A DNA stretch of 64,000 bases from Lentisphaera araneosa HTCC2155 (GTDB lineage Bacteria; Verrucomicrobiota; Lentisphaeria; Lentisphaerales; Lentisphaeraceae). Under the pieces are notes generated by a model. That model was not told the origin of the DNA. It ran no database searches and saw only the letters and a list, made by a program, of their open reading frames with translations. The DNA lies in assembly GCA_945877655.1 (NCBI GenBank), contig CAMCSH010000001.1, positions 1,982-65,981 on the forward strand, in the 5' to 3' direction. The position numbers were made by a program, and so were the translations under genes. Shown piece by piece: positions 1 through 64,000 of the stretch (the stretch's first letter is position 1; each line of letters starts with the position of its first letter).

Positions 1-559
<559 letters not shown>

Positions 560-568
560 GGAGGGCAG

Positions 569-607
569 GGTTGTAAGGTTGAAAGGTTGAAAGGTTGAAA
601 GGTTGAG
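569..607. repeat. Tandem 8-bp repeat (GGTTGAAA)n, about 5 units, directly upstream of the uvrD start
   Basis: ggttgtaaggttgaaaggttgaaaggttgaaaggttgag read directly. The same unit recurs at 2177-2209, 2325-2351, 31302-31328 and 31396-31421. Confidence 0.95.
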
Positions 608-726
608 CCCAAAACAGCTCGACCCCGAAGCGGGTCTCGGATTTTAGCCCAGGGTTGAGCCGCATCGGCGACACCCTGGGTTTGGGATGAGTTATGATTT
701 TTGACCCTGAAGGGGTCGCGGATGCC
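605..726 (+). repeat. REP-like dispersed palindromic element, copy 1
   Basis: Contains hairpins GACCCCgaagcGGGTC, CCCAGGGTtgagccgcatcggcgacACCCTGGG and GACCCTgaagGGGTC. It aligns by eye along about 100 nt with the reverse complement of 11568-11683. Confidence 0.8.
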
Positions 727-764
727 GCTCCGTTGCTTGTGGGATTTCGATTCAAGCAGAGGGC

Positions 765-857
765 TTATTTATCGTGGCGGCCGCGGGCGACGCCGAAGCC
801 GAAGGCGATGAAGCCGACGATAACGAGAAGGATGACGATGATGAGAATCAGGCGCAT
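765..857 (-). CDS. Possible 30-aa hydrophobic small membrane peptide
   Basis: Reverse strand ATG 855-857 to TAA 765-767: MRLILIIVILLVIVGFIAFGFGVARGRHDK. It has one TM-like segment. There is no homology evidence and it is too short for the ORF track. Confidence 0.25.
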   Translation of the reverse strand: MRLILIIVILLVIVGFIAFGFGVARGRHDK

Positions 858-911
858 GTGAGGGGTCTCCGCCGCCACTCTGCCTTGCCTTGGCGCGAGC
901 GCAAGGTCAAG

Positions 912-999
912 ACAAAAAAGACTTCACCACGAAGACACGAAGTTCACGAAAGAAAGCCAAGAGATTTCCTCTTCGTGCTCTTCGTGTCTTCGTGGTGAA
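912..999 (-). terminator. Intrinsic terminator downstream of bioF, built from tandem-repeat arms
   Basis: Arms 923-952 (ttcaccacgaagacacgaagttcacgaaag) and 969-999 (reverse complement ttcaccacgaagacacgaagagcacgaagagg) give 20 perfect bp plus 6 more. On the minus strand the stem is followed by TTTTTT (plus-strand A-run 914-919). Confidence 0.7.
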
Positions 1000-1005
1000 T
1001 CGTCT

Positions 1006-2160
1006 TCAGCTCTTGAGCTGGGGATGATGCCGAAGAATCGCCGCGGCGAGTTCGCGGATGTCGCGGTCGAGATGCGCCGCGGTGAGGCTGAGGCGGAGGC
1101 GGCAGGAGCCTTCCGGCACGGTGGGCGGGCGGATGGCGGGGCACAGGAAGCCTTCTTCAGCCAGGGCTGCGGCGAGGCGCAGTGTGGCGGCTTCGTCGCC
1201 GCAGGGCACAGGCACGATCGGCGTCGGGTCGTGGCGGATGTCGAGACCGCCGTCGCGCAGGAGGCGTCGCAGTTCGTTGCCGAGGGCGAGGAGGCGATGG
1301 CGAAGAGCTTGACCTTCTTCCGAGCGGACGATGGCGAGGGCGGCGAGCGAGGCGGCCGGGACGGCGGGCGGCAGGGCGGTGGAGTAGATCAAGCCGCGGC
1401 AGGAGTTGACCAGGTAGTCCTTCAGCTCGGCCGACAGGCAGGCGTAGGCGCCAAAGGAGCCGAGGGCCTTGGAATAGGTGCCAAGAAGGAGATCGGCGCC
1501 GAGTCCATGCGCCGGGCCGGAGCCCTCGGGTCCGCAAATGCCGGCGCCGTGGGCGTCGTCGAGGTAGAGGAAGGCGCCGTAGGAGCGGCACAGCTCGGCG
1601 AGGCGAAGGAGATCGGGAAGGTCGCCATCCATCGAGAAGACGCTTTCGGTGACGACGAAGACCATTCCTGTCGACGGCTTTTTCAGCAGCTCTTCGAGGG
1701 CGTCGAGATCGTTGTGCGGGAAGCGCAGAAGTTCCGCGCCGGAGAGCCTGGCGCCGTCGATCAGCGAGGCGTGGGCAAGTCGGTCGGCGAGGATGCGGTC
1801 GTGGCGTCCGGCGAGGGCGGGCAGCAGGGTGATGTTTGCCTGGAAGCCGGAGTTGAGGACGAGGCAGGCCTCGCTGCCTTTCCATGCCGCGGTCTCTTCT
1901 TCGAGTCGGATCAGCAGCGGCGAGCCGCCGCAGATCAGGCGCGACGAGGTGGAGGAGGTGCTTTCCGCAGCGGCGGCAGCGGCGGCGTTGGTGACGGCGG
2001 GATGGCGTTCGAGGCCGAGGTAGGAGTTGGAGCCGAAGTTGACCAGTTCGCGGCCGTCGCGTTGCGCCCGGCGCGAATCGAGGGAGCCCTCATCACGAAG
2101 GCGGCGGAGGCGGCCTTGTTCAGCCCATAACGACAAACGCTGACGGAAACTCTCGTGCAT
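1006..2160 (-). CDS. bioF: 8-amino-7-oxononanoate synthase (PLP-dependent alpha-oxoamine synthase)
   Basis: ORF 1006..2220. It contains NFGSNSYLGL, DDAHG and the PLP-lysine motif TYSKALGSFGAY. The start was moved to ATG 2160 (MHESFRQRL...) because the first 20 codons of the called ORF translate the GGTTGAAA repeat. Confidence 0.85.
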   Translation of the reverse strand: MHESFRQRLSLWAEQGRLRRLRDEGSLDSRRAQRDGRELVNFGSNSYLGLERHPAVTNAAAAAAAESTSSTSSRLICGGSPLLIRLEEETAAWKGSEACLVLNSGFQANITLLPALAGRHDRILADRLAHASLIDGARLSGAELLRFPHNDLDALEELLKKPSTGMVFVVTESVFSMDGDLPDLLRLAELCRSYGAFLYLDDAHGAGICGPEGSGPAHGLGADLLLGTYSKALGSFGAYACLSAELKDYLVNSCRGLIYSTALPPAVPAASLAALAIVRSEEGQALRHRLLALGNELRRLLRDGGLDIRHDPTPIVPVPCGDEAATLRLAAALAEEGFLCPAIRPPTVPEGSCRLRLSLTAAHLDRDIRELAAAILRHHPQLKS

Positions 2161-2176
2161 AAACCTAAAAACCGCA

Positions 2177-2351
2177 GTTGAAAGGTTGAAAGGTTGGAAG
2201 GTTGGAAGGCGGAACAACAAAAACTAGCGTCAGGACATCAGGATGAGAGTGGTTGGGCAGACACGACAGCCACTTCGATCGCATGGTCTTGACTCTTCTT
2301 TGTTTGTTCTTGGTTTTCATGTTCACCTTTCAACTTTTCAACCTTTCAACC
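2177..2351. repeat. Inverted pair of (GGTTGAAA/GGTTGGAA)n runs flanking about 115 bp
   Basis: Left arm 2177-2209 is gttgaaaggttgaaaggttggaaggttggaagg. Right arm 2325-2351 is cacctttcaacttttcaacctttcaac, its near reverse complement. Confidence 0.9.
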
Positions 2352-2430
2352 CGGTTCCATTCTGGTGCTGGAGAAACCCCTCTTGAATCGGCGGCAATCT
2401 ACTGCGCCAAGGAGGGAATCCCACGACAGC

Positions 2431-2457
2431 AAAAAACCGCTCCCGTTTGGGGAGCGG
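2431..2457 (-). terminator. Intrinsic terminator after the EF-hand gene
   Basis: The minus strand reads ccgctcccc-aaac-gggagcgg followed by TTTTTT (plus-strand A-run 2431-2436), 25 nt after the stop at 2482. Confidence 0.75.
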
Positions 2458-2481
2458 CTCGTCGAATCTTCCGGTCAGGAA

Positions 2482-2850
2482 TTATTTCGATTCGGGCTTG
2501 CCTTCGCCTTTGCCTTTGCCTTTGCCGCGTTTTGGCATGGCGGCTTTTTCTTCGTCGCTGAGTTTGCCGTCGCCGTCTTTATCGAACTTCTTCAGCATTT
2601 CGGCTTCATGCGCAGCTTTGCCAGCGGCTTTGGCAGCGGCTTTTTCTTCGTCGTTAAGTTTGCCGTCGCCGTCTTTGTCGAACTTCTTCAGCAATTCTTC
2701 CATAGTGGGACGATGGTGCTCGCCTTTTTTGGCTTCGCCACCGGCTTCGGGTTTTTTGCCTTCGCCGCCGGCGGGAGCGGCGGGTTCTTCAGCGCGGACG
2801 TTGAGGGCGAGGAAGAGGGAGAAGGCGGCAGCGAAGGAGAGGATTTTCAT
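2482..2850 (-). CDS. Secreted EF-hand calcium-binding protein (two EF-hand loops)
   Basis: Start at ATG 2850. Signal peptide MKILSFAAAFSLFLALNVRA, followed by two copies of LKKFDKDGDGKL(N/S)DEEKAA (DxDxDG loop). Confidence 0.75.
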   Translation of the reverse strand: MKILSFAAAFSLFLALNVRAEEPAAPAGGEGKKPEAGGEAKKGEHHRPTMEELLKKFDKDGDGKLNDEEKAAAKAAGKAAHEAEMLKKFDKDGDGKLSDEEKAAMPKRGKGKGKGEGKPESK

Positions 2851-2924
2851 GTGCAGGGCTCCAGGTTTTTGTATTTGGCACCGTGAAATCGGTGTCCGAA
2901 CCTGCAACGAGATCTGCCAGGTCT

Positions 2925-4283
2925 TTATTGTGGTATTCTCGCACAAATTTCCGAAGCCGCCTCTTTGCCGGTGCGGGCGCAATCATCCATGGAAACCCCG
3001 TGGTAGGCGTTGCCGGCGAGGAGAATGGGCGTTCCGGTGAGGGCTTTATCGAGCTCGTCGACGAGGCGGAAATGGAATGGTGCCGGGCTCGGGATCGCCC
3101 GCGGCCAGCGGATGATTTTGACGAAGTCGGGGTCGCGTCCGAGTTGCAGGGTGCGGCGCAGTTCGGGCAACAAGATCGACTTGAGCTCGTCATCGCCGAG
3201 ATTGAGAAGCTCGGGCGAACGGGGGCCGCCGAACATCATCCGCAGCACTTCATGGCCGGGAGCGCAGCGGCCGGGAAAGACGCGGGAATCGAGCAGGCAG
3301 CCGAGGATCTGGGCGGGCTCGGAGGAGGGCACGAGAAAGCCGAAACTCGGCGGCAGCAGAGGCGCGCCGGAGCTGCGGAAACCGCAAACCGCGACACCCA
3401 TCGAGGTGTAGGCGATGGCTTGATTGCGCTGCCGCAAATCCGGCGGCAGGAGATCGCCGAGAAGTGAGCTCACCGCGTCGGCCGGGCAAGCGAGGATGAG
3501 GCCGTCGAACACCCCGCTTTCCGCGCCGGATTCGAGCCGTACCTGGCGGCCCTCGAGACGGATCGACGTGACGGCTTGATTGAGCAAGATGCGAGAAGGA
3601 AGTGGGATCTGGGCCGCAAGCGCCTCAATCAAGCTGCCCATGCCGCGTTTCAGGCTGTGCAGGCCGGGACCTTTTTTCTTCGGACCGGAGCTTTTCGGAC
3701 GCGAGGCGAAGGCGCCGCGAGTGACCGAGCCGTAGCGGCGCTGCCAAGCGAAAACCGGCGGAAAACAGGAGCGCATCGACAGCTTGCGGCAATCGGCGCC
3801 GAAGACCCCGGTGCAGAAGGGATCAAAAACCGCGTCGGCGAATTCCGCGCCCCATTGCTTCGAGGCGAAGTCGTGAACGCTCTCGTCCTCCTCGGTGCGC
3901 GGTCTTTGGAAGAAGTCGCCGGCGAGCCGCATCCGGCCTTTCCAACTCAGGCCTTCCCAGCCGAGGATCTGGAGCGGCTTGCTCGGCAGTTTCAGCAGGC
4001 GCTTCTGCCGCCAGAGATAGCGGTGGGCCGCGGCTTCATCCGCCTGCATCACTTCGCCACCGAGGCCGACTCTTTCCACCAGCGAGCTGATCGACTGACG
4101 CGATGCCAGCCAGCCGTTCGGTCCGTGCTCGTAGAGGAAGCCACCTTCGAGCTCGGTGCGGATTTTCCCTCCGACGTGAGGCCCAGCCTCGAACACCGTC
4201 ACTTGGCATGCAGGACGCAGCTGCAGGATCTCCCACGCTGCGCTCAATCCGGAAAGGCCGGCGCCGATGATAGCAATTTTCAT
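2925..4283 (-). CDS. hemY: FAD-dependent protoporphyrinogen/coproporphyrinogen oxidase (HemY family)
   Basis: 452 aa with an N-terminal Rossmann motif MKIAIIGAGLSGLSAA. Length and overall pattern are typical of HemY/PPOX. Confidence 0.75.
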   Translation of the reverse strand: MKIAIIGAGLSGLSAAWEILQLRPACQVTVFEAGPHVGGKIRTELEGGFLYEHGPNGWLASRQSISSLVERVGLGGEVMQADEAAAHRYLWRQKRLLKLPSKPLQILGWEGLSWKGRMRLAGDFFQRPRTEEDESVHDFASKQWGAEFADAVFDPFCTGVFGADCRKLSMRSCFPPVFAWQRRYGSVTRGAFASRPKSSGPKKKGPGLHSLKRGMGSLIEALAAQIPLPSRILLNQAVTSIRLEGRQVRLESGAESGVFDGLILACPADAVSSLLGDLLPPDLRQRNQAIAYTSMGVAVCGFRSSGAPLLPPSFGFLVPSSEPAQILGCLLDSRVFPGRCAPGHEVLRMMFGGPRSPELLNLGDDELKSILLPELRRTLQLGRDPDFVKIIRWPRAIPSPAPFHFRLVDELDKALTGTPILLAGNAYHGVSMDDCARTGKEAASEICARIPQ

Positions 4284-4318
4284 GAGTGGGGCTTTGTGCT
4301 TTAGGGCTAGGGCTTGGT

Positions 4319-4350
4319 CGATATCGCGACATCACGATATCGCGATATCG
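4319..4350. promoter_or_regulatory. Perfect 16-bp palindrome CGATATCGCGATATCG plus an upstream half-site; candidate operator
   Basis: The palindrome lies at 4335-4350. A direct copy of cgatatcgcga lies at 4319-4329. The site is 36-67 nt upstream of the hemY start (4283, minus strand). Confidence 0.4.
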
Positions 4351-4367
4351 GGCAAGCCGCGCATTGC

Positions 4368-4763
4368 TTACAACGCCGAAACATACCACCACTTCCCATC
4401 CTCTTTGACGAAGCTCGAGATCTCGCGATGGGCGTAGGTGCCGTCGGCGTCGCTGAAGCGGGCGACAAATTCGACCAGGCCGTCGCTGTCCTTGGCTTTG
4501 CCGGCCTTGGTTTTCAGGACGCTGAGGCCGGTGAAGCGGCTGTTGTGAGCCCAGGCGAGGATGTTGGCTTCATCGTCGACGCTGCGTTGCGAGGGGTGCA
4601 AAGTGGCGATCAGATAGGCCGCGTCGGCGCGGGTGTAGGCGGTGTACCGCGAGCGCATCAGTTCTTCGGCGGTGGCGGGTTGACGGCTGCCATCGAGGAA
4701 GGGGGCGCAGCAGAGCGCGGCCTTGCGGCTGTTGCCGCAGGGGCAAAGTTCGGCCAGATTCAT
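4368..4763 (-). CDS. ychJ: YchJ family protein (UPF0225, SEC-C motif)
   Basis: MNLAELCPCGNSRKAALCCAPF... has the SEC-C-type CPCG..CC motif and is 131 aa long. Confidence 0.8.
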   Translation of the reverse strand: MNLAELCPCGNSRKAALCCAPFLDGSRQPATAEELMRSRYTAYTRADAAYLIATLHPSQRSVDDEANILAWAHNSRFTGLSVLKTKAGKAKDSDGLVEFVARFSDADGTYAHREISSFVKEDGKWWYVSAL

Positions 4764-5563
4764 CGATTTTCCTGTTTCAATTGTTGGCTGAAGAGCGGCA
4801 GGACGCGGCAGAGGCGATCGGTGATGTGTTCGACGCCGAGATCGCGCAAAATCTGAGCTTTGACTTCGCAGTAATGGTGGCGGCTTTCTTCAATGGCAAT
4901 GCCGATCCGCGGGGAGCTTAGCACCTTGCCGGCCCGCATCTCGGCAGGGCCGTCGCCGACGACACCCAGCTCGGAGCTCGGGATGCCGTGCTTCGTCGCG
5001 ATCGCTTCGAAACGCAGGCGCTTGAAATCGGGGCCATCGACCGGGCTGGCGCCGTGCACGCCGGTGAAGTAGCTGATCAGGCGGAGATGACGCAGCTCGT
5101 TCTCGACCGAAGCCTGTGGGCTGCCGGTGACCAGATGCACCGCGATGCCGCGGCGGCGGCACTCGGTCAAGAGGCCGACCGCTCCTGGCAGGAGCCAGCG
5201 GCGCGGCTGCCATTTCAGGCGCGCCAGGCAGCGCTGATCGTAGCCGCACGACAAGGCGTCGCCGGCGACTGTGGTGTTGCTGAAGGGGCGTCCGCCGAGA
5301 CTCTCGAGCAGATGCGAAATCTTCTGCGCCTGGGTGTGCGCCGTCGAGCCGGCGGAGCTGTGGACGAAGATCCGGATCTCTTCTTGATACGCAGCCGGAT
5401 CCAGCCCCGCGTCGCGGAAGGCCTGTAACATGAAAGTCCGCAGCACCCCGGGCGCTCCCTGGCGCAGGGTCGACAAAGTGCCGTCCCAGTCAATCGCGAT
5501 GACCTTCGGCAGCGGATCTCCCGCTCTCATCTTCGAGTCTCCTGATCTCATGTAAATCTCCAA
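4760..5563 (-). CDS. HAD superfamily hydrolase
   Basis: Has the DxDxT motif IAIDWDGTL. It overlaps the ychJ start by 4 nt. The start codon is uncertain (ATG at 5563, 5551 or 5530). Confidence 0.65.
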   Translation of the reverse strand: MEIYMRSGDSKMRAGDPLPKVIAIDWDGTLSTLRQGAPGVLRTFMLQAFRDAGLDPAAYQEEIRIFVHSSAGSTAHTQAQKISHLLESLGGRPFSNTTVAGDALSCGYDQRCLARLKWQPRRWLLPGAVGLLTECRRRGIAVHLVTGSPQASVENELRHLRLISYFTGVHGASPVDGPDFKRLRFEAIATKHGIPSSELGVVGDGPAEMRAGKVLSSPRIGIAIEESRHHYCEVKAQILRDLGVEHITDRLCRVLPLFSQQLKQENR

Positions 5564-5596
5564 ATTCTCGTTTCAAAAAAACTTTGCCCAGGTCCC

Positions 5597-5673
5597 TAGT
5601 TCTTCCCTAGTTCTTCCCTGGTTCTTCCCTAGTTCTTCCCTAGTTCTTCCCTAGTTCTTCCCTAGTTGTCTCC
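5597..5673. repeat. Tandem 11-bp repeat (TAGTTCTTCCC) x7
   Basis: tagttcttccc repeated seven times with 3 substitutions. It fills the gap between the hydrolase stop (5678) and the HAD start (5563). Confidence 0.95.
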
Positions 5674-5677
5674 CAGT

Positions 5678-6472
5678 TCAAATTCTCCGGCTGAACAAGG
5701 ACGGCACGAAGCCGCGGATCTCGTCGAGTCTGGCGCGCGACAAGTCGTGAATCAGCAGGCCGGGGGCATCCTCGAGCTGCGCTTGGACATCGCCCCAGGG
5801 ATCGATGACGCAGGAGTGTCCGTAGGTGGCGATGCCGGTATCCGGGTGGACACCGCATTGTGCGGCGGCCGCAACGAAACACTGGTTTTCCACGGCGCGG
5901 GCCCGCAGCAGCAGGTCCCAATGGGCCCGGCCGGTTTTGCGGGTGAAGGCTGCCGTGTTGAGGATGCAATCGGCGCCGGCGTAGCGGCGCCAGAGCTCGG
6001 GGAAGCGCAGGTCGTAGCAGATGGTGAGGCCGAAGCTCCAGCCGCCGAGGTGCAGCAGCAGGGGCGAGCCGTCGCCGAAGGCATAGGTCGCGGTTTCATC
6101 GACCTGTTTTTCGCCGGCGAAGAGCTGGAAGAGGTGGGTCTTGCGGTAGATGCCGAGGCTGGCGCCGTTCTTGTCGAAGCACAGCGAGCTGTTGTAAACC
6201 TTGCCGTCGCGCAGTTCCGGCACGCCGCCCCAGACCGCTGGCAACTTGTGCTCTTTCGACAAGGCGCCGAGCAGCTGATTCCATTCCGCCGCCGAGCGCG
6301 CCGCCGGGGCAATGCCCTCCGGCTTCGCCTGGCAGAGGATGCATTCCGGCAGGACCAGCAGCTGAGCGCCGCGCGCCGCAGCTTCGCCCATCTGGAGCCT
6401 GGCCCAATCGAGATTGTCCTGAACCTGGTCGCCCGAGCAGGACTGCGCCAGAGCGAGACGGAAGCTGTTCAT
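5678..6472 (-). CDS. Carbon-nitrogen hydrolase (nitrilase superfamily, omega-amidase/YafV-like)
   Basis: Catalytic E-K-C context: LLVLPE, YRKTHLF, ICYDLRFPE. Start chosen at ATG 6472 (MNSFRLALAQ). Confidence 0.8.
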   Translation of the reverse strand: MNSFRLALAQSCSGDQVQDNLDWARLQMGEAAARGAQLLVLPECILCQAKPEGIAPAARSAAEWNQLLGALSKEHKLPAVWGGVPELRDGKVYNSSLCFDKNGASLGIYRKTHLFQLFAGEKQVDETATYAFGDGSPLLLHLGGWSFGLTICYDLRFPELWRRYAGADCILNTAAFTRKTGRAHWDLLLRARAVENQCFVAAAAQCGVHPDTGIATYGHSCVIDPWGDVQAQLEDAPGLLIHDLSRARLDEIRGFVPSLFSRRI

Positions 6473-6987
6473 GCGGGACTCCTGAGTGAATTTCTGTGCT
6501 GGGGAAATGGAGCTGCAAAGCAAGTGAAATCAAGCAGCGAGCTCAGGGGAATGATTCACCGGACCCCCAAAAAACATCTCCCAATGCACGGCAACACCCC
6601 TCCGAGTCCATCAAACAGAAAATGCGGCGCGAAGAACTGACGCAGACTGCGTCCGCAACCTAACTGGCGGGGTATTCGAGGGCCCAACTTGGTCGCATCC
6701 CCTCCCCTCTTGATTTTTCCCTGCCGGGCTTCAGTTGGAAGTGCCTAATTCCTGTTTAAAAGTCACCGCATGGCGGTCGATGCCAGCACAGTCGGAAGCG
6801 CCGCCCCGAGGCCTCGGTCCCCGGAGCGGGAGCATGAGTTGCAGGTTCTGATGTAAGTAGAACAGCCACCCTAAGTAGCCTCATTATTGAGGCGACGATC
6901 ATGAAAGCAGGCACTCAAGTCAAAGAGAACCTATTTGCCTGATTCTCTGCTCCGCTTACACCACCCCGCAACACCCGAGGATCCCCG

Positions 6988-9186
<2,199 letters not shown>

Positions 9187-9426
9187 TCCCGGCCACCCTG
9201 GGTAGCTGCCACTAGGCAACCAGGCTTTCAAGCGGAGATCGACTTCCGCGGCGTCATGGCCCCCTGAGGCGACAAAACCAACTTGCAACCAAGCATTAAA
9301 GAGTCGCAGAAGAAACCGGCCAGAGGCGAGATGAAGGGCAAAAATTAAGATTCAAGTTAACAGCCACAACACTTTGTCATTTGCAGAAGACCCTATAGAT
9401 TTGGCCCAATTTCTCCGGAGGAATCC

Positions 9427-10728
9427 GTGCGCTTTCAATGTGAACACTGCAGCGGCATCATTGCCATCGACGACAGCGACCTCGGCCAATACGTTGGCTG
9501 CGGTCACTGTGACCAGCCCGTACAAGTCCCGGCCGAACGCTTCGGCCCCAGCGTCGTCATCAACGACTACATCATCGAGAAGCTCCTCGGCAAAGGCGGC
9601 ATGGGTGTGGTCTACAAGGCCTACCAGATGTCCCTCGACCGTACCGTGGCTTTGAAAATCATGACCATCTCAAGCGAGCAGAACCAGGCGGCAATCACCG
9701 ACTTCATCCGTGAAGCCCGCGCCGCCGCCCGCGTCAACCACCCCAACATCGTCCAAGCCTACGCCGTCGGCCAGGAAGAGGGTGTCTACTTCCTCGCCAT
9801 GGAAATGGTCGAGGGCATGACCATGAAACAGCTGCTCGACGCCAATAACAAATTGCCGCTCGAACTCTGCCTCGACATCACCCGTCAAGTCGCCGAAGCT
9901 CTGGGTCACGCCTGGTCCGAGCAGAAACTGGTGCACCGCGACATCAAGCCCGACAACATCATGATCGTCGGCGATACCTGCGTCGCCAAGCTGATGGACC
10001 TGGGTCTCTCCCGCTTCGCCAATGACATCCTCGCCGGCAACGATGAAAGCGACGAGATCATGGGCACGCCGCAATACATCTCCCCCGAACAGCTGGTCGG
10101 CTCGGCGATGGACTTCCGCGGTGACCAGTACTCCCTCGGCGCCACCCTCTACCACTGCCTCACCGGCGAATTTCCCTTCAACGGCCGCAACGCCGCCGAC
10201 ATCGCTCGCAAGCACCTGCAGGACCCCCTGCCGCCGCCCACCGTGCACGATGCCTCGATCCCCGAATCGGTCTGCCGCCTCCTCACCAAGATGATGGCCA
10301 AGCACCCTGACGACCGCTTCCCCGACGCCGCCTCGCTGGCCCGCGAAATCGACACCATCAAGAAGAACCTCACCTCTTCGGGCGGCCAGGTCGGCAAAAC
10401 CGGCTCCGGCCGCATCGTCTTCACCGCCCCCAAGAAGCAGAGTGCCGGCAAATCCTCCAACGGCCCCGAAAAAGAATTCGTCGCCCATAAGACAAACCAA
10501 AAGCCGGAAGCCAAGGCCAACCATCGCCCGAGCTCGAAAAGCTCGGGATCGAATCCGCCCGCCTCCAAAGCCACCGGCATGCACAAGGCCAGCGCCGCGA
10601 CCGGACTGCGCCCTTCCGCTACCCGCGCCCAGGAGCAAGGGCCCAACTGGGGACTTATCGGCATGATCGGCATGATCATCCTCGGCATCGTCATCGGCGC
10701 CATCGCCGCGATGGTCTCCAAGGGCTGA
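9427..10728 (+). CDS. Ser/Thr protein kinase with N-terminal CxxC..CxxC zinc ribbon and C-terminal TM anchor
   Basis: GTG start. MRFQCEHCSG...GCGHCDQP, then kinase motifs GKGGMGVVYKA, HRDIKPDN, DLG and GTPQYISPE. The C-terminal hydrophobic segment is LIGMIGMIILGIVIGAIAAMV. Confidence 0.85.
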   Translation: MRFQCEHCSGIIAIDDSDLGQYVGCGHCDQPVQVPAERFGPSVVINDYIIEKLLGKGGMGVVYKAYQMSLDRTVALKIMTISSEQNQAAITDFIREARAAARVNHPNIVQAYAVGQEEGVYFLAMEMVEGMTMKQLLDANNKLPLELCLDITRQVAEALGHAWSEQKLVHRDIKPDNIMIVGDTCVAKLMDLGLSRFANDILAGNDESDEIMGTPQYISPEQLVGSAMDFRGDQYSLGATLYHCLTGEFPFNGRNAADIARKHLQDPLPPPTVHDASIPESVCRLLTKMMAKHPDDRFPDAASLAREIDTIKKNLTSSGGQVGKTGSGRIVFTAPKKQSAGKSSNGPEKEFVAHKTNQKPEAKANHRPSSKSSGSNPPASKATGMHKASAATGLRPSATRAQEQGPNWGLIGMIGMIILGIVIGAIAAMVSKG

Positions 10729-10735
10729 CGGACGA

Positions 10736-11605
10736 ATGAAGATCCTCCACTTTTCGGACATCCACGAAGGTGATTGGCCCCGGTTCCTCGGGGCCTTTTT
10801 TGACAAGCGGTGGATCGGCGCCTTCAATTACATGCTGCGCCGCCGCAGCCACCACCATTGGTCTTACCTCGATCGCGCCCTCGAGATCTGCCGCCAGGAA
10901 AAACCCGACCTCGTCCTCTGCACCGGCGACCTCACCTCCTGCTCCGACCCGCACGAATTCGCCAAGGCCCGGCAACGCCTCGCCCCCTTCGTCAATAGCC
11001 CCGATTTCGACTTCCTCTGCATCCCCGGCAACCACGACCGCTACACCTCGCTCCCCGCCGCCCAAAAAGCCTGCGACGACTTCCTCCTCTGGGCCAACAA
11101 AGGCCGCCTCCAAGCCGGCCCGACACCCCAGAAAATCGACTTCCCCGGACTACGCCTCATCCTCCTCGACGTCTGCCGTCCCTCGTGGCTCAATTCCGCC
11201 GGACGATTAAGCCCCGAAAACGCCGCTCTGGCACTTGATCTCGCCCGCCAGGGACGTGAACTCGGCCTCGCCCCCGTCAGTGCCCAGCACTACCCTTTAC
11301 GCAACGCCCTCGGCCAGCCCCTAGCCCCCCGCCGCGCCCTCCACGGCGCCGAAGCCCTCGCCGCTGGACTCGACTCCGGACTCCTCCTTGCCAGCCTCTG
11401 CGGACACGTCCACCATCCCTTCTTCCGCACCGAAAGCTCCGGCTCCCACGAAATCTGCGCCGGCTCACTCACACAATTCGGCCAGCTCGCCCGCATCGAA
11501 ATCGATCAGGGCCTCCTCCGTCACTCCTGGATCGACGCGACTCATAACCTAAAAACCGCAGCAGCCCAGGACCTTCCGAGACCCCTTCAGGGTCATAAAT
11601 CATAA
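10736..11605 (+). CDS. Metallophosphoesterase (calcineurin-like)
   Basis: Motifs HFSDIHEG, CTGDLTS, IPGNHD and GHVHH. The last ~9 codons and the stop lie inside REP-like copy 2. Confidence 0.75.
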   Translation: MKILHFSDIHEGDWPRFLGAFFDKRWIGAFNYMLRRRSHHHWSYLDRALEICRQEKPDLVLCTGDLTSCSDPHEFAKARQRLAPFVNSPDFDFLCIPGNHDRYTSLPAAQKACDDFLLWANKGRLQAGPTPQKIDFPGLRLILLDVCRPSWLNSAGRLSPENAALALDLARQGRELGLAPVSAQHYPLRNALGQPLAPRRALHGAEALAAGLDSGLLLASLCGHVHHPFFRTESSGSHEICAGSLTQFGQLARIEIDQGLLRHSWIDATHNLKTAAAQDLPRPLQGHKS

Positions 11606-11683
11606 CTCATTCCAACCCAGGGTGTCGCTTAACCCTGGGCTAAAATCTGAAACCCCTTTGGGGTCAAGCTGCAGTGGAGCTCA
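11568..11683 (-). repeat. REP-like dispersed palindromic element, copy 2 (inverted relative to copy 1)
   Basis: Its reverse complement aligns with 605-726 (gaccccaaaggggtttcagattttagcccagggttaagcgacaccctgggttggaatgagttatgatttatgaccctgaaggggtc) with a 7-nt indel. Confidence 0.8.
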
Positions 11684-11709
11684 AACAAGTTCGACAGCGG
11701 TTTTCAGGC

Positions 11710-11744
11710 TTAATTCTTAATTCTTAATTCTTAATTCTTAACTG
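11710..11744. repeat. Tandem 7-bp repeat (TTAATTC) x5
   Basis: ttaattcttaattcttaattcttaattcttaactg, ending 14 nt upstream of the redoxin start. Confidence 0.95.
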
Positions 11745-11758
11745 CTCAAGGATCTCCC

Positions 11759-12340
11759 ATGAAACCCTTCACCCTGCTCCTCGGCGCTCAGGCTCCTGAC
11801 TTCTCCCTCGCCGCCACCGACGGCCGCCGCGTCAGCCTCGCTGATTTCCCCGCGCCGATTCTCGTTGTCTTCTTCACCTGCAACCACTGCCCCTTCGTCA
11901 CCGGCAGCGATGAAGTCACACGTCGCACGGTCGACAGCTTTCGTCCCCGCGGTGTCGACTTCCTCGCCATCAACTCCAACTCCGTCGCGACCTACGCCGA
12001 AGACTCCTGGGAGCACATGGTCCGCCGCATGGCCGAGCACAAATTCCCCTGGACCTACGCCCACGACTCGACGCAATCCGTCGCCTTGGCCTACGGTGCC
12101 TTGCGGACTCCGCACTTCTTCGTCTTCGACACCCAGCGCCGCCTCGTCTATACCGGTCGCGGCGTCGACTCCCCCCGCGATGCCTCTCGGATCAGGGTCA
12201 ACGACCTCGACCGCGCCCTCAGCGAACTCCTCGCCGGTAAAACCCCCAGCGTCCCCATGACCAACCCCATCGGCTGCAACGTCAAATGGAACGGCCAAAA
12301 CGCCCATTGGATGCCCCCCGAAGCCTGCGACTTGGTCTGA
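11759..12340 (+). CDS. Thioredoxin-fold thiol-disulfide oxidoreductase (AhpC/TSA/redoxin family)
   Basis: 193 aa with a CxxC-type motif FTCNHCPFV, in a redoxin-like context. Confidence 0.7.
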
Positions 12341-12347
12341 GTGCAAC

Positions 12348-12488
12348 AGTTTAAAGTTTAAGGTTTAAAGTTTAAAGTTGGGGCAGCAGTGATGAAATCC
12401 CTTGAATATGACTCACCAGAATCTGCATGCAATGGCCTTCGTTTCGTTCAACCTTAAACTTTAAACCTTAAACTTTAAACTTTAAACT
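12348..12488. repeat. Inverted pair of (GTTTAARG)n runs, a potential long hairpin
   Basis: Left arm 12348-12379 is agtttaaagtttaaggtttaaagtttaaagtt. Right arm 12450-12488 is aaccttaaactttaaaccttaaactttaaactttaaact. Confidence 0.9.
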
Positions 12489-12499
12489 GAGTCCTTCCC

Positions 12500-13543
12500 A
12501 TGATTCTCCTCGGCATTGAATCCAGTTGTGACGACACCTCCATCGCCCTTGTCGAAGACGGCAAGCGGGTGCTGTCGAGCATCGTCTCGTCGCAGATCGA
12601 CATCCACAAGCTTTATGGCGGCGTGGTGCCGGAGCTGGCGGCGCGGGAGCATCTGGTCAATCTGCGCCACACCTATCAGGCCTGCCTTGCGGAGGCCAAG
12701 ATCGACACCGCGTCGATTGATGCGGTTGCGGTCACCGCATTTCCCGGCCTGCTGCCGGCCTTGCTGGTCGGCACCAGCTTTGCCAACGGCGTCGGCGCCG
12801 CCCTCGGTGTCCCGGTCCTCGGCGTCCACCACCTCGTCGCCCACGTCTGCGCCGTCTTTCTCGACCACAACGACCTGGCCGAAGACCGCTCTCGTTTCCC
12901 CATCCTCGCCCTGCTGGTTTCCGGCGGCCACAGCCAGCTGATGAAGATCGACTGGGACGGCTCGATCACCATCCTCGGCCGCACTCTCGATGATGCCGCC
13001 GGCGAGGCCTTCGACAAGGCCGCGAAAGCCCTCGGTCTGCCCTATCCCGGCGGCCCGATCGTCGACCGCCTTGCCAAGACCGGAAACCCCGAGTTCATCA
13101 AGTTCCCCCGCGCCCGTCTCGACCGCGATAAACATCGCTTCGACTTCTCTTTCTCCGGCCTCAAGACCTCGATGCTCAACCAGATCAAAGGCCGCACGAT
13201 TGCCGATGACGAATTGCCCGATCTGCTCGCCTCTTATCAGGCCGCCATTGTCGATGCCCTGGTCGACAAGACTCTCGATGCCGCCCGTTATTGCGGAGCC
13301 CGCAGCCTCGCTCTCTGCGGCGGCGTCGCCTGCAATTCTTCCTTGCGGGCCCATCTCGGCGCCGGCGCCGACAAGATGGGACTCAAGCTCCACCTCGCCA
13401 GCCCGAAACACTGCACTGACAACGGCGCCATGATCGCCGGCCTCGGCTGGTACCAATTGCGCGCCGCCGGCCCCAATCCGAGCCGCTTCGTCGAAGCCAG
13501 CGCCAGCGCGCCAGGCGAGCTGCGCATTCCCTTCCTCAGGTGA
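12500..13543 (+). CDS. tsaD: tRNA N6-adenosine threonylcarbamoyltransferase
   Basis: MILLGIESSCDDTSIALV...GGVVPELAAREH...LLVSGGHSQL is the canonical Kae1/TsaD pattern. Confidence 0.9.
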   Translation: MILLGIESSCDDTSIALVEDGKRVLSSIVSSQIDIHKLYGGVVPELAAREHLVNLRHTYQACLAEAKIDTASIDAVAVTAFPGLLPALLVGTSFANGVGAALGVPVLGVHHLVAHVCAVFLDHNDLAEDRSRFPILALLVSGGHSQLMKIDWDGSITILGRTLDDAAGEAFDKAAKALGLPYPGGPIVDRLAKTGNPEFIKFPRARLDRDKHRFDFSFSGLKTSMLNQIKGRTIADDELPDLLASYQAAIVDALVDKTLDAARYCGARSLALCGGVACNSSLRAHLGAGADKMGLKLHLASPKHCTDNGAMIAGLGWYQLRAAGPNPSRFVEASASAPGELRIPFLR

Positions 13544-13730
13544 AGATGCCGAGCTCCAACGCCGCTTTCTCTTGCGCCCCTGCCAAGGAAGCGCCCAAGC
13601 ACCAACCTGCCGCCAGATAGGCCGCCGTGGTGTTGAGCAGGTCGTAATTCGGCGACAACTCGTGCACCAGGTGTTCGGGATAACAGGCGCTTTTGCCGCC
13701 TTTGGGAAGGAATTGATCCCTACGCAGAGA

Positions 13731-13762
13731 CAAGAACCCCGCCGGCATCGGCGGGGCTCTTG
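13731..13762. other. Strong GC hairpin in the tsaD / FG-GAP convergent gap
   Basis: caagaaccccgccg-gcat-cggcggggctcttg pairs 13 of 14 positions. There is no T-run on either strand. Confidence 0.5.
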
Positions 13763-13891
13763 TCAGTCAGTGCAGTGCAAGTGCGCTGAACTTATATTAG
13801 GACTTGCATACGAAAATCGGAATTCCTAAGAATTAAGAATGCCCAGCCAAATTATCGGTAGCATCGGTGTCAGCGCTAGGCACGGTCAATC

Positions 13892-15076
13892 TCAGCGCTT
13901 GCTCAGATGAACGGCGCTGCCCTTCTTGTTCGAGACGATGATGTCGGGAATGCCGTCGCCATTGAGATCCGTCGCTTCGACTTGGGTGCCGACGCCGGAA
14001 TTGTCGTCGATCAGGTGGGGGATGAATTGCACGCCATCGGCGCCGCGTTTGAGCTCAAACCAGTAGATCACGGCGGGGTTATTGGGCTCGACATCGCCCT
14101 TGGAACCGTGGGCCCACCAGCGCTTGCCGGTGACTAGATCCTTGAGGCCGTCGCCATTGATGTCGACAAGGGCCATGGCGTGCAACTGGCTGATCCGCAA
14201 ATCGGGCGATTTCAGGTCGGGCTTGGGATCGAGGATGACATGGCGCTGCCAAGTGATGGCGCCCTTGTCATCGCGTTGTTGCTTCCACCACAGCAGGCCG
14301 TAATGGTGGCAATGCCAAGAGCAGAGCAGATCGTTTTTGCCGTCGCCGTCGACGTCGTAGACGTACATCTGAGCTGCGCCTTCCGCAAAGGCAAATTCGT
14401 GGAAGATCCAGAAGCCGTCAGCGGCAGGAGTGGCGGGCTGTTCCCACCAACCGTTGGACTCGATCAGGTCGATGCGGCCATCTCCGTTGACGTCGCCGGC
14501 ACCGATACCGTGGGTAAATCTGTGGTAGTCCTTCTTGGGCGAGACGGGGTGGAACTGCCAGACCTGGTCGGGCTTAGCAAGATCGTAGGTGGCGTAGCCC
14601 ATCTGGCCGCCGGTGTTGAAAAGCAGGTCGGGGCGGCCGTCGCCGTTCATGTCGACCATTTGCGGCGACTCGTTGTCGGTGACCGGGAAGGCAAGGTGAG
14701 ACTTCCATTCGCCGCCGTTTTTGCCGGGGTTGGCGCACCAGTAAGTCTCTCTGCCAGGGAACGGCATGTAGAGGATGTCGGGGAAGCCGTCGCCGTTGAA
14801 ATCGCCGGTGTAGGTGAGGAAATTATCGGAGTATTCCTCGGGTTTGAAGCTTTGCGGTTTGCGCACTTCATGGCGGACTGAGAAGGCCGGGCCTTCGAAC
14901 CACCAAGGGCCGGCGACGACATCGGGCTTGCCGTCCTGATTGAAGTCGGCGAAGCAGGCGCCTTCGGCCCGGAACTCCGGATCAAGCACTTTTTTCTCAT
15001 AGCCGGAGGGGCGGTTTTCGGCGTGGACGTAAGCGCTCAGTGCGCAGAAGAGAGCGAGGGGGAGGAGGTGTTTCAT
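13892..15076 (-). CDS. Secreted FG-GAP/VCBS repeat protein
   Basis: Start moved to ATG 15076 (signal peptide MKHLLPLALFCALSAYVHA). It has repeated DFNGDG, DMNGDGRPD, DVNGDGRID, DVDGDGKND, DINGDGLKD and DLNGDGIPD loops. Confidence 0.75.
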   Translation of the reverse strand: MKHLLPLALFCALSAYVHAENRPSGYEKKVLDPEFRAEGACFADFNQDGKPDVVAGPWWFEGPAFSVRHEVRKPQSFKPEEYSDNFLTYTGDFNGDGFPDILYMPFPGRETYWCANPGKNGGEWKSHLAFPVTDNESPQMVDMNGDGRPDLLFNTGGQMGYATYDLAKPDQVWQFHPVSPKKDYHRFTHGIGAGDVNGDGRIDLIESNGWWEQPATPAADGFWIFHEFAFAEGAAQMYVYDVDGDGKNDLLCSWHCHHYGLLWWKQQRDDKGAITWQRHVILDPKPDLKSPDLRISQLHAMALVDINGDGLKDLVTGKRWWAHGSKGDVEPNNPAVIYWFELKRGADGVQFIPHLIDDNSGVGTQVEATDLNGDGIPDIIVSNKKGSAVHLSKR

Positions 15077-15470
15077 CGGCAATCCTTTTTTTGGCTTGAG
15101 GAACAATGCCACCGCGTCGCCGCAGCGTGGTGAGAAAATCAGATCTCGAAAAAGCAATGGCACTACTATGATGCTGACACGATCCTTAAGTACCACGGAA
15201 AACTTGAGAATTCACAGCAAACTTTGGAATAATCACGGAAATATTTTTCTCCTCATTTAAAGATCGACGGTCTCTATCTCCTTCCACCTGGCACTCCACG
15301 CTGGTTTGGGTATTCCTAGTTCCTAGTGTCCTGTCAACCCATAAACGCAAAAGACAGCTGTGGGCGGCGCTTGATCCGGGTTTTCAGAAATCGTTGGCCA
15401 TGGGCTTGCGGAAAGCACCGAATCAGGTGCATTTTATGACAGGGGCATAAAGCCCAAAGGAAGGTGCTCC

Positions 15471-16526
15471 ATGTTCGTCATCCGCCCCTCCCGCAGCAGC
15501 GACCTTGACGCCTTGTACAAACTTGCCTGCAAGGCCGGTGCTGGGCTGACCACCCTGCCTGCCGACCGAGAGCTTCTGGCGGAAAAGCTGCAGCAATCGC
15601 TCAAGACCTTCAGTTATCCACCCAAAAGGCCCTCGGGCGAGAGTTTCCTCTTCGTCCTCGAGGACATGCGCAGCGGCGAGGCCCGCGGCACCTCGGCCTG
15701 CTACACCAAGGTCGGCGGCTTTCAGCCCTTCTGGACCTACGAAGTGAAGAGCCAGAAGCTGCAGTCGCAGCAGCTCGGGGTCGAAAACCAGATCCAGTAT
15801 CTGCAGGTCAAGCGCGAGCACGACGGCCCCTCGGAAATCGGCACGCTTTTCCTCGATCCCGACCTGCGCGGCAGCTGGTGTGGCCGCCTCCTGTCGCTGA
15901 TCCGCTTCGTCTTCATGGCGCAGTTCCGCAACTGCTTTGAAAACGAAGTGCTGGCGGAGCTCCGCGGCCGCATCGACATCAACGGCCGCAGCCCCTTCTG
16001 GGACAGCGTCGGCGCCCATTTCTTCGGCTGCGAATTCGCCAAGGCCGATGCCCTTACCTGCGTCAACAAACAGTTCATCGACGAGCTCTTCCCTAAGCAC
16101 CCGCTCTACGTGCCCCTGCTGCCGCGCGGCGCCCAGGTGGTGATCGGCATGGTGCACGACGATTCGCGCCCGGCGATGCGCCTGCTCGAGTCCGAGGGCT
16201 TCAAGGTGATTCCCGAGGTCGACATCTTCGAAGGTGGCCCAATCGTCAAGGCCAAGACCGACGACATCCGCTGCATCCGCGACAGCCGGGTGCGCAATCT
16301 CCTCAGCCTGCTCAGTCCGATCGAGGAGCAGAGCCTCGAAGCGGCGCAAGCGCCCCTGAACATCGTCGCCTGCGGCGCCGAGCCGTCGCAGTTCCGCGCC
16401 ATCGTCACCAGCCTGGTCGAAGACGACGAGGGACTGCGCCTGCCTCTGTGGGCCTGCGAAGCCCTCAGCGTCCGCCCCGGTGACCTCCTGCGCTTCGTCA
16501 GCCTGCGGCAGGAAGCGAAGAGATAG
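15471..16526 (+). CDS. astA: Arginine N-succinyltransferase family protein
   Basis: 351 aa. The N-terminus MFVIRPSRSSDLDALYKLACKAGAGLTTLP and the length fit the AstA family. It ends in TAG. Confidence 0.7.
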   Translation: MFVIRPSRSSDLDALYKLACKAGAGLTTLPADRELLAEKLQQSLKTFSYPPKRPSGESFLFVLEDMRSGEARGTSACYTKVGGFQPFWTYEVKSQKLQSQQLGVENQIQYLQVKREHDGPSEIGTLFLDPDLRGSWCGRLLSLIRFVFMAQFRNCFENEVLAELRGRIDINGRSPFWDSVGAHFFGCEFAKADALTCVNKQFIDELFPKHPLYVPLLPRGAQVVIGMVHDDSRPAMRLLESEGFKVIPEVDIFEGGPIVKAKTDDIRCIRDSRVRNLLSLLSPIEEQSLEAAQAPLNIVACGAEPSQFRAIVTSLVEDDEGLRLPLWACEALSVRPGDLLRFVSLRQEAKR

Positions 16527-16528
16527 GA

Positions 16529-17203
16529 TCAGCCCTCGACCTGGAAGATCTCGAGGCGTCCGCTGCTGCGCAGGAAGAGGCGGGTGAGCGGCGTGTCGCC
16601 ATGACCGTTCAACGCCTGGCGGACATGTTCGGCTTTAGCCGAATCGTCGGAGCCTTTGAAGATGACGAAGAGGTGCTTGGCGGCGGCGAGGCTGCCGAGA
16701 GTCCAGGACCAGCGTTCCTTGGGTTCGTAGGAGGCGGTGGCGCGGACAATCCATGCGCCGGGCTTGCTGTCCTTGTCGAGCTGCGGCTGGCCGGGGAAGA
16801 GCGAGGCGACATGGCCGTCGTCGCCGAAGCCGAGGAGGAGATTCTGCAATTGCGGCAGGCCGGTGCCGGCGCAGGCATGCATGTAGGCGTGAGCAGCGGC
16901 GGCATCGTCGGAAAAGGGCATCGGGATCATCGTGTCACCGGCGAGGGCATCGACAACGGCGCCGAAGTTGTTGCCGGGGTCCTTGGCGGGGACGAGACGT
17001 TCGTCGATCCAGGTCCAGACCAGGCCGGCGGCGAGCTCGCGGCGACGGCTGGCGAGGGCCTTCATCAAGGGCGGGAAAGTGCTGCCACCGGAGAGTCCGC
17101 AGAGGCCAGGAGCGAGGCGCGGCGCCAGGAGCGAGGCCAGCTCGTCGAAAGTTTTTACCTTGTGGTGCGGAACAGTGTCGGCAAAATGCTGTCTCATTTT
17201 CAT
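16529..17203 (-). CDS. pgl: 6-phosphogluconolactonase
   Basis: Contains WIDERLVP and LLLGFGDDGHVASLFPG motifs; 224 aa. Confidence 0.8.
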   Translation of the reverse strand: MKMRQHFADTVPHHKVKTFDELASLLAPRLAPGLCGLSGGSTFPPLMKALASRRRELAAGLVWTWIDERLVPAKDPGNNFGAVVDALAGDTMIPMPFSDDAAAAHAYMHACAGTGLPQLQNLLLGFGDDGHVASLFPGQPQLDKDSKPGAWIVRATASYEPKERWSWTLGSLAAAKHLFVIFKGSDDSAKAEHVRQALNGHGDTPLTRLFLRSSGRLEIFQVEG

Positions 17204-17212
17204 GATTCTCCC

Positions 17213-17242
17213 TTGGACAAAGCGTCGGTTTTCGCGTAGATT
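17213..17242 (+). promoter_or_regulatory. Candidate sigma70-type promoter for tatA
   Basis: TTGGAC (17213-17218), an 18-nt spacer, then TAGATT (17237-17242), 32 nt upstream of the tatA ATG. Confidence 0.3.
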
Positions 17243-17273
17243 TCCAAGCGCAATCTAACACAAGGACAACAAT

Positions 17274-17549
17274 ATGACTCCCATTTTTGCCATCTTTGGT
17301 CTCGGCACCACCGAAATCATCCTGATCTGCATCGTCGTTCTGGTCCTTTTCGGCGCCAAGAAAATTCCCGAATTCGCCCGCAGCCTCGGCAAGGCCAAGC
17401 GTGAGTTCACCGAAGCCTCGAGTGAATTCAACAACGCCATGCACGAAGAAGCCAACAAGCCGAAACCAACGGCTCAGAAGATCGCACCTCCCGCCGGTGA
17501 TGACGGCCTCAAGGCTGACGCTCCGGTCCGCAAGGAAGAAAAACACTGA
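17274..17549 (+). CDS. tatA: Twin-arginine translocase subunit TatA/E
   Basis: MTPIFAIFGLGTTEIILICIVVLVLFGAKKIPEFARSLGKAKREF is the canonical TatA TM plus amphipathic helix. Confidence 0.9.
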   Translation: MTPIFAIFGLGTTEIILICIVVLVLFGAKKIPEFARSLGKAKREFTEASSEFNNAMHEEANKPKPTAQKIAPPAGDDGLKADAPVRKEEKH

Positions 17550-17563
17550 AGCACTGAAGCAAC

Positions 17564-19051
17564 ATGTCGCGTGACTTCAATCAGCTGAGCGGCTCTGAAG
17601 GGCCCTCAGCTTCTTCGTCCCAGGAACCAGGTAAAGACGAGTCCCTCAAGGAAATGGGGCTCCTTGATCACTTGGAAGAGCTTCGTGACCGTGTCACTCG
17701 CACTGCCATCGTCTGGCTTATCTGCGCTATTCCCTGCTGCGTCTACTCGCTCGAGATCATCGACTGGCTGATGCGGATGAACAAGGTCACTTACGTCCAG
17801 GCCATCGCTCCTGCTGAGATTTTCACCCAGCAATTGTGGATCGGCGCCACCTTCGGCGCCGCCGTCGCCCTCCCCTACATCATCGGTCAGGTCTGGGGCT
17901 TCGTCGCTCCCGCTTTGTACAGCAAAGAGCGCGGCTACGCGAAGTGGACCTTGGTGGTCTCCTACATCCTCTTCATTTGCGGCGCCGCTTTCGCGCTATT
18001 CATCATCATGCCGACGGCGATGGACTACTTTGCGTCTCTGCAAACCGATAAAATCCGCTACCAGCCGCAACTGCAGAAATACGTCGACTTCACCTTGTTG
18101 ATGGCCTGCGGCGTCGGCCTGCTCGCCCAGCTCCCGGTTTTGGTTGTCCTCGGCAACGCCCTCGGCCTTTTCAGTCGCGAAGCAGTCGCCTCGCGTCGCC
18201 GTTATGTCATCGTCGGCATCTTCATTTGCGCAGGCATCCTGACGCCGAGCCCGGACGTCTTGTCGCAGTGTCTGGTCGCCTGTCCGACCTACATCATTTT
18301 CGAACTGAGTCTGCTGGTCTGCAAATTGATTGAATGGCGCAAGGCAGGGGTATCGAAGGGCACCATCCTGCTCCGCGGACTCGCCGGTCTGATCCTCGTC
18401 CTCGGCATTATCGCCGCCGTCCTGTATTTCGCCAAGTATCTGATGGAGCGGGAAAAAGCCAAGGGACCGCAGGCGCTGGTCGAGAACCCGGCTGATGTCA
18501 GTCAATATCTCAAACTGCTGGGCAGTGATGAAGGCGAAAGCAAGATCGCCGAGGCCCTGGACAAGGAGGGGCTGCCGGAAGAGCAGCGCCTCGGCGCCGC
18601 CCGCGCCCTGGTCAGCGCCTTGCGCCAGAATCAGCCCTTGAAAGAGACGACCCTGAAGGCGCTGGTGCAATATTCTCTGCGCCCCTCGTTGACCCTGCTC
18701 GGCAACATGCAGGAGCGCCGCATCGATTTCGCGCTTGATGAAAAAGTCGCCCTGCCCTTCGACCTGGAGCTGCAGTGGGTGCTTGCCGTCGACGATCGCG
18801 AATTCCTCTGGCCCGATGCCGAGACCCATTTCCGCGCCGGCCCCATGGAAGGTCGTGGACCCGCCAGCGTCATCCGACCCGAAGTGATGAAGGCCATGCC
18901 GATCCTGGCGGCCGCCTTGAAAAAACCGTCGATGAGCGGTTCGCGCAAACTGGTTTTGAAGCTGAAACCGGTGAAGGCGATCGACCTCAAGGGCCAGGCG
19001 GCGGCATGGATGCCGGAACTCATCTCCCTGCCGGTGGAACTGCCGCCCTGA
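17564..19051 (+). CDS. tatC: Twin-arginine translocase subunit TatC with an extra TM and ~200-aa C-terminal extension
   Basis: LDHLEELRDRVTR... followed by six TM segments over the first ~265 aa, as in TatC. A further TM (LAGLILVLGIIAAVLYFAKYL) and a soluble tail bring the length to 495 aa. Confidence 0.85.
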   Translation: MSRDFNQLSGSEGPSASSSQEPGKDESLKEMGLLDHLEELRDRVTRTAIVWLICAIPCCVYSLEIIDWLMRMNKVTYVQAIAPAEIFTQQLWIGATFGAAVALPYIIGQVWGFVAPALYSKERGYAKWTLVVSYILFICGAAFALFIIMPTAMDYFASLQTDKIRYQPQLQKYVDFTLLMACGVGLLAQLPVLVVLGNALGLFSREAVASRRRYVIVGIFICAGILTPSPDVLSQCLVACPTYIIFELSLLVCKLIEWRKAGVSKGTILLRGLAGLILVLGIIAAVLYFAKYLMEREKAKGPQALVENPADVSQYLKLLGSDEGESKIAEALDKEGLPEEQRLGAARALVSALRQNQPLKETTLKALVQYSLRPSLTLLGNMQERRIDFALDEKVALPFDLELQWVLAVDDREFLWPDAETHFRAGPMEGRGPASVIRPEVMKAMPILAAALKKPSMSGSRKLVLKLKPVKAIDLKGQAAAWMPELISLPVELPP

Positions 19052-19088
19052 ACGTCGCGTCTTGCGACATCCGCAAGCTTTGTCGAAG

Positions 19089-19116
19089 TCCCCGCCTTCC
19101 CCGGCGGGGATTTTTT
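19089..19116 (+). terminator. Intrinsic terminator after tatC
   Basis: tccccgcc-ttcccc-ggcgggga followed by TTTTTT. Confidence 0.7.
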
Positions 19117-19171
19117 GTGCTTGACGCCACGTTGAAGAAGGAGGGAGAAGCCGGCTGGCTCGACTTGTGGC

Positions 19172-19678
19172 ATGAAAGCTGAGTTGATCCCCAATGACAA
19201 CTGGAGGCCTGCCGTGAAGATTGATCCTGTTCAAGCCACCCTGCATGGGCTGGTGCAGACATTCGAGAAAATGCTGCAGGATACGCCGGCACCAGATGGA
19301 GCTGTCGATGTCCGAAGCGGCTCTTTCTATGTCGAAGACACCACCGCCATCATCCCCTTGGTTGGCACGGCTCGCGGCGCGATGCTGGTGTCGATGCCCG
19401 ATCAGGTCGCCTGCATGGCCTACGCCGCCTTCACCGGCTGCGATTGCGCCCATGTCGACGACGACGTCCTGGACGGCCTGAAGGAGATCGTCAACATCGC
19501 CGCCGGCGCGGCGGCGGCACGGATGGTTCCCTACAAGGTCGGCCTAGGTCTGCCGACCGTCATGTCCGGCCAGAAGCAACGCCTGCTCGGCAATCCGTCC
19601 GCCCCTTGGCATTTTGTCCCCATGAAGTCGAAAAAATTCGGCAATTTTTGGATTGCCATCACCCTTGAGGAGGTCTGA
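19172..19678 (+). CDS. cheX: CheX/CheC-like chemotaxis phosphatase
   Basis: 168 aa with the motif DVLDGLKEIVNIAAG (the E..N...G signature of CheC/CheX). It is immediately followed by cheY. Confidence 0.6.
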   Translation: MKAELIPNDNWRPAVKIDPVQATLHGLVQTFEKMLQDTPAPDGAVDVRSGSFYVEDTTAIIPLVGTARGAMLVSMPDQVACMAYAAFTGCDCAHVDDDVLDGLKEIVNIAAGAAAARMVPYKVGLGLPTVMSGQKQRLLGNPSAPWHFVPMKSKKFGNFWIAITLEEV

Positions 19679-19680
19679 CC

Positions 19681-20055
19681 ATGAGAGTTCTCTTAATCGA
19701 CGATTCCAGCACCATGCGGAAAATCCAGAAGAAATCCCTCATTGAGATCGGCATTGAGGATATCACCGAGGCGGAGAACGGCCGCATCGGACTGGAGAAG
19801 CTTCAAGCCGACGGCTACAAGTTCACTTTTGTCATGTGCGACATCAACATGCCGGAGATGAGCGGCATCGAGCTGCTCAAGGCAGTGCGCGCCGATCCCA
19901 ATTCAAACAAGATTCCGATCATCATGTGCACATCGGTGGCGGACAAGGAAGTGGTGCTCGACTGCATCAAATCCGGTGCCAACAACTACATCGTCAAACC
20001 CTTCTCCTCCGACGACCTGAAGAAGAAGGTCCAGGCGCTCGGCTTGATGACCTGA
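19681..20055 (+). CDS. cheY: Single-domain response regulator (CheY-like)
   Basis: MRVLLIDDSSTMRK...DINMPEMSGIELL...IIMCTS...YIVKPF carries the receiver-domain Asp pocket, Thr/Ser and Lys. Confidence 0.85.
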   Translation: MRVLLIDDSSTMRKIQKKSLIEIGIEDITEAENGRIGLEKLQADGYKFTFVMCDINMPEMSGIELLKAVRADPNSNKIPIIMCTSVADKEVVLDCIKSGANNYIVKPFSSDDLKKKVQALGLMT

Positions 20056-20209
20056 ATCTCCTCCGGACTTTCTCCACCGCCTGGGAGCCACAACTCCCGG
20101 GCTTGTCCATTTCCCCGCCGGAGAGGATCTTGCAGAGACTTTTTACGGCGGCACTTGCCCTTCCGCCTCCATCCGGCTAGATTGATGGGATCATACTAGG
20201 AGTCTTCTT

Positions 20210-20716
20210 ATGCAAAAGCTGACCATTTTCACTACCGGCGGAACCATCGACAAGGTGTATTTCGACAAGAACTCGGAATACGAGGTCGGCTCGCCCACCA
20301 TCGAGAAGCTCCTCGCCAAGTACAACGTCTATTTCCACTACGACATCCAGACTCTCTTCCACAAGGACTCTCTGGATCTCACTGACATCGACCGCGAAGA
20401 GATCATCCGCCGCGTCCGCGACTGCGCCGACAAGCGCTGCCTCGTCACTCATGGCACCGACACCATGGCGATCACCGCCCGGGCCTTGGCCAATGCCAAC
20501 ATCGAAGGCAAGGTCATCGTCCTCACCGGCGCCATCCTTCCCGCCTCGTTCAAAGAGACCGACGCCGAATTCAACATCGGCACCGCTTTTGGCGCTTTGT
20601 TCTCGGCCCAGCCCGGCGTCTACATCGCCATGAACGGCTTCATCTACCCTTGGGACAACGTCTACAAGGACCACCTCGCGCAGCAGTTCAAGGAGCTGCG
20701 ACCCGGTGGCCGCTGA
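20210..20716 (+). CDS. Short asparaginase-domain protein (N-terminal asparaginase domain only)
   Basis: Has the TGGTID nucleophile motif and HGTDTM, but is only 168 aa long. Confidence 0.65.
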   Translation: MQKLTIFTTGGTIDKVYFDKNSEYEVGSPTIEKLLAKYNVYFHYDIQTLFHKDSLDLTDIDREEIIRRVRDCADKRCLVTHGTDTMAITARALANANIEGKVIVLTGAILPASFKETDAEFNIGTAFGALFSAQPGVYIAMNGFIYPWDNVYKDHLAQQFKELRPGGR

Positions 20717-21521
20717 AGCTCAATCCGCCTCACCCGAGAACGGCGCGCCGCAAGACTGGTGCGCCGAACTTGTGACTGTGATGGCCCGCCTGCGTTCCCC
20801 CGGCGGCTGCGCCTGGGACCTCGAACAGACGCACAGCACCCTCAAGCAATATCTCGCCGAGGAATGCGCCGAAGTCTGTGACGCCATCGACCTCGCCGAT
20901 GATCCGAACCTGTGCGAAGAGCTCGGCGACGTCCTGATGAACGTCGTCTTCCACGCCCGCATCGCGGAGGAGCGCAAGAGCTTCAGCTTCCAGGACGTTG
21001 CCCGCTCGATCACCGAGAAGATGATCCGCCGCCACCCCCACGTCTTCGGCGATGCCGCCTGCCAAACGGCAGGCGACGTCGAGGTGCAGTGGGAAGTGAT
21101 CAAGGCGGCTGAGAAAGCCGACAAGGGCCCGAAATCAGTGCTCGACGGCGTCCCTTCGTCCCTCTCGGCCCTGCGCAAATCGCAAAAGCTCCAGCGCAAG
21201 GCGGCGAAAGTCGGCTTCGACTGGCCCGATGCGGCCGGCCCGATGGCCAAGATACACGAAGAGACCGCCGAGCTCGCCGAGGTTTTGAGCGACAAGGAAA
21301 AGGCCGCCGCCGAACTGGGCGATCTGCTCTTTTCCGTCGTCAACCTCGCCCGCAAGCTCGGCCTTGAAGCCGACGATTGCCTCGCCGCGGCGAACGCCAA
21401 ATTCGAGCGTCGCTTCCGCCATGTCGAAACGGCCGCCGCCGCCGCCGGGCAGGAGATGAAGGATCTCGACCTTGCCGCGATGGATCGCCATTGGGACGAG
21501 GCGAAGCGCCTCGGCCTGTGA
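20706..21521 (+). CDS. mazG: Nucleoside triphosphate pyrophosphohydrolase MazG
   Basis: MARLRSPGGCAWDLEQTH..EE..E..DAI and a second EE.AEL..E.GDLLF repeat. The start may be GTG 20706 or ATG 20781. Confidence 0.85.
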   Translation: MAAEAQSASPENGAPQDWCAELVTVMARLRSPGGCAWDLEQTHSTLKQYLAEECAEVCDAIDLADDPNLCEELGDVLMNVVFHARIAEERKSFSFQDVARSITEKMIRRHPHVFGDAACQTAGDVEVQWEVIKAAEKADKGPKSVLDGVPSSLSALRKSQKLQRKAAKVGFDWPDAAGPMAKIHEETAELAEVLSDKEKAAAELGDLLFSVVNLARKLGLEADDCLAAANAKFERRFRHVETAAAAAGQEMKDLDLAAMDRHWDEAKRLGL

Positions 21522-21606
21522 ACATCATCCGCTTTGAATTGCGTCCGGGGCCCTTGCTCCGGGCGTTTTTGCGCCTAGGGTTGGGCCTGTAATCCGGGGA
21601 TCCCAC

Positions 21607-22332
21607 ATGATTTTACGCCGCCTCGCCCTTTTGCTTCTCTGCATGATGACTGCGGCATCCTGCTCCAGCATCAGCGATCAGACCCAGGATGCCATCGGCA
21701 GTTTCCTGCCTTTCATCGGCCCGTCGAAGAGCCGGATCAGCGAGGGCCTGCGCGCCGGACTGGAGCTGGGCGCGGTGGAGGCGGTCGACCGCTTGTCGGC
21801 AGCGAGCAGCTTCTCGCTCGGCTCGGCCAATCGCATGCCGATTCCGGCGGAGCTGAAAATGCTGTCGGCGACGATGAAGCGCCTGAAGCGCGACACCGAG
21901 ATCAGCACCCTCGAAGACAAGCTCAACGACGCAGCCCGAGCTTCTTGTGCGGATGCGCTAGGCGTCTTCCGGGCTTCTATTGCGGAGCTGAATTTTGATC
22001 AGCCCAAGCAGGTTTTGCATGGTCAAGGTGGGGCCGCCACGGACGTGCTGCGGGGACGGGAGGCGGAGCTGGTTCTGGCCTTGCTGCCCCTGGTGCGCAG
22101 CCGGATGGAGGAAGTCGGAGCGGCTCGGGCGGGGGAGAATCTGATTCAGAGCTATCGCGCCATTCCCTTTGCCCGTCCGCTCAGCTGCGATTTCGACAAA
22201 ACCGTGGCGGAGACTTGTGTATCTCGCATTCTGACCGAGATCAGTGAATTCGAAGGGAAGTTGCGCAATCAGCCGGCTCGACGCAACAGCGAAGTGCTGC
22301 GCCAGGTCTTTGCCGAGCAGGATGATGAGTAA
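21607..22332 (+). CDS. Lipoprotein, DUF4197-like
   Basis: Lipobox LLLLCMMTAASCSS. The pattern ISEGLRAGLELGAVEAVDRL...MPIPAEL resembles DUF4197 as I remember it. Confidence 0.45.
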   Translation: MILRRLALLLLCMMTAASCSSISDQTQDAIGSFLPFIGPSKSRISEGLRAGLELGAVEAVDRLSAASSFSLGSANRMPIPAELKMLSATMKRLKRDTEISTLEDKLNDAARASCADALGVFRASIAELNFDQPKQVLHGQGGAATDVLRGREAELVLALLPLVRSRMEEVGAARAGENLIQSYRAIPFARPLSCDFDKTVAETCVSRILTEISEFEGKLRNQPARRNSEVLRQVFAEQDDE

Positions 22333-22338
22333 GCGCAA

Positions 22339-23397
22339 TCAGTCTTCTTCTTCGGTGCCCTCTCTGCGGGCGTAGAAGGGGTAACGGGCGGCGACTTCGG
22401 CGGAGGCGTCGGTCGGGATCAGGTGCCAGCGCTTGTAGAGCCAGATCCATTCTTCCGGATGCTGGCGGATGAAGGTCGACATGATGTCGGAGAAGTTTTG
22501 CGACAAGGTGCCGTCATCGGTAGCATTTTCGGGTGCCGGCAAGGGGATGTATTCGACCATGAAGCCCGCGGGAGTGCGGCGGATGGGGAAGAGGCCGATG
22601 TGGCAATTAAATCGGCGGGCGAAAGTGGCCGGGGTGCGCGACATGGTCGCCGGCAGGCCGAGGAAGTCGACGAAGAGGCCGCCTTGCTCGATCTTGGTAT
22701 TCTGGTCGACCAGCATGCCGATGCCGCCGCCGGCCTTGAGGGTTTTGAGAAAATCCCGGACGGCGCCCTTTTCATGGGTGATCTGGATGCCGGCGAAAGT
22801 TCGACCGGCGGTGACCAAGCGCTCGATGCCGGCGGCTTTGAAGCGCCGGGCAATCAGAGTGACGGGGGGCGGCAGGTAACGGCCAGCGATGATCGCCGCC
22901 ATCTCCCAGTTACCGCTATGCATGGTGAACAGCATGGAGGGGCGATTCGGGGCTTTCGAATTGATGAAACTCAGCATTTCCGGGGAGACGAAGAGGTGTC
23001 GGTCGAGGCGTTTCTGGTTGCAATGGAACCAAAGGAATTCGAGCACGGTGGTGGCAAGACTGGCGGTCGAGGCGAGGCCGATGCGGCGGTGCCAGTCCCG
23101 GTCCTTTTCCGGAAAGACCATCTGCAGATTGGCGAGGATGACGCGGCGGCAGGAGGGAGTCCAGAAAATGATTTGGCCGATGAAGCCGCCGAGTCGACGC
23201 ACCCAGCTCAGGGGCAGCGGCAGGATGCAGAAGCGGAGCAGGTGGATGCCGAAGCTGTGGAAGGGCTGCGTCAGGCGACGCCGGAGTCTTTTGAGTGTCA
23301 CAGGGAAGGTCTTCCAGGTTTTTTCAGTCTCGCACTCTAGTACGCCGAGCGAGAAACGCCCGCCCGAGCGAGGACGGCCGGAATAACTTGCCGACAA
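22339..23397 (-). CDS. Lipid A biosynthesis late acyltransferase family protein (LpxL/HtrB-like)
   Basis: Has the HSGNWE catalytic motif and a membrane-anchoring N-terminus; 352 aa. Confidence 0.7.
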   Translation of the reverse strand: MSASYSGRPRSGGRFSLGVLECETEKTWKTFPVTLKRLRRRLTQPFHSFGIHLLRFCILPLPLSWVRRLGGFIGQIIFWTPSCRRVILANLQMVFPEKDRDWHRRIGLASTASLATTVLEFLWFHCNQKRLDRHLFVSPEMLSFINSKAPNRPSMLFTMHSGNWEMAAIIAGRYLPPPVTLIARRFKAAGIERLVTAGRTFAGIQITHEKGAVRDFLKTLKAGGGIGMLVDQNTKIEQGGLFVDFLGLPATMSRTPATFARRFNCHIGLFPIRRTPAGFMVEYIPLPAPENATDDGTLSQNFSDIMSTFIRQHPEEWIWLYKRWHLIPTDASAEVAARYPFYARREGTEEED

Positions 23398-23495
23398 GGG
23401 CTTGACGGAAGGAGAAGCCGCGGCATTTTACGCGGCCCGCCTTGCCTCCGCAAGGCGGCAGTCATCCTTAATCAGAACGTAATCAAGGCATACAC

Positions 23496-23771
23496 ATGGC
23501 CCACACCAGCTCGGCGAAGCGCCACGTCCGTTCGGACGAAAAGCGCCGTGCCCGCAACCGCTCCAACAAGAGCGCCTGCGCCACCCAAGAGAAGAAATTC
23601 ATCAAGCTGATCGCCGACGGCAAGCTTGACGAAGCCAAAATCCAGCTCCAAGTCGTTTTCTCCCAGTTTGACAAGAATGCCAAGAAAGGCGTCTTCAAAA
23701 CTGAGAAAGCCGACCGCAAGAAATCGCGCCTCGCTCTGCAGCTCAACAAAGCTGCCGCTTCGAAAGCCTGA
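23496..23771 (+). CDS. rpsT: 30S ribosomal protein S20
   Basis: MAHTSSAKRHVRSDEKRRARNRSNKS...; 91 aa and basic. Confidence 0.9.
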   Translation: MAHTSSAKRHVRSDEKRRARNRSNKSACATQEKKFIKLIADGKLDEAKIQLQVVFSQFDKNAKKGVFKTEKADRKKSRLALQLNKAAASKA

Positions 23772-23865
23772 TTTCCGGATCTACACACCCCAACCCCCCG
23801 CTGCTTGCGCTCTTGAACGAGCGAATTAAAGCATCGAAAAAAAGCTAACCCCACAAGGCCCCACG

Positions 23866-24795
23866 ATGGGAATCACCATCCACGACCTGCTTGAAGCCGG
23901 CGTACACTTCGGTCACCAGACCCGCCGCTGGAACCCCAAGATGAAATCCTACATCTTCGGCAACCGCAACGGCATCCACATTTTCGACCTCGGCAAGACC
24001 ATGGTCGGCCTGAATAACGCCTGCAAATTCCTCTACGAGAAAGTCGCCAAAGGCGGCGATGTCCTCTGGGTCGGCACCAAGCGCCAGGCTCAAGAGCTCG
24101 TCAAAGACGCCGCCGAGCGCTCTGGCCAGCACGCCATCACTCAGCGCTGGATGGGCGGCACGCTCACCAACATTGAAACCATCCGCAAGAGCGTTGCCAA
24201 GCTCAGCAAATTCCGCAAATGGGAAGAAGACGGCACCCTCGCCGCGATGAAGAAGAAAGAAGCCGGCCGCATCCGTCGTGAAGCAGTCAAACTCGAATCT
24301 TCGATCTCCGGCATCATGGGCATGGGTCGCATCCCCTCCTGCATCGTCGTCATCGACACCGTCAAGGAACACCTCGCGATCAAGGAAGCCAACGCTCTCG
24401 GCATCCCGGTCATCGCCATCCTCGACACCAACTCCGACCCCGACCTGGTCCAATACGGCGTCCCCGGCAACGATGACGCTGTCCGTTCGCTCCAAGTTCT
24501 GATCGGCCAGCTGTCCGAAGCCTGCTACATGGGCAAGGGCATCTCCGATAAGCACAACGAAGAACGCAAAGCCACCCGCGCAAAAGACGACGGCGAGCGC
24601 AAAGCTCGCAGCGACAAGAGCGAGCAAGCTCCCCGTGGCGAACGCCGTGAACGCGCTCCCGCTGGCGACCGTGCTCCCCGCGCTCCCGCCGGTGACCGTG
24701 CTCCCCGCGCCCCCGCCGGTGACCGCGCTCCCCGCGCCCCCGCTGGTGACCGTGCTCCCCGCGCCGCCAAGACTGGCGAAGCCAAAGCCGAGTAA
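23866..24795 (+). CDS. rpsB: 30S ribosomal protein S2 with a repetitive C-terminal extension
   Basis: LLEAGVHFGHQTRRWNPKM... is the S2 core. The C-terminus carries four copies of APAGDRAPR, encoded by 27-bp DNA repeats (about 24655-24765). Confidence 0.9.
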   Translation: MGITIHDLLEAGVHFGHQTRRWNPKMKSYIFGNRNGIHIFDLGKTMVGLNNACKFLYEKVAKGGDVLWVGTKRQAQELVKDAAERSGQHAITQRWMGGTLTNIETIRKSVAKLSKFRKWEEDGTLAAMKKKEAGRIRREAVKLESSISGIMGMGRIPSCIVVIDTVKEHLAIKEANALGIPVIAILDTNSDPDLVQYGVPGNDDAVRSLQVLIGQLSEACYMGKGISDKHNEERKATRAKDDGERKARSDKSEQAPRGERRERAPAGDRAPRAPAGDRAPRAPAGDRAPRAPAGDRAPRAAKTGEAKAE

Positions 24796-24900
24796 TCCTC
24801 GGTCCACAGCCCGCTGATCCGCGCCACGAGGTGCTGCCCCGGCAGCACCTCGTTTTCAAGTGCAAAGCCCACTTCCCCAATCCCCTTCAGGAAAACCACC

Positions 24901-25701
24901 ATGTCCTACACCGTCACCTCCGCCGATATCGCCAAGCTCCGCGAAATGACCAACTGCGGCCTGCTCGACTGCAAAAAAGCCCTCACCGAAAAAGGCGGCA
25001 ACTTCGATGAAGCCGCCGACCACCTCCGCAAACAGGGTCTCGCCAAAGCCGCCAAAAAAGCCGACCGCGAAGCCAAAGAAGGCATGATCGCCCTCAGCTC
25101 CAACGGCAAGACCGGCAGCCTTATCCAGATCTCCTGCGAAACCGACTTCGTCGCCAATAACGATCGCTTCCAGGCCATCCTCAAGTCCTTCGCCGCCGAC
25201 GTCGCCGCCCTCGCCGCCAACGGCGATGTCACCGAGTCCTTCGGTGCCAGCAAGGCTGAAGAACTCATCCCGATGATCCACACCATCGGCGAAAACATGA
25301 AAGTCGTCGTCGCCGCCAAGTGGGAAGCCGGCGCCAATTGCTCCATCGGTTCCTATCTCCACGGCAACAGCAAAGTCGGCGTCCTGGTCGAAGTCGAAGG
25401 CGAAGTCGCCCCCGAGACCCTGAAAGCCCTCGGCATGCACATCGCCGCCTACAAGCCCAGCTACCTCTGCCCCGCCTGCATCCCCGAAGCCGACACCGCC
25501 CGTGAAAAGGAAGTCCAGGCCGAGAAGACCAAGGGCAAGCCCGAAGCCATGGTCGCCAAGATCCTCGAAGGCGCCCTCAACAAGTGGCACTCCGACGTCT
25601 GCCTGGTCAAGCAAGCTTGGATCCATGACGACAAGATCACCGTCGAGAAAGCCCTCGGCAAAGCCAAGATCACACGCTTCCTTCTCGCCAAGGTCGGTTG
25701 A
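24901..25701 (+). CDS. tsf: Elongation factor Ts
   Basis: ADIAKLREMTNCGLLDCKKALTEKGGNFDEAADHLRKQG is the UBA-like N-terminus of EF-Ts. Confidence 0.9.
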   Translation: MSYTVTSADIAKLREMTNCGLLDCKKALTEKGGNFDEAADHLRKQGLAKAAKKADREAKEGMIALSSNGKTGSLIQISCETDFVANNDRFQAILKSFAADVAALAANGDVTESFGASKAEELIPMIHTIGENMKVVVAAKWEAGANCSIGSYLHGNSKVGVLVEVEGEVAPETLKALGMHIAAYKPSYLCPACIPEADTAREKEVQAEKTKGKPEAMVAKILEGALNKWHSDVCLVKQAWIHDDKITVEKALGKAKITRFLLAKVG

Positions 25702-25710
25702 TTTCAGAAA

Positions 25711-25740
25711 CGCCCCCGGAACCGCAAGGATCCGGGGGCG
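25711..25740 (+). terminator. Hairpin after tsf (possible terminator or attenuator)
   Basis: cgcccccgga-(10 nt)-tccgggggcg forms a 10-bp perfect stem, but only a weak T tract (gattt) follows. Confidence 0.45.
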
Positions 25741-25755
25741 GATTTCAAAGTTCTA

Positions 25756-26582
<827 letters not shown>

Positions 26583-26603
26583 GTTCTCATCCAGGAGCTT
26601 CCC

Positions 26604-27503
26604 ATGCGTCTGTTCTGCCTCGCCGCCTCACTCTTCCTGAGCTCCTGCGCCGTGGTGCAGAACATTCCCGCCGTAGCCAACACCGTAGCCAACATCGTCA
26701 TTGACGACAGCCAGACCATGGCCAATCTCGAGTCGGCGATGGAGAAAATCGCCCCCGCCAGCTTCGTCGCACCCTCGATCCTGCTCGAACAAGCCCGCTC
26801 GCGCAAGGTCGCTGATCTGCCGCCTCCGGCCACCAGCGACCACCGCACGCCCCTGCCGATGGAGCAGGCCTACAGCGATCTCGTCGACGCCACCGTCGTC
26901 GTCTCCCGGGTCTATAAGTGTGATCACTGTCCGAAATGGCACAGCGCCCCGGCCTCCGGCATCGTCGTCGGTGCCGACGGCCTGATCGTCACCAACTTCC
27001 ATGTCGTCGAAGGCCGCAGCAGCGGCGGCAAATCGGAACAGCTCGTCGTTGCCTTCAGAGATGGCCGGGTCTTTCCGGTCCAGGAAGTCCTTGCTGCCGA
27101 CAAGGAGACGGACTGCGCCCTCCTGCGTATCGCCGCCACCGGGCTCAAGCCGGTGTCACTGTGCACACGCTCCCCCGCCGGCACCAAGGTCTTGGCGATC
27201 ACCCACCCGGCCATGCACTACTGGTGTCTCACCCAGGGCGTCGTGTCGCGGCATTTCCTCGAAGCGCCGCGTGGTCAGGATGGACGCCGGGTCGAACGCC
27301 TGGCCATCACCGCCGATTTCGCCAAAGGCTCCTCCGGCGGCCCGATCTACAACGACTGCGGCGAGCTCATCGGCATGGTCACCTACACCCAATCGATCTA
27401 CTACGACACCAGCAACGGCACCGAGACCAATTTCCAGATGACCTTCAAGGCCTGCGTCCCCAGTCAGTCGATCCTCGACCTCTTCCGCAAGCCGGCGAAC
27501 TGA
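26604..27503 (+). CDS. Trypsin-like serine protease lipoprotein
   Basis: Lipobox LFLSSCAV. Contains LIVTNFHVV (His), DCALLRI (Asp) and AKGSSGGPIY (Ser). Confidence 0.75.
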   Translation: MRLFCLAASLFLSSCAVVQNIPAVANTVANIVIDDSQTMANLESAMEKIAPASFVAPSILLEQARSRKVADLPPPATSDHRTPLPMEQAYSDLVDATVVVSRVYKCDHCPKWHSAPASGIVVGADGLIVTNFHVVEGRSSGGKSEQLVVAFRDGRVFPVQEVLAADKETDCALLRIAATGLKPVSLCTRSPAGTKVLAITHPAMHYWCLTQGVVSRHFLEAPRGQDGRRVERLAITADFAKGSSGGPIYNDCGELIGMVTYTQSIYYDTSNGTETNFQMTFKACVPSQSILDLFRKPAN

Positions 27504-27526
27504 AAAGCTCCCTCAGCTGCAGCGCG

Positions 27527-27551
27527 AAACTCCCGTGATCGGGAGTTTTTT
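27527..27551 (+). terminator. Intrinsic terminator after the protease gene
   Basis: aaactcccg-tgat-cgggagttt followed by a T-run. Confidence 0.75.
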
Positions 27552-27573
27552 GCTTTTTATCCGGAGCGGCCGC

Positions 27574-27600
27574 TAAATACCTGGCGGCTACCGCCGAAAG
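27574..27600 (+). promoter_or_regulatory. Candidate sigma28 (FliA) promoter for flagellin
   Basis: TAAA (27574-27577), a 15-nt spacer, then GCCGAAAG (27593-27600). The consensus is TAAA-N15-GCCGATAA. Confidence 0.55.
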
Positions 27601-27696
27601 CCCAAGGACAGCGGAACCGAGTAGGTTTCGCGGGATCCGCAAGGATTCCTGGTCGTCCGGTAGGTCCGGAGCCGGACGACTGAGCACATCCGGATT

Positions 27697-27714
27697 GCCG
27701 ACAAGGAGTTCGGC
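27697..27714 (+). promoter_or_regulatory. Hairpin presenting a GGA motif in the flagellin 5' leader (CsrA-type site candidate)
   Basis: gccga-CAAGGAGT-tcggc. A second GGA (acAGGGAtg, 27731-27738) overlaps the ribosome-binding region. Confidence 0.3.
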
Positions 27715-27735
27715 AGCAACCCAGAGCCTACAGGG

Positions 27736-28692
27736 ATGTACACCATGTCACTCGCAGTCAACAACAACCCAACCGCTTTCAGCGTTTGGTCCAACTTCGC
27801 TTCCAACAGCGTCAACATGAAACGCGCCATGGGCCACCTTTCGACCGGTGTCAAAACCGTTCAAGATGACCCGTCTGGCGTCGGCATCAGTGAACGCATG
27901 CGTTCACAATCCCGTAATGTCTCGATGGCTCGCGCCAACGTCGACAACGGCATGTCGATGCTGCAGACAGCGGACAGCTGGATGCAGAAAATGAACGATA
28001 TGCTCGGCCGGATGAGCGAGCTCACGATTGAGCACGGCGACGGCACCAAGTCGAACACCGACAAGTCCAACATTCAGACCGAATTCAAGCAGCTGCAGAA
28101 AGAGATGGTGCGTGTCACCTCTCACAATGATGCCGCCGCCAAATTCAACGGTCTCTACCTGTTCCGCGGCGGTAACGGCGTGTCGGACATCTCCAGCGGC
28201 GACGGCGATCCCTCGGGCAACGTCTCCTTGCAGCTCGGTCCCGATCAGAGCCAGAAAATCAATCTGGAACTGAAAGACTTGCAGGTTGACTCGACCGAGA
28301 ACATCGGTTCGGTTCACACCTACACCTACTCGACCGACAACGTCACCCTCACTGGCTCGACCCACTCGGCCGTGAGTTGGGGTTCGATCATCAACGACTC
28401 CAAGATGTCGGTCGGCTCGACCAACTCCATCGGCAAGCTGTCGAAAGCGATCGACTTCATCTCCAATGCTCGCGCTAACAACGGTGCCCAGCAAAACCGC
28501 CTGGAATACACCCGCAGCGCCCTCCTCTCCTACGAGGACAACATCCGAGCTTCCGAATCGAAGATCCGCGACGTCGACATGGCGGCCGAATCCACCATGT
28601 TCTCGAAGTACCAGATCCTCGGACAGGTCTCGAACGCCATGTTGGCTCAGGCCAACCAGTTGCCGCAGGCGGTCATGCAGCTCGTCGGCTGA
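27736..28692 (+). CDS. fliC: Flagellin
   Basis: The N-terminal domain DDPSGVGISERMRSQSRNVSMARANVDNGMSMLQTAD and the C-terminal NRLEYT...SKIRDVDMAAESTMFSKYQILGQVSNAMLAQANQLPQAVMQLV are canonical flagellin D0/D1. The alternative start ATG 27745 (MSLAVNNN) is possibly the true one. Confidence 0.9.
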   Translation: MYTMSLAVNNNPTAFSVWSNFASNSVNMKRAMGHLSTGVKTVQDDPSGVGISERMRSQSRNVSMARANVDNGMSMLQTADSWMQKMNDMLGRMSELTIEHGDGTKSNTDKSNIQTEFKQLQKEMVRVTSHNDAAAKFNGLYLFRGGNGVSDISSGDGDPSGNVSLQLGPDQSQKINLELKDLQVDSTENIGSVHTYTYSTDNVTLTGSTHSAVSWGSIINDSKMSVGSTNSIGKLSKAIDFISNARANNGAQQNRLEYTRSALLSYEDNIRASESKIRDVDMAAESTMFSKYQILGQVSNAMLAQANQLPQAVMQLVG

Positions 28693-28723
28693 TACCCTCA
28701 GCGATGAGTGAGTGACCGCTAGG

Positions 28724-28749
28724 GGCGGCTGGGAGCAATCCCGGCCGCC
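28724..28749 (+). terminator. GC hairpin after fliC (terminator or attenuator, no clear T-run)
   Basis: ggcggctggga-gcaa-tcccggccgcc pairs 10 of 11 positions. Confidence 0.4.
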
Positions 28750-28760
28750 ACTATTGCTTC

Positions 28761-28776
28761 TGGCATGACAGCTGCT
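28761..28776 (+). promoter_or_regulatory. Candidate sigma54 (-24/-12) promoter for fliD
   Basis: TGGCATGacagCTGCT versus the consensus TGGCACG-N4-TTGCW. The GG and GC spacing is correct. It ends 28 nt before the fliD ATG. Confidence 0.5.
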
Positions 28777-28804
28777 GTATATTGCGGCAAGGAATCCCCC
28801 CACC

Positions 28805-30226
28805 ATGAGCACCATCAATAGTTCCAGCATCGGCGCCGACAAAGCCGTCGAGCTTCCGAGGATGCGTTTCGGCGGTATCAGCTCTGGCCAGGACACCCAG
28901 GCCATGGTTGACAGCATGCTCCAGGCCGCTCGCCTGCCGGTCAAGCGACTCGAGCTCGATACCCAGCGCGACGAGGAAAAAATTACCGCGTGGGAAGAGA
29001 TCGACACCAAAGTTTCCGCTCTCGGCACCAAGGTCAACGCCCTCAGCTCCTTCACCACCTGGAATCAGAAAATCGCCACCGCCAGCGATCCGGCCGTCGT
29101 CTCCGCCGCCGTCGATCGCACCGCCGCCCTCGGCAAATACAGTGTTGAAGTCACCAGCATCGCCACGGCCCACCGGGTCGCCTCGGACTCTCAGACTTCC
29201 GCCACCACCGCCCTTGGCTTCGACGGTGATTTCAGCTTGAACGGCGAGACCATTACGGTGGCCGCCACAGATACCATCAAATCAATCCGCGATAAAATCA
29301 ATGCCGCCTCCAGCTCAATGAGCGACAAGGTCAAAGCCAGCGTCGTCGGCACCTCCCTGGTGATTGAACGCGCCAATTCCGGCAACACCGCCATGACCTT
29401 GACTGATGGCACGGGAGCTGTCGCTGCCGCCTTGGGACTGGATGATGGCAGCGGCGCCTTCAAGCATGAACTTCAAGCCGGCTCCGATCTCGATGCCACG
29501 GTCAACGGCATCGCCATCACCGGCACCAGCAACAACAACCGCACCGATGTCGTCGAAGGCCTCACCTTCAACTTCACCAAGGCCGGCAGCAGCACCTTGG
29601 AAATCACTCGCGACACCTCATCGCTGGTCACCGCATTCAAGGACTTCATCACCTCCTACAATGAGGCGATGGACTCAGCTGAGTCCTATACCAAGGTGAC
29701 CCTCGCCACCGGCGGCGGCAAAATCACCAGCAAAGGCCTCCTCCAAGGCGATGCCGCCGTCTCCGCCCTACGCTTCCGCTCCAGAAGCCTGGTCACCGCC
29801 CGATTCCATGACCCGGCCACCGATGCAGGCACGGCGCCAAGTGTCAACACCCTGCAGGACCTCGGCATCTGGACTGAAGGCCGTGACAACCGCCTGACCC
29901 TGGTTTCCGAAGAGAAACTGACCAACGCCTTGAAGAACAACTTCGATGACGCCGAGGATTTCGCCCGAGATTTCAACAAAGGCGTCTTCCGCAAATTGCG
30001 TGATTTTGTCGACACCGCGACCTCACCGATCGACGGCACCATAGCCCGGCGCAAAAGCGGTCTGGAAGGGCAGATCCAGAAGCGTGATGCAAAGATCAAC
30101 TTCCTGAACTTCCAGATCGCCGAAAAGGAGACCCAGCTGTGGGAGCGCTTCTCCACCATGGAGCAGACCCTGGCGAGCATCAAAAACCAAGGCACTTACA
30201 TCTCCGGATCGCTGGGCCAGAAGTGA
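28805..30226 (+). CDS. fliD: Flagellar filament cap protein (hook-associated protein 2)
   Basis: GGISSGQDTQAMVDSMLQAARLPVKRLE...ITAWEEIDTKVSAL is the FliD N-terminal pattern. The C-terminal region ...RKSGLEGQIQKRDAKINFLNFQIAEKETQLWERFSTMEQTLASIKNQ also fits. Confidence 0.85.
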   Translation: MSTINSSSIGADKAVELPRMRFGGISSGQDTQAMVDSMLQAARLPVKRLELDTQRDEEKITAWEEIDTKVSALGTKVNALSSFTTWNQKIATASDPAVVSAAVDRTAALGKYSVEVTSIATAHRVASDSQTSATTALGFDGDFSLNGETITVAATDTIKSIRDKINAASSSMSDKVKASVVGTSLVIERANSGNTAMTLTDGTGAVAAALGLDDGSGAFKHELQAGSDLDATVNGIAITGTSNNNRTDVVEGLTFNFTKAGSSTLEITRDTSSLVTAFKDFITSYNEAMDSAESYTKVTLATGGGKITSKGLLQGDAAVSALRFRSRSLVTARFHDPATDAGTAPSVNTLQDLGIWTEGRDNRLTLVSEEKLTNALKNNFDDAEDFARDFNKGVFRKLRDFVDTATSPIDGTIARRKSGLEGQIQKRDAKINFLNFQIAEKETQLWERFSTMEQTLASIKNQGTYISGSLGQK

Positions 30227-30241
30227 CCGGTTCAGGAGCCT

Positions 30242-30272
30242 AAAAAAGGAGCTGCATCGCAGCTCCTTTTTT
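30242..30272. terminator. Bidirectional intrinsic terminator between fliD and rbgA
   Basis: aaaaaaggagctgc-atc-gcagctcctttttt has a perfect stem flanked by an A-run and a T-run. Confidence 0.85.
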
Positions 30273-30278
30273 GTCGGC

Positions 30279-31289
30279 TCAGCGCCCCTTGGTTTTCGGC
30301 GGCGGCGGGGCTTTCGGCTTGTAGACTTTTTTCGGCTTGGGCTTCGGCTTGGGCTTCGGCGCCAGATCCTGGAACAGAATTTCGACCTTGTCGGCACCGG
30401 GGAAAGGGGGCGAACCCGGTGGCGGATCGAGGGTCAGGCGTCCAAATCGCCCTTCGGTGAATTCGGTCAATAGCAGCAGCTCGGCGCGCTCGAGATCGGG
30501 CTCGCCGCCGTGGAGGATGAAGCCGCGGCGCTTGGCGATGGTGGCAAAAAGCGTTTCCGGCTGCTCCGGCAAGGCATCAAGCTGGCTGAACTCGAGCAGG
30601 GGCTTCTCCTGGCCGCGGAGGATCAGCTGCGCCATCAGATAACGGGCAATGGTGGCGTTGCCGACCAGATCCTGGCGGACCACGTGGGCGAGGCCGAGGC
30701 GGAGCTCGCGTTCGGCGCCGGGGTTGCCGGCGGGGAAGATGCCGGGGGTGTCGAGCAGTTCGCAGTCGGCATCGAGCTTGATCCACTGCTGCGACTTGGT
30801 CACGCCGGGAGTCGGGCCGGTGCGGGCGAGGGACTTGCGCGACAGGCAGTTGATCAGGGTCGATTTGCCGAGGTTGGGGGCGCCGCATGCCATCAGGCGC
30901 AGGGCTCGCAGGAGGGGACGGGTGGCGCCCTTGCGATCGCGATCTTCTTCGTAGATGCGGCGGCACTCGGGAACGATGCGGTCGACGCCACGTCGCTTCA
31001 TCAGCTCGGTGGTGATCGCCGGGACGCCCTGTTTCGCCAGCTCGGCGAGCCAGGTCTTGGTGCTCTCCGGATCGGCCAGGTCGGCCTTGTTGAGGACGAG
31101 CAGAAAGGGCTTGTCGCCGAGCAGCTCGATGAGCTGGCTGTTCAAGGCCGATTCCGGGCAGCGGGCATCAGTGAGCAAGAGGACGACGTCGACCAGCGGC
31201 AGCTTTTCTTTCAGCTGCTGTTGGGCGATGCGCATGTGGCCGGGATACCAGCCGCTGGGATAATGCCGGGTGAAGTCGAAGGTGATCAT
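30279..31289 (-). CDS. rbgA: Ribosome biogenesis GTPase A (YlqF/RbgA) with Lys/Pro-rich C-terminal tail
   Basis: WYPGHM..., circularly permuted G motifs LNKADL, GAPNLGKST and DTPG. The tail reads APKPKPKPKPKKVYKPKAPPPPKTKGR. ATG 31289 was preferred over the called TTG 31301. Confidence 0.8.
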   Translation of the reverse strand: MITFDFTRHYPSGWYPGHMRIAQQQLKEKLPLVDVVLLLTDARCPESALNSQLIELLGDKPFLLVLNKADLADPESTKTWLAELAKQGVPAITTELMKRRGVDRIVPECRRIYEEDRDRKGATRPLLRALRLMACGAPNLGKSTLINCLSRKSLARTGPTPGVTKSQQWIKLDADCELLDTPGIFPAGNPGAERELRLGLAHVVRQDLVGNATIARYLMAQLILRGQEKPLLEFSQLDALPEQPETLFATIAKRRGFILHGGEPDLERAELLLLTEFTEGRFGRLTLDPPPGSPPFPGADKVEILFQDLAPKPKPKPKPKKVYKPKAPPPPKTKGR

Positions 31290-31301
31290 GAGAGCGGCCA
31301 A

Positions 31302-31421
31302 GTTGAAAGGTTGAAAAGTTGAAAGGTTTGTAGCGAAATCTGAGTCGCTGGGTCTTAGGTCACTGCGTCCGGTTGCTCAGTTGCCCGGTTGCTCGCCTTT
31401 CAACCTTTCAACCTTTCAACC
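31302..31421. repeat. Inverted pair of (GGTTGAAA)n runs
   Basis: Left arm 31302-31328 is gttgaaaggttgaaaagttgaaaggtt. Right arm 31396-31421 is cctttcaacctttcaacctttcaacc. Confidence 0.9.
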
Positions 31422-31428
31422 TCGCTCT

Positions 31429-32706
31429 TCAGTCAAACAGCGTGTTCATCGCCGGGGTGTCCCAGCCTTCGGCGGCTTCGGAGTAGACCTCGAACTTGTC
31501 GCGGCAGGCTTGGCGGGCCCAGGCGGCGAAGTCCATCATGCCGCCCATGTCCCAGTGGGCGACGCCCATCGGGTTCTTCTTGTCGACATGGCTGGGATGG
31601 TAGCAAATGCCGGGGCTGACGTTGCGGAAGATCAGGCCGCCGACGCCGGGGATTTCGACCAGTTTGCGGATCAGGTTCTTCAGCTTCTTTTCGACCGGCG
31701 AAGTCATCCAGCAGGGTTCAGGGGCGACCAGCTCGGCGGCGAAGGCCTGGGGCGAGGGGCAGCGCTTGCAGGTGTCTTCCCAGAGGAAGTCCATGATGTC
31801 AACCAAGAGGAAACGCGGCTTGCCGTCGGTGCGCGGCGCAGCAAAGGCTTTTTTGACCTTGTCCCATTCGAGATCGTGGCCGTTGCGGGCGATTTGTGCC
31901 TTGACCACTTCGTGTTCCGGCGGGGTGCTGCGGACGCCGGCTTTGTCCCAGGCGAGGTGCCAGGTGTAGCGGAAGGGGCGGCCTTCGGGAACGAAGTCTT
32001 CGCAGCAGGCGAGAGGTTCGCGGAGGACTTCCAGCCCGGCCTGGGTGAGGGTGACCTTGTAGGAGCCATGTTCGGGGTGATAGCCCATGTTCTGTTCCCA
32101 ACGGAAGACGTCGGAGCCGGTGCCGACTTCGAGTCGGACGCCGCTCTTGCGCTTGAAGACGAGGGACAAGGGGGGACGGTGCCAGTGGCCGAGCATGATG
32201 TCCTTGCCATCCCATTTCGGCAACTGGCGCTCGTAGGGCTTGCCGCCGTCGACCAAATGTTGGGCGGCCGGGACGACAAACATCGACTCCCATTTGCCGG
32301 GGAGGAGGAAGCTGCCGACCGAGAAGTGGCGGGAGATGGTTTCGCCATTGGCGACGAAGTCGCTGGTGAAGCGGGCGCGGCCAGCCGAGAAGCGGATCGC
32401 CTGGGTCAGATTGGGTTCACGACCGAAGGGCATCCAGCCTTCGGTTTCGACGCAACTCATGCCGGCCTTGTGGTATTCCTTCGAGCGGCGGACCAGGCCC
32501 GGCTCGTCACTCATCGCGCCGATGGTCCAATGCATGCCGCGGAGGATTTCGTCGCCTTCGTACTTGATGCTTTTCAATGCCGCCAGGCGCTTCGAATTGA
32601 GCTCTGCGACGAGCTTGCCGTCTTGCTCGGTGACCAGGATCTTGTTGCCTTCTCTCTCGACCATGTGAATCTGCCCTTCTTGATGTGTTTGGCCGGCAAG
32701 ATACAT
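31429..32706 (-). CDS. Hypothetical protein (425 aa, no family recognised)
   Basis: A long ORF with genome-typical codon usage. The opposite-strand ORFs are shadows. The start may be ATG 32664 (MVEREG). Confidence 0.6.
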   Translation of the reverse strand: MYLAGQTHQEGQIHMVEREGNKILVTEQDGKLVAELNSKRLAALKSIKYEGDEILRGMHWTIGAMSDEPGLVRRSKEYHKAGMSCVETEGWMPFGREPNLTQAIRFSAGRARFTSDFVANGETISRHFSVGSFLLPGKWESMFVVPAAQHLVDGGKPYERQLPKWDGKDIMLGHWHRPPLSLVFKRKSGVRLEVGTGSDVFRWEQNMGYHPEHGSYKVTLTQAGLEVLREPLACCEDFVPEGRPFRYTWHLAWDKAGVRSTPPEHEVVKAQIARNGHDLEWDKVKKAFAAPRTDGKPRFLLVDIMDFLWEDTCKRCPSPQAFAAELVAPEPCWMTSPVEKKLKNLIRKLVEIPGVGGLIFRNVSPGICYHPSHVDKKNPMGVAHWDMGGMMDFAAWARQACRDKFEVYSEAAEGWDTPAMNTLFD

Positions 32707-32821
32707 CGCTGAGGGGAAAGTGGGCAGGCGCGACGGCTGCCGCCCCGGCGGTCAAAAACAGCGGGTCGCGATATAGTGGGCCTGACTTCACCAAAGTTTC
32801 GCTTTCCCAGGGAGAACTTCC

Positions 32822-33427
32822 ATGCGCATCCTCGCTGCCACGGGCAACCGCCATAAACTTGATGAGTTCCGCTCGCTTCTCGCTCCGCACGGCTTCGTCG
32901 TCCTGGGTGCTGCCGATGTCGGCGGCCTGCCGCCCGTGGTCGAAGATGCCGATACCTTTGAAGGCAACGCCGCCAAAAAAGCGGTCGAGATCGCCCTCGC
33001 CACCGGCCTGCCCTGCTTCAGCGATGACTCCGGACTCGAGGTCACCGCCCTCAATGGATCCCCCGGCGTCTATTCCGCCCGCTATGCCGGGCCCAAGGCG
33101 ACCGATGACGACAACGTCAAGCTCCTCCTCCGTCGGATGCACGGCATCAAGGATCGCCGTGCCCGCTTCGTCTGCGTCATCGCCTGTGCCGACGCCAAAG
33201 GCCGGCTCATCGGCACCGCCCGGGGCGAATGTGCGGGGCAGATCAGCCTCGTCCAACACGGCATGATGGGCTTCGGCTACGACCCGGTGTTCATTCCCGA
33301 GGGCGAGTCGAAAACCTTCGCCGAACTGGGTGAAACCGTCAAAAACCGCCTTTCCCACCGCCATGCCGCCCTGCAGGAATCCCTCCGGCTCGATCTTTGG
33401 CAGCAACTTCGTGACGCTACGCCTTGA
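32822..33427 (+). CDS. rdgB: dITP/XTP pyrophosphatase (Ham1/RdgB)
   Basis: MRILAATGNRHKLDEF...DDSGLEV..L.G.PG.YSARY...FGYDPVF. Confidence 0.9.
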   Translation: MRILAATGNRHKLDEFRSLLAPHGFVVLGAADVGGLPPVVEDADTFEGNAAKKAVEIALATGLPCFSDDSGLEVTALNGSPGVYSARYAGPKATDDDNVKLLLRRMHGIKDRRARFVCVIACADAKGRLIGTARGECAGQISLVQHGMMGFGYDPVFIPEGESKTFAELGETVKNRLSHRHAALQESLRLDLWQQLRDATP

Positions 33428-33453
33428 CGCCCCCCCCCTGATGATGCTAGAAT
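33424..33453 (+). promoter_or_regulatory. Near-consensus sigma70-type promoter for the second kinase gene
   Basis: TTGACG (33424-33429), an 18-nt spacer ending in TGC (extended -10), then TAGAAT (33448-33453). The ATG follows at 33466, implying a very short leader. Confidence 0.5.
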
Positions 33454-33465
33454 CATGAACAACCT

Positions 33466-35508
33466 ATGAAATTCCGATGCCTACACTGTCTCGCCTTGGT
33501 CTCCGTTGATGCGGAGGCCGGAGAGTCCGTTGCCTGCGGCCAGTGCGAGAATATCAACCAGGTGCCTGCCCGTTTTGCTCCTGGTTTTGTTATCGGTGAC
33601 TTCGCCATCATCCATGAAATCGGCAATGGCCGACTGGCCAAGGTCTACCGCGCTCACCAGCTCACTCTGGCTCGTGATGTCGCCTTGAAGATCCTTTCTC
33701 CCGGCCTCGCCGCCAGCAGCGACGCGATCCACGAATTCTTCCGCGAAGCCCGCGCCGCCGCCCGGCTGAACCATCCCAACATCGTCCAGTCCTACTCCGT
33801 CGGCGAAGATCAGGGCTGCTATTTCCTGGTGGTCGAATTCATTGACGGCCAGGACCTCAAGCGCCTCCTTCGCAAGGAAGGCCGCCTGCCCGCCGAGTCC
33901 GCTCTCAACCTCCTGCAGCAGGTGGTCAGCGCCCTCGATGCCGCCCTCAAAGGCTCGCGCCTGATCCATCAGAACATCAAGCCCGAGAACATCTTGGTCG
34001 CCCGCGACGGCCAGGCCAAGCTGTCGGACATCGGCCTCGCCAACACCTCGCGCTATCGCGAAACGCCCCTGCCTCCCTACTCCAGTCCGGAACAGCTTCT
34101 CGGCAGCCCCGGCGACCATCGTTCCGACATCTATTCGCTTGGCATAGTCTTCTATGAGCTGATCATCGGCCTCGCCCCCTTCCAGGCGACCACCATCGAC
34201 GAATCTCGCCGCCAGGCCCTCGAGGATCCGCCGCCGCTGGCGCATGAAGTGGTCAAACGCATCCCCGAGCCGGTCGGGCGCCTCCTCGACAAGATGATCG
34301 CCAAACACCCCGATGACCGTTACCGCGACTACCTCACCCTGAGCGAAGACCTCCGCCTCGCCCGCGCCTCCGTCGCACAACAGGGCCAACGCGGCTTGAT
34401 GCGGCCGCTGAGCAAGATGCGCGCCCCGAGCCAAGCCGAAGCCTCCGGCAAAAGCCCGCGCCGCAACCGCGACCTGTCCCTCCCCGTGCAAGGCACCCTC
34501 GCCGCCATCGCCGTCGTCATCGTCCTCGGCATCGCCTTGATGGTCCAGAATGGCCAGCGGCAAACCCCGCCGCCCAAGGAAAGCCGCTCCGCCACCCGCG
34601 CCGGCGAAGACCTGCTCCTCGAAGCCCGCAACGCCATCCGCCAGCCGATCAGCGAGACCGCCGCCGCCGAACTGCAATCCCGCCTCGGCACCTTCATCGC
34701 CGCCCATGCCTCGCTCGCCGTCGTCGACGACTTGTCGGAAGTGCGCAGCCAGTTGATCGAAGCCCTGGTCAGCGCCGCCCGCCTCCGCGTCCTGCCGCCC
34801 GACGACAACAAGGTCACGAGCACTCCCAGCACTCCCGCGCCCCCGCTCGATTCCGATCGCCTCAATCCCCTCCGGCTGCGCCTCCTGCCCAGCTTCATCG
34901 CCTACACCAAGGCGCGCGATCACAAGCAGTTGACGAAGGAAATCGATCGCCTGAGCCTCGGTCAAACCGAAGACGCCACCTGGTTCGCCTCTCTCAAAGG
35001 CGTCGTCCTGAGCGCCGCCGAAGTCCAGAAACTCTTCCAGGCCGCTGGCAAACGCTTCGCCGGCCTGCGCCTGGCCTACGCCGACGGCGAAGCCGTGGTC
35101 CAAGCACCCGATCCGGAGGGCTTGTCGGTGACTCTCGAGAATGGCAGTACCGGTCAACGCACATGGACCGGGCTGCGCCCCCACGAAACCTTGGCGCTGC
35201 TCTCCAGCCTCCGTCCCGGCGACACCCGCAACGGCAGCGACGCCGCCGCCTGGCTCTTCTGCAACGGCTCCTTCGCCTGGGCCGCCAGCACCCTTCGTGA
35301 CGCCGGCCGCGAAGACAAATTTCTCGCCGCCGAAAGCGCCGGCTTCGCTCCGATGGCAATGGAAGCCCTTCTCTCCGAAGCCGAGGAGTCGAAAGATCTC
35401 GAGTTGTCCCGCCGGAAATTGTGGATTCTGCGCCGCGGCTACGAAGGCTTCCCCGGCTTCGACTCCCTCGCCTCCCGCCTGATCGAAATCCGCCGCCGCC
35501 TCGAATAA
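33466..35508 (+). CDS. Ser/Thr protein kinase with N-terminal zinc ribbon, TM segment and long C-terminal domain
   Basis: MKFRCLHCLA...ACGQCENI, then a kinase core (HQNIKPENI, DIG, SSPEQ). TM segment LAAIAVVIVLGIALMV; 680 aa. Confidence 0.8.
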   Translation: MKFRCLHCLALVSVDAEAGESVACGQCENINQVPARFAPGFVIGDFAIIHEIGNGRLAKVYRAHQLTLARDVALKILSPGLAASSDAIHEFFREARAAARLNHPNIVQSYSVGEDQGCYFLVVEFIDGQDLKRLLRKEGRLPAESALNLLQQVVSALDAALKGSRLIHQNIKPENILVARDGQAKLSDIGLANTSRYRETPLPPYSSPEQLLGSPGDHRSDIYSLGIVFYELIIGLAPFQATTIDESRRQALEDPPPLAHEVVKRIPEPVGRLLDKMIAKHPDDRYRDYLTLSEDLRLARASVAQQGQRGLMRPLSKMRAPSQAEASGKSPRRNRDLSLPVQGTLAAIAVVIVLGIALMVQNGQRQTPPPKESRSATRAGEDLLLEARNAIRQPISETAAAELQSRLGTFIAAHASLAVVDDLSEVRSQLIEALVSAARLRVLPPDDNKVTSTPSTPAPPLDSDRLNPLRLRLLPSFIAYTKARDHKQLTKEIDRLSLGQTEDATWFASLKGVVLSAAEVQKLFQAAGKRFAGLRLAYADGEAVVQAPDPEGLSVTLENGSTGQRTWTGLRPHETLALLSSLRPGDTRNGSDAAAWLFCNGSFAWAASTLRDAGREDKFLAAESAGFAPMAMEALLSEAEESKDLELSRRKLWILRRGYEGFPGFDSLASRLIEIRRRLE

Positions 35509-35531
35509 ACCCCTCCTCGACTCTCACACGC

Positions 35532-35564
35532 AAAAAGGCCAAGCGCTCTCACGCTTGGCCTTTT
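35532..35564. terminator. Bidirectional intrinsic terminator
   Basis: aaaaa-ggccaagcg-ctctca-cgcttggcc-tttt, between the convergent kinase and 3D-domain genes. Confidence 0.8.
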
Positions 35565-35579
35565 GTCGCGCAGATCGGA

Positions 35580-36299
35580 TCAGCGCCGCTTGCTGCCGGG
35601 TGCCGGCGTCTTGGCATCAGCGGGCGGCAGCCAGACGGTCACCGGCAGGGTCTTGCGTCCCCATTTCTGCGCCGCTTCGTGGCTGGGGAAGAAGAGATCC
35701 AGGCTGGCGCCTTGAATGGCCTCGCCGCGATCCTGCACGGTGCCATATCCATAGCCATTGACATGGACCTTGGCGCCAAAGGGCAGAAGCTTGGCGTCGG
35801 CGGCGATGGTGCCGACGGCGGCCTTTTGACCCGAGGCGGTAAAACCGACCAGCTTCGGCTTTCCCTTGTTGGGACCGGCCGAGTACACCGGCTTGCCCTT
35901 GGCGTTGCGCGCCCAGCCGCAGCACAGGGGACAGGCGCAATAACCGGAGATATTCATGTCGATGACTTTCTTCTCCCAGTTCTCGCAGCCGGCCGGCGGC
36001 GAAATGACGTCGCCCAAAGCCTCGTTGAGGACCGCTAGATCCGGGTTGATCTCTTCCGGTTGATGCGTTTCTTCGTGCGCCGGCTTGGGAAGGGGCGCCA
36101 AGTTCACCAGTTCCGGCATGGCCGACGGCACCGGAATGCTGACGCTAGGCGCGATCGGAGCCGCAATCGAAGGTGCGGCAGGCGGCGGGGGCAGGACGAT
36201 CCAGTGCTGCGATTCACGCCGATATTCACCGGAACGATTCAAGTTCGAACAGCCGATCAGGCTCCCTACCAAACCCATTCCAATCAGATATTTCGTCAT
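35580..36299 (-). CDS. 3D-domain (RlpA/MltA-like double-psi beta-barrel) lipoprotein
   Basis: Lipobox LVGSLIGCS. The C-terminal region TASGQKAAVGTIAAD..LPFGAKVHVNGYGYGTVQDRG.AI.G..LDLFF is typical of the 3D domain. Confidence 0.7.
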   Translation of the reverse strand: MTKYLIGMGLVGSLIGCSNLNRSGEYRRESQHWIVLPPPPAAPSIAAPIAPSVSIPVPSAMPELVNLAPLPKPAHEETHQPEEINPDLAVLNEALGDVISPPAGCENWEKKVIDMNISGYCACPLCCGWARNAKGKPVYSAGPNKGKPKLVGFTASGQKAAVGTIAADAKLLPFGAKVHVNGYGYGTVQDRGEAIQGASLDLFFPSHEAAQKWGRKTLPVTVWLPPADAKTPAPGSKRR

Positions 36300-36558
36300 T
36301 CATCCCTCCTGTGTCTTCCGCCGCATCACGCAGCCAGTCGATTTCTGCGCTTAAAATAGCCGCCATAACTCTTTTGTCTAACGCATCTTAGAAAGTCATG
36401 ACAGAGTCTGTCTTAACCGCCATTTAGGGCAGCGAAGATTCGCCGGAACCTAGGCTGCGCAACTGTCTTATAAAAGTCATATTTTAAAACGCTATTAAAA
36501 AAATGCCCTGCCTGGCCGAGGCGAATTCCCTCGAGAAAGAAACCAGTCGCACCGATGC

Positions 36559-37284
36559 TTACAGTCGCAGCGACACTTCGCCGCAGCGGAAGGTCTCGAG
36601 CCCTTGCGGCGTCCGCAAAATCAGGCCTCCGACCTCGTCAAAACCGGTGACTTCGCCGCGGCTGAGAAGCTGCCCTTGGTCGATCAATTCCACTTCGCTC
36701 CCGACCAGGCCGATGCGCTCGATCCATTCCGTCCGGAGAAGCTCGCGGGCCCGCGGCGACACCCGCCAGTTGACGAAGGCGGAACGAAGATCGTCCGCCA
36801 GTTCGTCGAGAAGCCCGTCCATCTCCACCTCGAGACCGCCCAGCTCGTCCTGAATGCAACTGACGGCCCGGCCGGGAATGACCGGAGCCGCTTTGATATT
36901 CAAGCCGACGCCGACCGCCAAGCCCTCGATGACACCGCGCCGGAGTATGCCTTCGATCAGAATGCCCCCCAGCTTGCCGCGAGCCCCAAGCAGATCGTTC
37001 GGCCATTTGACCGTGGGCTTCAAGCCACGGCTTTCCAAAGTTCGCGCCAAGGACACGGCCACCGGCCAGACGGCTGTTGGCAGAAGCAGCGGATCCAGGC
37101 CGGGAGTTTTGACCAACAGGGTGAAAGTCAGGCAGTCGCCCGGCTGGGCGATCCAGCTCCGCCCCTGGCGCCCGCGTCCCGCCGTCTGCTCCCTCGCACT
37201 GACCAAGCACAAATCTGGCAATTCATCGGCCTCAGCGAGGACGAAGGCGTTGGTGGAGTCGATGCGGTCGAGACGGAGGTGCAT
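36559..37284 (-). CDS. birA: Biotin-[acetyl-CoA-carboxylase] ligase (class I, no HTH domain)
   Basis: Has the signature GRGRQGRSW and the motif KWPNDLL; 241 aa. Confidence 0.85.
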   Translation of the reverse strand: MHLRLDRIDSTNAFVLAEADELPDLCLVSAREQTAGRGRQGRSWIAQPGDCLTFTLLVKTPGLDPLLLPTAVWPVAVSLARTLESRGLKPTVKWPNDLLGARGKLGGILIEGILRRGVIEGLAVGVGLNIKAAPVIPGRAVSCIQDELGGLEVEMDGLLDELADDLRSAFVNWRVSPRARELLRTEWIERIGLVGSEVELIDQGQLLSRGEVTGFDEVGGLILRTPQGLETFRCGEVSLRL

Positions 37285-37287
37285 GAA

Positions 37288-37323
37288 AAGTTTAAGGTTT
37301 AAAGTTCAAGGTTCAAAGTTGAG
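37288..37323. repeat. Tandem 8-bp repeat (GTTTAAGG/GTTCAAGG), single arm
   Basis: aagtttaaggtttaaagttcaaggttcaaagttgag, starting 4 nt upstream of the birA start codon. Confidence 0.9.
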
Positions 37324-37367
37324 ACGCAGCAGCGCCGGGGCTTAGATTTCCCCAGTCGTGTCCCATT

Positions 37368-37883
37368 TTAGTCCACATCCGGGCGGATGAGCGGCAGTCC
37401 AGCGGGGCCGCCGAGGGTGATGGCGAGGCCGTAGTCGCGCTCGCGGAAGTCGGGCTCGAGAAGATGAACTCCTTTGAGAAAATCGGCACAAGGAGGGACG
37501 CGGGCGATCTCGCCGATTCGGAGTCCGGCTTGAATGACGGCGGCGGCGAAGTCGTAGGGGACATCGACCGGAACCGGGGCGCCGGGACGCTCGAAAACGG
37601 CGTTTGCGGCGGCCGCAGAGGGGAACATCATGATGAAGCTGTCCTTGATGCCGCGGCCGCAGAGATCAATGAGGAAGCTGCCGAAAAGGACCCGCTCGTC
37701 AAGTTGACGGGCGATGGAGACATGGACGAGGTGGATGTTGTCCCGAGTGTCGAACCAGGCTTGGCTGACGGTGCAGCGCTGGAGCGGCAGCAGCCAAGCC
37801 TTGCCGAGAGCTTGTGCTTGATCTTTGCGGCGCTGCTCGGCCTTCTTCTTCTGCTCTTGTTCGCGACTGAGTTTTTTAGCCAT
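37368..37883 (-). CDS. Hypothetical protein, short paralog of the upstream gene
   Basis: 171 aa. The first 20 residues (MAKKLSREQEQKKKAEQRRK) are identical to those of ORF 37896..39038. The remaining ~150 aa align with that protein at moderate identity. Confidence 0.65.
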   Translation of the reverse strand: MAKKLSREQEQKKKAEQRRKDQAQALGKAWLLPLQRCTVSQAWFDTRDNIHLVHVSIARQLDERVLFGSFLIDLCGRGIKDSFIMMFPSAAAANAVFERPGAPVPVDVPYDFAAAVIQAGLRIGEIARVPPCADFLKGVHLLEPDFRERDYGLAITLGGPAGLPLIRPDVD

Positions 37884-37895
37884 GGGTTTTCTCGA

Positions 37896-39038
37896 TTACT
37901 TGCGGGCGTAGCGGCGGTTGTATTCAGCGACGATTTTATCCATGGCCTTCCGATCCCTCATGTCGATGCCGGCTTCTTTGGCCATGCGGACGAGCATTTC
38001 GCCGGGGCTAATGCGTCCGACTTCAGCGTCGCGCACGGATTTTTGGAAGCTCGACTGGATGGTGGGCGACAATCCGTCCACCATCTCGGCCTCTTCTTTG
38101 AGGAAGTCGATGTGCGCTGCCGTGTCGCGGCCATACGAGGCATGAAGCCATTCGAAGAAGGCAATCATCTCTTGAAAGACCAGAATTTTATGGGAGGCTG
38201 AGAATTCCTCCTCGAAGAAAATCAGGCCGCTGAGGTCTTCGAGGCTCTCAACTTCGAGAAGGTCAGGGGTGATGCGCATTTCGCAAAGACAGAGATCGAC
38301 AAAAAAGCCGAAGGCTTCACGTTGGTGGGTCTTCCAGTCCTTGCCCCGGATCTTGGCGAAGTGTGCGGTCAAGCTTTGGACATAGTTATCGACGAAATCC
38401 ACTTCAACCGGCCCGAGAAGCTTCTCGTCCCAGGCAAAATCCGGATGGCTGGCGGGTGGCAGGATCAGATCGCCGTCGTCCTCATCCTCATCATCATCCT
38501 CGTACTCATCATCATCCATGAGGTTCATATCGCCGATGATCATCGGACGGCCATCGGCTCCGCCGGTCTTGATCTCGATGCCGAAATTCTTCTGCATGAA
38601 GTCGGGCGGCAGCATCTTGGACGCCTGGCGGAAATCGGGATCGGGGGGAATGCCGAGGCTGTTAGCGACGCGCATGCCCGCTTGAATGATGGCGCAGGCG
38701 AGGTCAATCTCGATGTCAGCCTGAGCAGGCGCATCCGGGTGTTTGGACAAGGCATAAAAGGCGCTCGCCAAACTGGGATACTCTGCGACGAAAGCGTTTT
38801 TGACGCCGCGCCCGGAGAGGTCGACGAGATAACTTCCCATCAAAACCTTGTCGCCCATTTTACGGAAGATGGTGACCACCACCAAAGTGAAGTTGTCACG
38901 CGTGACGAGCCATTCCTTGTTGACCGAGCAGGCGAGGAGTGGCAGGCGCCAGGGTTCATTGCGTCCGGCCACTTCTTCTTTCCGGCGCTGCTCGGCCTTC
39001 TTCTTTTGCTCTTGTTCGCGACTGAGTTTTTTAGCCAT
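37896..39038 (-). CDS. Hypothetical protein: paralogous N-domain, acidic linker and helical C-domain
   Basis: 380 aa. The N-domain is homologous to the 37368..37883 product. It is followed by the linker DDDEYEDDDEDEDDGD and then a ~190-aa C-terminal domain. Confidence 0.65.
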   Translation of the reverse strand: MAKKLSREQEQKKKAEQRRKEEVAGRNEPWRLPLLACSVNKEWLVTRDNFTLVVVTIFRKMGDKVLMGSYLVDLSGRGVKNAFVAEYPSLASAFYALSKHPDAPAQADIEIDLACAIIQAGMRVANSLGIPPDPDFRQASKMLPPDFMQKNFGIEIKTGGADGRPMIIGDMNLMDDDEYEDDDEDEDDGDLILPPASHPDFAWDEKLLGPVEVDFVDNYVQSLTAHFAKIRGKDWKTHQREAFGFFVDLCLCEMRITPDLLEVESLEDLSGLIFFEEEFSASHKILVFQEMIAFFEWLHASYGRDTAAHIDFLKEEAEMVDGLSPTIQSSFQKSVRDAEVGRISPGEMLVRMAKEAGIDMRDRKAMDKIVAEYNRRYARK

Positions 39039-39073
39039 GGGTTTTACTCCTGAATTTCAGCTTTGTTTACAGC

Positions 39074-40405
39074 TCAATTTGAGCTTTTCTTGGCTTCGGT
39101 CAAGCGGCTCAAGGGCGTCGCCTTCAGATTCTCCAGATAGCCGCTCTGGAGATCGTTTTTCAGGTCGACGGCGCTGAGCAGAGGCAAGGCGTGTTCAGAG
39201 CGGAAGGCGAAGGGATCGGGTCCGAGAACCGCTTGTTGGACTTCGAGAAGGGAGAGTTGGCTCGGATCGCGAGCCGGGACGAAGCGGCCGTCTTCGATGG
39301 CGTCGGTGGAAAGGATGATATTGCCGCCTCGGAGCAAGGCGACGACGCGGCGGCCGAGCACCGGATCGAGACCAAGGCGCTCAAAGGCGTCTTTGGCGGT
39401 CCACGAGTCGCCGCGCTGATAATGGATCAGGTTGTCCTTGAGCAAGACGAGGCTGATGTTGAAGAGGTTTTCGCCGGGGAGTTTGCCGCGCGCGCCGCGG
39501 GGATCGTAGGTGCCGTGGTTCTGCAGGGCCTGGGCGATGTTGGCGCCGAAGAGCAGGATGTTCCACGAGATGAAGAGCCAGCCGAGGAAGAGAGGGACTG
39601 CTGCGAAGGCGCCGTAGATCGCCTGCTTGCCGCCGACGCCGATGCCGAACTTGATGAAGGCCCACTGCACCAGCATCCACGACAGGGCGGTGATGACGGC
39701 GGCAATATAGGCGTTGCGGAAGCGGACAAAAGTGTTGGGGAGGAAACGGTACATGTAGCCGAGGGCAAGAGTTTGGAAAAAGAAGGTGGTGCAGCGGGCC
39801 CCGACTTCGAGACCGGCGCTGCCCCAAGCGCCGAGGTGATTACTGATCACAGCTTGGACCTTGTCGCTGGTGAAGACGGTATTGGTGGCCGAGGCCAGAA
39901 TCATCACCAGAGGCACCATCAAGATAACTGGCAGGAATTCGCGGAACTTCTGCGGGATGCTGCGATCGTGATCGGCGCCCCAGATGACGTTCATCACCTT
40001 CTCGATCTTGCCGGCAGTGGCGACCACGGTCCAGACGAAGATGATCAAACCGGGAATGCCGAGGGTGGCGAAATTCACCTTGTCGACCGCCCCCATCAGC
40101 TGCAGGCCGATGTCGGCAACCCCGGCAGGCATCTCTTTCATGTGTTCATTAATCATCGTCTCGACTTTATGGTGGAAGCCAAGTCCCTTGGCTGCAGCGA
40201 GCATGAAGGCGAGCACCGGGACGATCGACATCAAGGTGATGTTGGTCAGCGCAGCCGCGTAAAGCAGGCAGTTGTGCTTCATGAACGAAGTGATCGCCAT
40301 CGAGGCCACGCGCAGTGTGAGATAGAGCCGGCGGACATCGGGCTTCAAGCTCGCGAGATCGGCGGTCCACAGCGTCTGCTGGAAGAAGAAAGAAAGCTTT
40401 TTCAT
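39074..40405 (-). CDS. YihY/BrkB family membrane protein with C-terminal soluble domain
   Basis: Start moved to ATG 40405 (MKKLSFFFQQ...). It has multiple TM segments. The YihY-like pattern AALTNITLMSIVPVL...FRNAYIAAVITALSWMLVQWAF fits the family. Confidence 0.7.
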   Translation of the reverse strand: MKKLSFFFQQTLWTADLASLKPDVRRLYLTLRVASMAITSFMKHNCLLYAAALTNITLMSIVPVLAFMLAAAKGLGFHHKVETMINEHMKEMPAGVADIGLQLMGAVDKVNFATLGIPGLIIFVWTVVATAGKIEKVMNVIWGADHDRSIPQKFREFLPVILMVPLVMILASATNTVFTSDKVQAVISNHLGAWGSAGLEVGARCTTFFFQTLALGYMYRFLPNTFVRFRNAYIAAVITALSWMLVQWAFIKFGIGVGGKQAIYGAFAAVPLFLGWLFISWNILLFGANIAQALQNHGTYDPRGARGKLPGENLFNISLVLLKDNLIHYQRGDSWTAKDAFERLGLDPVLGRRVVALLRGGNIILSTDAIEDGRFVPARDPSQLSLLEVQQAVLGPDPFAFRSEHALPLLSAVDLKNDLQSGYLENLKATPLSRLTEAKKSSN

Positions 40406-40572
40406 CGACGGAAGTCCTCGGTTTTTTGCAACCCGCCAATGTAGCTGCGGAAGGATTCTTGAACCGGGGCGCCAGAGATTTCCGCACGGCGTCGGCGTGC
40501 TAGAATCCAAAGAACTTTTCGATCCGGACGCAAATCTTCCGGGATACCGCGTCATACCGCCAGCCAAATGAC

Positions 40573-43119
40573 ATGAAAAACACCAGGGAAACCCGAATGA
40601 AGTCCAGCCTCCTCTGCTTCTCCGCCGTCCTCGCCCTCGCCGCTGCTTCCTGCACCAGCAGCATGCCGGTCCACGACAGCGTCAAAGCCACCGAGCTCGA
40701 AGCCAAGACCATCGCCCTGGCGCCGAAATACCGCGCCGCCACCGTCGCCATCACCCGCGTCGGCATGGGCGGCAACGGCAGCGGCGTCATCATCAGCCCC
40801 GACGGCTACGTCATGACCGCTTGCCACGTCGTCGAAAAAGCCGGCAACGAATGCATCATCATCCTCACCGACGGCCGCAAGCTGAAGGCCCTCGTCCTCG
40901 GCGTCGATCACAAAGCCGACGCCGCCCTGTGCAAGATCACCGACGGCGCTCCTGAAGGCGGCTGGCCCTTCATTCCCTGCGGCAAGACCCCGGCCCAAGG
41001 CGCCTGGGTCTGCGCCATGGGCCACGCCGGCGGAGTCGTCATCAACCGCCCCCCGCCTCTCCGCCTCGGCCGCGTCTACACCCACCCCTCCGCCCCCTAC
41101 ATCGGCACCGACTGCACCGTCGTCTCCGGTGACTCCGGCGGCCCCCTCTTCGACCTCGATGGCCATGTCGTCGGCATCAACGCCAACATCAGCATGGACA
41201 TCGATGGCAACAACCACGTCCCCGGCTCGCTCTATCTCGACAACATGGAAACCTTGAAGAAGACCGGCGAACATCTTCTGCCGCGTATCAATCCCACCGC
41301 CTCCGAGATGGAAAAACATCGCGGCCTGGTCAAACAGCAACTGGAAAGCCTCGCCAAAGGCAAAGCCGTCGACAAAGGCATGATCGACCGCGTCCTCGCC
41401 GGCTCGAAATTCAACCCTGCCAACGGTGAGTTCAAGCTCGCCGTCGACCCCGAAACTGCCAAACAGCTCGGCCTCAACGGCGCTCCTCCTCCGGCTGCTC
41501 CCGCCGCACCGTCCAAGGGCAGTGTTCAAGTCCCGGCTGAAATGGAGCCGTTCCGCAGCGTCGTCCAGCAGAACCTGGAAAAACTCGCCCCCGGCAAAAC
41601 TATCGACAAGGCGATGATCGACCGCGTCCTCGCCGGCTCGAAATTCAACCCCGAAACCAAGGCCTTCAATCTCGCCGTCGACCCCGAAACCGCCAAGCAG
41701 CTCGGCCTCGACAAAGGTGGCAAGACCCACGCCAGCGCCGGCTTCGACAAGGACCAGTTCATCCGCGGTCTCACCGTTCTCAGCCGCCAAGGCGACGAAC
41801 GCGGCAAGGCGCTCTACAAGGCAATGGTCGAAACCGGCCGCGCCGGCGCCACCCCGGACGACATGAAGAAGATCAACGAAGCCGCCAAGGAAATCCCCCG
41901 TCCCGAAGGTGAAAAATTGCCCGACTACATGCTGCCCATCGTCCGCGAAGATCTCGCCCGCAACTACTCCCGCAAGATCGGCCGCAAGATCCCTGTCGAA
42001 AAGCTGGAGGCGATGGCCAAAAAAGCCCGCTACACCCCCAAGACCGGCGACGTGCAGCTCCAGATGGACCTCAGCGCCCTGCAATCCCTCGACCTCAGCC
42101 CGAAAGAGATGCGCGAGATGTCCTGCTCCGACTCGATCAGCATCCCCGCCGAACTGCGCGACAACGGCCCCGCCGCCCTCTCCCTGATGCTCCCCGCCAA
42201 AGGCCCCGGAGCCCTCGAAATCGGCAATGCCTCCACCGTCAGCCTCTTCTCCGGCGATGACAAACTCGCCCTCGGCACCGTCATCTCCGCCGATGGCATG
42301 ATGGTCACCAAAGCCAGCCAGCTCGGCGGCAAGGACAATCTCAAGGTCCGCCTCCCCGACGGATCCTCCGTCACCGCCCAGTTGATCGGCATCGACAACA
42401 CCACCGACCTCGCCCTCTTCGACACCCACACCATCGGCCTCAAGGCGGTGATCTGGGCCGATCACAGCCCCATCCTCGGCCCCTGGCTGATCGCCCCCGG
42501 CGTCGCCGCCGACGGCTCGCCCGCGGTCGCCATCGTCAGCGTCGACACCCGGCCCATCCCCCGCATCATGCCCCTCGACATGAGCCTCGGCCGCCGCGCT
42601 CTGCTCGGTATCGCGCCGGAGACCAAGAACGGCGGCAAGGGCTATATCATCGCCACCGTTGCTCCCGATTCGGCCGCGGAAAAAGCCGGTCTGCACATCG
42701 GCGACACCATCGTCGAAGTCGACGGCAAAAAACTCGAGGGCTTGGAGATGCTCGGCAAGATCGTCGCCGACAAGGCGCCCGGCACCAAGCTACCGCTGAA
42801 GATCAAGCGTGGCGACGCCGAGCTGAGCTTGACTCCCGAGCTTCAAGCTCCCGGTGAGATGGGCGGAGGCAACGCCGCCGGCGTCACCGACCTGATCGGT
42901 CAGGCCGCTGGCGACCTGAGCAAGCGCCGCACCGACTTCCCCGCCGTCTTCCAGCACGACGGCGTGGTCTGGGCCAGCGCCTGCGGCGGCCCGGTTCTCG
43001 ACCTCCACGGCCGCTGCGTCGGCGTCGACATCGCCCGCTTCGACCGCATCTGCACCTTCGCGCTCCCTGCCAGCGAAGTGCAAGCTTCGGTGAAACGCAT
43101 CCTCGCTGCCCGCCGCTGA
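40573..43119 (+). CDS. Large secreted lipoprotein: trypsin-like protease, duplicated 78-aa module, second trypsin-like region and PDZ
   Basis: Lipobox LALAAASCTS (alternative start ATG 40597). Contains TACHVV, DAALCKI and GDSGGPLFD. The PDZ-like region reads GYIIATVAPDSAAEKAGLHIGDTIVEVDGKKL. Confidence 0.75.
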   Translation: MKNTRETRMKSSLLCFSAVLALAAASCTSSMPVHDSVKATELEAKTIALAPKYRAATVAITRVGMGGNGSGVIISPDGYVMTACHVVEKAGNECIIILTDGRKLKALVLGVDHKADAALCKITDGAPEGGWPFIPCGKTPAQGAWVCAMGHAGGVVINRPPPLRLGRVYTHPSAPYIGTDCTVVSGDSGGPLFDLDGHVVGINANISMDIDGNNHVPGSLYLDNMETLKKTGEHLLPRINPTASEMEKHRGLVKQQLESLAKGKAVDKGMIDRVLAGSKFNPANGEFKLAVDPETAKQLGLNGAPPPAAPAAPSKGSVQVPAEMEPFRSVVQQNLEKLAPGKTIDKAMIDRVLAGSKFNPETKAFNLAVDPETAKQLGLDKGGKTHASAGFDKDQFIRGLTVLSRQGDERGKALYKAMVETGRAGATPDDMKKINEAAKEIPRPEGEKLPDYMLPIVREDLARNYSRKIGRKIPVEKLEAMAKKARYTPKTGDVQLQMDLSALQSLDLSPKEMREMSCSDSISIPAELRDNGPAALSLMLPAKGPGALEIGNASTVSLFSGDDKLALGTVISADGMMVTKASQLGGKDNLKVRLPDGSSVTAQLIGIDNTTDLALFDTHTIGLKAVIWADHSPILGPWLIAPGVAADGSPAVAIVSVDTRPIPRIMPLDMSLGRRALLGIAPETKNGGKGYIIATVAPDSAAEKAGLHIGDTIVEVDGKKLEGLEMLGKIVADKAPGTKLPLKIKRGDAELSLTPELQAPGEMGGGNAAGVTDLIGQAAGDLSKRRTDFPAVFQHDGVVWASACGGPVLDLHGRCVGVDIARFDRICTFALPASEVQASVKRILAARR

Positions 43120-43140
43120 GCTCAACCTCGTCTGAAAGCG

Positions 43141-43168
43141 CCCCACCGGTTTTCCGGCGGGGTTTTTT
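43141..43168 (+). terminator. Intrinsic terminator after the protease gene
   Basis: ccccaccgg-tttt-ccggcgggg followed by TTTTTT. Confidence 0.7.
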
Positions 43169-43201
43169 CGATCCTGACTGAGAGAAAAGGAGCCAGAACT
43201 C

Positions 43202-43924
43202 TCACAGACCTGAGCCGAGGGATGGCTGGGCATTTTCCAGCACCGCCCTGATCTCGCCCCAAGGGGTGCCGGCATCGATACGCAGCAAGCGCCGCGCGGG
43301 GCTGTCTTCAATCCACAGACTCAGGCTGGCCTCGTCTTCGCCCAGGCGAAGTAAGCCTTCGAGATCGGCCATGTCAGGGCGAATGAGGAAGCAGTCCCTG
43401 CCGGCAAGTTCCTTGCGCTCGACTTGCGCTGTGACGCGGGCGATTTTTTTGCCATCCGTGAGAACGAAAGAGAGTTCTTGGCCGGGGGTCAGCGGACCGC
43501 GACGCAGGGCGTAGATCAGGCTGAGGGGGTCGAGGCAGAAGGGGGCCTGCGGGAGCGTCTGCCGCAACTCGGCATCTCGATAGCGGCGAATCCGCTTTTG
43601 AGCCCAATCGAATTCCAGCGATTTGAGGTGTTTGCCGCCGTCTTCCCGGTAAGACAAGGAGCGATCCAGATTCAGGCTGGCGCTGGCTTCGATGTGGGCG
43701 TGAGTCGAATGCAGCAGGCCTAGAGCGCCGCTGGTGTCGAAATCAAAGAGGAAGACCGAACGGTCGGATTCGCGCGAGCTTTGCAGTCGGGCTCGCCCCA
43801 CGGTCAGGCCCTGCCAGGTCAATCGATAGAGATCTTCCTGTCCATTCTCGGGTAAAAACTTTTCGCCGGATGAGCATCCGGCGAAAAATTCAACTGTCGC
43901 TGCTAGGAAGAGACGGCGATCCAT
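43202..43924 (-). CDS. DUF3108-like lipoprotein
   Basis: MDRRLFLAATVEFFAGCSS... starts at ATG 43924, internal to the called 462-aa ORF. LYRLTWQGLTVGRARL resembles DUF3108. Confidence 0.55.
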   Translation of the reverse strand: MDRRLFLAATVEFFAGCSSGEKFLPENGQEDLYRLTWQGLTVGRARLQSSRESDRSVFLFDFDTSGALGLLHSTHAHIEASASLNLDRSLSYREDGGKHLKSLEFDWAQKRIRRYRDAELRQTLPQAPFCLDPLSLIYALRRGPLTPGQELSFVLTDGKKIARVTAQVERKELAGRDCFLIRPDMADLEGLLRLGEDEASLSLWIEDSPARRLLRIDAGTPWGEIRAVLENAQPSLGSGL

Positions 43925-44343
43925 CAGACCACCTCGATACTCCAGGTGATTTTGACCTTGGGTTGCAGCATGTGGGCGACGGAGCAGTATTTCTCGACGG
44001 AGAGATCGGCAGCGCGCTGCAATTTGTCTGCAGGAACGCCGCTGGCCTTGAAGGTCATGTGGATGTCGGTGAAGACGGCGGGAACGGCGTCGGCGCGGGT
44101 GGCATCGACGCTGATTTCCATGGTCCCGGGGGGTAGACGCATCTTTTCCAGTATCAAAACGATGTCGACGGCGGAGCAGCCGGCGAGGCCCATGAGGACC
44201 ATTTCCATCGGGCGGGTGCCACTGTCCTGGCCGCCGACCGAGGGCGGACCGTCGAGACGGACCTGGTGGCCTTGGCCGCTGACGCAGTTGAAGGCGACGC
44301 CGCTGTCGCGGACGAGTTTGATGTTCATAGTTCCTGCAGCCAT
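43924..44343 (-). CDS. OsmC family peroxiredoxin-like protein
   Basis: 139 aa. ...RPMEMVLMGLAGCSAVDIV...KYCSVAHML carries the two conserved Cys of OsmC/Ohr. Its stop overlaps the downstream start (ATGA). Confidence 0.75.
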   Translation of the reverse strand: MAAGTMNIKLVRDSGVAFNCVSGQGHQVRLDGPPSVGGQDSGTRPMEMVLMGLAGCSAVDIVLILEKMRLPPGTMEISVDATRADAVPAVFTDIHMTFKASGVPADKLQRAADLSVEKYCSVAHMLQPKVKITWSIEVV

Positions 44344-44345
44344 GA

Positions 44346-44660
44346 TCAATTCTCCGTGGTGAAGCCGGCGGCGGCGAGGGCATCGAAGCCTTCCGGCAGG
44401 GCGATGACTTGGGTGAATCCAGCTTCCTCGAGGAGAGGCTTTCCTTGCAGGACGCGGCGGCCGCTGCGGCAGTGGATGTAGGTTTTTTTCGACAGGTCCA
44501 ATTCCGTCGGGATGTCGCCGCCATTGATGCCGGAGAGGGGACAGAAGACGGCTTGGGCGAGGTGGCCGGCTTTCCATTCATCCCATTCACGGATGTCGAG
44601 GAGCTGGGCGCTGCCGCTGGCGAGTTCTTGGCGGAGGGTTTCGAGTTCGGGTCGGGGCAT
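44346..44660 (-). CDS. Rhodanese-domain sulfurtransferase
   Basis: 104 aa. LLDIRE..EW..GHL and the active-site loop HCRSGRR. Confidence 0.8.
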   Translation of the reverse strand: MPRPELETLRQELASGSAQLLDIREWDEWKAGHLAQAVFCPLSGINGGDIPTELDLSKKTYIHCRSGRRVLQGKPLLEEAGFTQVIALPEGFDALAAAGFTTEN

Positions 44661-44734
44661 GGGTGTCAGGTCCAGTGGTTTTTGCTAGGCGTCAATTCTA
44701 TTCCATTTCGGCGATTGGCATCGCTTGATGACAC

Positions 44735-46150
44735 TCAGCGCTGAGCGGATTTGCCGAAATTTTTCTGGTACAGGGCGTAGCCTTCATCGGAGCCGCACTC
44801 GGCGCTTTTAAGGAGAAATTTCTCCGCCTGGACGAGGTCGACTTTGACGCCGATGCCGTTGAGATAGCAGCGGCCGAGTTCGCACAGGGCGTCGGCGTGG
44901 TCTTGCAGGGCGGCGAGCTGGATCAGCGACTGGGCCATGATCAGATCTTGTTTGACTTCCTTGCCTTCGAGATACATGCGGCCGAGGACGAACTGGGCCT
45001 GGGCGTAGCCGGCATCAGCGGCCTGGCGGTAGAGCTTGATGGCTTCCGGCAGATCGACTTTGCAGCCATTGCCGTTGGCCTTGCAGGCGCCGAGGTTGTA
45101 GAGGCCTTGGGGGTTCTTGTCTTTCGAGGCTTTTTCGTACCAGCGGACCGCTTCGGTCATGTCGGAGGGGACGCCGCGGCCGACAGCGTAGCAGTTGCCG
45201 ATGGCGACTTGGGCGGGAGAGAAGTTCTGGTCGGCGGCGCGTTGCAGCCAGCGGAAGCCGACCTGGTTGTCTTTGCGGACTCCTTGGCCGTTCTGGTAGC
45301 ACCAGCCCATGCGGGCTTCGGCTTCCGGGGCGCCGTTGTCGGCGGCGCGCATCACCCATTGCATGGCTTCCTGCGGATTGGGTTCGGCCATGCCGGTGCC
45401 GTTGATGTAGAAGTCGGCCATTTTGAGCTGCGAATAGGAGTCGCCGTTTTCCGCGCCGATGCGATAGAGCTTGACCGCCTTGGGGATGTCTTTAGGCCCG
45501 CCGAGGCCTTGTTCGGAGTAGGCGGCGAGGCGTTTCACCGCCCGCATGTCGCGGCTGATTTCGACGGCGTTTTCGTAGTAGGGGCGGGCGCTTTCGTATT
45601 CGCCGCGGCCGTCGAGGATCTGGGCGGCGTTGATGTTAGCCGGGCCGAAGCCGAAGTCGGCGGCTTTCTGATACAGCTTCAGAGCTTCGTCGGCGCTGCG
45701 CTCGACGCCTTCGCCCTTCCAGTACAGGCCGGCGAGGTTGAACATGTTGGAGCGGTCGTTCAGGTCGGATCCCTTGCGCCACAATTCCGCTGCTTTTTTG
45801 GCATCTTTTTCGAGGCCGAGGCGGCCGTAGTAGTAGCAGACGCCGAGCTCCAGGATGGCCTTCGGTTTGTTCTCTTTGGCCTTGTCTTCAAGCTCGCTGA
45901 GCTTCTTCTTGCGGTCTTCTTCTTTTTCCTCTTCCTTGCTCATCGCGGCGACGTCGGGATCGCTGTCGATGGCGGGGGCGATGACGGTCCCCTTGCTGGT
46001 GGGGCGGGTGTTGGTCGCCGCGGCAGGGTTGGGGCCGGGGTTGGGCTTGGGCGAGGGAAGGACGGTGGGGGGAATCGGGGCCGGTGCAGCGTTTTGGGCG
46101 AAAGCAGCCGTCGGGGCGAGCAAAGTCAGGAAAACAGGGATGTAACGCAT
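44735..46150 (-). CDS. Secreted Sel1-repeat (TPR-like) protein
   Basis: Start at ATG 46150 (signal peptide MRYIPVFLTLLAPTAAFA). It has about 10 repeats of the A..W..KAA..G...A...LG..Y..G.GV..D type. Confidence 0.8.
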   Translation of the reverse strand: MRYIPVFLTLLAPTAAFAQNAAPAPIPPTVLPSPKPNPGPNPAAATNTRPTSKGTVIAPAIDSDPDVAAMSKEEEKEEDRKKKLSELEDKAKENKPKAILELGVCYYYGRLGLEKDAKKAAELWRKGSDLNDRSNMFNLAGLYWKGEGVERSADEALKLYQKAADFGFGPANINAAQILDGRGEYESARPYYENAVEISRDMRAVKRLAAYSEQGLGGPKDIPKAVKLYRIGAENGDSYSQLKMADFYINGTGMAEPNPQEAMQWVMRAADNGAPEAEARMGWCYQNGQGVRKDNQVGFRWLQRAADQNFSPAQVAIGNCYAVGRGVPSDMTEAVRWYEKASKDKNPQGLYNLGACKANGNGCKVDLPEAIKLYRQAADAGYAQAQFVLGRMYLEGKEVKQDLIMAQSLIQLAALQDHADALCELGRCYLNGIGVKVDLVQAEKFLLKSAECGSDEGYALYQKNFGKSAQR

Positions 46151-46249
46151 GATTCTCTCCGGTTCGGGGGCTATCGCACAAGGGTCGCCCCGTGTAAATT
46201 GGCGTGAAGGGAAGATAATCCGGTTAAACCATTTTGATAAGGGTCCTCC

Positions 46250-46996
46250 ATGCACTCGCTCAACGATGAAATTCTCAAAACGCTCCTTAGCGCCAGTGCG
46301 GATCCGCAAGAAACAGTATCCCGCCTCGCGGCTCTGCTCAGCCAGCCGCTCGACGGACTGCTGATCGACCACGACCGCGAGCGCCGCTGCGGCTTCCCGG
46401 AAGTGATCTACGGCCAAGGCAAGACGCCGGAGCAGATCGCCGCCGCGGCCAAGGCCATCCTGGGGCGCTCCGGCCGCTTGTTCGCCACCCGCGTCGATCT
46501 TGCCGCCGGAGCCGGTCTGGCCTTGGAATTGGGAGCCGATTACGATCCTCTGTCACGCACGCTTCTGGTGCCCCCGGCGCAATTCCAGGCGTCGCGCATC
46601 GTCGTCGTCTGCGCCGGAACTTCGGATCTGCCCGTCGCTCGCGAGGCGATGCGCAGCCTGGCTTATTTCGGTTTCGAGGCGGAGCTGATTTGTGATGTCG
46701 GCGTCGCCGGCTTGCATCGCCTGAATTCCGCTCTGCCGCGCCTGCAGCAGGCAGAGATTCTGATCGTCTGCGCCGGCATGGAAGGGGCGCTTCCTTCGGT
46801 CCTCGGCGGCCTCTTGTCGTGCCCTCTGATCGCGGTGCCGACTTCGACTGGTTACGGCGCGGGCGGCGGCGGCTGGGCGGCCCTCCTGGCGATGCTCAAT
46901 TCCTGCGCCAGCGGCATCAGTGTCGTCAACATCGACAACGGCTTCGGCGCCGCTTGCGCCGCATCCCGGATGATGAAGTTCCGCAAGGGCGAGTGA
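46250..46996 (+). CDS. larB: Nickel-pincer cofactor biosynthesis protein LarB (PurE-like carboxylase/hydrolase)
   Basis: DHDRERRCGFPEVIYGQGKT... followed by the PurE-like domain VVCAGTSDLPVAREA...IVCAGMEGALPSVLGG; 248 aa. Confidence 0.75.
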   Translation: MHSLNDEILKTLLSASADPQETVSRLAALLSQPLDGLLIDHDRERRCGFPEVIYGQGKTPEQIAAAAKAILGRSGRLFATRVDLAAGAGLALELGADYDPLSRTLLVPPAQFQASRIVVVCAGTSDLPVAREAMRSLAYFGFEAELICDVGVAGLHRLNSALPRLQQAEILIVCAGMEGALPSVLGGLLSCPLIAVPTSTGYGAGGGGWAALLAMLNSCASGISVVNIDNGFGAACAASRMMKFRKGE

Positions 46997-47002
46997 TCCG
47001 GA

Positions 47003-47677
47003 TTATTTCCCCGGCGTCACCGCCAACAGAGCCAAGCGGATCTTCTCCTTGGCGAGGGGCATCTTCTCCGGATCGAGCGCGTCCTCGTCGAGGTAAAACG
47101 GCTTGCCGATCACCAGTTCGGCGCGGCTGAAAGGGAGCGGGATTTCGAGCTTGTCCCAGCTCGGCAGACGTATGGCGCAGGAGTGGTTGACGCCGAGCGG
47201 GATGATCGGCACCTTGGCCTTCACAGCCGCCATCACGGCGCCGGGCTGGACGCTGTAGCGCGGACCGCGCGGGCCATCGGGAATGATGCAGACGCAGCCG
47301 CCGTCCTGGAGGACATGGATCGCCGTCACCAGAGCCGAAGCGCCGCCTTTGTCGCGGCCATTTTTCATCGCCGAACCGCGGAGCGACTGGAAGCCGAGTT
47401 TCTGCAGCACGTCGGTGATCACTTGTCCGTCATCGCTGCGGCTGGCCATCGCCCAGGTGCGTTGCCGCAGGATCATCGGCATCAGAGTTGGCGTGGTCAA
47501 AATCCGGTTGTGCCAGACCACCCCGACGGCGGCGCCAGTGAAGCTGCCGTCGAGCACGCCCGCTTCGTCGCGAATCGTCACCCGCAGCGAGCCGCTGACG
47601 GCGCGCAGAAACAGGTGCGCCATCCCGACGATCAATCGATACAGCGGCTTGCCGGGACGGAGGAATTTGAGTTTCAT
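47003..47677 (-). CDS. DUF374-domain lysophospholipid acyltransferase family protein
   Basis: VVWHNR...ASRSDDG...LRGS...GGASAL...IIPDGPRGPRY is the DUF374 pattern. Confidence 0.65.
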   Translation of the reverse strand: MKLKFLRPGKPLYRLIVGMAHLFLRAVSGSLRVTIRDEAGVLDGSFTGAAVGVVWHNRILTTPTLMPMILRQRTWAMASRSDDGQVITDVLQKLGFQSLRGSAMKNGRDKGGASALVTAIHVLQDGGCVCIIPDGPRGPRYSVQPGAVMAAVKAKVPIIPLGVNHSCAIRLPSWDKLEIPLPFSRAELVIGKPFYLDEDALDPEKMPLAKEKIRLALLAVTPGK

Positions 47678-47716
47678 GGGCGCCCGTTAATGGTTGCGGA
47701 ATACGCAGAGCTATGG

Positions 47717-47792
47717 GTCACCACAGAGGCAAAGAGATCACAGAGGCTTTAGCAGTTTTCGTTTCTCTGTGCCCTCTGTGCCTCTGTGGTGA
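47717..47792. repeat. Hairpin with tandem-repeat arms (CACAGAGG units)
   Basis: Left arm gtcaccacagaggcaaagagatcacagaggc. The reverse complement of the right arm is tcaccacagaggcacagagggcacagaga, giving 14 perfect bp plus further pairs. Confidence 0.9.
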
Positions 47793-47802
47793 ACAAGAGC
47801 TC

Positions 47803-49209
47803 TCACTTCATCAAATGGAAGTTCGACATCGAGATCCCCGAGAGGAGGGCGCCGATGATGCCGAGGAAGCCCTGGTCGGTGCCGCAGAGGAAGACGTTGG
47901 GGGCCGTGGTGCGGCCGTCCTTGATCTTGTCGGGCGAGCCGTAGATGGCGCCGTTGACGTGGGAGGTGAACTTCTTGACGGTGAGGGGGCTGAAGGCGTC
48001 TTCGTAGACGATGTGGCCGTCGAGCTTGCTGGCGAGACCGGTGGTCTCCATCTGGGCCCGGATGAAGTCCTTCTTCGCCTGGGCGTATTCGGGCTTGTTG
48101 AGGATCGACCAGGCTTCGTAGTCGGCGAGGCAGGTGAAGCGGATAATGCCTTCGGCCAAAGGCTTGTCGCGGAACTGGAAGTTGTTGGGGATGCAGATGA
48201 CGCCCGAGCTGGGGTCGACGGTGCGGCCGGCGGGACGGCGGTAGTTGAAGCGCTCGCTGCGGCAGTAGAAGGAGATGGTCTCGTCGATGCCGAGATCCTT
48301 GGGCATGGTGTCGAGCACCAGCAGGGTTTCGACGAAGCTCAACATGCCGGGGCGCTGCTTCGGGGTTTCGCCGAGGAGCATCGAGGTCTCGACGACGCCG
48401 GCAGAGCTGAGCACCGCCTTGCCTTCGAGCACTTCGCCGTTGTCGAGCTCGACGCCGGTGGCGACGCCGTCTTTGAGGAGGATGCGCTTGACCCCGGTGC
48501 GCATCTTGACTTCGGCGCCGGCTTCTTTGACGCGGTGCTGGAGGAGGCGGAGGAGATGGCGGACGCCGATCTGGGGACGGCAGAAACCTTCGCTGAAAAC
48601 CGCCTTGAACATGATGCAGAACTGGCTGAAGTCCATGTCGTCTTCGACGGCGCTGCCGTAGTACATCACCGGGCAGAAGATCATGTCGATCAAGGTCGGG
48701 TCGCTGATGAAGCCGGCGACGACTTCGCGCGAGCTCAGGTAGGGCGCGTCGAGGGCGGTGTCTTCGTAGCCTTGGACGTGAGCGACGAGGCGGCGGAAGC
48801 CATCGACTTGGGTCGGAAATTCGCGAGCGACTTCGTCGACCATCATGCCCATGCCGTTGGTCCAGCGGATCTTGCGGCCGGGGAAGTCGATCGAGGAGAA
48901 GCCCTGTTCGACGAGGTCGAGCTCATTGTGATCGATGCGCAGCTGGCGCAGGAGTTTGGAGAGGGGGGCGCCCTTGGTGCCGCGGGGGACGAAGTTGGTC
49001 ATCGCGTGCAGACCGACATCGAAGCGGCGGCCGTCTTTGGAGTAGTGCGAGTTGAGGCCGCCGGGGATGGCGTGGCGCTCGAGGATCACGACTTTTTTGC
49101 CGAAGTGGGCGAGGCGGATGCCTGCTGCCAGACCGGACATGCCGGCGCCGATGATGATGCAGTCGTACATGGGAGGGAACCGGGGATCAAGGGGTTGGAT
49201 GGGTTGCAA
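47803..49209 (-). CDS. NAD(P)/FAD-dependent oxidoreductase (phytoene desaturase/amine oxidase-like)
   Basis: YDCIIIGAGMSGLAAGIRLAHFGKKVVILE is a dinucleotide-binding motif; 468 aa. The start is either the called TTG 49209 or ATG 49170. Confidence 0.7.
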   Translation of the reverse strand: MQPIQPLDPRFPPMYDCIIIGAGMSGLAAGIRLAHFGKKVVILERHAIPGGLNSHYSKDGRRFDVGLHAMTNFVPRGTKGAPLSKLLRQLRIDHNELDLVEQGFSSIDFPGRKIRWTNGMGMMVDEVAREFPTQVDGFRRLVAHVQGYEDTALDAPYLSSREVVAGFISDPTLIDMIFCPVMYYGSAVEDDMDFSQFCIMFKAVFSEGFCRPQIGVRHLLRLLQHRVKEAGAEVKMRTGVKRILLKDGVATGVELDNGEVLEGKAVLSSAGVVETSMLLGETPKQRPGMLSFVETLLVLDTMPKDLGIDETISFYCRSERFNYRRPAGRTVDPSSGVICIPNNFQFRDKPLAEGIIRFTCLADYEAWSILNKPEYAQAKKDFIRAQMETTGLASKLDGHIVYEDAFSPLTVKKFTSHVNGAIYGSPDKIKDGRTTAPNVFLCGTDQGFLGIIGALLSGISMSNFHLMK

Positions 49210-49241
49210 GCGGCCTTGAGCCGCTTCCTTTCAACATCTAA

Positions 49242-49276
49242 ATCAAAACGGGACCTGCGCTAGGCCGGTCCCGTTT
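49242..49276 (-). terminator. Hairpin plus U-tract after the ACP gene (terminator or attenuator)
   Basis: The minus strand reads aaacgggacc-(11 nt)-ggtcccgtttt, then gattt. Confidence 0.5.
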
Positions 49277-49294
49277 GGAAGGAGGAGAAAGAGA

Positions 49295-49546
49295 TCAGAG
49301 GTGAGCCATCTTGGGGCCGAGGTATTCGCAGCAGCTGGCGAGGGAGGCGAGCTTGCCGTATTCGGCTTCGGGGACTTCAACGCCGAATTTCTTGCGGAGT
49401 TCCATGACGATGTCGAGGAAGTCCATGGAGTCGAGTTCCAGCTGTTCGCGCAGGGCGACTTCGGGCACGAGGGCCGAGCAGTCGGCATCGGGGTTGATGT
49501 CCATGATGATGTCGATGATGGCCTGGGCGATCTGGTCCTTGTTCAT
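49295..49546 (-). CDS. Acyl carrier protein (stand-alone)
   Basis: 83 aa. The phosphopantetheine attachment context is LELDSMDFLDIV. Confidence 0.8.
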   Translation of the reverse strand: MNKDQIAQAIIDIIMDINPDADCSALVPEVALREQLELDSMDFLDIVMELRKKFGVEVPEAEYGKLASLASCCEYLGPKMAHL

Positions 49547-49593
49547 CCTGTAAGATCCTTGATGATTTGCTGTTTTTCGTTGGGTCAGCCCGG

Positions 49594-49621
49594 ATTATAC
49601 TACATTTCCGCGTCAGTGCAA
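49594..49621 (-). promoter_or_regulatory. Near-consensus sigma70-type promoter for the ACP gene
   Basis: The minus strand has TTGCAC (49621-49616), a 16-nt spacer, then TATAAT (49599-49594), about 48 nt upstream of the ATG at 49546. Confidence 0.55.
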
Positions 49622-49656
49622 GAGTTTTATCGCCACTTTCCTCGACAGACCCTGTC

Positions 49657-50628
49657 TTAGGCGAGTTCGAGGGCGGCGCGCAGGATCTCACCCTGGCCGA
49701 GTGGGTGCAGCGAGTAAGAGCCGAGCGAGGCGGGAAGAAGGACGGTGGTGCCGCGGGTCAGGATCAACTCGCCACCGCCGTATCGCAGGGGCATGTCGTC
49801 GCCGAGGTTGATCAAGATCTGGAAAGATTTGGGGATGGTGGCGGAGTAGAAGTCCTCGGCCAGCCGGATGCGTTCGACGGTGAAGTGCCGGCAGAAGCTA
49901 AGGCTTTGGCGTTTGTTGCGGGCGACGGGAGAGACGTCGGCGCGGATGACCGCCAGGCCGCGGTCCTTGAAGTTGGTGGCGGCGAGGCCTTCTTCCAGAT
50001 GAAGCGGCCGAAGATCGCCGTCGAGACCGGGGCGGTTCCAGTCGTGCAGGCGCCAGTCGGAGGCGCTGTTCTGGGAGATTTCGACGGCGAGGATGCCGCC
50101 GCCGATGCAGTGGACCCGCCCTGCCGGGATGAAGCAGGCGTCGCCGGCTTGCACCGGCCAGGCTTTCAGGCAAGAGATCAAATCGTCGGTGCCGATGCGC
50201 GAGACGAACTGGTGTTGCAGCTTGTCGGGGCGCAGGCCGGCCCAGATCTGGGCGCCCGGCTCGGCCTCGACGATGAAGAGAGTTTCGGTCTTGGCATCGG
50301 CATCCTGCAGCTCGGCGGCGCGTTCATCGGGGTGGACGATGATCGCCGTCGGGCTGGCGGTGTCGAGGAAAGAGACGCTGAGGGGGAAGGGATCTCCGGC
50401 TTTGTGGCGACTGCCGATCAAGGCTTCGGGATTTTCCGCGACAAGCTCGGCGAGGCGCCGGCCGGCCCAGGGGCCGTTGGCGATTTCCGGTGACGAGCCA
50501 TCGGCATCGTGGAAGAGTTCCCGGGAGCGTCCGCCGGCACCGGCGGTGACGACACGTCCGTAGGCGGCGAGTCGGTCGCCACCCCAGGGAGTGCTTTGCA
50601 GCAATGGACGCAATATGAGGGGATACAT
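49657..50628 (-). CDS. manA: Type I phosphomannose isomerase
   Basis: MYPLILRPLLQSTPWGG is the PMI N-terminal signature. A cupin region contains AGDACFIPAGRVH; 323 aa. Confidence 0.7.
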   Translation of the reverse strand: MYPLILRPLLQSTPWGGDRLAAYGRVVTAGAGGRSRELFHDADGSSPEIANGPWAGRRLAELVAENPEALIGSRHKAGDPFPLSVSFLDTASPTAIIVHPDERAAELQDADAKTETLFIVEAEPGAQIWAGLRPDKLQHQFVSRIGTDDLISCLKAWPVQAGDACFIPAGRVHCIGGGILAVEISQNSASDWRLHDWNRPGLDGDLRPLHLEEGLAATNFKDRGLAVIRADVSPVARNKRQSLSFCRHFTVERIRLAEDFYSATIPKSFQILINLGDDMPLRYGGGELILTRGTTVLLPASLGSYSLHPLGQGEILRAALELA

Positions 50629-50705
50629 GAATCAAAACCCCAAAGAATTCCTGCGAAGATACTCTAGCTTAGGGGGCAATCAAACTCTAATACAGGAATC
50701 CACTG

Positions 50706-53228
50706 ATGCCCGAAGCCGCCGAGGCCCAGGAAACCACCGTGCGCCCCATGCTCAAGAGCCGCGGCCGGCAAGTCGCCGTCTGCCTGGCCAGCGTCTTCAT
50801 CCTCCTGTCGCTGATTTCCTACCGTGTCGAAGATGTCTCCAAGGTCAGCGGTGGCGCCGAAGCCCTGCATCATCTCAACTGGATGGGTAGTTTTGGTGCT
50901 CGCTTCAGCTACTGGATGGTGCTGGCTTTGGGCTTGGCGGCCTGGCCGGCCTGCCTGCTCGTCAGCACCTGTCTTATGCGGCGCGCCTTCGGCCGCCTGC
51001 ATCCCGCCAACTGGCTGTATCTCTCCGGCATCATCCTCAGCATTTCCGGATTGGTGATGATTCTCGGCTGCTTCCCGGATGCTTTCACGGCGCCGTGTCA
51101 GGCGCTGAATTTGAAGGAATGTCCCGGCGGCGCCATCGGCAGTTTTTTCAGCAACCCGGGCAGCGGCATCCTCTATTACTGCCTGAATGACGTCGGCTGC
51201 ATCATTCTCGGCAGCGTCCTGGTCATCTTCGGCCTAGTGACGGTGTGGCTCTATGACTGGCGCAGCAGCTTCAACCAATGGCAGGAAGTGCGCAGCCATC
51301 AGCAGGTTGCGGCGCCGCAAGCGCCGTCGCCGGAAGCCGCACCCGCCGCGCCGGTGTCACGCATCCGCAAGAGCGCCTCCACCGTGATGAGCTGGCTCAA
51401 GGTTGTCCCCGGCAAAAAGATCGAAGGACAGGAAGCTCCCGTCAGCCCCCCTCCGGCAGTGAAGAAAAAGGACTCCTTCGCTCCTGCGATCGCGTCGCGT
51501 CACGACAGCTCGGGTGCGGTTGGCGCGATGGATTCGTCCCAAGCGGTCGGACGTCACGACAGCGGCAGCGCCTTCAATGACGACGCCAGCCGTTTCCTGC
51601 CGCCGCCCGTCCGTGCGCCGGTTGTGGAGGCGCGGAAGCCGCAAATCATCGACGCCAAGCCGCACCACGAAGCTGCTTTCACCCCGCCGCCCTTGCCGTC
51701 GCCGCCTCGCCTGGCACCGCCTCCTCCTCCCGGCAAAGCCCCGTACATCCTGCCGGCCACGAACCTGCTCAGCCGCATCGACGAAAGGAACACCGTCGAT
51801 GAACATGAAGTGCTGCGCAAAAAAGCCATCATCCACGATGTCATGCGCAACTTCAAAATCCCCTGCGAAATGGGCGAGGCGATCGTCGGTCCCCGCGTCA
51901 CCCTGTTCGAAATCCTCCCCGAAAAATCGGTCCGCATCGAATCCATCGGCAGCCTCGAAAAGAACATCTCGATGGAGCTGCAGGCGGTGGCCATCCGCAT
52001 CCTCCTGCCGATTCCCGGTCGCCGCTCGGTCGGCGTCGAAGTGCCCAACGACCAGGCCTCGGCAGTTTGCTTCCGCACCTTGATCGAAAACCGCGAGTTC
52101 CAGGGTAGCAAGGCGATGATGCCGATCGTCCTCGGCAAAGATGTCGCGGGCAAGGCCGAAATCCTCGACCTCGCGAAAGCCCCGCACCTGCTCGTCGCCG
52201 GTGCCACCGGTGCCGGTAAATCGGTCTTCATGAACACCCTGATCATGAGCCTGGTGCTGCGCTTCAGCCCTGATGAACTCGAGCTCATCATGATCGACCC
52301 GAAACAGGTCGAATTCGCCGCCTACCGCGAACTGCCGCACCTCGTCACCCCGGTGATCACCGACCCGAAACACGCCCCCGCCGCCTTGCGTTGGGCCGTC
52401 TTTGAGATGGAACGCCGCTACCAGATCCTCGCCAAGGTCGGGGTCAAAAACCTCGAAGGCTTCAACGGCCGCGTCGTCCGCGCCGGCGAACCGAAGGAAG
52501 ACGACTTCGGCAACCCGATCCCGCCCCGCTTGCCGATGACCGTCATCATCATCGACGAACTGGCCGACCTGATGATGAGCGCCAAGGCCGAAATCGAAGG
52601 CTCGATCGCCCGCATCGCCCAGAAAGCCCGCGCCGTCGGCATCCACCTCGTCATCGCCACCCAGACCCCTCGCAAAGAAGTCCTCACCGGCATCATCAAG
52701 GCCAACTTCCCCACCCGGATCGCCTTCAAGGTGTCGCAGCAAGTCGACTCCCGCGTCATCCTCGACCGCTCCGGCGCCGATGAACTGCTCGGCAAAGGCG
52801 ATATGCTCTATGTTCCCCCCGGCGCTTCGAATCTGACCCGCATCCAGGGCGCCTATGTCCCAGACAGCGACATCGAATCGGTGGTCGCCGCCTGCGCCGC
52901 CCAACGCCAGCCGAGCTTCAAAGACATTCTGAAAGCGGTCGACGTCGATGTCGACGGCGATGCCGGATCCCCTGCCGTCCAGGGCGAATTGGAACTTCCC
53001 GGCGGCGATGATGAAGATGGCTCGCTCCTGAAAAAAGCCATCGACTGCATCCGCCGCGACCGCAAGGCCTCCACATCCTATCTGCAGCGTCGACTGGGCA
53101 TCGGCTACAACCGCGCAGCCGACCTGATGGACGAACTCGAAGAGGCCGGCTATGTGACGCCGAAGACCAGCGCCGGCCAGCGCGACATCAACTGGGAACG
53201 ATTTGAAGACGACAGGAGTCAATCATGA
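50706..53228 (+). CDS. ftsK: DNA translocase FtsK/SpoIIIE
   Basis: N-terminal TM segments, a Pro-rich linker, the motor domain with Walker A LVAGATGAGKS, and a C-terminal gamma-like winged helix (STSYLQRRLGIGYNRAADLMDELE). Confidence 0.9.
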   Translation: MPEAAEAQETTVRPMLKSRGRQVAVCLASVFILLSLISYRVEDVSKVSGGAEALHHLNWMGSFGARFSYWMVLALGLAAWPACLLVSTCLMRRAFGRLHPANWLYLSGIILSISGLVMILGCFPDAFTAPCQALNLKECPGGAIGSFFSNPGSGILYYCLNDVGCIILGSVLVIFGLVTVWLYDWRSSFNQWQEVRSHQQVAAPQAPSPEAAPAAPVSRIRKSASTVMSWLKVVPGKKIEGQEAPVSPPPAVKKKDSFAPAIASRHDSSGAVGAMDSSQAVGRHDSGSAFNDDASRFLPPPVRAPVVEARKPQIIDAKPHHEAAFTPPPLPSPPRLAPPPPPGKAPYILPATNLLSRIDERNTVDEHEVLRKKAIIHDVMRNFKIPCEMGEAIVGPRVTLFEILPEKSVRIESIGSLEKNISMELQAVAIRILLPIPGRRSVGVEVPNDQASAVCFRTLIENREFQGSKAMMPIVLGKDVAGKAEILDLAKAPHLLVAGATGAGKSVFMNTLIMSLVLRFSPDELELIMIDPKQVEFAAYRELPHLVTPVITDPKHAPAALRWAVFEMERRYQILAKVGVKNLEGFNGRVVRAGEPKEDDFGNPIPPRLPMTVIIIDELADLMMSAKAEIEGSIARIAQKARAVGIHLVIATQTPRKEVLTGIIKANFPTRIAFKVSQQVDSRVILDRSGADELLGKGDMLYVPPGASNLTRIQGAYVPDSDIESVVAACAAQRQPSFKDILKAVDVDVDGDAGSPAVQGELELPGGDDEDGSLLKKAIDCIRRDRKASTSYLQRRLGIGYNRAADLMDELEEAGYVTPKTSAGQRDINWERFEDDRSQS

Positions 53229-53983
53229 ACGACGACAACAGCCAAGCCCCCGCACCTCAAACCGAGGCGCCCCGCCTCCTTCTCCGCCGCTCAGACCCCC
53301 AGGCCGAGCCGCTCCGGCCCGCCGCTGCAGGCGAAGCCGATTTCCTGCCGCCCCCCGCGGCCGAGCCCAGCCTCGTCCGCCCGCCAGACGCCGCGCCGGA
53401 AGCCATCCCCGCCGGACTCGACGAAGAATGCGCCGTCAGCGAAACCCACAGCCAGCCCATTCCCAAGCCCCTGCCAGCCCGCAGCCCGATCCATGCCCGC
53501 ACCTTGCCCCAGCTCCTGCAGGAAGCCCGCCAGGAACGCGCCATGACCATTCGCCAGGTCTATGAAAAGACCAAGGTCAGCCTCGTCCACATCGCCGCTT
53601 TGGAACATGGCGAGTACGCCAAACTCCCTCCCGCCGTCTACACCCGTGGATATTTGCGCAAAATTTGTGAAGAATTCGGGGTTGATCCTGACGAAGCTGT
53701 GGCACTGTATGATAAAGAAAGCGGCGAGGGCGATTCTTCGCTCAAGGCTCACCTGAAAAGTGACTCCGCCGCGACACAAGCTTCAAATCCCGGAGGAAAC
53801 ATGCAGAAATACATCACCTACGCCGTCATCGGCGCTCTTGCCGCGGCCATCGTCGTCGGCCTCGTCGTCAAGTTCTCGAATCCCAAGATCGTCGTTCCCG
53901 AGGGCTATCAAGTCCCCTTGGAAGAATTCGGCTCCGGCCCTGCCCCCGCTCTGCCCAGCTTCACTCTTCCGCCCCCCAACTGA
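53225..53983 (+). CDS. RodZ-like HTH/XRE-domain membrane protein
   Basis: MTIRQVYEKTKVSLVHIAALEHGEYAKLPPAVYTRGYLRKICEEFGVD, followed by the TM segment YAVIGALAAAIVVGLVV. Its ATG overlaps the ftsK stop (ATGA). Confidence 0.7.
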   Translation: MNDDNSQAPAPQTEAPRLLLRRSDPQAEPLRPAAAGEADFLPPPAAEPSLVRPPDAAPEAIPAGLDEECAVSETHSQPIPKPLPARSPIHARTLPQLLQEARQERAMTIRQVYEKTKVSLVHIAALEHGEYAKLPPAVYTRGYLRKICEEFGVDPDEAVALYDKESGEGDSSLKAHLKSDSAATQASNPGGNMQKYITYAVIGALAAAIVVGLVVKFSNPKIVVPEGYQVPLEEFGSGPAPALPSFTLPPPN

Positions 53984-53991
53984 GCTAGCCA

Positions 53992-54118
53992 CAGTTTAAG
54001 TAGTTTAAGCGGTTTAAGCAGTTTAAGGGAACACAAGCCCTTAGCTGCTTAAACTGCTTCTGGCCATTCAACTTCTTAAACTAGTTAAACTAGTTAAACT
54101 ACTTAAACTGCTTAAACT
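53992..54118. repeat. Inverted runs of a 9-bp unit (NAGTTTAAG), a potential long hairpin
   Basis: Left arm cagtttaagtagtttaagcggtttaagcagtttaaggg. Right arms cccttagctgcttaaactgcttc and cttcttaaactagttaaactagttaaactacttaaactgcttaaact. The array ends 3 nt before the cmoA ATG. Confidence 0.9.
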
Positions 54119-54121
54119 CAC

Positions 54122-54820
54122 ATGCCCGACATCCGACGCGATGAACTCTTCCGCTCCGCCGTGACTCCCGGCAGCTTCCGCTTCGATGCCGAAGTTGCCT
54201 CGTCGTTTGACGACATGGCGAGGCGTTCGATTCCCCTCTACCGCGACACCCACGCTGCCTTTTCGGTACTGATCCGCAATGCTCCGGAAGGGGCCGTGCA
54301 TGACCTCGGCTGCTCCACCGGCTCTCTGCTGGTGCAGATTGATCTGGATGCGCCCGAGCGCCGTCTCGTCGGCCATGATCCCTCTCTCGCCATGCTCGAC
54401 ATCGCCGCCGGCCGACTCCCCGGGGCGGAGTGGCGCCACAACGATGCGGAGAACGCAAAACTCGATGGCGCCGCCGTCGTGGTGCTGGGGTGGACCCTGC
54501 AATTCACGCCGCCGGAACGCCGGCTCGAGCTCTTGCGCCGCATCCGCGCCGCTCTGCCACCCGGAGGACTGCTCTTGATCGCCGAAAAGACCGAGCCGGA
54601 AGCGGCTTTTGCCGAGTTCGCCATGGCCGCCCACGATGCCTACCGCCTCGACAACGGCTACACCCCGGAGCAGCTCGTCCACAAACGCGCCGCCCTCGAC
54701 GGCGTTCTGCGTCCCTGGCCCGCAGCTCAGACCGAAGCCGTCCTGCGACAAGCCGAATTCCGTCATTGCCAGGAAATCCTCCGCTGGCATGCCTTCGTCA
54801 CCTGGGTCTGCCTCGCCTGA
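54122..54820 (+). CDS. cmoA: Carboxy-S-adenosyl-L-methionine synthase
   Basis: FRFDAEVASSFDDMARRSIPLYRD...DLGCSTG is the CmoA pattern; 232 aa. Confidence 0.8.
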   Translation: MPDIRRDELFRSAVTPGSFRFDAEVASSFDDMARRSIPLYRDTHAAFSVLIRNAPEGAVHDLGCSTGSLLVQIDLDAPERRLVGHDPSLAMLDIAAGRLPGAEWRHNDAENAKLDGAAVVVLGWTLQFTPPERRLELLRRIRAALPPGGLLLIAEKTEPEAAFAEFAMAAHDAYRLDNGYTPEQLVHKRAALDGVLRPWPAAQTEAVLRQAEFRHCQEILRWHAFVTWVCLA

Positions 54821-54855
54821 ATTTTCCTGGCCTGTATCACTCGGGATTCTCAAAT

Positions 54856-54949
54856 CCAGGCTAGGGAGTGAGGGAACGAGGGAGTTGGGGAGTGAGCTCT
54901 TATGCGCTCCTGCCTTACTCCCTCACTCCCTGCCTCCCTCACTCCCTGG
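54856..54949. repeat. Hairpin with tandem-repeat arms (AGGGAGTG units) between convergent genes
   Basis: Left arm ccaggctagggagtgagggaacgagggagttggggagtgag. Right arm cttactccctcactccctgcctccctcactccctgg. Confidence 0.9.
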
Positions 54950-55009
54950 TTCGACGCTGACTGTGAAGCGAATCCAAGATCAAAATGGAGTGATACACGT
55001 CGAATTTTC

Positions 55010-57010
55010 CTATTCGACTTTCGCCCGCGGGCATTCCTCGGCAATGACGCCGCGCAGCTTGGTCACGGCGCCGTCCCGGCGTTGTTGCAGCCATTTCGGC
55101 CACAGGCCGCTGCTGCGGGCGAAGGCTTCAGTTTCGAGCTCGGCTGCGGCGGCGTTTTTGCCTTCCGGCTGCTGTATGGCCCAGTTGAGGAAGAGAACCA
55201 TCTCGATGCCGGCGAATTTCGGCTCGGGACCGGCGGGCGGCAGGACCAGGGTGAGCGGGCGCCCGGTGGCTTCGAGACGGAGCCAGGTGCGCAGGCGTTC
55301 GAGGCCGAAATCGATGGCAGCGCGGCCATCGGGCAGGTGATCTTCCCAGGCCAGGATCTCCGGGCGGGCATTGAGCAAGCCATCGCCGCGGGCGGCGGCG
55401 GCGAGCGCGCCTTGCCCGTTGGCGCCGAAGCTAGCCAGAGTGATATCTTCGAGATTGAGGACGAAGGGGCCGGCGGGAATGAGAAGTCGCGATGGAGCCG
55501 CCGCGGCAGCGCTCGGCGCCGCAGGCAGGCGAGGGGCACGATCCAGCAGATCAAGGGCCGGTTCCGGCAGAGGAGCGCCACCGAGCAATTCAATCTGGAA
55601 GCGATTGTCGCCAGTCTGGAGCAGTCCTGCCAAGAGATGGACTCCGCCGCTGCCGGGGGCGGGCTTGCCGTTGACGGTGACGCGATAATCACTGGTCACC
55701 TGGGGGCCGCCAGGCAGGGCGAAACGAAGCGAGATGCCGGCGAGGGCAGCTTCCTCGGCGCTCAGGCTGAATTTGGACTCGCAGGCGGCATGGCCGCGGA
55801 GCAGCGCCACCTGGGCCCAGGGGGATTCGGCTTGGGCGACCGAACTGCAGCGCTCGTCGAGGCCGAAATCGAGGCGGCGCAGAGTTGAAGTCTGGGCGCT
55901 GACGGCGCTGACCTCGGGCTTGGGCAGAGCTTCGGCGGAGCGCCACCATTCAAGCACGACTTCATGCTTGCCGGGGTCTGCGGCGAAAAGGATTTCCTCC
56001 TGATCGGCGATGGCCCAGCCGCGGCGGATGCCGTCGATGACGACTCGTGCCGCGCCGTCTTCGATGCGGACCTGCAAGGCTTGGCCGGCGGCGACTTCGA
56101 CATTTTGCGGCAGACGCAAGAGCTGGCGTTTTTCCAGGCTCAGCGCTTCGACCGGACCGGTGGCGATCGGCGGCGGCACTTGCAAAAGGATGGTGTTGCG
56201 ACCGGTTTTAAGCAATCCGGCGGGCAGGCCTTGGCGACTGAGGTCGACGGCAACGCCGTTGATCCAGACGGCGGTGACGGCGGCGGCGGCGTGGAGTGCG
56301 ATGTCCTGGCAGGCCTCGGCGTTCGGACAATTGTAATCGCGCTTCAGGAAGACCGCGGCGCCGGCGTTGAGACGGCTGACGTTGGCGCTGCTCAGGGACA
56401 GCCATTGCGGCGCATCTTGAGTCGCGGCGGCGAGCCAGTCGCTCTCGAAGATACGGTAGAATCGCAGGCCTTGGTTGATGCCGCTGGCGCAGCTGGTCCT
56501 GATCACCAGATGCCCAGCGCCGGCGAGATCGGAGCCAGAGAGGCAGACGACTTCGCGTCGGGCGCCGATGAGCTTGCCGTCGAGCCACGCTTCGATCCAG
56601 TTGTTTTCGCCGGTGCGGAATTCGCAAAGATTCTTCGCCACTTGGAGCTCGCCGGGGATTTCCGCCGCCCGGTCCCACTCTTCGTCATCGACCATGATCT
56701 TGCTGTTTTTCAGGGAGAAGAGGGCCCACAGGTCATCGCTGCTGCGGAAGGATTTGCCTTCGGCGTTTTCGCGTAGGGCGCCCATTTTCAGATCCTTCAG
56801 GCCCGGCTGCTTGGGCAGGGTGGCCGGATCGATCCGGCGCCACGGCGGCAGCAGCAGATGGCGGACCGAAGGATTGCTTTCGCGGCTGTGATCCGTGCCG
56901 CCTTGGGCGAGAGGGACGGCGCTGGGGAAGGGCGGCAAAGGATTCGCCGGCGGTTGGGGGGCGGCTTGGAAGAGGTGAAGACCGACAAGCAGGGGCAGCA
57001 GTGCGTTCAT
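55010..57010 (-). CDS. Secreted hypothetical protein with several jelly-roll/carbohydrate-binding-like segments
   Basis: Start at ATG 57010 (signal peptide MNALLPLLVGLHLFQAAP). It has recurring W(I/L)(N/D)G..(V/I) strands (AWLDGKLIG, VWINGVAV, VTVNGKPA). No family was identified with confidence. It ends in TAG. Confidence 0.6.
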   Translation of the reverse strand: MNALLPLLVGLHLFQAAPQPPANPLPPFPSAVPLAQGGTDHSRESNPSVRHLLLPPWRRIDPATLPKQPGLKDLKMGALRENAEGKSFRSSDDLWALFSLKNSKIMVDDEEWDRAAEIPGELQVAKNLCEFRTGENNWIEAWLDGKLIGARREVVCLSGSDLAGAGHLVIRTSCASGINQGLRFYRIFESDWLAAATQDAPQWLSLSSANVSRLNAGAAVFLKRDYNCPNAEACQDIALHAAAAVTAVWINGVAVDLSRQGLPAGLLKTGRNTILLQVPPPIATGPVEALSLEKRQLLRLPQNVEVAAGQALQVRIEDGAARVVIDGIRRGWAIADQEEILFAADPGKHEVVLEWWRSAEALPKPEVSAVSAQTSTLRRLDFGLDERCSSVAQAESPWAQVALLRGHAACESKFSLSAEEAALAGISLRFALPGGPQVTSDYRVTVNGKPAPGSGGVHLLAGLLQTGDNRFQIELLGGAPLPEPALDLLDRAPRLPAAPSAAAAAPSRLLIPAGPFVLNLEDITLASFGANGQGALAAAARGDGLLNARPEILAWEDHLPDGRAAIDFGLERLRTWLRLEATGRPLTLVLPPAGPEPKFAGIEMVLFLNWAIQQPEGKNAAAAELETEAFARSSGLWPKWLQQRRDGAVTKLRGVIAEECPRAKVE

Positions 57011-57062
57011 GGCAAACCTTGGGGGCTGAGGGCGGCAATATAGTCCGGAGGCGGAATCAGGC

Positions 57063-58133
57063 TTATCGAGGCAGTCGCTGGCGGACGAAATCAAGTTCGC
57101 GGGCAAGGCAGTCGCTGACGCTGCCGTGCTCGCCGGGCAGGACGTCGAAGGTGTAGGTCTCGGTTTCCAAGTCGCATCCGGCAGCGGCGGCGAGGGCGAA
57201 AAACTCCGGCGTCAGGAGATCGCTGGTGTTGTCGAGGCCGTCGGCGCGGCGTTCCATGTCGAGCGGGACGTGGTAGTGCGTCCGCCATTGGCCTTCGGGA
57301 GCAGCGCGCAAGGCTTCGGGTAGATCGGCAAAAGCCTGTATGCTGTCGCCGCGAATCCGGGTCTGATGGAGATAGACTCCTTCCGCATAAGGAGTGAGGA
57401 GGCCGCTGGCGGCCGGCGACTCGACTTTCAGGGCGGAAGAGACCTGGATCTTCGGCACCGCGATGCCGGCTTCGAGCAAGCGTCGCAAGGTGTCGATCGG
57501 CTCCTCGAACTGCAGCGCCGCGTGGCAGGTGTCGAGGCAGATGCCGAGGTGTCGACGGAGCTTGGTCGAGGCTGGCAAGGAAGCGAAAAACTGCACGGCT
57601 TCATCACAGGTTTCGAGGCGGCAGTCGGGTTCCGGTTCCAAGGCCAGGACGATGCGGCGTCCGCACTCGTCTTCAAGCCGGGCCAGGGCCTCGGCCGCTT
57701 CCTGGAGCAGCGGCCAGGAGGAGTCGAGCGGCCCCTTGCCGTAAGCGAGCGGCACCGTGCTGATGCTGCCGCTGCCGCCCTCAGGTAGAAGCGCCGACAA
57801 GACCCGGGCGCAATCGAGCGAATACTCAAGGCGTCGACGATCGCTCCAGTCGGGAAGATAGACCTGCTCTTTCACCCGGACGCCATGGAAACGGCCATAA
57901 GGGAAAGCGTTGACAGTGAAGGCCGACAGTCCTTCTTCCTGGAGAACGGCACGCAATCTCGGCAGCTCGTCCAAGGCCTGTTTCGCTGCGACGACGCCGA
58001 GACGGAGGCCGATCGGCAGGATCGCCTCCGGACAGAAGGCCTTCTTGACCTCGCGGCAGGGGCCGCGGAGGGCCGACAGACATTCCTCCAAGGTCTCGCC
58101 CGGAAAGATGTTCATGCAAAAACCTAGCTTCAT
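57063..58133 (-). CDS. Xylose-isomerase-like TIM-barrel protein (sugar phosphate isomerase/epimerase; EboE-like)
   Basis: Start at ATG 58133. MKLGFCMNIFPGETLEE... The N-terminal (T/M)NI(H/F)PGE pattern and the ~356-aa length resemble EboE-type proteins as I remember them. Confidence 0.5.
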   Translation of the reverse strand: MKLGFCMNIFPGETLEECLSALRGPCREVKKAFCPEAILPIGLRLGVVAAKQALDELPRLRAVLQEEGLSAFTVNAFPYGRFHGVRVKEQVYLPDWSDRRRLEYSLDCARVLSALLPEGGSGSISTVPLAYGKGPLDSSWPLLQEAAEALARLEDECGRRIVLALEPEPDCRLETCDEAVQFFASLPASTKLRRHLGICLDTCHAALQFEEPIDTLRRLLEAGIAVPKIQVSSALKVESPAASGLLTPYAEGVYLHQTRIRGDSIQAFADLPEALRAAPEGQWRTHYHVPLDMERRADGLDNTSDLLTPEFFALAAAAGCDLETETYTFDVLPGEHGSVSDCLARELDFVRQRLPR

Positions 58134-58268
58134 GTCGCGTTCTCCAATGAAATTTGTCCGTCGCAATTTCCTCCCTCCGGCTCAATTGGCCACTCTTCCC
58201 GATACGCCGTGCCGCAAAATCGGCGACGCGTGTTATTCTGTCGGCCGAACATTTTCCAGAGGTCCACC

Positions 58269-59798
58269 ATGCTCCGTACACTCCTCGCCACCCTCGTCCT
58301 CAGCAGTCTCGCCGCTTGTTCAAGCCCGCGTTTCCCGATGGTCAAGCCCGCAGCCGACAAGCCCGCAGCCGACAAGCCCGCAGCCGACAAGCCTGTTGCG
58401 GCTAAGCCGGTGAAGCTTTCCAGCGCCTTGGCGGAGATGGCCAAAAACGGCAAGCGCGACCGCCTCGCCCGGGCCCTGACCAAACAGCCGGAGCAACTCA
58501 CCGCCGGCGATGACAAGGGCCTCAGCCTCTTGCATATCGCCGCGAGCAACAACCACGATTCCCTCTGCGCCGAACTGGTCGCCGCAGGCCTGCCTCTGGA
58601 AGCTCGCGACGAAGCCGGCCGCACGGCTTTGGCCGAAGCGGTCTGGAACGGCAACAGCCAAGTGATCCGGATTCTCCTGGAAAAAGGCGCCGACGCAAAA
58701 GTGCTCGACAATGATGGCGCCAGCGTTCTGCATCTTGCCGCTCCTGTGGTCCGTCCGATCGAGTTGAAAATGTTGATCGCCGCCGGCGCCGACGGGAAGG
58801 CACTCGACAAGAACGGCCGCAGCGCCCTGCATGAAGCGGCTGCCCATCGTCGCCCCGAATTCATTCCTCTTCTCGTTGAAGCCGGTGTCGACGCCAAGGT
58901 CCGCGACAAACGCGGCCGCAGCGCCTTGCAGGAGGCTCTGATGCAGCCGATTTCCGCCGGCGACTGTTCCGGCGCCCTTCTGCCGATCAGCAGCGACCTT
59001 TTCGCCGCTGATCTGAAAGGCCGCACCGCCTTGCACGATGCCGCCCGCCAAGGCCACTTCGAAGCCCTTCGCGCCTTGATTTTCGCCGGCAGCCCGGTCA
59101 ACGCCGTCGATGGTGATGGCCGCAGCGCCCTCCATGACGCCGCAGCCGCCGGGAATGCCCAGATCGTCGACTTCCTCCTGCAGTCTAAGGCCGATCCTTT
59201 GCATCTCGACCGCGCCGGCCGCAGCCCGGCGATGTTTGCCATCCGCGCCGGCAGCCCCGCTCTCCTCCAGTCCCTGGCGGAACCCAAGGCCTGGGCTCTT
59301 GTCGACGGCAAGGGCCGCAGCCTGTTACACGAAGCCGCATTCTGGGGCCGTGCCGACCTGATGAAGCTCCTGCTTGATCACGGTGCCGACGTCAATCAGC
59401 GCGGACTCGATGGCGAATCCCCCCTGCATGTCGCCGCCCGCCGCGGCCGACTGGCCAGCGTCGAAACCTTGATCGCCGCCCATGCCGATGCCCGTTTTGC
59501 CGATAACGACGGCAGCACTCCGATCTTCTGGAGTCTCAGCTTGGAAGAGGAGGCTCCCGCCATCATCAAAGCCCTCGCCGCAGCAGGCGCCCCGTTGAAC
59601 GCTGTGTCGAAAGCCGGAGACACCTCCTTGCATGTCGCCGCCCGCAAAGGTTTGACCGAGTGCTGCCGCGCCCTTCTCACTGCCGGCGCCGATCCGAAGG
59701 CGCTTGATGCTGGTGGCCACACTCCCGCTGACGTCGCCCGCAGCGAAAAACAACCGGCTTGCTCCTTGCTGTTGAATCAGGAGCTGCAAGCGAAGTAA
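58269..59798 (+). CDS. Ankyrin-repeat lipoprotein
   Basis: Start at ATG 58269. Lipobox LSSLAACSS, then (KPAAD)x3, then about 12 ankyrin repeats (G.S.LH.AA..G....L...GAD...D). Confidence 0.8.
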   Translation: MLRTLLATLVLSSLAACSSPRFPMVKPAADKPAADKPAADKPVAAKPVKLSSALAEMAKNGKRDRLARALTKQPEQLTAGDDKGLSLLHIAASNNHDSLCAELVAAGLPLEARDEAGRTALAEAVWNGNSQVIRILLEKGADAKVLDNDGASVLHLAAPVVRPIELKMLIAAGADGKALDKNGRSALHEAAAHRRPEFIPLLVEAGVDAKVRDKRGRSALQEALMQPISAGDCSGALLPISSDLFAADLKGRTALHDAARQGHFEALRALIFAGSPVNAVDGDGRSALHDAAAAGNAQIVDFLLQSKADPLHLDRAGRSPAMFAIRAGSPALLQSLAEPKAWALVDGKGRSLLHEAAFWGRADLMKLLLDHGADVNQRGLDGESPLHVAARRGRLASVETLIAAHADARFADNDGSTPIFWSLSLEEEAPAIIKALAAAGAPLNAVSKAGDTSLHVAARKGLTECCRALLTAGADPKALDAGGHTPADVARSEKQPACSLLLNQELQAK

Positions 59799-59883
59799 TA
59801 CCAATCCGCGCTCAAAAATATAATAACTCCAGACTTCCGGACCCGCCGCACGACAGAATTGGGAAGCCACTGGCACCTTCGGT

Positions 59884-60117
59884 TTTACCCCGAAGGGGTT
59901 GCATCTGCCACCCCGGGGTTGGGACGAGGAACGAGGAGCTACCCCGGGGGGCTTGCCAGTGTCCTCAATACCCCAAAGGGGTTGCATCTCGCTTGTGCTC
60001 CCGAGACGCGAGGAACAAGACGAAACCCACTTGGGGGTATGGAATCCAATCATCTCGCACCCAGGGTAGGCGAGGCGCCAACCCTGGGCTTGAGGCCGAA
60101 ACCCGTTGGGGTTGAGC
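59884..60117 (+). repeat. Cluster of 2-3 tandem REP-like modules (BIME-like)
   Basis: Repeated CCCCnaaGGGGTTGCATC hairpins are paired with CCC(A/C)GGG...CCC(T/G)GGG hairpins. The last module (60023-60117) aligns with the plus strand of 11568-11683. Confidence 0.75.
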
Positions 60118-60149
60118 ATCAGAGCAGGTGCCATTGACATTCCCATCCT

Positions 60150-60893
60150 TTGCCGCTGCGGGTCAGGAAGTCTGAGGTTGGAGCTGCCGCTAAAAATAAC
60201 CGCGTGATGGCCGACGTCTTCCAGCGATTTAGTATTCGGGCCGAAAACAACTTGAACATGGTGTGCAACGGCGGCCTGATCGTCGGCTCCCTCGCCATCG
60301 CCGAGACCTATCCGGAACACACCCGGGCCATCATCAGACGCGCCTTGAAAAACCTGCCGATCGAGATGCAACCCTACGCTCCCGATGGCGCCTAGATGGA
60401 GGGACCCGGTTTCTGGGATTACGCCACCAGCCACAACGTCTCCTTCATCGCCGGCAAAGGCCAGTTGATCGAAGCCATCGCAAAGGCCCTGTCGACAAAA
60501 CTGGGCGACAATCCCGAGATCCGAATCGACCTCACCAGCGCCTATAGCGACCGCGCCGAGTCGGTGCTTCGCCGCGTCGGGTTGATCGAAAACCGCACTC
60601 GTCTCCGCGTCGTAGACGGCTTTGTCCTCAAGGCCACCCCGATTCTCTGGGGCATGACCACCGATGCCGAGATTGAGTTCCGCCCCGACGGCTCAGCACT
60701 GCTGACCCGCAAGGGCCGTCAGCTCGTGGCCCGTATCGTCGTCCCCGCTGGGGCCAAGTTCACCAGCTCGTCGGCGGAACAGAAGGCGCCGGAAAACCCC
60801 AATAAAGGCATCCGCCGCCTCGAATTGAGCGCCTCGGCGCCAATCGGCGAGTTCGTCATCGAAATCGAGCTCGCCGCCGCCAAAAAGCCCTGA
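60150..60893 (+). pseudogene. Heparinase II/III-like protein remnant: 5'-truncated, with in-frame TAG at 60393-60395
   Basis: ORFs 60150..60395 and 60396..60893 are in one frame and read ...NNLNMVCNGGLIVGSLAIAETYPE...MQPYAPDGA*MEGPGFWDYATSHNV... This matches the NWN.VCNGG ... PDG.W.EGPGYW.Y core of the family. The several hundred N-terminal residues expected upstream are absent. Confidence 0.6.
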
Positions 60894-60947
60894 TTCAGCA
60901 TCTGCGGTTTCTGGGATCTCTCTTCGCTGACAAACCAGAACAGAAAC

Positions 60948-60980
60948 AAGCCGCCGGATTTCTCCGGCGGCTTGCTTTTT
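60948..60980 (+). terminator. Intrinsic terminator
   Basis: aagccgccgga-tttc-tccggcggctt followed by gcttttt. Confidence 0.75.
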
Positions 60981-61003
60981 CAACTTTTCAGTTGGACTTC
61001 GGA

Positions 61004-64000
61004 TCAGGCCTTGTCGGCGAAGATGTCGAAGTCGATGCTGATCGCGTCGGTCAGGCTGGGACGATCCATGAAGTCACTCCAGCTCAGCTCATCGGCCTTG
61101 GTGTGTTTGACCGGCTGGTCATTCCAGGCGACGACGGACTTGATGTCGTCTTCGATCAGGAAGCGCTCTTCCTGTTCTTCGACGGCAGTGACGCCCTTGC
61201 GAATGCTGTTCATGTAGCTGCGGATTTCGCTAACGCTACCCGAAGACTCTACGACCATGACATCGACATGGAGCAGGCCGTTATCGTACTTGCTGAGGTC
61301 GACGCCGGTGATGGTCCAGGTGCCGTTCTTGGCGACCACGGCTTCATAACCTTTCTTCTGATCGGCGGTGAAGCTGGCGCTGTCCAACATGTCTTCCTTG
61401 GTGCTGACGATATAGTCGTTTTGCTGGCGGAAGATGACATGGATGGTGGTGCCGGCTTGAGCCTTGCCGGAGATCTCGGCATTGGTCAGGAAGTTCTGGT
61501 TGGCGAGGTCAGGGAACTTGGTGACGGTGGGCAGCTCAGGCTTGGTCAGATCCTGGATCAGGTTCTTGACCGAGCTGTTACGATAGACAATCTTGCCACT
61601 ACCATCTTTGAAGACCTGGTCAACCTGGATGGCGACTTTGCCACCAGTGGTGACTTTGATATCATCGAGGTTGAGGGTGAGTTCATAAGTATCACCGCTA
61701 ACGAATGTGATGTTGTCATCTTCCAAGATGGCGAGAGGAATGACCTTGCCGCCAATCTTGACTGCAGTGATCTCGGCGTCCGGGGCTTTGGTGAAGCTGA
61801 AGGTGTAATCACGGCGGTTGTCACTAGTGATGTTTTCGGCGTCGATGATCGCAGCGAAGACATCGTTGCCAACCACTTCAGTAATGCCGACGGCAATATT
61901 GCCGTAGCGATCGCTGGCGGTAGCAGTGATCTCAACTTCGTCAGCGGCAACCTTGCGCAGATCGGCAACGACTTTCCAGATGCCCAGAGAGTTGGCAGTG
62001 GTGGTTTTGATGACGCCGCCGAAGTTGACGCTGACCTTGAGGCCTGCGCTGGCAGTACCGGTAACCGTGTACTTGCCGACATTGGCAGCGGTGATCAAAT
62101 CGGTGCCGTCGATGACCGGCTCGTCGAGAGTCATGGCATGGTTAGCCATGGTCTTGGCGATCGTGCCACGGATCTCATTGGCATTGCCGAAGCGGTCGAC
62201 TTGAGTGGCGATCACCTTGAGGGTGGCGTCACCGCCGATGAATTCAGTGAGATCATCGTTGTCTCCTTGGCCGTTGAAGACCACGGTGTAGACGCCTTTC
62301 GAGTCGGCGACGGCGCTGGCAGTCGCTTCGACATCGTTGGAGTCAGAGACAGTGACGGTGACGGTGGCGCCCGCTTCAGCGCGGCCAGTGACCTTGTAGG
62401 CGCTGGCGTTGGCGTTGTTGAGGACGGGCAGGGTGCCGATCGAAGGAGCCACCGAGGTGGTGTCTTTCTTGACCCAGATTTCGTCGCTGGACAAGAACTT
62501 GCCGGTGACGGTGGACGAGTAGGTCCTGATGATGAGGCGGACCGAGCCGTCTTTCAGGTTGTTCTTGGCGTTCAGGTTCCAGTCGACGATGGCCCAGTCG
62601 CCGTTGACGTCAGCGTTGACATAGTCGACGAAGTCCGTATCGCGGGCATTCGAACCATTGTTATTGATCGCCACGAAGTAGACGCGAGCATAAGCTTCGG
62701 ACTTGCCGGTGAGGCTGTAATGGGCCGCAGCGGTGACGCCGAGATCTTCGTCGGTGACCAGCGCGATGTTGGTGGCGCCGTTGATTTCGGCCATCAGAGC
62801 CTTGCGGACGATCTGGGTGGCGGCGTTGCCGGTGACGCCTTCCTTGGTCTGCTGAACCACCTGGAGCAGGTAGTCGGTGCCGACCGGGAGAGCGGTGACA
62901 TCAACAACGATTTCCCACTGGCCCTTGCTGTCGACGACGGTCGACTTGGTGATGCCACCGATGGTCAGGATGATGGTGTTACCAACATTGCCGGTGCCGG
63001 TGACGGTCCAAGTCTTCTCGTTGCTGAAGGTGATTTCCGGAGCGGTGAGAACCACCGGAGCGTTGGGAACACCAACGACGCGCTTGACGATGTCGCCGAC
63101 ACCGGGGAGTTCATCGACGCCGGTGTTGCGAACCGTGCTGGCGAGGAAGGTGGCGGTGAGATCATCGACCTTGGAGAAGGTGGACTTGGCGGTGGTCAGC
63201 TCGCGGAGGTTACCCCAGCGGTCGACTTCAGTAACCTTGATGTTGATCGGGCCGTCGGTGAGACTGCTGAGATCCGTGGCGGCGGTGGTCCAGACGCCAT
63301 TGGCATCGACAGTCGCAACCACGGTGATGAGGTTGGGAGTGCGGACACCGAGGAGGTTCTTCTTGTCATCGCTGTAGACCAGAGTGACGGTGGCACCGGC
63401 TTCACCGGTACCGCTGACGACGTAACCAGTGACATTGTCAAGGGTGACGGGGACCAGAGTGGCGGCATTGAAGGTCAGATCCGTGCTGGCGACGGTGATG
63501 TTGGCAGCGACATCGCCAAGGAGGCTGTCGATGTTGGCGGACCCGATGTTGGCGGCGCCGACCATGCCGAAGGAGCCGACAAGGGTGTCCTTGAGAAGCA
63601 GCTTAACCAGGGGCGGCGAGCTGAGGTTGCTGGCAAGGTCACGGACCACGGCGCTGACGCTCAACTTGCCTTCGCCGAAGGTGCTAAGGTCTTTGGTGAT
63701 GGTCCAAGTGCCGTCATTGAGGATGGTGGAGGTGAAGGTCAGCAGATCATTGCCGTCAGCCAAGCTGTCGGTGATGGTCAGCTCGATGGTGGCGCCAGCT
63801 TCGCCGATGCCACGGAAGACGAAGGCCTTCTCGTTGGCTTGGGTGACGACCTTGTCGCTGAACTCGAGAGTCGGGACGGCGGGCAGGGTCTTGTCGCTGA
63901 TCAGGTGAGCCGCCGAGCGGATGACCTGGGTGAAGCCTTCTTCGTCGATGTAGGTGGTGACGACGCGGACGTACTTGTCGTTGTAGAACTTGATGCCGAG
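61004..64000 (-). CDS. Giant surface adhesin-like protein with tandem bacterial Ig-like domains (C-terminal ~1000 aa; 5' end beyond window)
   Basis: The frame is open from stop 61004 to position 64000. The called TTG at 63763 is internal. It has at least 8 repeats of ~95-100 aa, each with a (Y/W)xV(T/S)G(T/K/R)(A/G)EAGATV(T/S)(V/L)-type strand. Confidence 0.8.
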   Translation of the reverse strand, partial: LGIKFYNDKYVRVVTTYIDEEGFTQVIRSAAHLISDKTLPAVPTLEFSDKVVTQANEKAFVFRGIGEAGATIELTITDSLADGNDLLTFTSTILNDGTWTITKDLSTFGEGKLSVSAVVRDLASNLSSPPLVKLLLKDTLVGSFGMVGAANIGSANIDSLLGDVAANITVASTDLTFNAATLVPVTLDNVTGYVVSGTGEAGATVTLVYSDDKKNLLGVRTPNLITVVATVDANGVWTTAATDLSSLTDGPINIKVTEVDRWGNLRELTTAKSTFSKVDDLTATFLASTVRNTGVDELPGVGDIVKRVVGVPNAPVVLTAPEITFSNEKTWTVTGTGNVGNTIILTIGGITKSTVVDSKGQWEIVVDVTALPVGTDYLLQVVQQTKEGVTGNAATQIVRKALMAEINGATNIALVTDEDLGVTAAAHYSLTGKSEAYARVYFVAINNNGSNARDTDFVDYVNADVNGDWAIVDWNLNAKNNLKDGSVRLIIRTYSSTVTGKFLSSDEIWVKKDTTSVAPSIGTLPVLNNANASAYKVTGRAEAGATVTVTVSDSNDVEATASAVADSKGVYTVVFNGQGDNDDLTEFIGGDATLKVIATQVDRFGNANEIRGTIAKTMANHAMTLDEPVIDGTDLITAANVGKYTVTGTASAGLKVSVNFGGVIKTTTANSLGIWKVVADLRKVAADEVEITATASDRYGNIAVGITEVVGNDVFAAIIDAENITSDNRRDYTFSFTKAPDAEITAVKIGGKVIPLAILEDDNITFVSGDTYELTLNLDDIKVTTGGKVAIQVDQVFKDGSGKIVYRNSSVKNLIQDLTKPELPTVTKFPDLANQNFLTNAEISGKAQAGTTIHVIFRQQNDYIVSTKEDMLDSASFTADQKKGYEAVVAKNGTWTITGVDLSKYDNGLLHVDVMVVESSGSVSEIRSYMNSIRKGVTAVEEQEERFLIEDDIKSVVAWNDQPVKHTKADELSWSDFMDRPSLTDAISIDFDIFADKA

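Follow-up and report, generated by a model that had tools for sequence, protein, structure and literature searches.

Detection of the arrays

Many intergenic spacers in the 64-kb stretch of DNA analysed here (the window), from an uncultured, Lentisphaerae-like bacterium, carry tandem copies of a short unit, often with a complementary run nearby, which raises the question of what these sequences are and whether they act on the adjoining genes. TRF recovered all of the arrays listed in the initial annotation, with boundaries agreeing to a few bases: 569–606 (GGTTGAAA, 4.8 copies), 969–994, 2177–2209, 2325–2351, 5593–5679 (an 11-mer, 7.9 copies), 11709–11741, 12348–12379/12450–12488, 25817–25852, 31302–31328/31396–31422, 37287–37320, 47765–47788, 53992–54027/54070–54118 and 54913–54947. 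An inverted-repeat scan found 7/7 paired sites, with arms of 26–39 nt that are 82–97% complementary, and added an eighth hairpin, an array of four copies of a palindromic unit (CGATATCG; 4311–4358). The window thus holds 13 intergenic sites with tandem arrays of 7–11-nt units: eight long hairpins and five solo arrays.

The 43 intergenic spacers contain 17 arrays, compared with a mean of 0.02 and a maximum of 1 in 100 dinucleotide-preserving shuffles, and at none of the 13 sites does an array lie inside a CDS. The arrays are therefore real and non-coding, as first described; it also holds that the two arms of a site agree in unit and period, that the arrays are not CRISPRs, and that the REP-like element at 619–722 and 11545–11665 is something separate. 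Arrays with a period that is not a multiple of three are all intergenic and AT-rich (GC 15–48% vs 62% for the window), and coding arrays have 3n periods in all but one case (51314–51354; 22-nt period, 1.9 copies). Since array lengths are below the assembly k-mer, and since arrays were found in three independent assemblies and in many unrelated MAGs and metagenomes, an assembly artefact was excluded.

Organization of the sites

The hairpin at 12347–12490 (plus strand; 97% complementary, z -6.7) has a 5' arm of AGTTTAA (4.6 copies, 12348–12379) beginning 7 nt past the peroxiredoxin stop codon, and a 3' arm of AACTTTA (5.6 copies, 12450–12488) ending 11 nt before the tsaD ATG (12500). Also intercistronic is the hairpin of 9-nt units at 53992–54118 (plus strand; z -7.8): its 5' arm, four copies of CAGTTTAAG, begins 8 nt past the stop codon of an HTH gene, and its 3' arm, 5.4 copies of CTTAAACTR, ends 3 nt before a methyltransferase ATG (54122) lacking an SD. 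At 31287–31431 (minus strand; z -7.9) the 5' arm (GGTTGAAA, 31422–31396) starts about 6 nt past the stop codon (31429) of a 411-aa gene and the 3' arm (CTTTCAAC, 31328–31302) ends 12 nt short of the ATG of ylqF (31289); an extension of the stem pairs the region around the stop codon with that around the start codon.

The long hairpin at 2165–2360 (minus strand; inverted-repeat scan, folding z -5.4) consists of a G-rich 5' arm (2351–2325, GGTTGAAA), a loop (2324–2210) and a G-free 3' arm (2209–2177) ending 16 nt before an aminotransferase ATG (2160); its terminus is GGAACCGGG. A 51-codon uORF (2320–2165) begins 5 nt past the 5' arm, continues across both loop and 3' arm, and ends 4 nt short of the same ATG. 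The hairpin at 47707–47803 (minus strand; z -6.5), a member of the CACAGAGG family, has its stem base adjoining the stop codon of a FAD-binding gene (47803), 29 nt before the DUF374 ATG (47677), and the four self-complementary units at 4311–4358 (minus strand; z -6.0) are placed between the stop of a YchJ-like gene and the start of an amine-oxidase gene.

An array of 5.1 copies of CTTGAAT (25817–25852) ends 13 nt upstream of the pyrH ATG (25866); with its partner segment it occupies 25780–25852 (plus strand; z -4.2). Solo arrays detected by TRF include the G-free run of 4.8 copies of CCTTTCAA in the sense strand at 569–606 (minus strand), ending 9 nt short of the ATG (559) at which a UvrD-like helicase gene, without SD, begins, and a G-poor run of GAACYTT/AAACYTT (sense, 4.9 copies) at 37287–37320 (minus strand), ending 2 nt before the ATG (37284) of lipB, again without SD. 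The G-free CTTAATT array (4.7 copies) at 11709–11741 (plus strand) ends 17 nt before the peroxiredoxin ATG (11759), where an SD (AAGGA) is kept, and has a REP-like/Acido-Lenti-1-like element upstream. At 5593–5679 (minus strand), the purine-rich 11-mer array AGAACTAGGGA (sense, 7.9 copies) adjoins the stop codon of a CN-hydrolase gene.

Position and polarity

The initial annotation overlooked the positional rules, namely the use of co-directional spacers, the G-rich arm after the stop and the G-poor arm abutting the ATG. Arrays occupy 12 of the 29 co-directional spacers of the window and one of the five convergent ones; the nine divergent spacers have none. Read in the sense strand, the array on the stop side begins 0–20 nt past the upstream stop codon and is G/purine-rich, and that on the start side is pyrimidine-rich, mostly G-free, and ends 0–17 nt upstream of the downstream ATG. 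Position in the spacer correlates with sense-strand G-minus-C (rho -0.81, p 4e-5), the rule being kept at 12/12 co-directional sites; the polarity is fixed and strand-symmetric. A start codon follows within 20 nt for eight arrays (3.7 expected, p 0.017), which are G-poor and end 2–17 nt short of the ATG, and only 2/8 genes with start-adjacent arrays have an SD-like motif, compared with 38/59 genes overall. Arrays at ATGs are G-poor in 14 cases and G-rich in 2 when the window and its relatives are counted, and 40 vs 14 overall (p 5e-4); the bias is weaker outside the lineage (26:12) and, for units other than CCTTTCAA, is not significant (11:7). All of these rules could stem purely from what selection tolerates.

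The arrays might instead be signals at the DNA level, that is sites for nucleoid or regulatory proteins, promoter elements, cruciforms or phase-variation (contingency) loci. They are AT-rich within 62% GC DNA, their copy number is variable, and by inspection (TTTAAAC)n offers hexamers resembling -35 and -10 elements, spaced by 17 nt. This reading is nevertheless highly improbable: arrays are missing from all nine divergent promoter regions, the strong orientation relative to the gene is not required of DNA-binding sites, the downstream genes are housekeeping rather than surface or contingency genes, and CCTTTCAA-type units lack promoter-like hexamers. The sense strand of the array-bearing spacers gave no match to a sigma-70-like promoter in a scan that was admittedly crude, PVC promoters being poorly known.

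Folding and termination

Compared with dinucleotide-shuffled controls, the paired sites gave z-scores of -4.2 to -9.0, with 0/200 shuffles folding equally well, in agreement with the hairpins first proposed. In the predicted folds the stop and start codons of the intercistronic hairpins are located at the foot of the stem. The five single runs, which had also been counted as stem-loops, fare less well: among four submitted to folding, three (569–606, 11709–11741 and 37287–37320) are predicted to be unpaired or nearly so, the 11-mer array at 5593–5679 shows weak pairing in the MFE structure and none in the centroid, and the array at 25817–25852 pairs partially with the non-repeat segment 25780–25803.

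At 912–1003 (minus strand; -49.8 kcal/mol, z -9.0) a hairpin with arms of CACGAAGA units (923–952/969–999) is followed by a T-run, the only one at the hairpin sites, as the initial annotation stated; it serves the aminotransferase gene (stop codon at 1006) as intrinsic terminator. Between convergent genes, the hairpin with AGGGAGTG/CACTCCCT arms at 54863–54947 (z -7.0 on the plus strand, -5.7 on the minus strand) has its purine-rich arm read first by both transcripts and no T-run. A single stem-loop family is therefore not tenable: 5/13 sites are solo arrays, 912–1003 is an ordinary terminator, and the AT-rich long-loop hairpins (GGTTGAAA/GTTTAAR) behave differently from the GC-richer short-loop ones (CACAGAGG, CACGAAGA, AGGGAGTG).

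Could all sites be transcription terminators, attenuators or REP-like 3'-end stabilisers of mRNA placed after stop codons, with the proximity to starts incidental? The two sites just described would suit such a role, the stems start 0–20 nt past stop codons, and REPs have been described that directly adjoin stop codons (PMC3733652). We consider it unlikely, as the other sites lack a T-run, loops of 47–120 nt are atypical, and the solo G-free arrays do not fold. Moreover, canonical terminators are present elsewhere in the window, one of them (2434–2460) serving the gene upstream of the 2165–2360 hairpin and lying upstream of that hairpin, and ending transcription between the ancestrally coupled hyp411 and ylqF would silence an essential gene that has no visible promoter.

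Recurrence and variation

The units had been thought to be private to each site; GGTTGAAA, CACAGAGG, CACGAAGA, GTTTAAA and CTTAATT are, on the contrary, all present in other genomes, and related MAGs, as well as other phyla, show the same units, polarity and termini at sites that are not orthologous. The CACGAAGA unit was found in L148 and L161, and members of the CACAGAGG hairpin family in at least 120 metagenome contigs besides L011 and L046. Termini are conserved in the CACAGAGG and GGTTGAAA elements and loops are variable, the loop of 31287–31431 being homologous to those of L069 and L078; L068 carries a homologue of 2165–2360 at a non-orthologous site. Arm order is GGTTGAAA...CCTTTCAA in 16 cases and reversed in 1, and in an independent database CACAGAGG...CCTCTGTG at about 43 sites and reversed at 5. 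The sites are thus copies of small dispersed inverted-repeat families with SSR-array arms, together with solo arrays of the same unit types.

The hyp411-ylqF pair is syntenic in L103 and L106, where the genes overlap (ATGA) and arrays are absent; this comparison with distant relatives shows that at least one hairpin, that at 31287–31431, which has TGA on both sides, is a derived insertion. Homologues of 2165–2360 have a short uORF or none (L032, L068), and type-A loops have no uORF.

Arms change copy number by slippage between near-identical strains. Between strains 99.9% identical, polymorphism was seen at 5621 and 31396: the window has one more unit than a sister contig at 5593–5679 and two more than the sister strain in the 5' arm of 31287–31431. 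One arm of the ylqF hairpin is down to about 11 bp in the sister, and the arms vary independently. Compensatory variation was not seen at the one variable position of CACAGAGN hairpins, which is Watson-Crick in 23/48 cases vs 28 expected.

Such polymorphism would also be expected if the sites were in-situ by-products of mutation, slippage expanding units in tolerant intergenic hairpins and quasipalindrome template switching copying them to the other arm, which implies neither mobility nor function. Further arrays lie beside known ones in every genome with one such array (133 in 705 kb; about 100 in 680 kb), unit families are one or two substitutions apart, and the period is shared by both arms of a site. 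This origin is quite improbable, more so than termination, given that loops and termini are homologous across non-orthologous sites and genomes, that the same units and arm order cross phyla, and that neither the R-then-Y polarity nor the lack of arrays in divergent spacers would follow from slippage by itself.

A possible, if doubtful, account is selfish or neutral MITE/REPIN-like DNA, transposed or copied, with no host function, whose position and polarity mirror tolerated insertions (no SD- or start-like purine arrays by the ATG, promoters left intact). It agrees with the conserved termini and variable loops, the homologous copies at non-orthologous sites, the many copies per MAG (at least 10 loci in the GFS_3830 MAG among the 98 matches listed), the derived ylqF insertion flanked by TGA, the lack of covariation and the independent drift of the arms. 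On the other hand, 6/8 arrays next to start codons stand in place of the SD, upstream of housekeeping genes (tsaD, ylqF, lipB, uvrD-like), and these leaders must therefore support translation. Across 218 loci, neither a transposase nor any other gene recurred as a neighbour, no clear target-site duplications were seen, and a single mobile master copy would hardly account for so many different units and for the solo arrays.

Comparison with known systems

Intergenic hairpin repeats comparable to REP/REPIN and MITE-like sequences include the Correia and ERIC elements. The present elements resemble these classes in being dispersed, high-copy, extragenic inverted repeats of 80–200 nt; they often adjoin stop codons, have conserved arms and variable loops, and would likewise be transcribed within operons. 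MIRUs, intercistronic repeats of mycobacterial operons, reportedly consist of 40–100-bp units in direct orientation only, without hairpins, whose small ORFs are said to overlap at their ends with the stop and start codons on either side and so preserve coupling; here the uORF 2320–2165 and the ATGA-overlapping uORFs in L022 and L041 are similar, in a sub-family only. The TMV omega leader (8-nt direct repeats) and the T7 gene 10 epsilon UUAACUUUA are G-poor, SD-independent translational enhancers, demonstrated experimentally in single viral leaders. Like these, the present leaders are G-free, A/C/U-rich, unstructured and partly made of short direct repeats, with predicted SD-less initiation, and the AACUUUA arrays presumably come close to containing UUAACUUUA.

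The arms differ from those of REPINs (PMC3116915) and GTAG/CGTC REPs (PMC3733652) in being tandem SSR arrays, not short imperfect palindromes; they carry no GTAG/CGTC tag, their surroundings revealed neither a RAYT nor another transposase, and the strict purine-arm-first polarity and replacement of the SD are not REP features. Comparable direct repeats are the STRR of cyanobacteria and the long simple-sequence repeats of 5–11-nt units (Mrazek 2007, to the extent cited in PMC4679880). The TAACTGA repeats of marine Beggiatoaceae, start-codon-proximal heptamer direct repeats (MacGregor 2015, PMC4679880), share the intergenic tandem 7–8-nt units in 2–8 copies, the rarity of SDs, the downstream housekeeping genes and a patchy distribution across phyla including Bacteroidetes. 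Here, by contrast, there are many units per genome (CCTTTCAA, AACTTTA, CTTAATT and others), about half of the sites have an inverted complementary array (one inverted set in 170 in MacGregor), and the stop-side/start-side polarity and conserved termini are not described in PMC4679880.

The (ATCTTTC)n hairpin in the hmw1A 5'UTR of H. influenzae, processed by RNase III (PMC12721329), likewise combines a G-free heptamer SSR arm with a G-rich partner in a long hairpin transcribed upstream of a gene, and its copy number varies and alters the structure. It is a single locus controlling an adhesin in a host-adapted pathogen, with the SSR in the 5' arm only, whereas here dozens of housekeeping-gene sites have SSRs in both arms and the G-free arm 3', and RNase III cleavage is putative. 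The earlier statement that no described class fits was too strong, given the traits shared with long SSRs, heptamer repeats, REPIN/MITE-like hairpins and the hmw hairpin; the element families themselves, recurring in many other bacteria, appear undescribed.

Proposed mode of action

We favour, with a probability of about 0.5, the explanation that the sites are dispersed REPIN/MITE-like elements with SSR arms which colonise transcribed intercistronic spacers, bridge stop and start codons in the mRNA and provide an SD-less leader. Both arms would be transcribed on one polycistronic mRNA and fold into a 26–39-bp R:Y helix, with the stop and start codons together at its foot. For the downstream gene, the G-poor 3' arm would provide a leader that is unstructured and independent of an SD, freed when a ribosome completing the upstream cistron opens the stem, a form of coupling by RNA unfolding that has precedent (PMC12548453). 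With a ribosome parked on the upstream stop codon, modelled unmasking rose from 0.24 to 0.44 at one site and from 0.43 to 0.61 at another, with no gain at the remaining two. At 2165–2360 the stem might be opened by the uORF starting at the SD-like 5' arm; alternatively, RNase III may cut the stem, as in the hmw 5'UTR. Where a T-run follows (912–1003), or in the convergent spacer (54863–54947), the hairpin would serve as a terminator or 3'-end structure. From these features we infer roles in translational coupling, RNase III processing and slippage tuning: because slippage in either arm would alter stem length, it may tune the expression of the downstream gene.

Tandem arrays and hairpins

Arrays of 7-11-nt units occupy 13 intergenic sites in the window, eight of which are hairpins with repetitive arms and five solo arrays. 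All of the arrays and arm pairs listed in the initial annotation were recovered by TRF and an inverted-repeat scan, which also revealed an additional array of a palindromic unit at 4311-4358. Their number is far beyond chance, with 17 intergenic arrays compared to 0.02 in dinucleotide-preserving shuffles, intergenic DNA amounting to 11% of the window. All 17 are made up of head-to-tail units and are longer than expected by chance, as are long simple-sequence repeats (LSSR, 5-11-nt). Their proposed non-coding status holds: every array with a period other than 3n is intergenic and AT-rich, and coding arrays have 3n periods, the sole exception being 51314-51354 (22-nt period, 1.9 copies).

The view that these sites form stem-loops proved correct for the paired ones, which fold better than shuffled controls (z -4.2 to -9.0), and not for the solo arrays at 569-606, 11709-11741 and 37287-37320, for which little or no base-pairing is predicted; the array at 5593-5679 shows weak predicted pairing. 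A T-run is, as had been stated, confined to 912-1003(-), the only hairpin with the form of an intrinsic terminator (a stable stem and an immediately adjoining U-tract after the stop codon), and is absent from the other seven hairpins.

Since the assembly k-mer exceeds the arrays in length and three assemblies contain them, an assembly artefact was dismissed. Between assemblies the arrays differ by whole units only: compared with contigs of 99.9% identity, copy number differs by +1 unit at 5621 and by +2 units at 31396, where one arm is affected. Copy number is thus unstable through slippage, as in LSSRs.

Gene map and relatives

The gene map was drawn from GC3, Pfam and the gene calls of an 84-kb ENA metagenome contig that is 99.9% identical to the window, and the mapped starts of tsaD, ylqF, pyrH and the uvrD-like gene agree with conserved N-termini. 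Gene starts in the fetched comparison loci are based on ORF heuristics, and the loci were compared by tblastx with a 60-bit cut-off. By YlqF comparison the closest named relative is Lentisphaera profundi (49% identity); because the protein database has no ylqF relatives at 51%-99% identity, outgroup spacers were limited to two distant loci, L103 and L106. An element of ~100 nt is dispersed in both the window and the 'Lentisphaeraceae' MAG GFS_3830, and the DNA at 60239-60880 is 78-83% identical to a river MAG labelled Verrucomicrobiota.

Several features of the coding regions were recorded in passing. The katG gene (6988-9186) contains an in-frame TAG at 7147-7149 (..HFE*AHEF..), the copy in the 99.9%-identical sister contig L001 being intact (..HFDYAHEF..); the stop marks either a pseudogene at strain level or a variant from sequencing. 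At 60207-60893 there are small ORFs of 62 and 165 aa, and a related MAG contig (L012) has one continuous ORF at 2051-3307, of which ~570 nt are missing from the window version; the two ORFs are remnants of a single longer gene. In-frame coding repeats of 12 nt (30331-30360, the 3' end of ylqF) and 15 nt (58343-58393) each differ by one unit between strains, rpsB has a 27-nt in-frame repeat (x4.2) near its 3' end (24652-24765), and an in-frame duplication of 96 nt (2520-2697) lies within an EF-hand gene. The adjacent hypothetical genes at 37368-37883 and 37896-39038 (171 and 380 aa) share the N-terminus MAKKLSRE and are probably tandem paralogues. Between the terminator hairpin and a REP-like element lies a small hydrophobic ORF of 29 codons at 770-858 (-) (MRLILIIVILLVIVGFIAFGFGVARGRHDK), in a region outside the fetched loci and hence outside the public gene calls checked.

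Placement and polarity

Arrays were present in 12 of 29 co-directional spacers and one of five convergent spacers, and in none of the nine divergent ones. At all 12 co-directional sites the sense strand is rich in G/purines where an array lies near the stop codon and poor in G where an array lies near the start codon (Spearman rho -0.81, p 4e-5). Solo arrays conform as well, the 11-mer AGAACTAGGGA adjoining a stop codon and the CCTTTCAA, CTTAATT, CTTGAAT and GAACTTT arrays adjoining start codons. Eight G-poor arrays end 2-17 nt upstream of an ATG, and the genes behind them specify a uvrD-like helicase, an aminotransferase, a peroxiredoxin, tsaD, pyrH, ylqF, lipB and a methyltransferase. An SD-like motif precedes two of these eight genes versus 38 of 59 overall. 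Three spacers are fully occupied: their 5' arm starts ~6-8 nt past the stop codon (3 nt for a 30-nt arm), and 3-12 nt separate the end of the 3' arm from the ATG. At the ylqF site the predicted stem is extended, so that the surroundings of the stop codon pair with those of the start codon.

The idea that the pairs represent the G-poor leaders of two divergent genes was rejected because divergent spacers contain no arrays and the paired sites are all co-directional or convergent. Arrays as promoters were rejected too: a crude scan detected no sigma-70-like promoter on the sense strand of the array spacers, CCTTTCAA units carry no promoter-like hexamers, and only (TTTAAAC)n could mimic -35/-10.

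Families beyond the window

For the GGTTGAAA family, species-representative genomes were scanned for (CCTTTCAA)3, giving at least 98 loci; the matches listed are from PVC lineages, Bacteroidota, Chloroflexota, Gemmatimonadota and others, at least 10 being in the related MAG GFS_3830. Their flanks hold at least 133 further arrays of other 5-11-nt units, mostly with strong G/C asymmetry. Among the matches listed, the paired GGTTGAAA...CCTTTCAA hairpins of several phyla have the G-arm first by 16 to 1. An independent search of JGI metagenomes with (CACAGAGG)~3 gave at least 120 loci of a second family, represented in the window by the hairpin at 47707-47803. About half of these arrays, among the matches listed, have an inverted partner within 200 nt, the purine arm comes first by ~43 to 5, and many copies are located in the gap between a stop codon and the ATG that follows. 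Each scan was seeded with a single unit; CACGAAGA, GTTTAAA and AATTAAG arrays also recur in other genomes.

The element ends are GGAACCGGG(TTGAAAGG)n in the GGTTGAAA family and GCTAAC(CACAGAGG)n or GTGAAC in the CACAGAGG family, the latter having the conserved termini ..GCTAAC|CACAGAG...CTCTGTG|GTTAGC... Window positions 31285-31440 align with loci L069, L078 and L012, and 2150-2375 with L068 (82% mean column identity). Because the loops and termini (GGAACCGGG) of the relatives are homologous to those in the window and the flanking genes are not, the elements are dispersed.

Arrays adjacent to an ATG-ORF have the G-poor strand as sense by 14:2 in the window and its relatives and by 40:14 overall (p 5e-4). 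Outside the lineage the bias weakens to 26:12, and among the units that are not CCTTTCAA it lacks significance (11:7). Viral contigs were scanned for both arm orders and gave 0 matches for each, so that these scans are uninformative. Clustering of 3,924 ORFs from 218 loci revealed no transposase or RAYT linked to the arrays, and the recurrent neighbours (ABC ATPases, kinases, acyl-CoA ligases and GxxExxY proteins) were at background level only. Small GxxExxY-type (PD-(D/E)XK-like) proteins adjoin arrays in L205, L077, L112, L146 and L176, and were not taken as linked because of this near-background frequency.

Three further observations concern the surroundings of the arrays. Locus L012 of the river MAG has nested arrays at 425-561, where a second array, (GGCGGAA)x10.7, fills the loop of a GGTTGAAA hairpin. 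The motif (C)TGCGGTTTT(T/C)AGG adjoins arrays of differing units (CCTTTCAA, CTTAATT and TAAAACCCC) at 2161-2176, 11693-11708 and L071 150-166. A REP-like composite of ~105 nt with three hairpins, common to the window and MAG GFS_3830, is found at 619-722 (-) and 11545-11665 (+) as well as in L022, L071 and L101; both window copies are oriented alike with respect to the gene downstream, and between each copy and the ATG comes a solo G-poor array. Part of it (11616-11665) is a full-length, sub-threshold match to the Rfam Acido-Lenti-1 RNA motif (22.9 bits versus 37 for gathering), which suggests that this motif may be a dispersed repeat.

The ylqF spacer and the uORF at 2165-2360

In L. profundi and a marine relative synteny is kept between the gene for a 411-aa protein and ylqF, which overlap by 4 nt (ATGA) in the former and 7 nt in the latter, and no arrays are present at this locus. 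Since the genes of the relatives overlap and lack arrays, the 139-nt hairpin spacer at 31290-31428 is a derived insertion; the two genes were very probably translationally coupled ancestrally. The insertion has TGA on both sides, a TGA there being also needed for viability. No consistent direct repeats indicative of target-site duplication were found at other sites, and no IS was identified.

At 2165-2360(-) an ATG lies 5 nt downstream of the SD-like 5' arm (GAAAGG) and opens a uORF of 51 codons, which spans the loop and the stop-free 3' arm and stops 4 nt short of the ATG of the aminotransferase gene. Among the matches listed, about half of the GGTTGAAA pairs carry similar GAAAGG-N5-9-ATG starts. 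The uORFs of L022 and L041 end in an ATGA overlap with the main ORF; since others (L032 and L068) are merely 6-8 codons, the uORF is a sub-family trait.

Comparison with known elements

Start-proximal heptamer repeats of the TAACTGA type, as in Beggiatoaceae, resemble the arrays described here in their forward orientation near the start and in the usual absence of an SD; they are direct repeats only, whereas here the units are CCTTTCAA, AACTTTA, CTTAATT, CTTGAAT and others, with inverted pairs or hairpins at eight of the 13 sites. The hairpins are like REPINs and MITEs in dispersal and geometry, and like the hmw type in their SSR arms. REP/REPIN elements share the inverted doublet as a hairpin and the many dispersed extragenic copies, but have arms that are 20-40-nt imperfect palindromes with a GTAG/CGTC tag rather than tandem arrays, and neither the window nor the 218 fetched loci contained a RAYT (Y1 transposase). 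With MITEs the hairpins have in common terminal inverted repeats, a length of 50-500 bp and homologous copies at unrelated sites. As in the hmw type, long hairpins with an SSR array as an arm lie here ahead of a gene, which in the hmw case is the regulated one; there the hairpin is transcribed and cut by RNase III and expression scales with copy number, and by analogy the same may apply here.

That the arrays are not CRISPR was borne out, the 7-11-nt units abutting directly with no spacers (CRISPR repeats are 24-48 nt with unique spacers) and cas domains being absent from the precomputed Pfam hits of the window's called genes. Rfam gave 0 matches at gathering, sub-threshold hits to the hairpins being generic and miRNA-precursor-like only, and no tRNA or tmRNA was detected. 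We considered CRISPR, retron, riboswitch and assembly-artefact readings and dismissed all four. Nothing was found in the literature for the exact repeat-unit strings. In the retrievable literature we likewise found no description of hairpins with both arms SSR, of a strict purine-arm-first, strand-symmetric polarity, or of co-directional restriction and SD loss at housekeeping genes with the same unit families across phyla, and these traits therefore seem to be undescribed.

Possible function and significance

The analysis demonstrates that the elements are non-random, where they lie, their polarity and foldability, slippage polymorphism, dispersal and one derived insertion. From there we infer an RNA-level model in which the arms would be co-transcribed within a polycistronic mRNA and the helix would join stop to start, masking the G-poor leader. 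By analogy, the leader might then be uncovered by a terminating ribosome, through RNA-unfolding translational coupling (PMC12548453), or by RNase III, which acts on the hairpin of the hmw 5'UTR (PMC12721329). A G-free leader may permit SD-independent initiation, as has been proposed for TAACTGA repeats (PMC4679880). Modelled unmasking raised start-site accessibility at ylqF and tsaD and not at the methyltransferase or DUF374 sites (two of four). Compensatory arm changes, which the initial annotation had put forward for comparison, were absent from the variable 8th position of the CACAGAGN hairpins, where 23 of 48 pairs were Watson-Crick versus 28 expected. These two computational tests give limited support to the model. 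With unmasking mixed and compensatory variation lacking, purely selfish insertions that are tolerated by the host are retained as a strong rival. The 218 loci yielded no linked transposase.

In its widest form the RNA-level model describes a hitherto undescribed cross-phylum intercistronic RNA class, to which we would give about one chance in four: strand-symmetric purine-then-pyrimidine hairpins of slippage-prone 7-9-nt repeats which would insert between cistrons, exchange the SD of the downstream gene for a G-free leader and tie its translation to the upstream cistron or to RNase III, copy number serving as a heritable and quickly mutating rheostat for the housekeeping operons of free-living PVC, Bacteroidota and soil bacteria. 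If true, a large proportion of operons in these lineages would link cistrons and start without an SD by an unrecognised route, with slippage as the tuning knob; the 41% of co-directional spacers affected in the window would extrapolate to hundreds of sites per genome. SSR expression variation would then extend from the contingency genes of pathogens to the housekeeping genes of environmental bacteria, and the role of heptamer and octamer repeats (STRR, TAACTGA, LSSR) would become testable by simple bicistronic reporters. If the elements are selfish, the polarity and spacer rules would be a clean case of selection filtering mobile DNA, and the GGTTGAAA and CACAGAGG families would offer markers with which to annotate genomes, type strains and control assembly quality in phyla that have been little studied.
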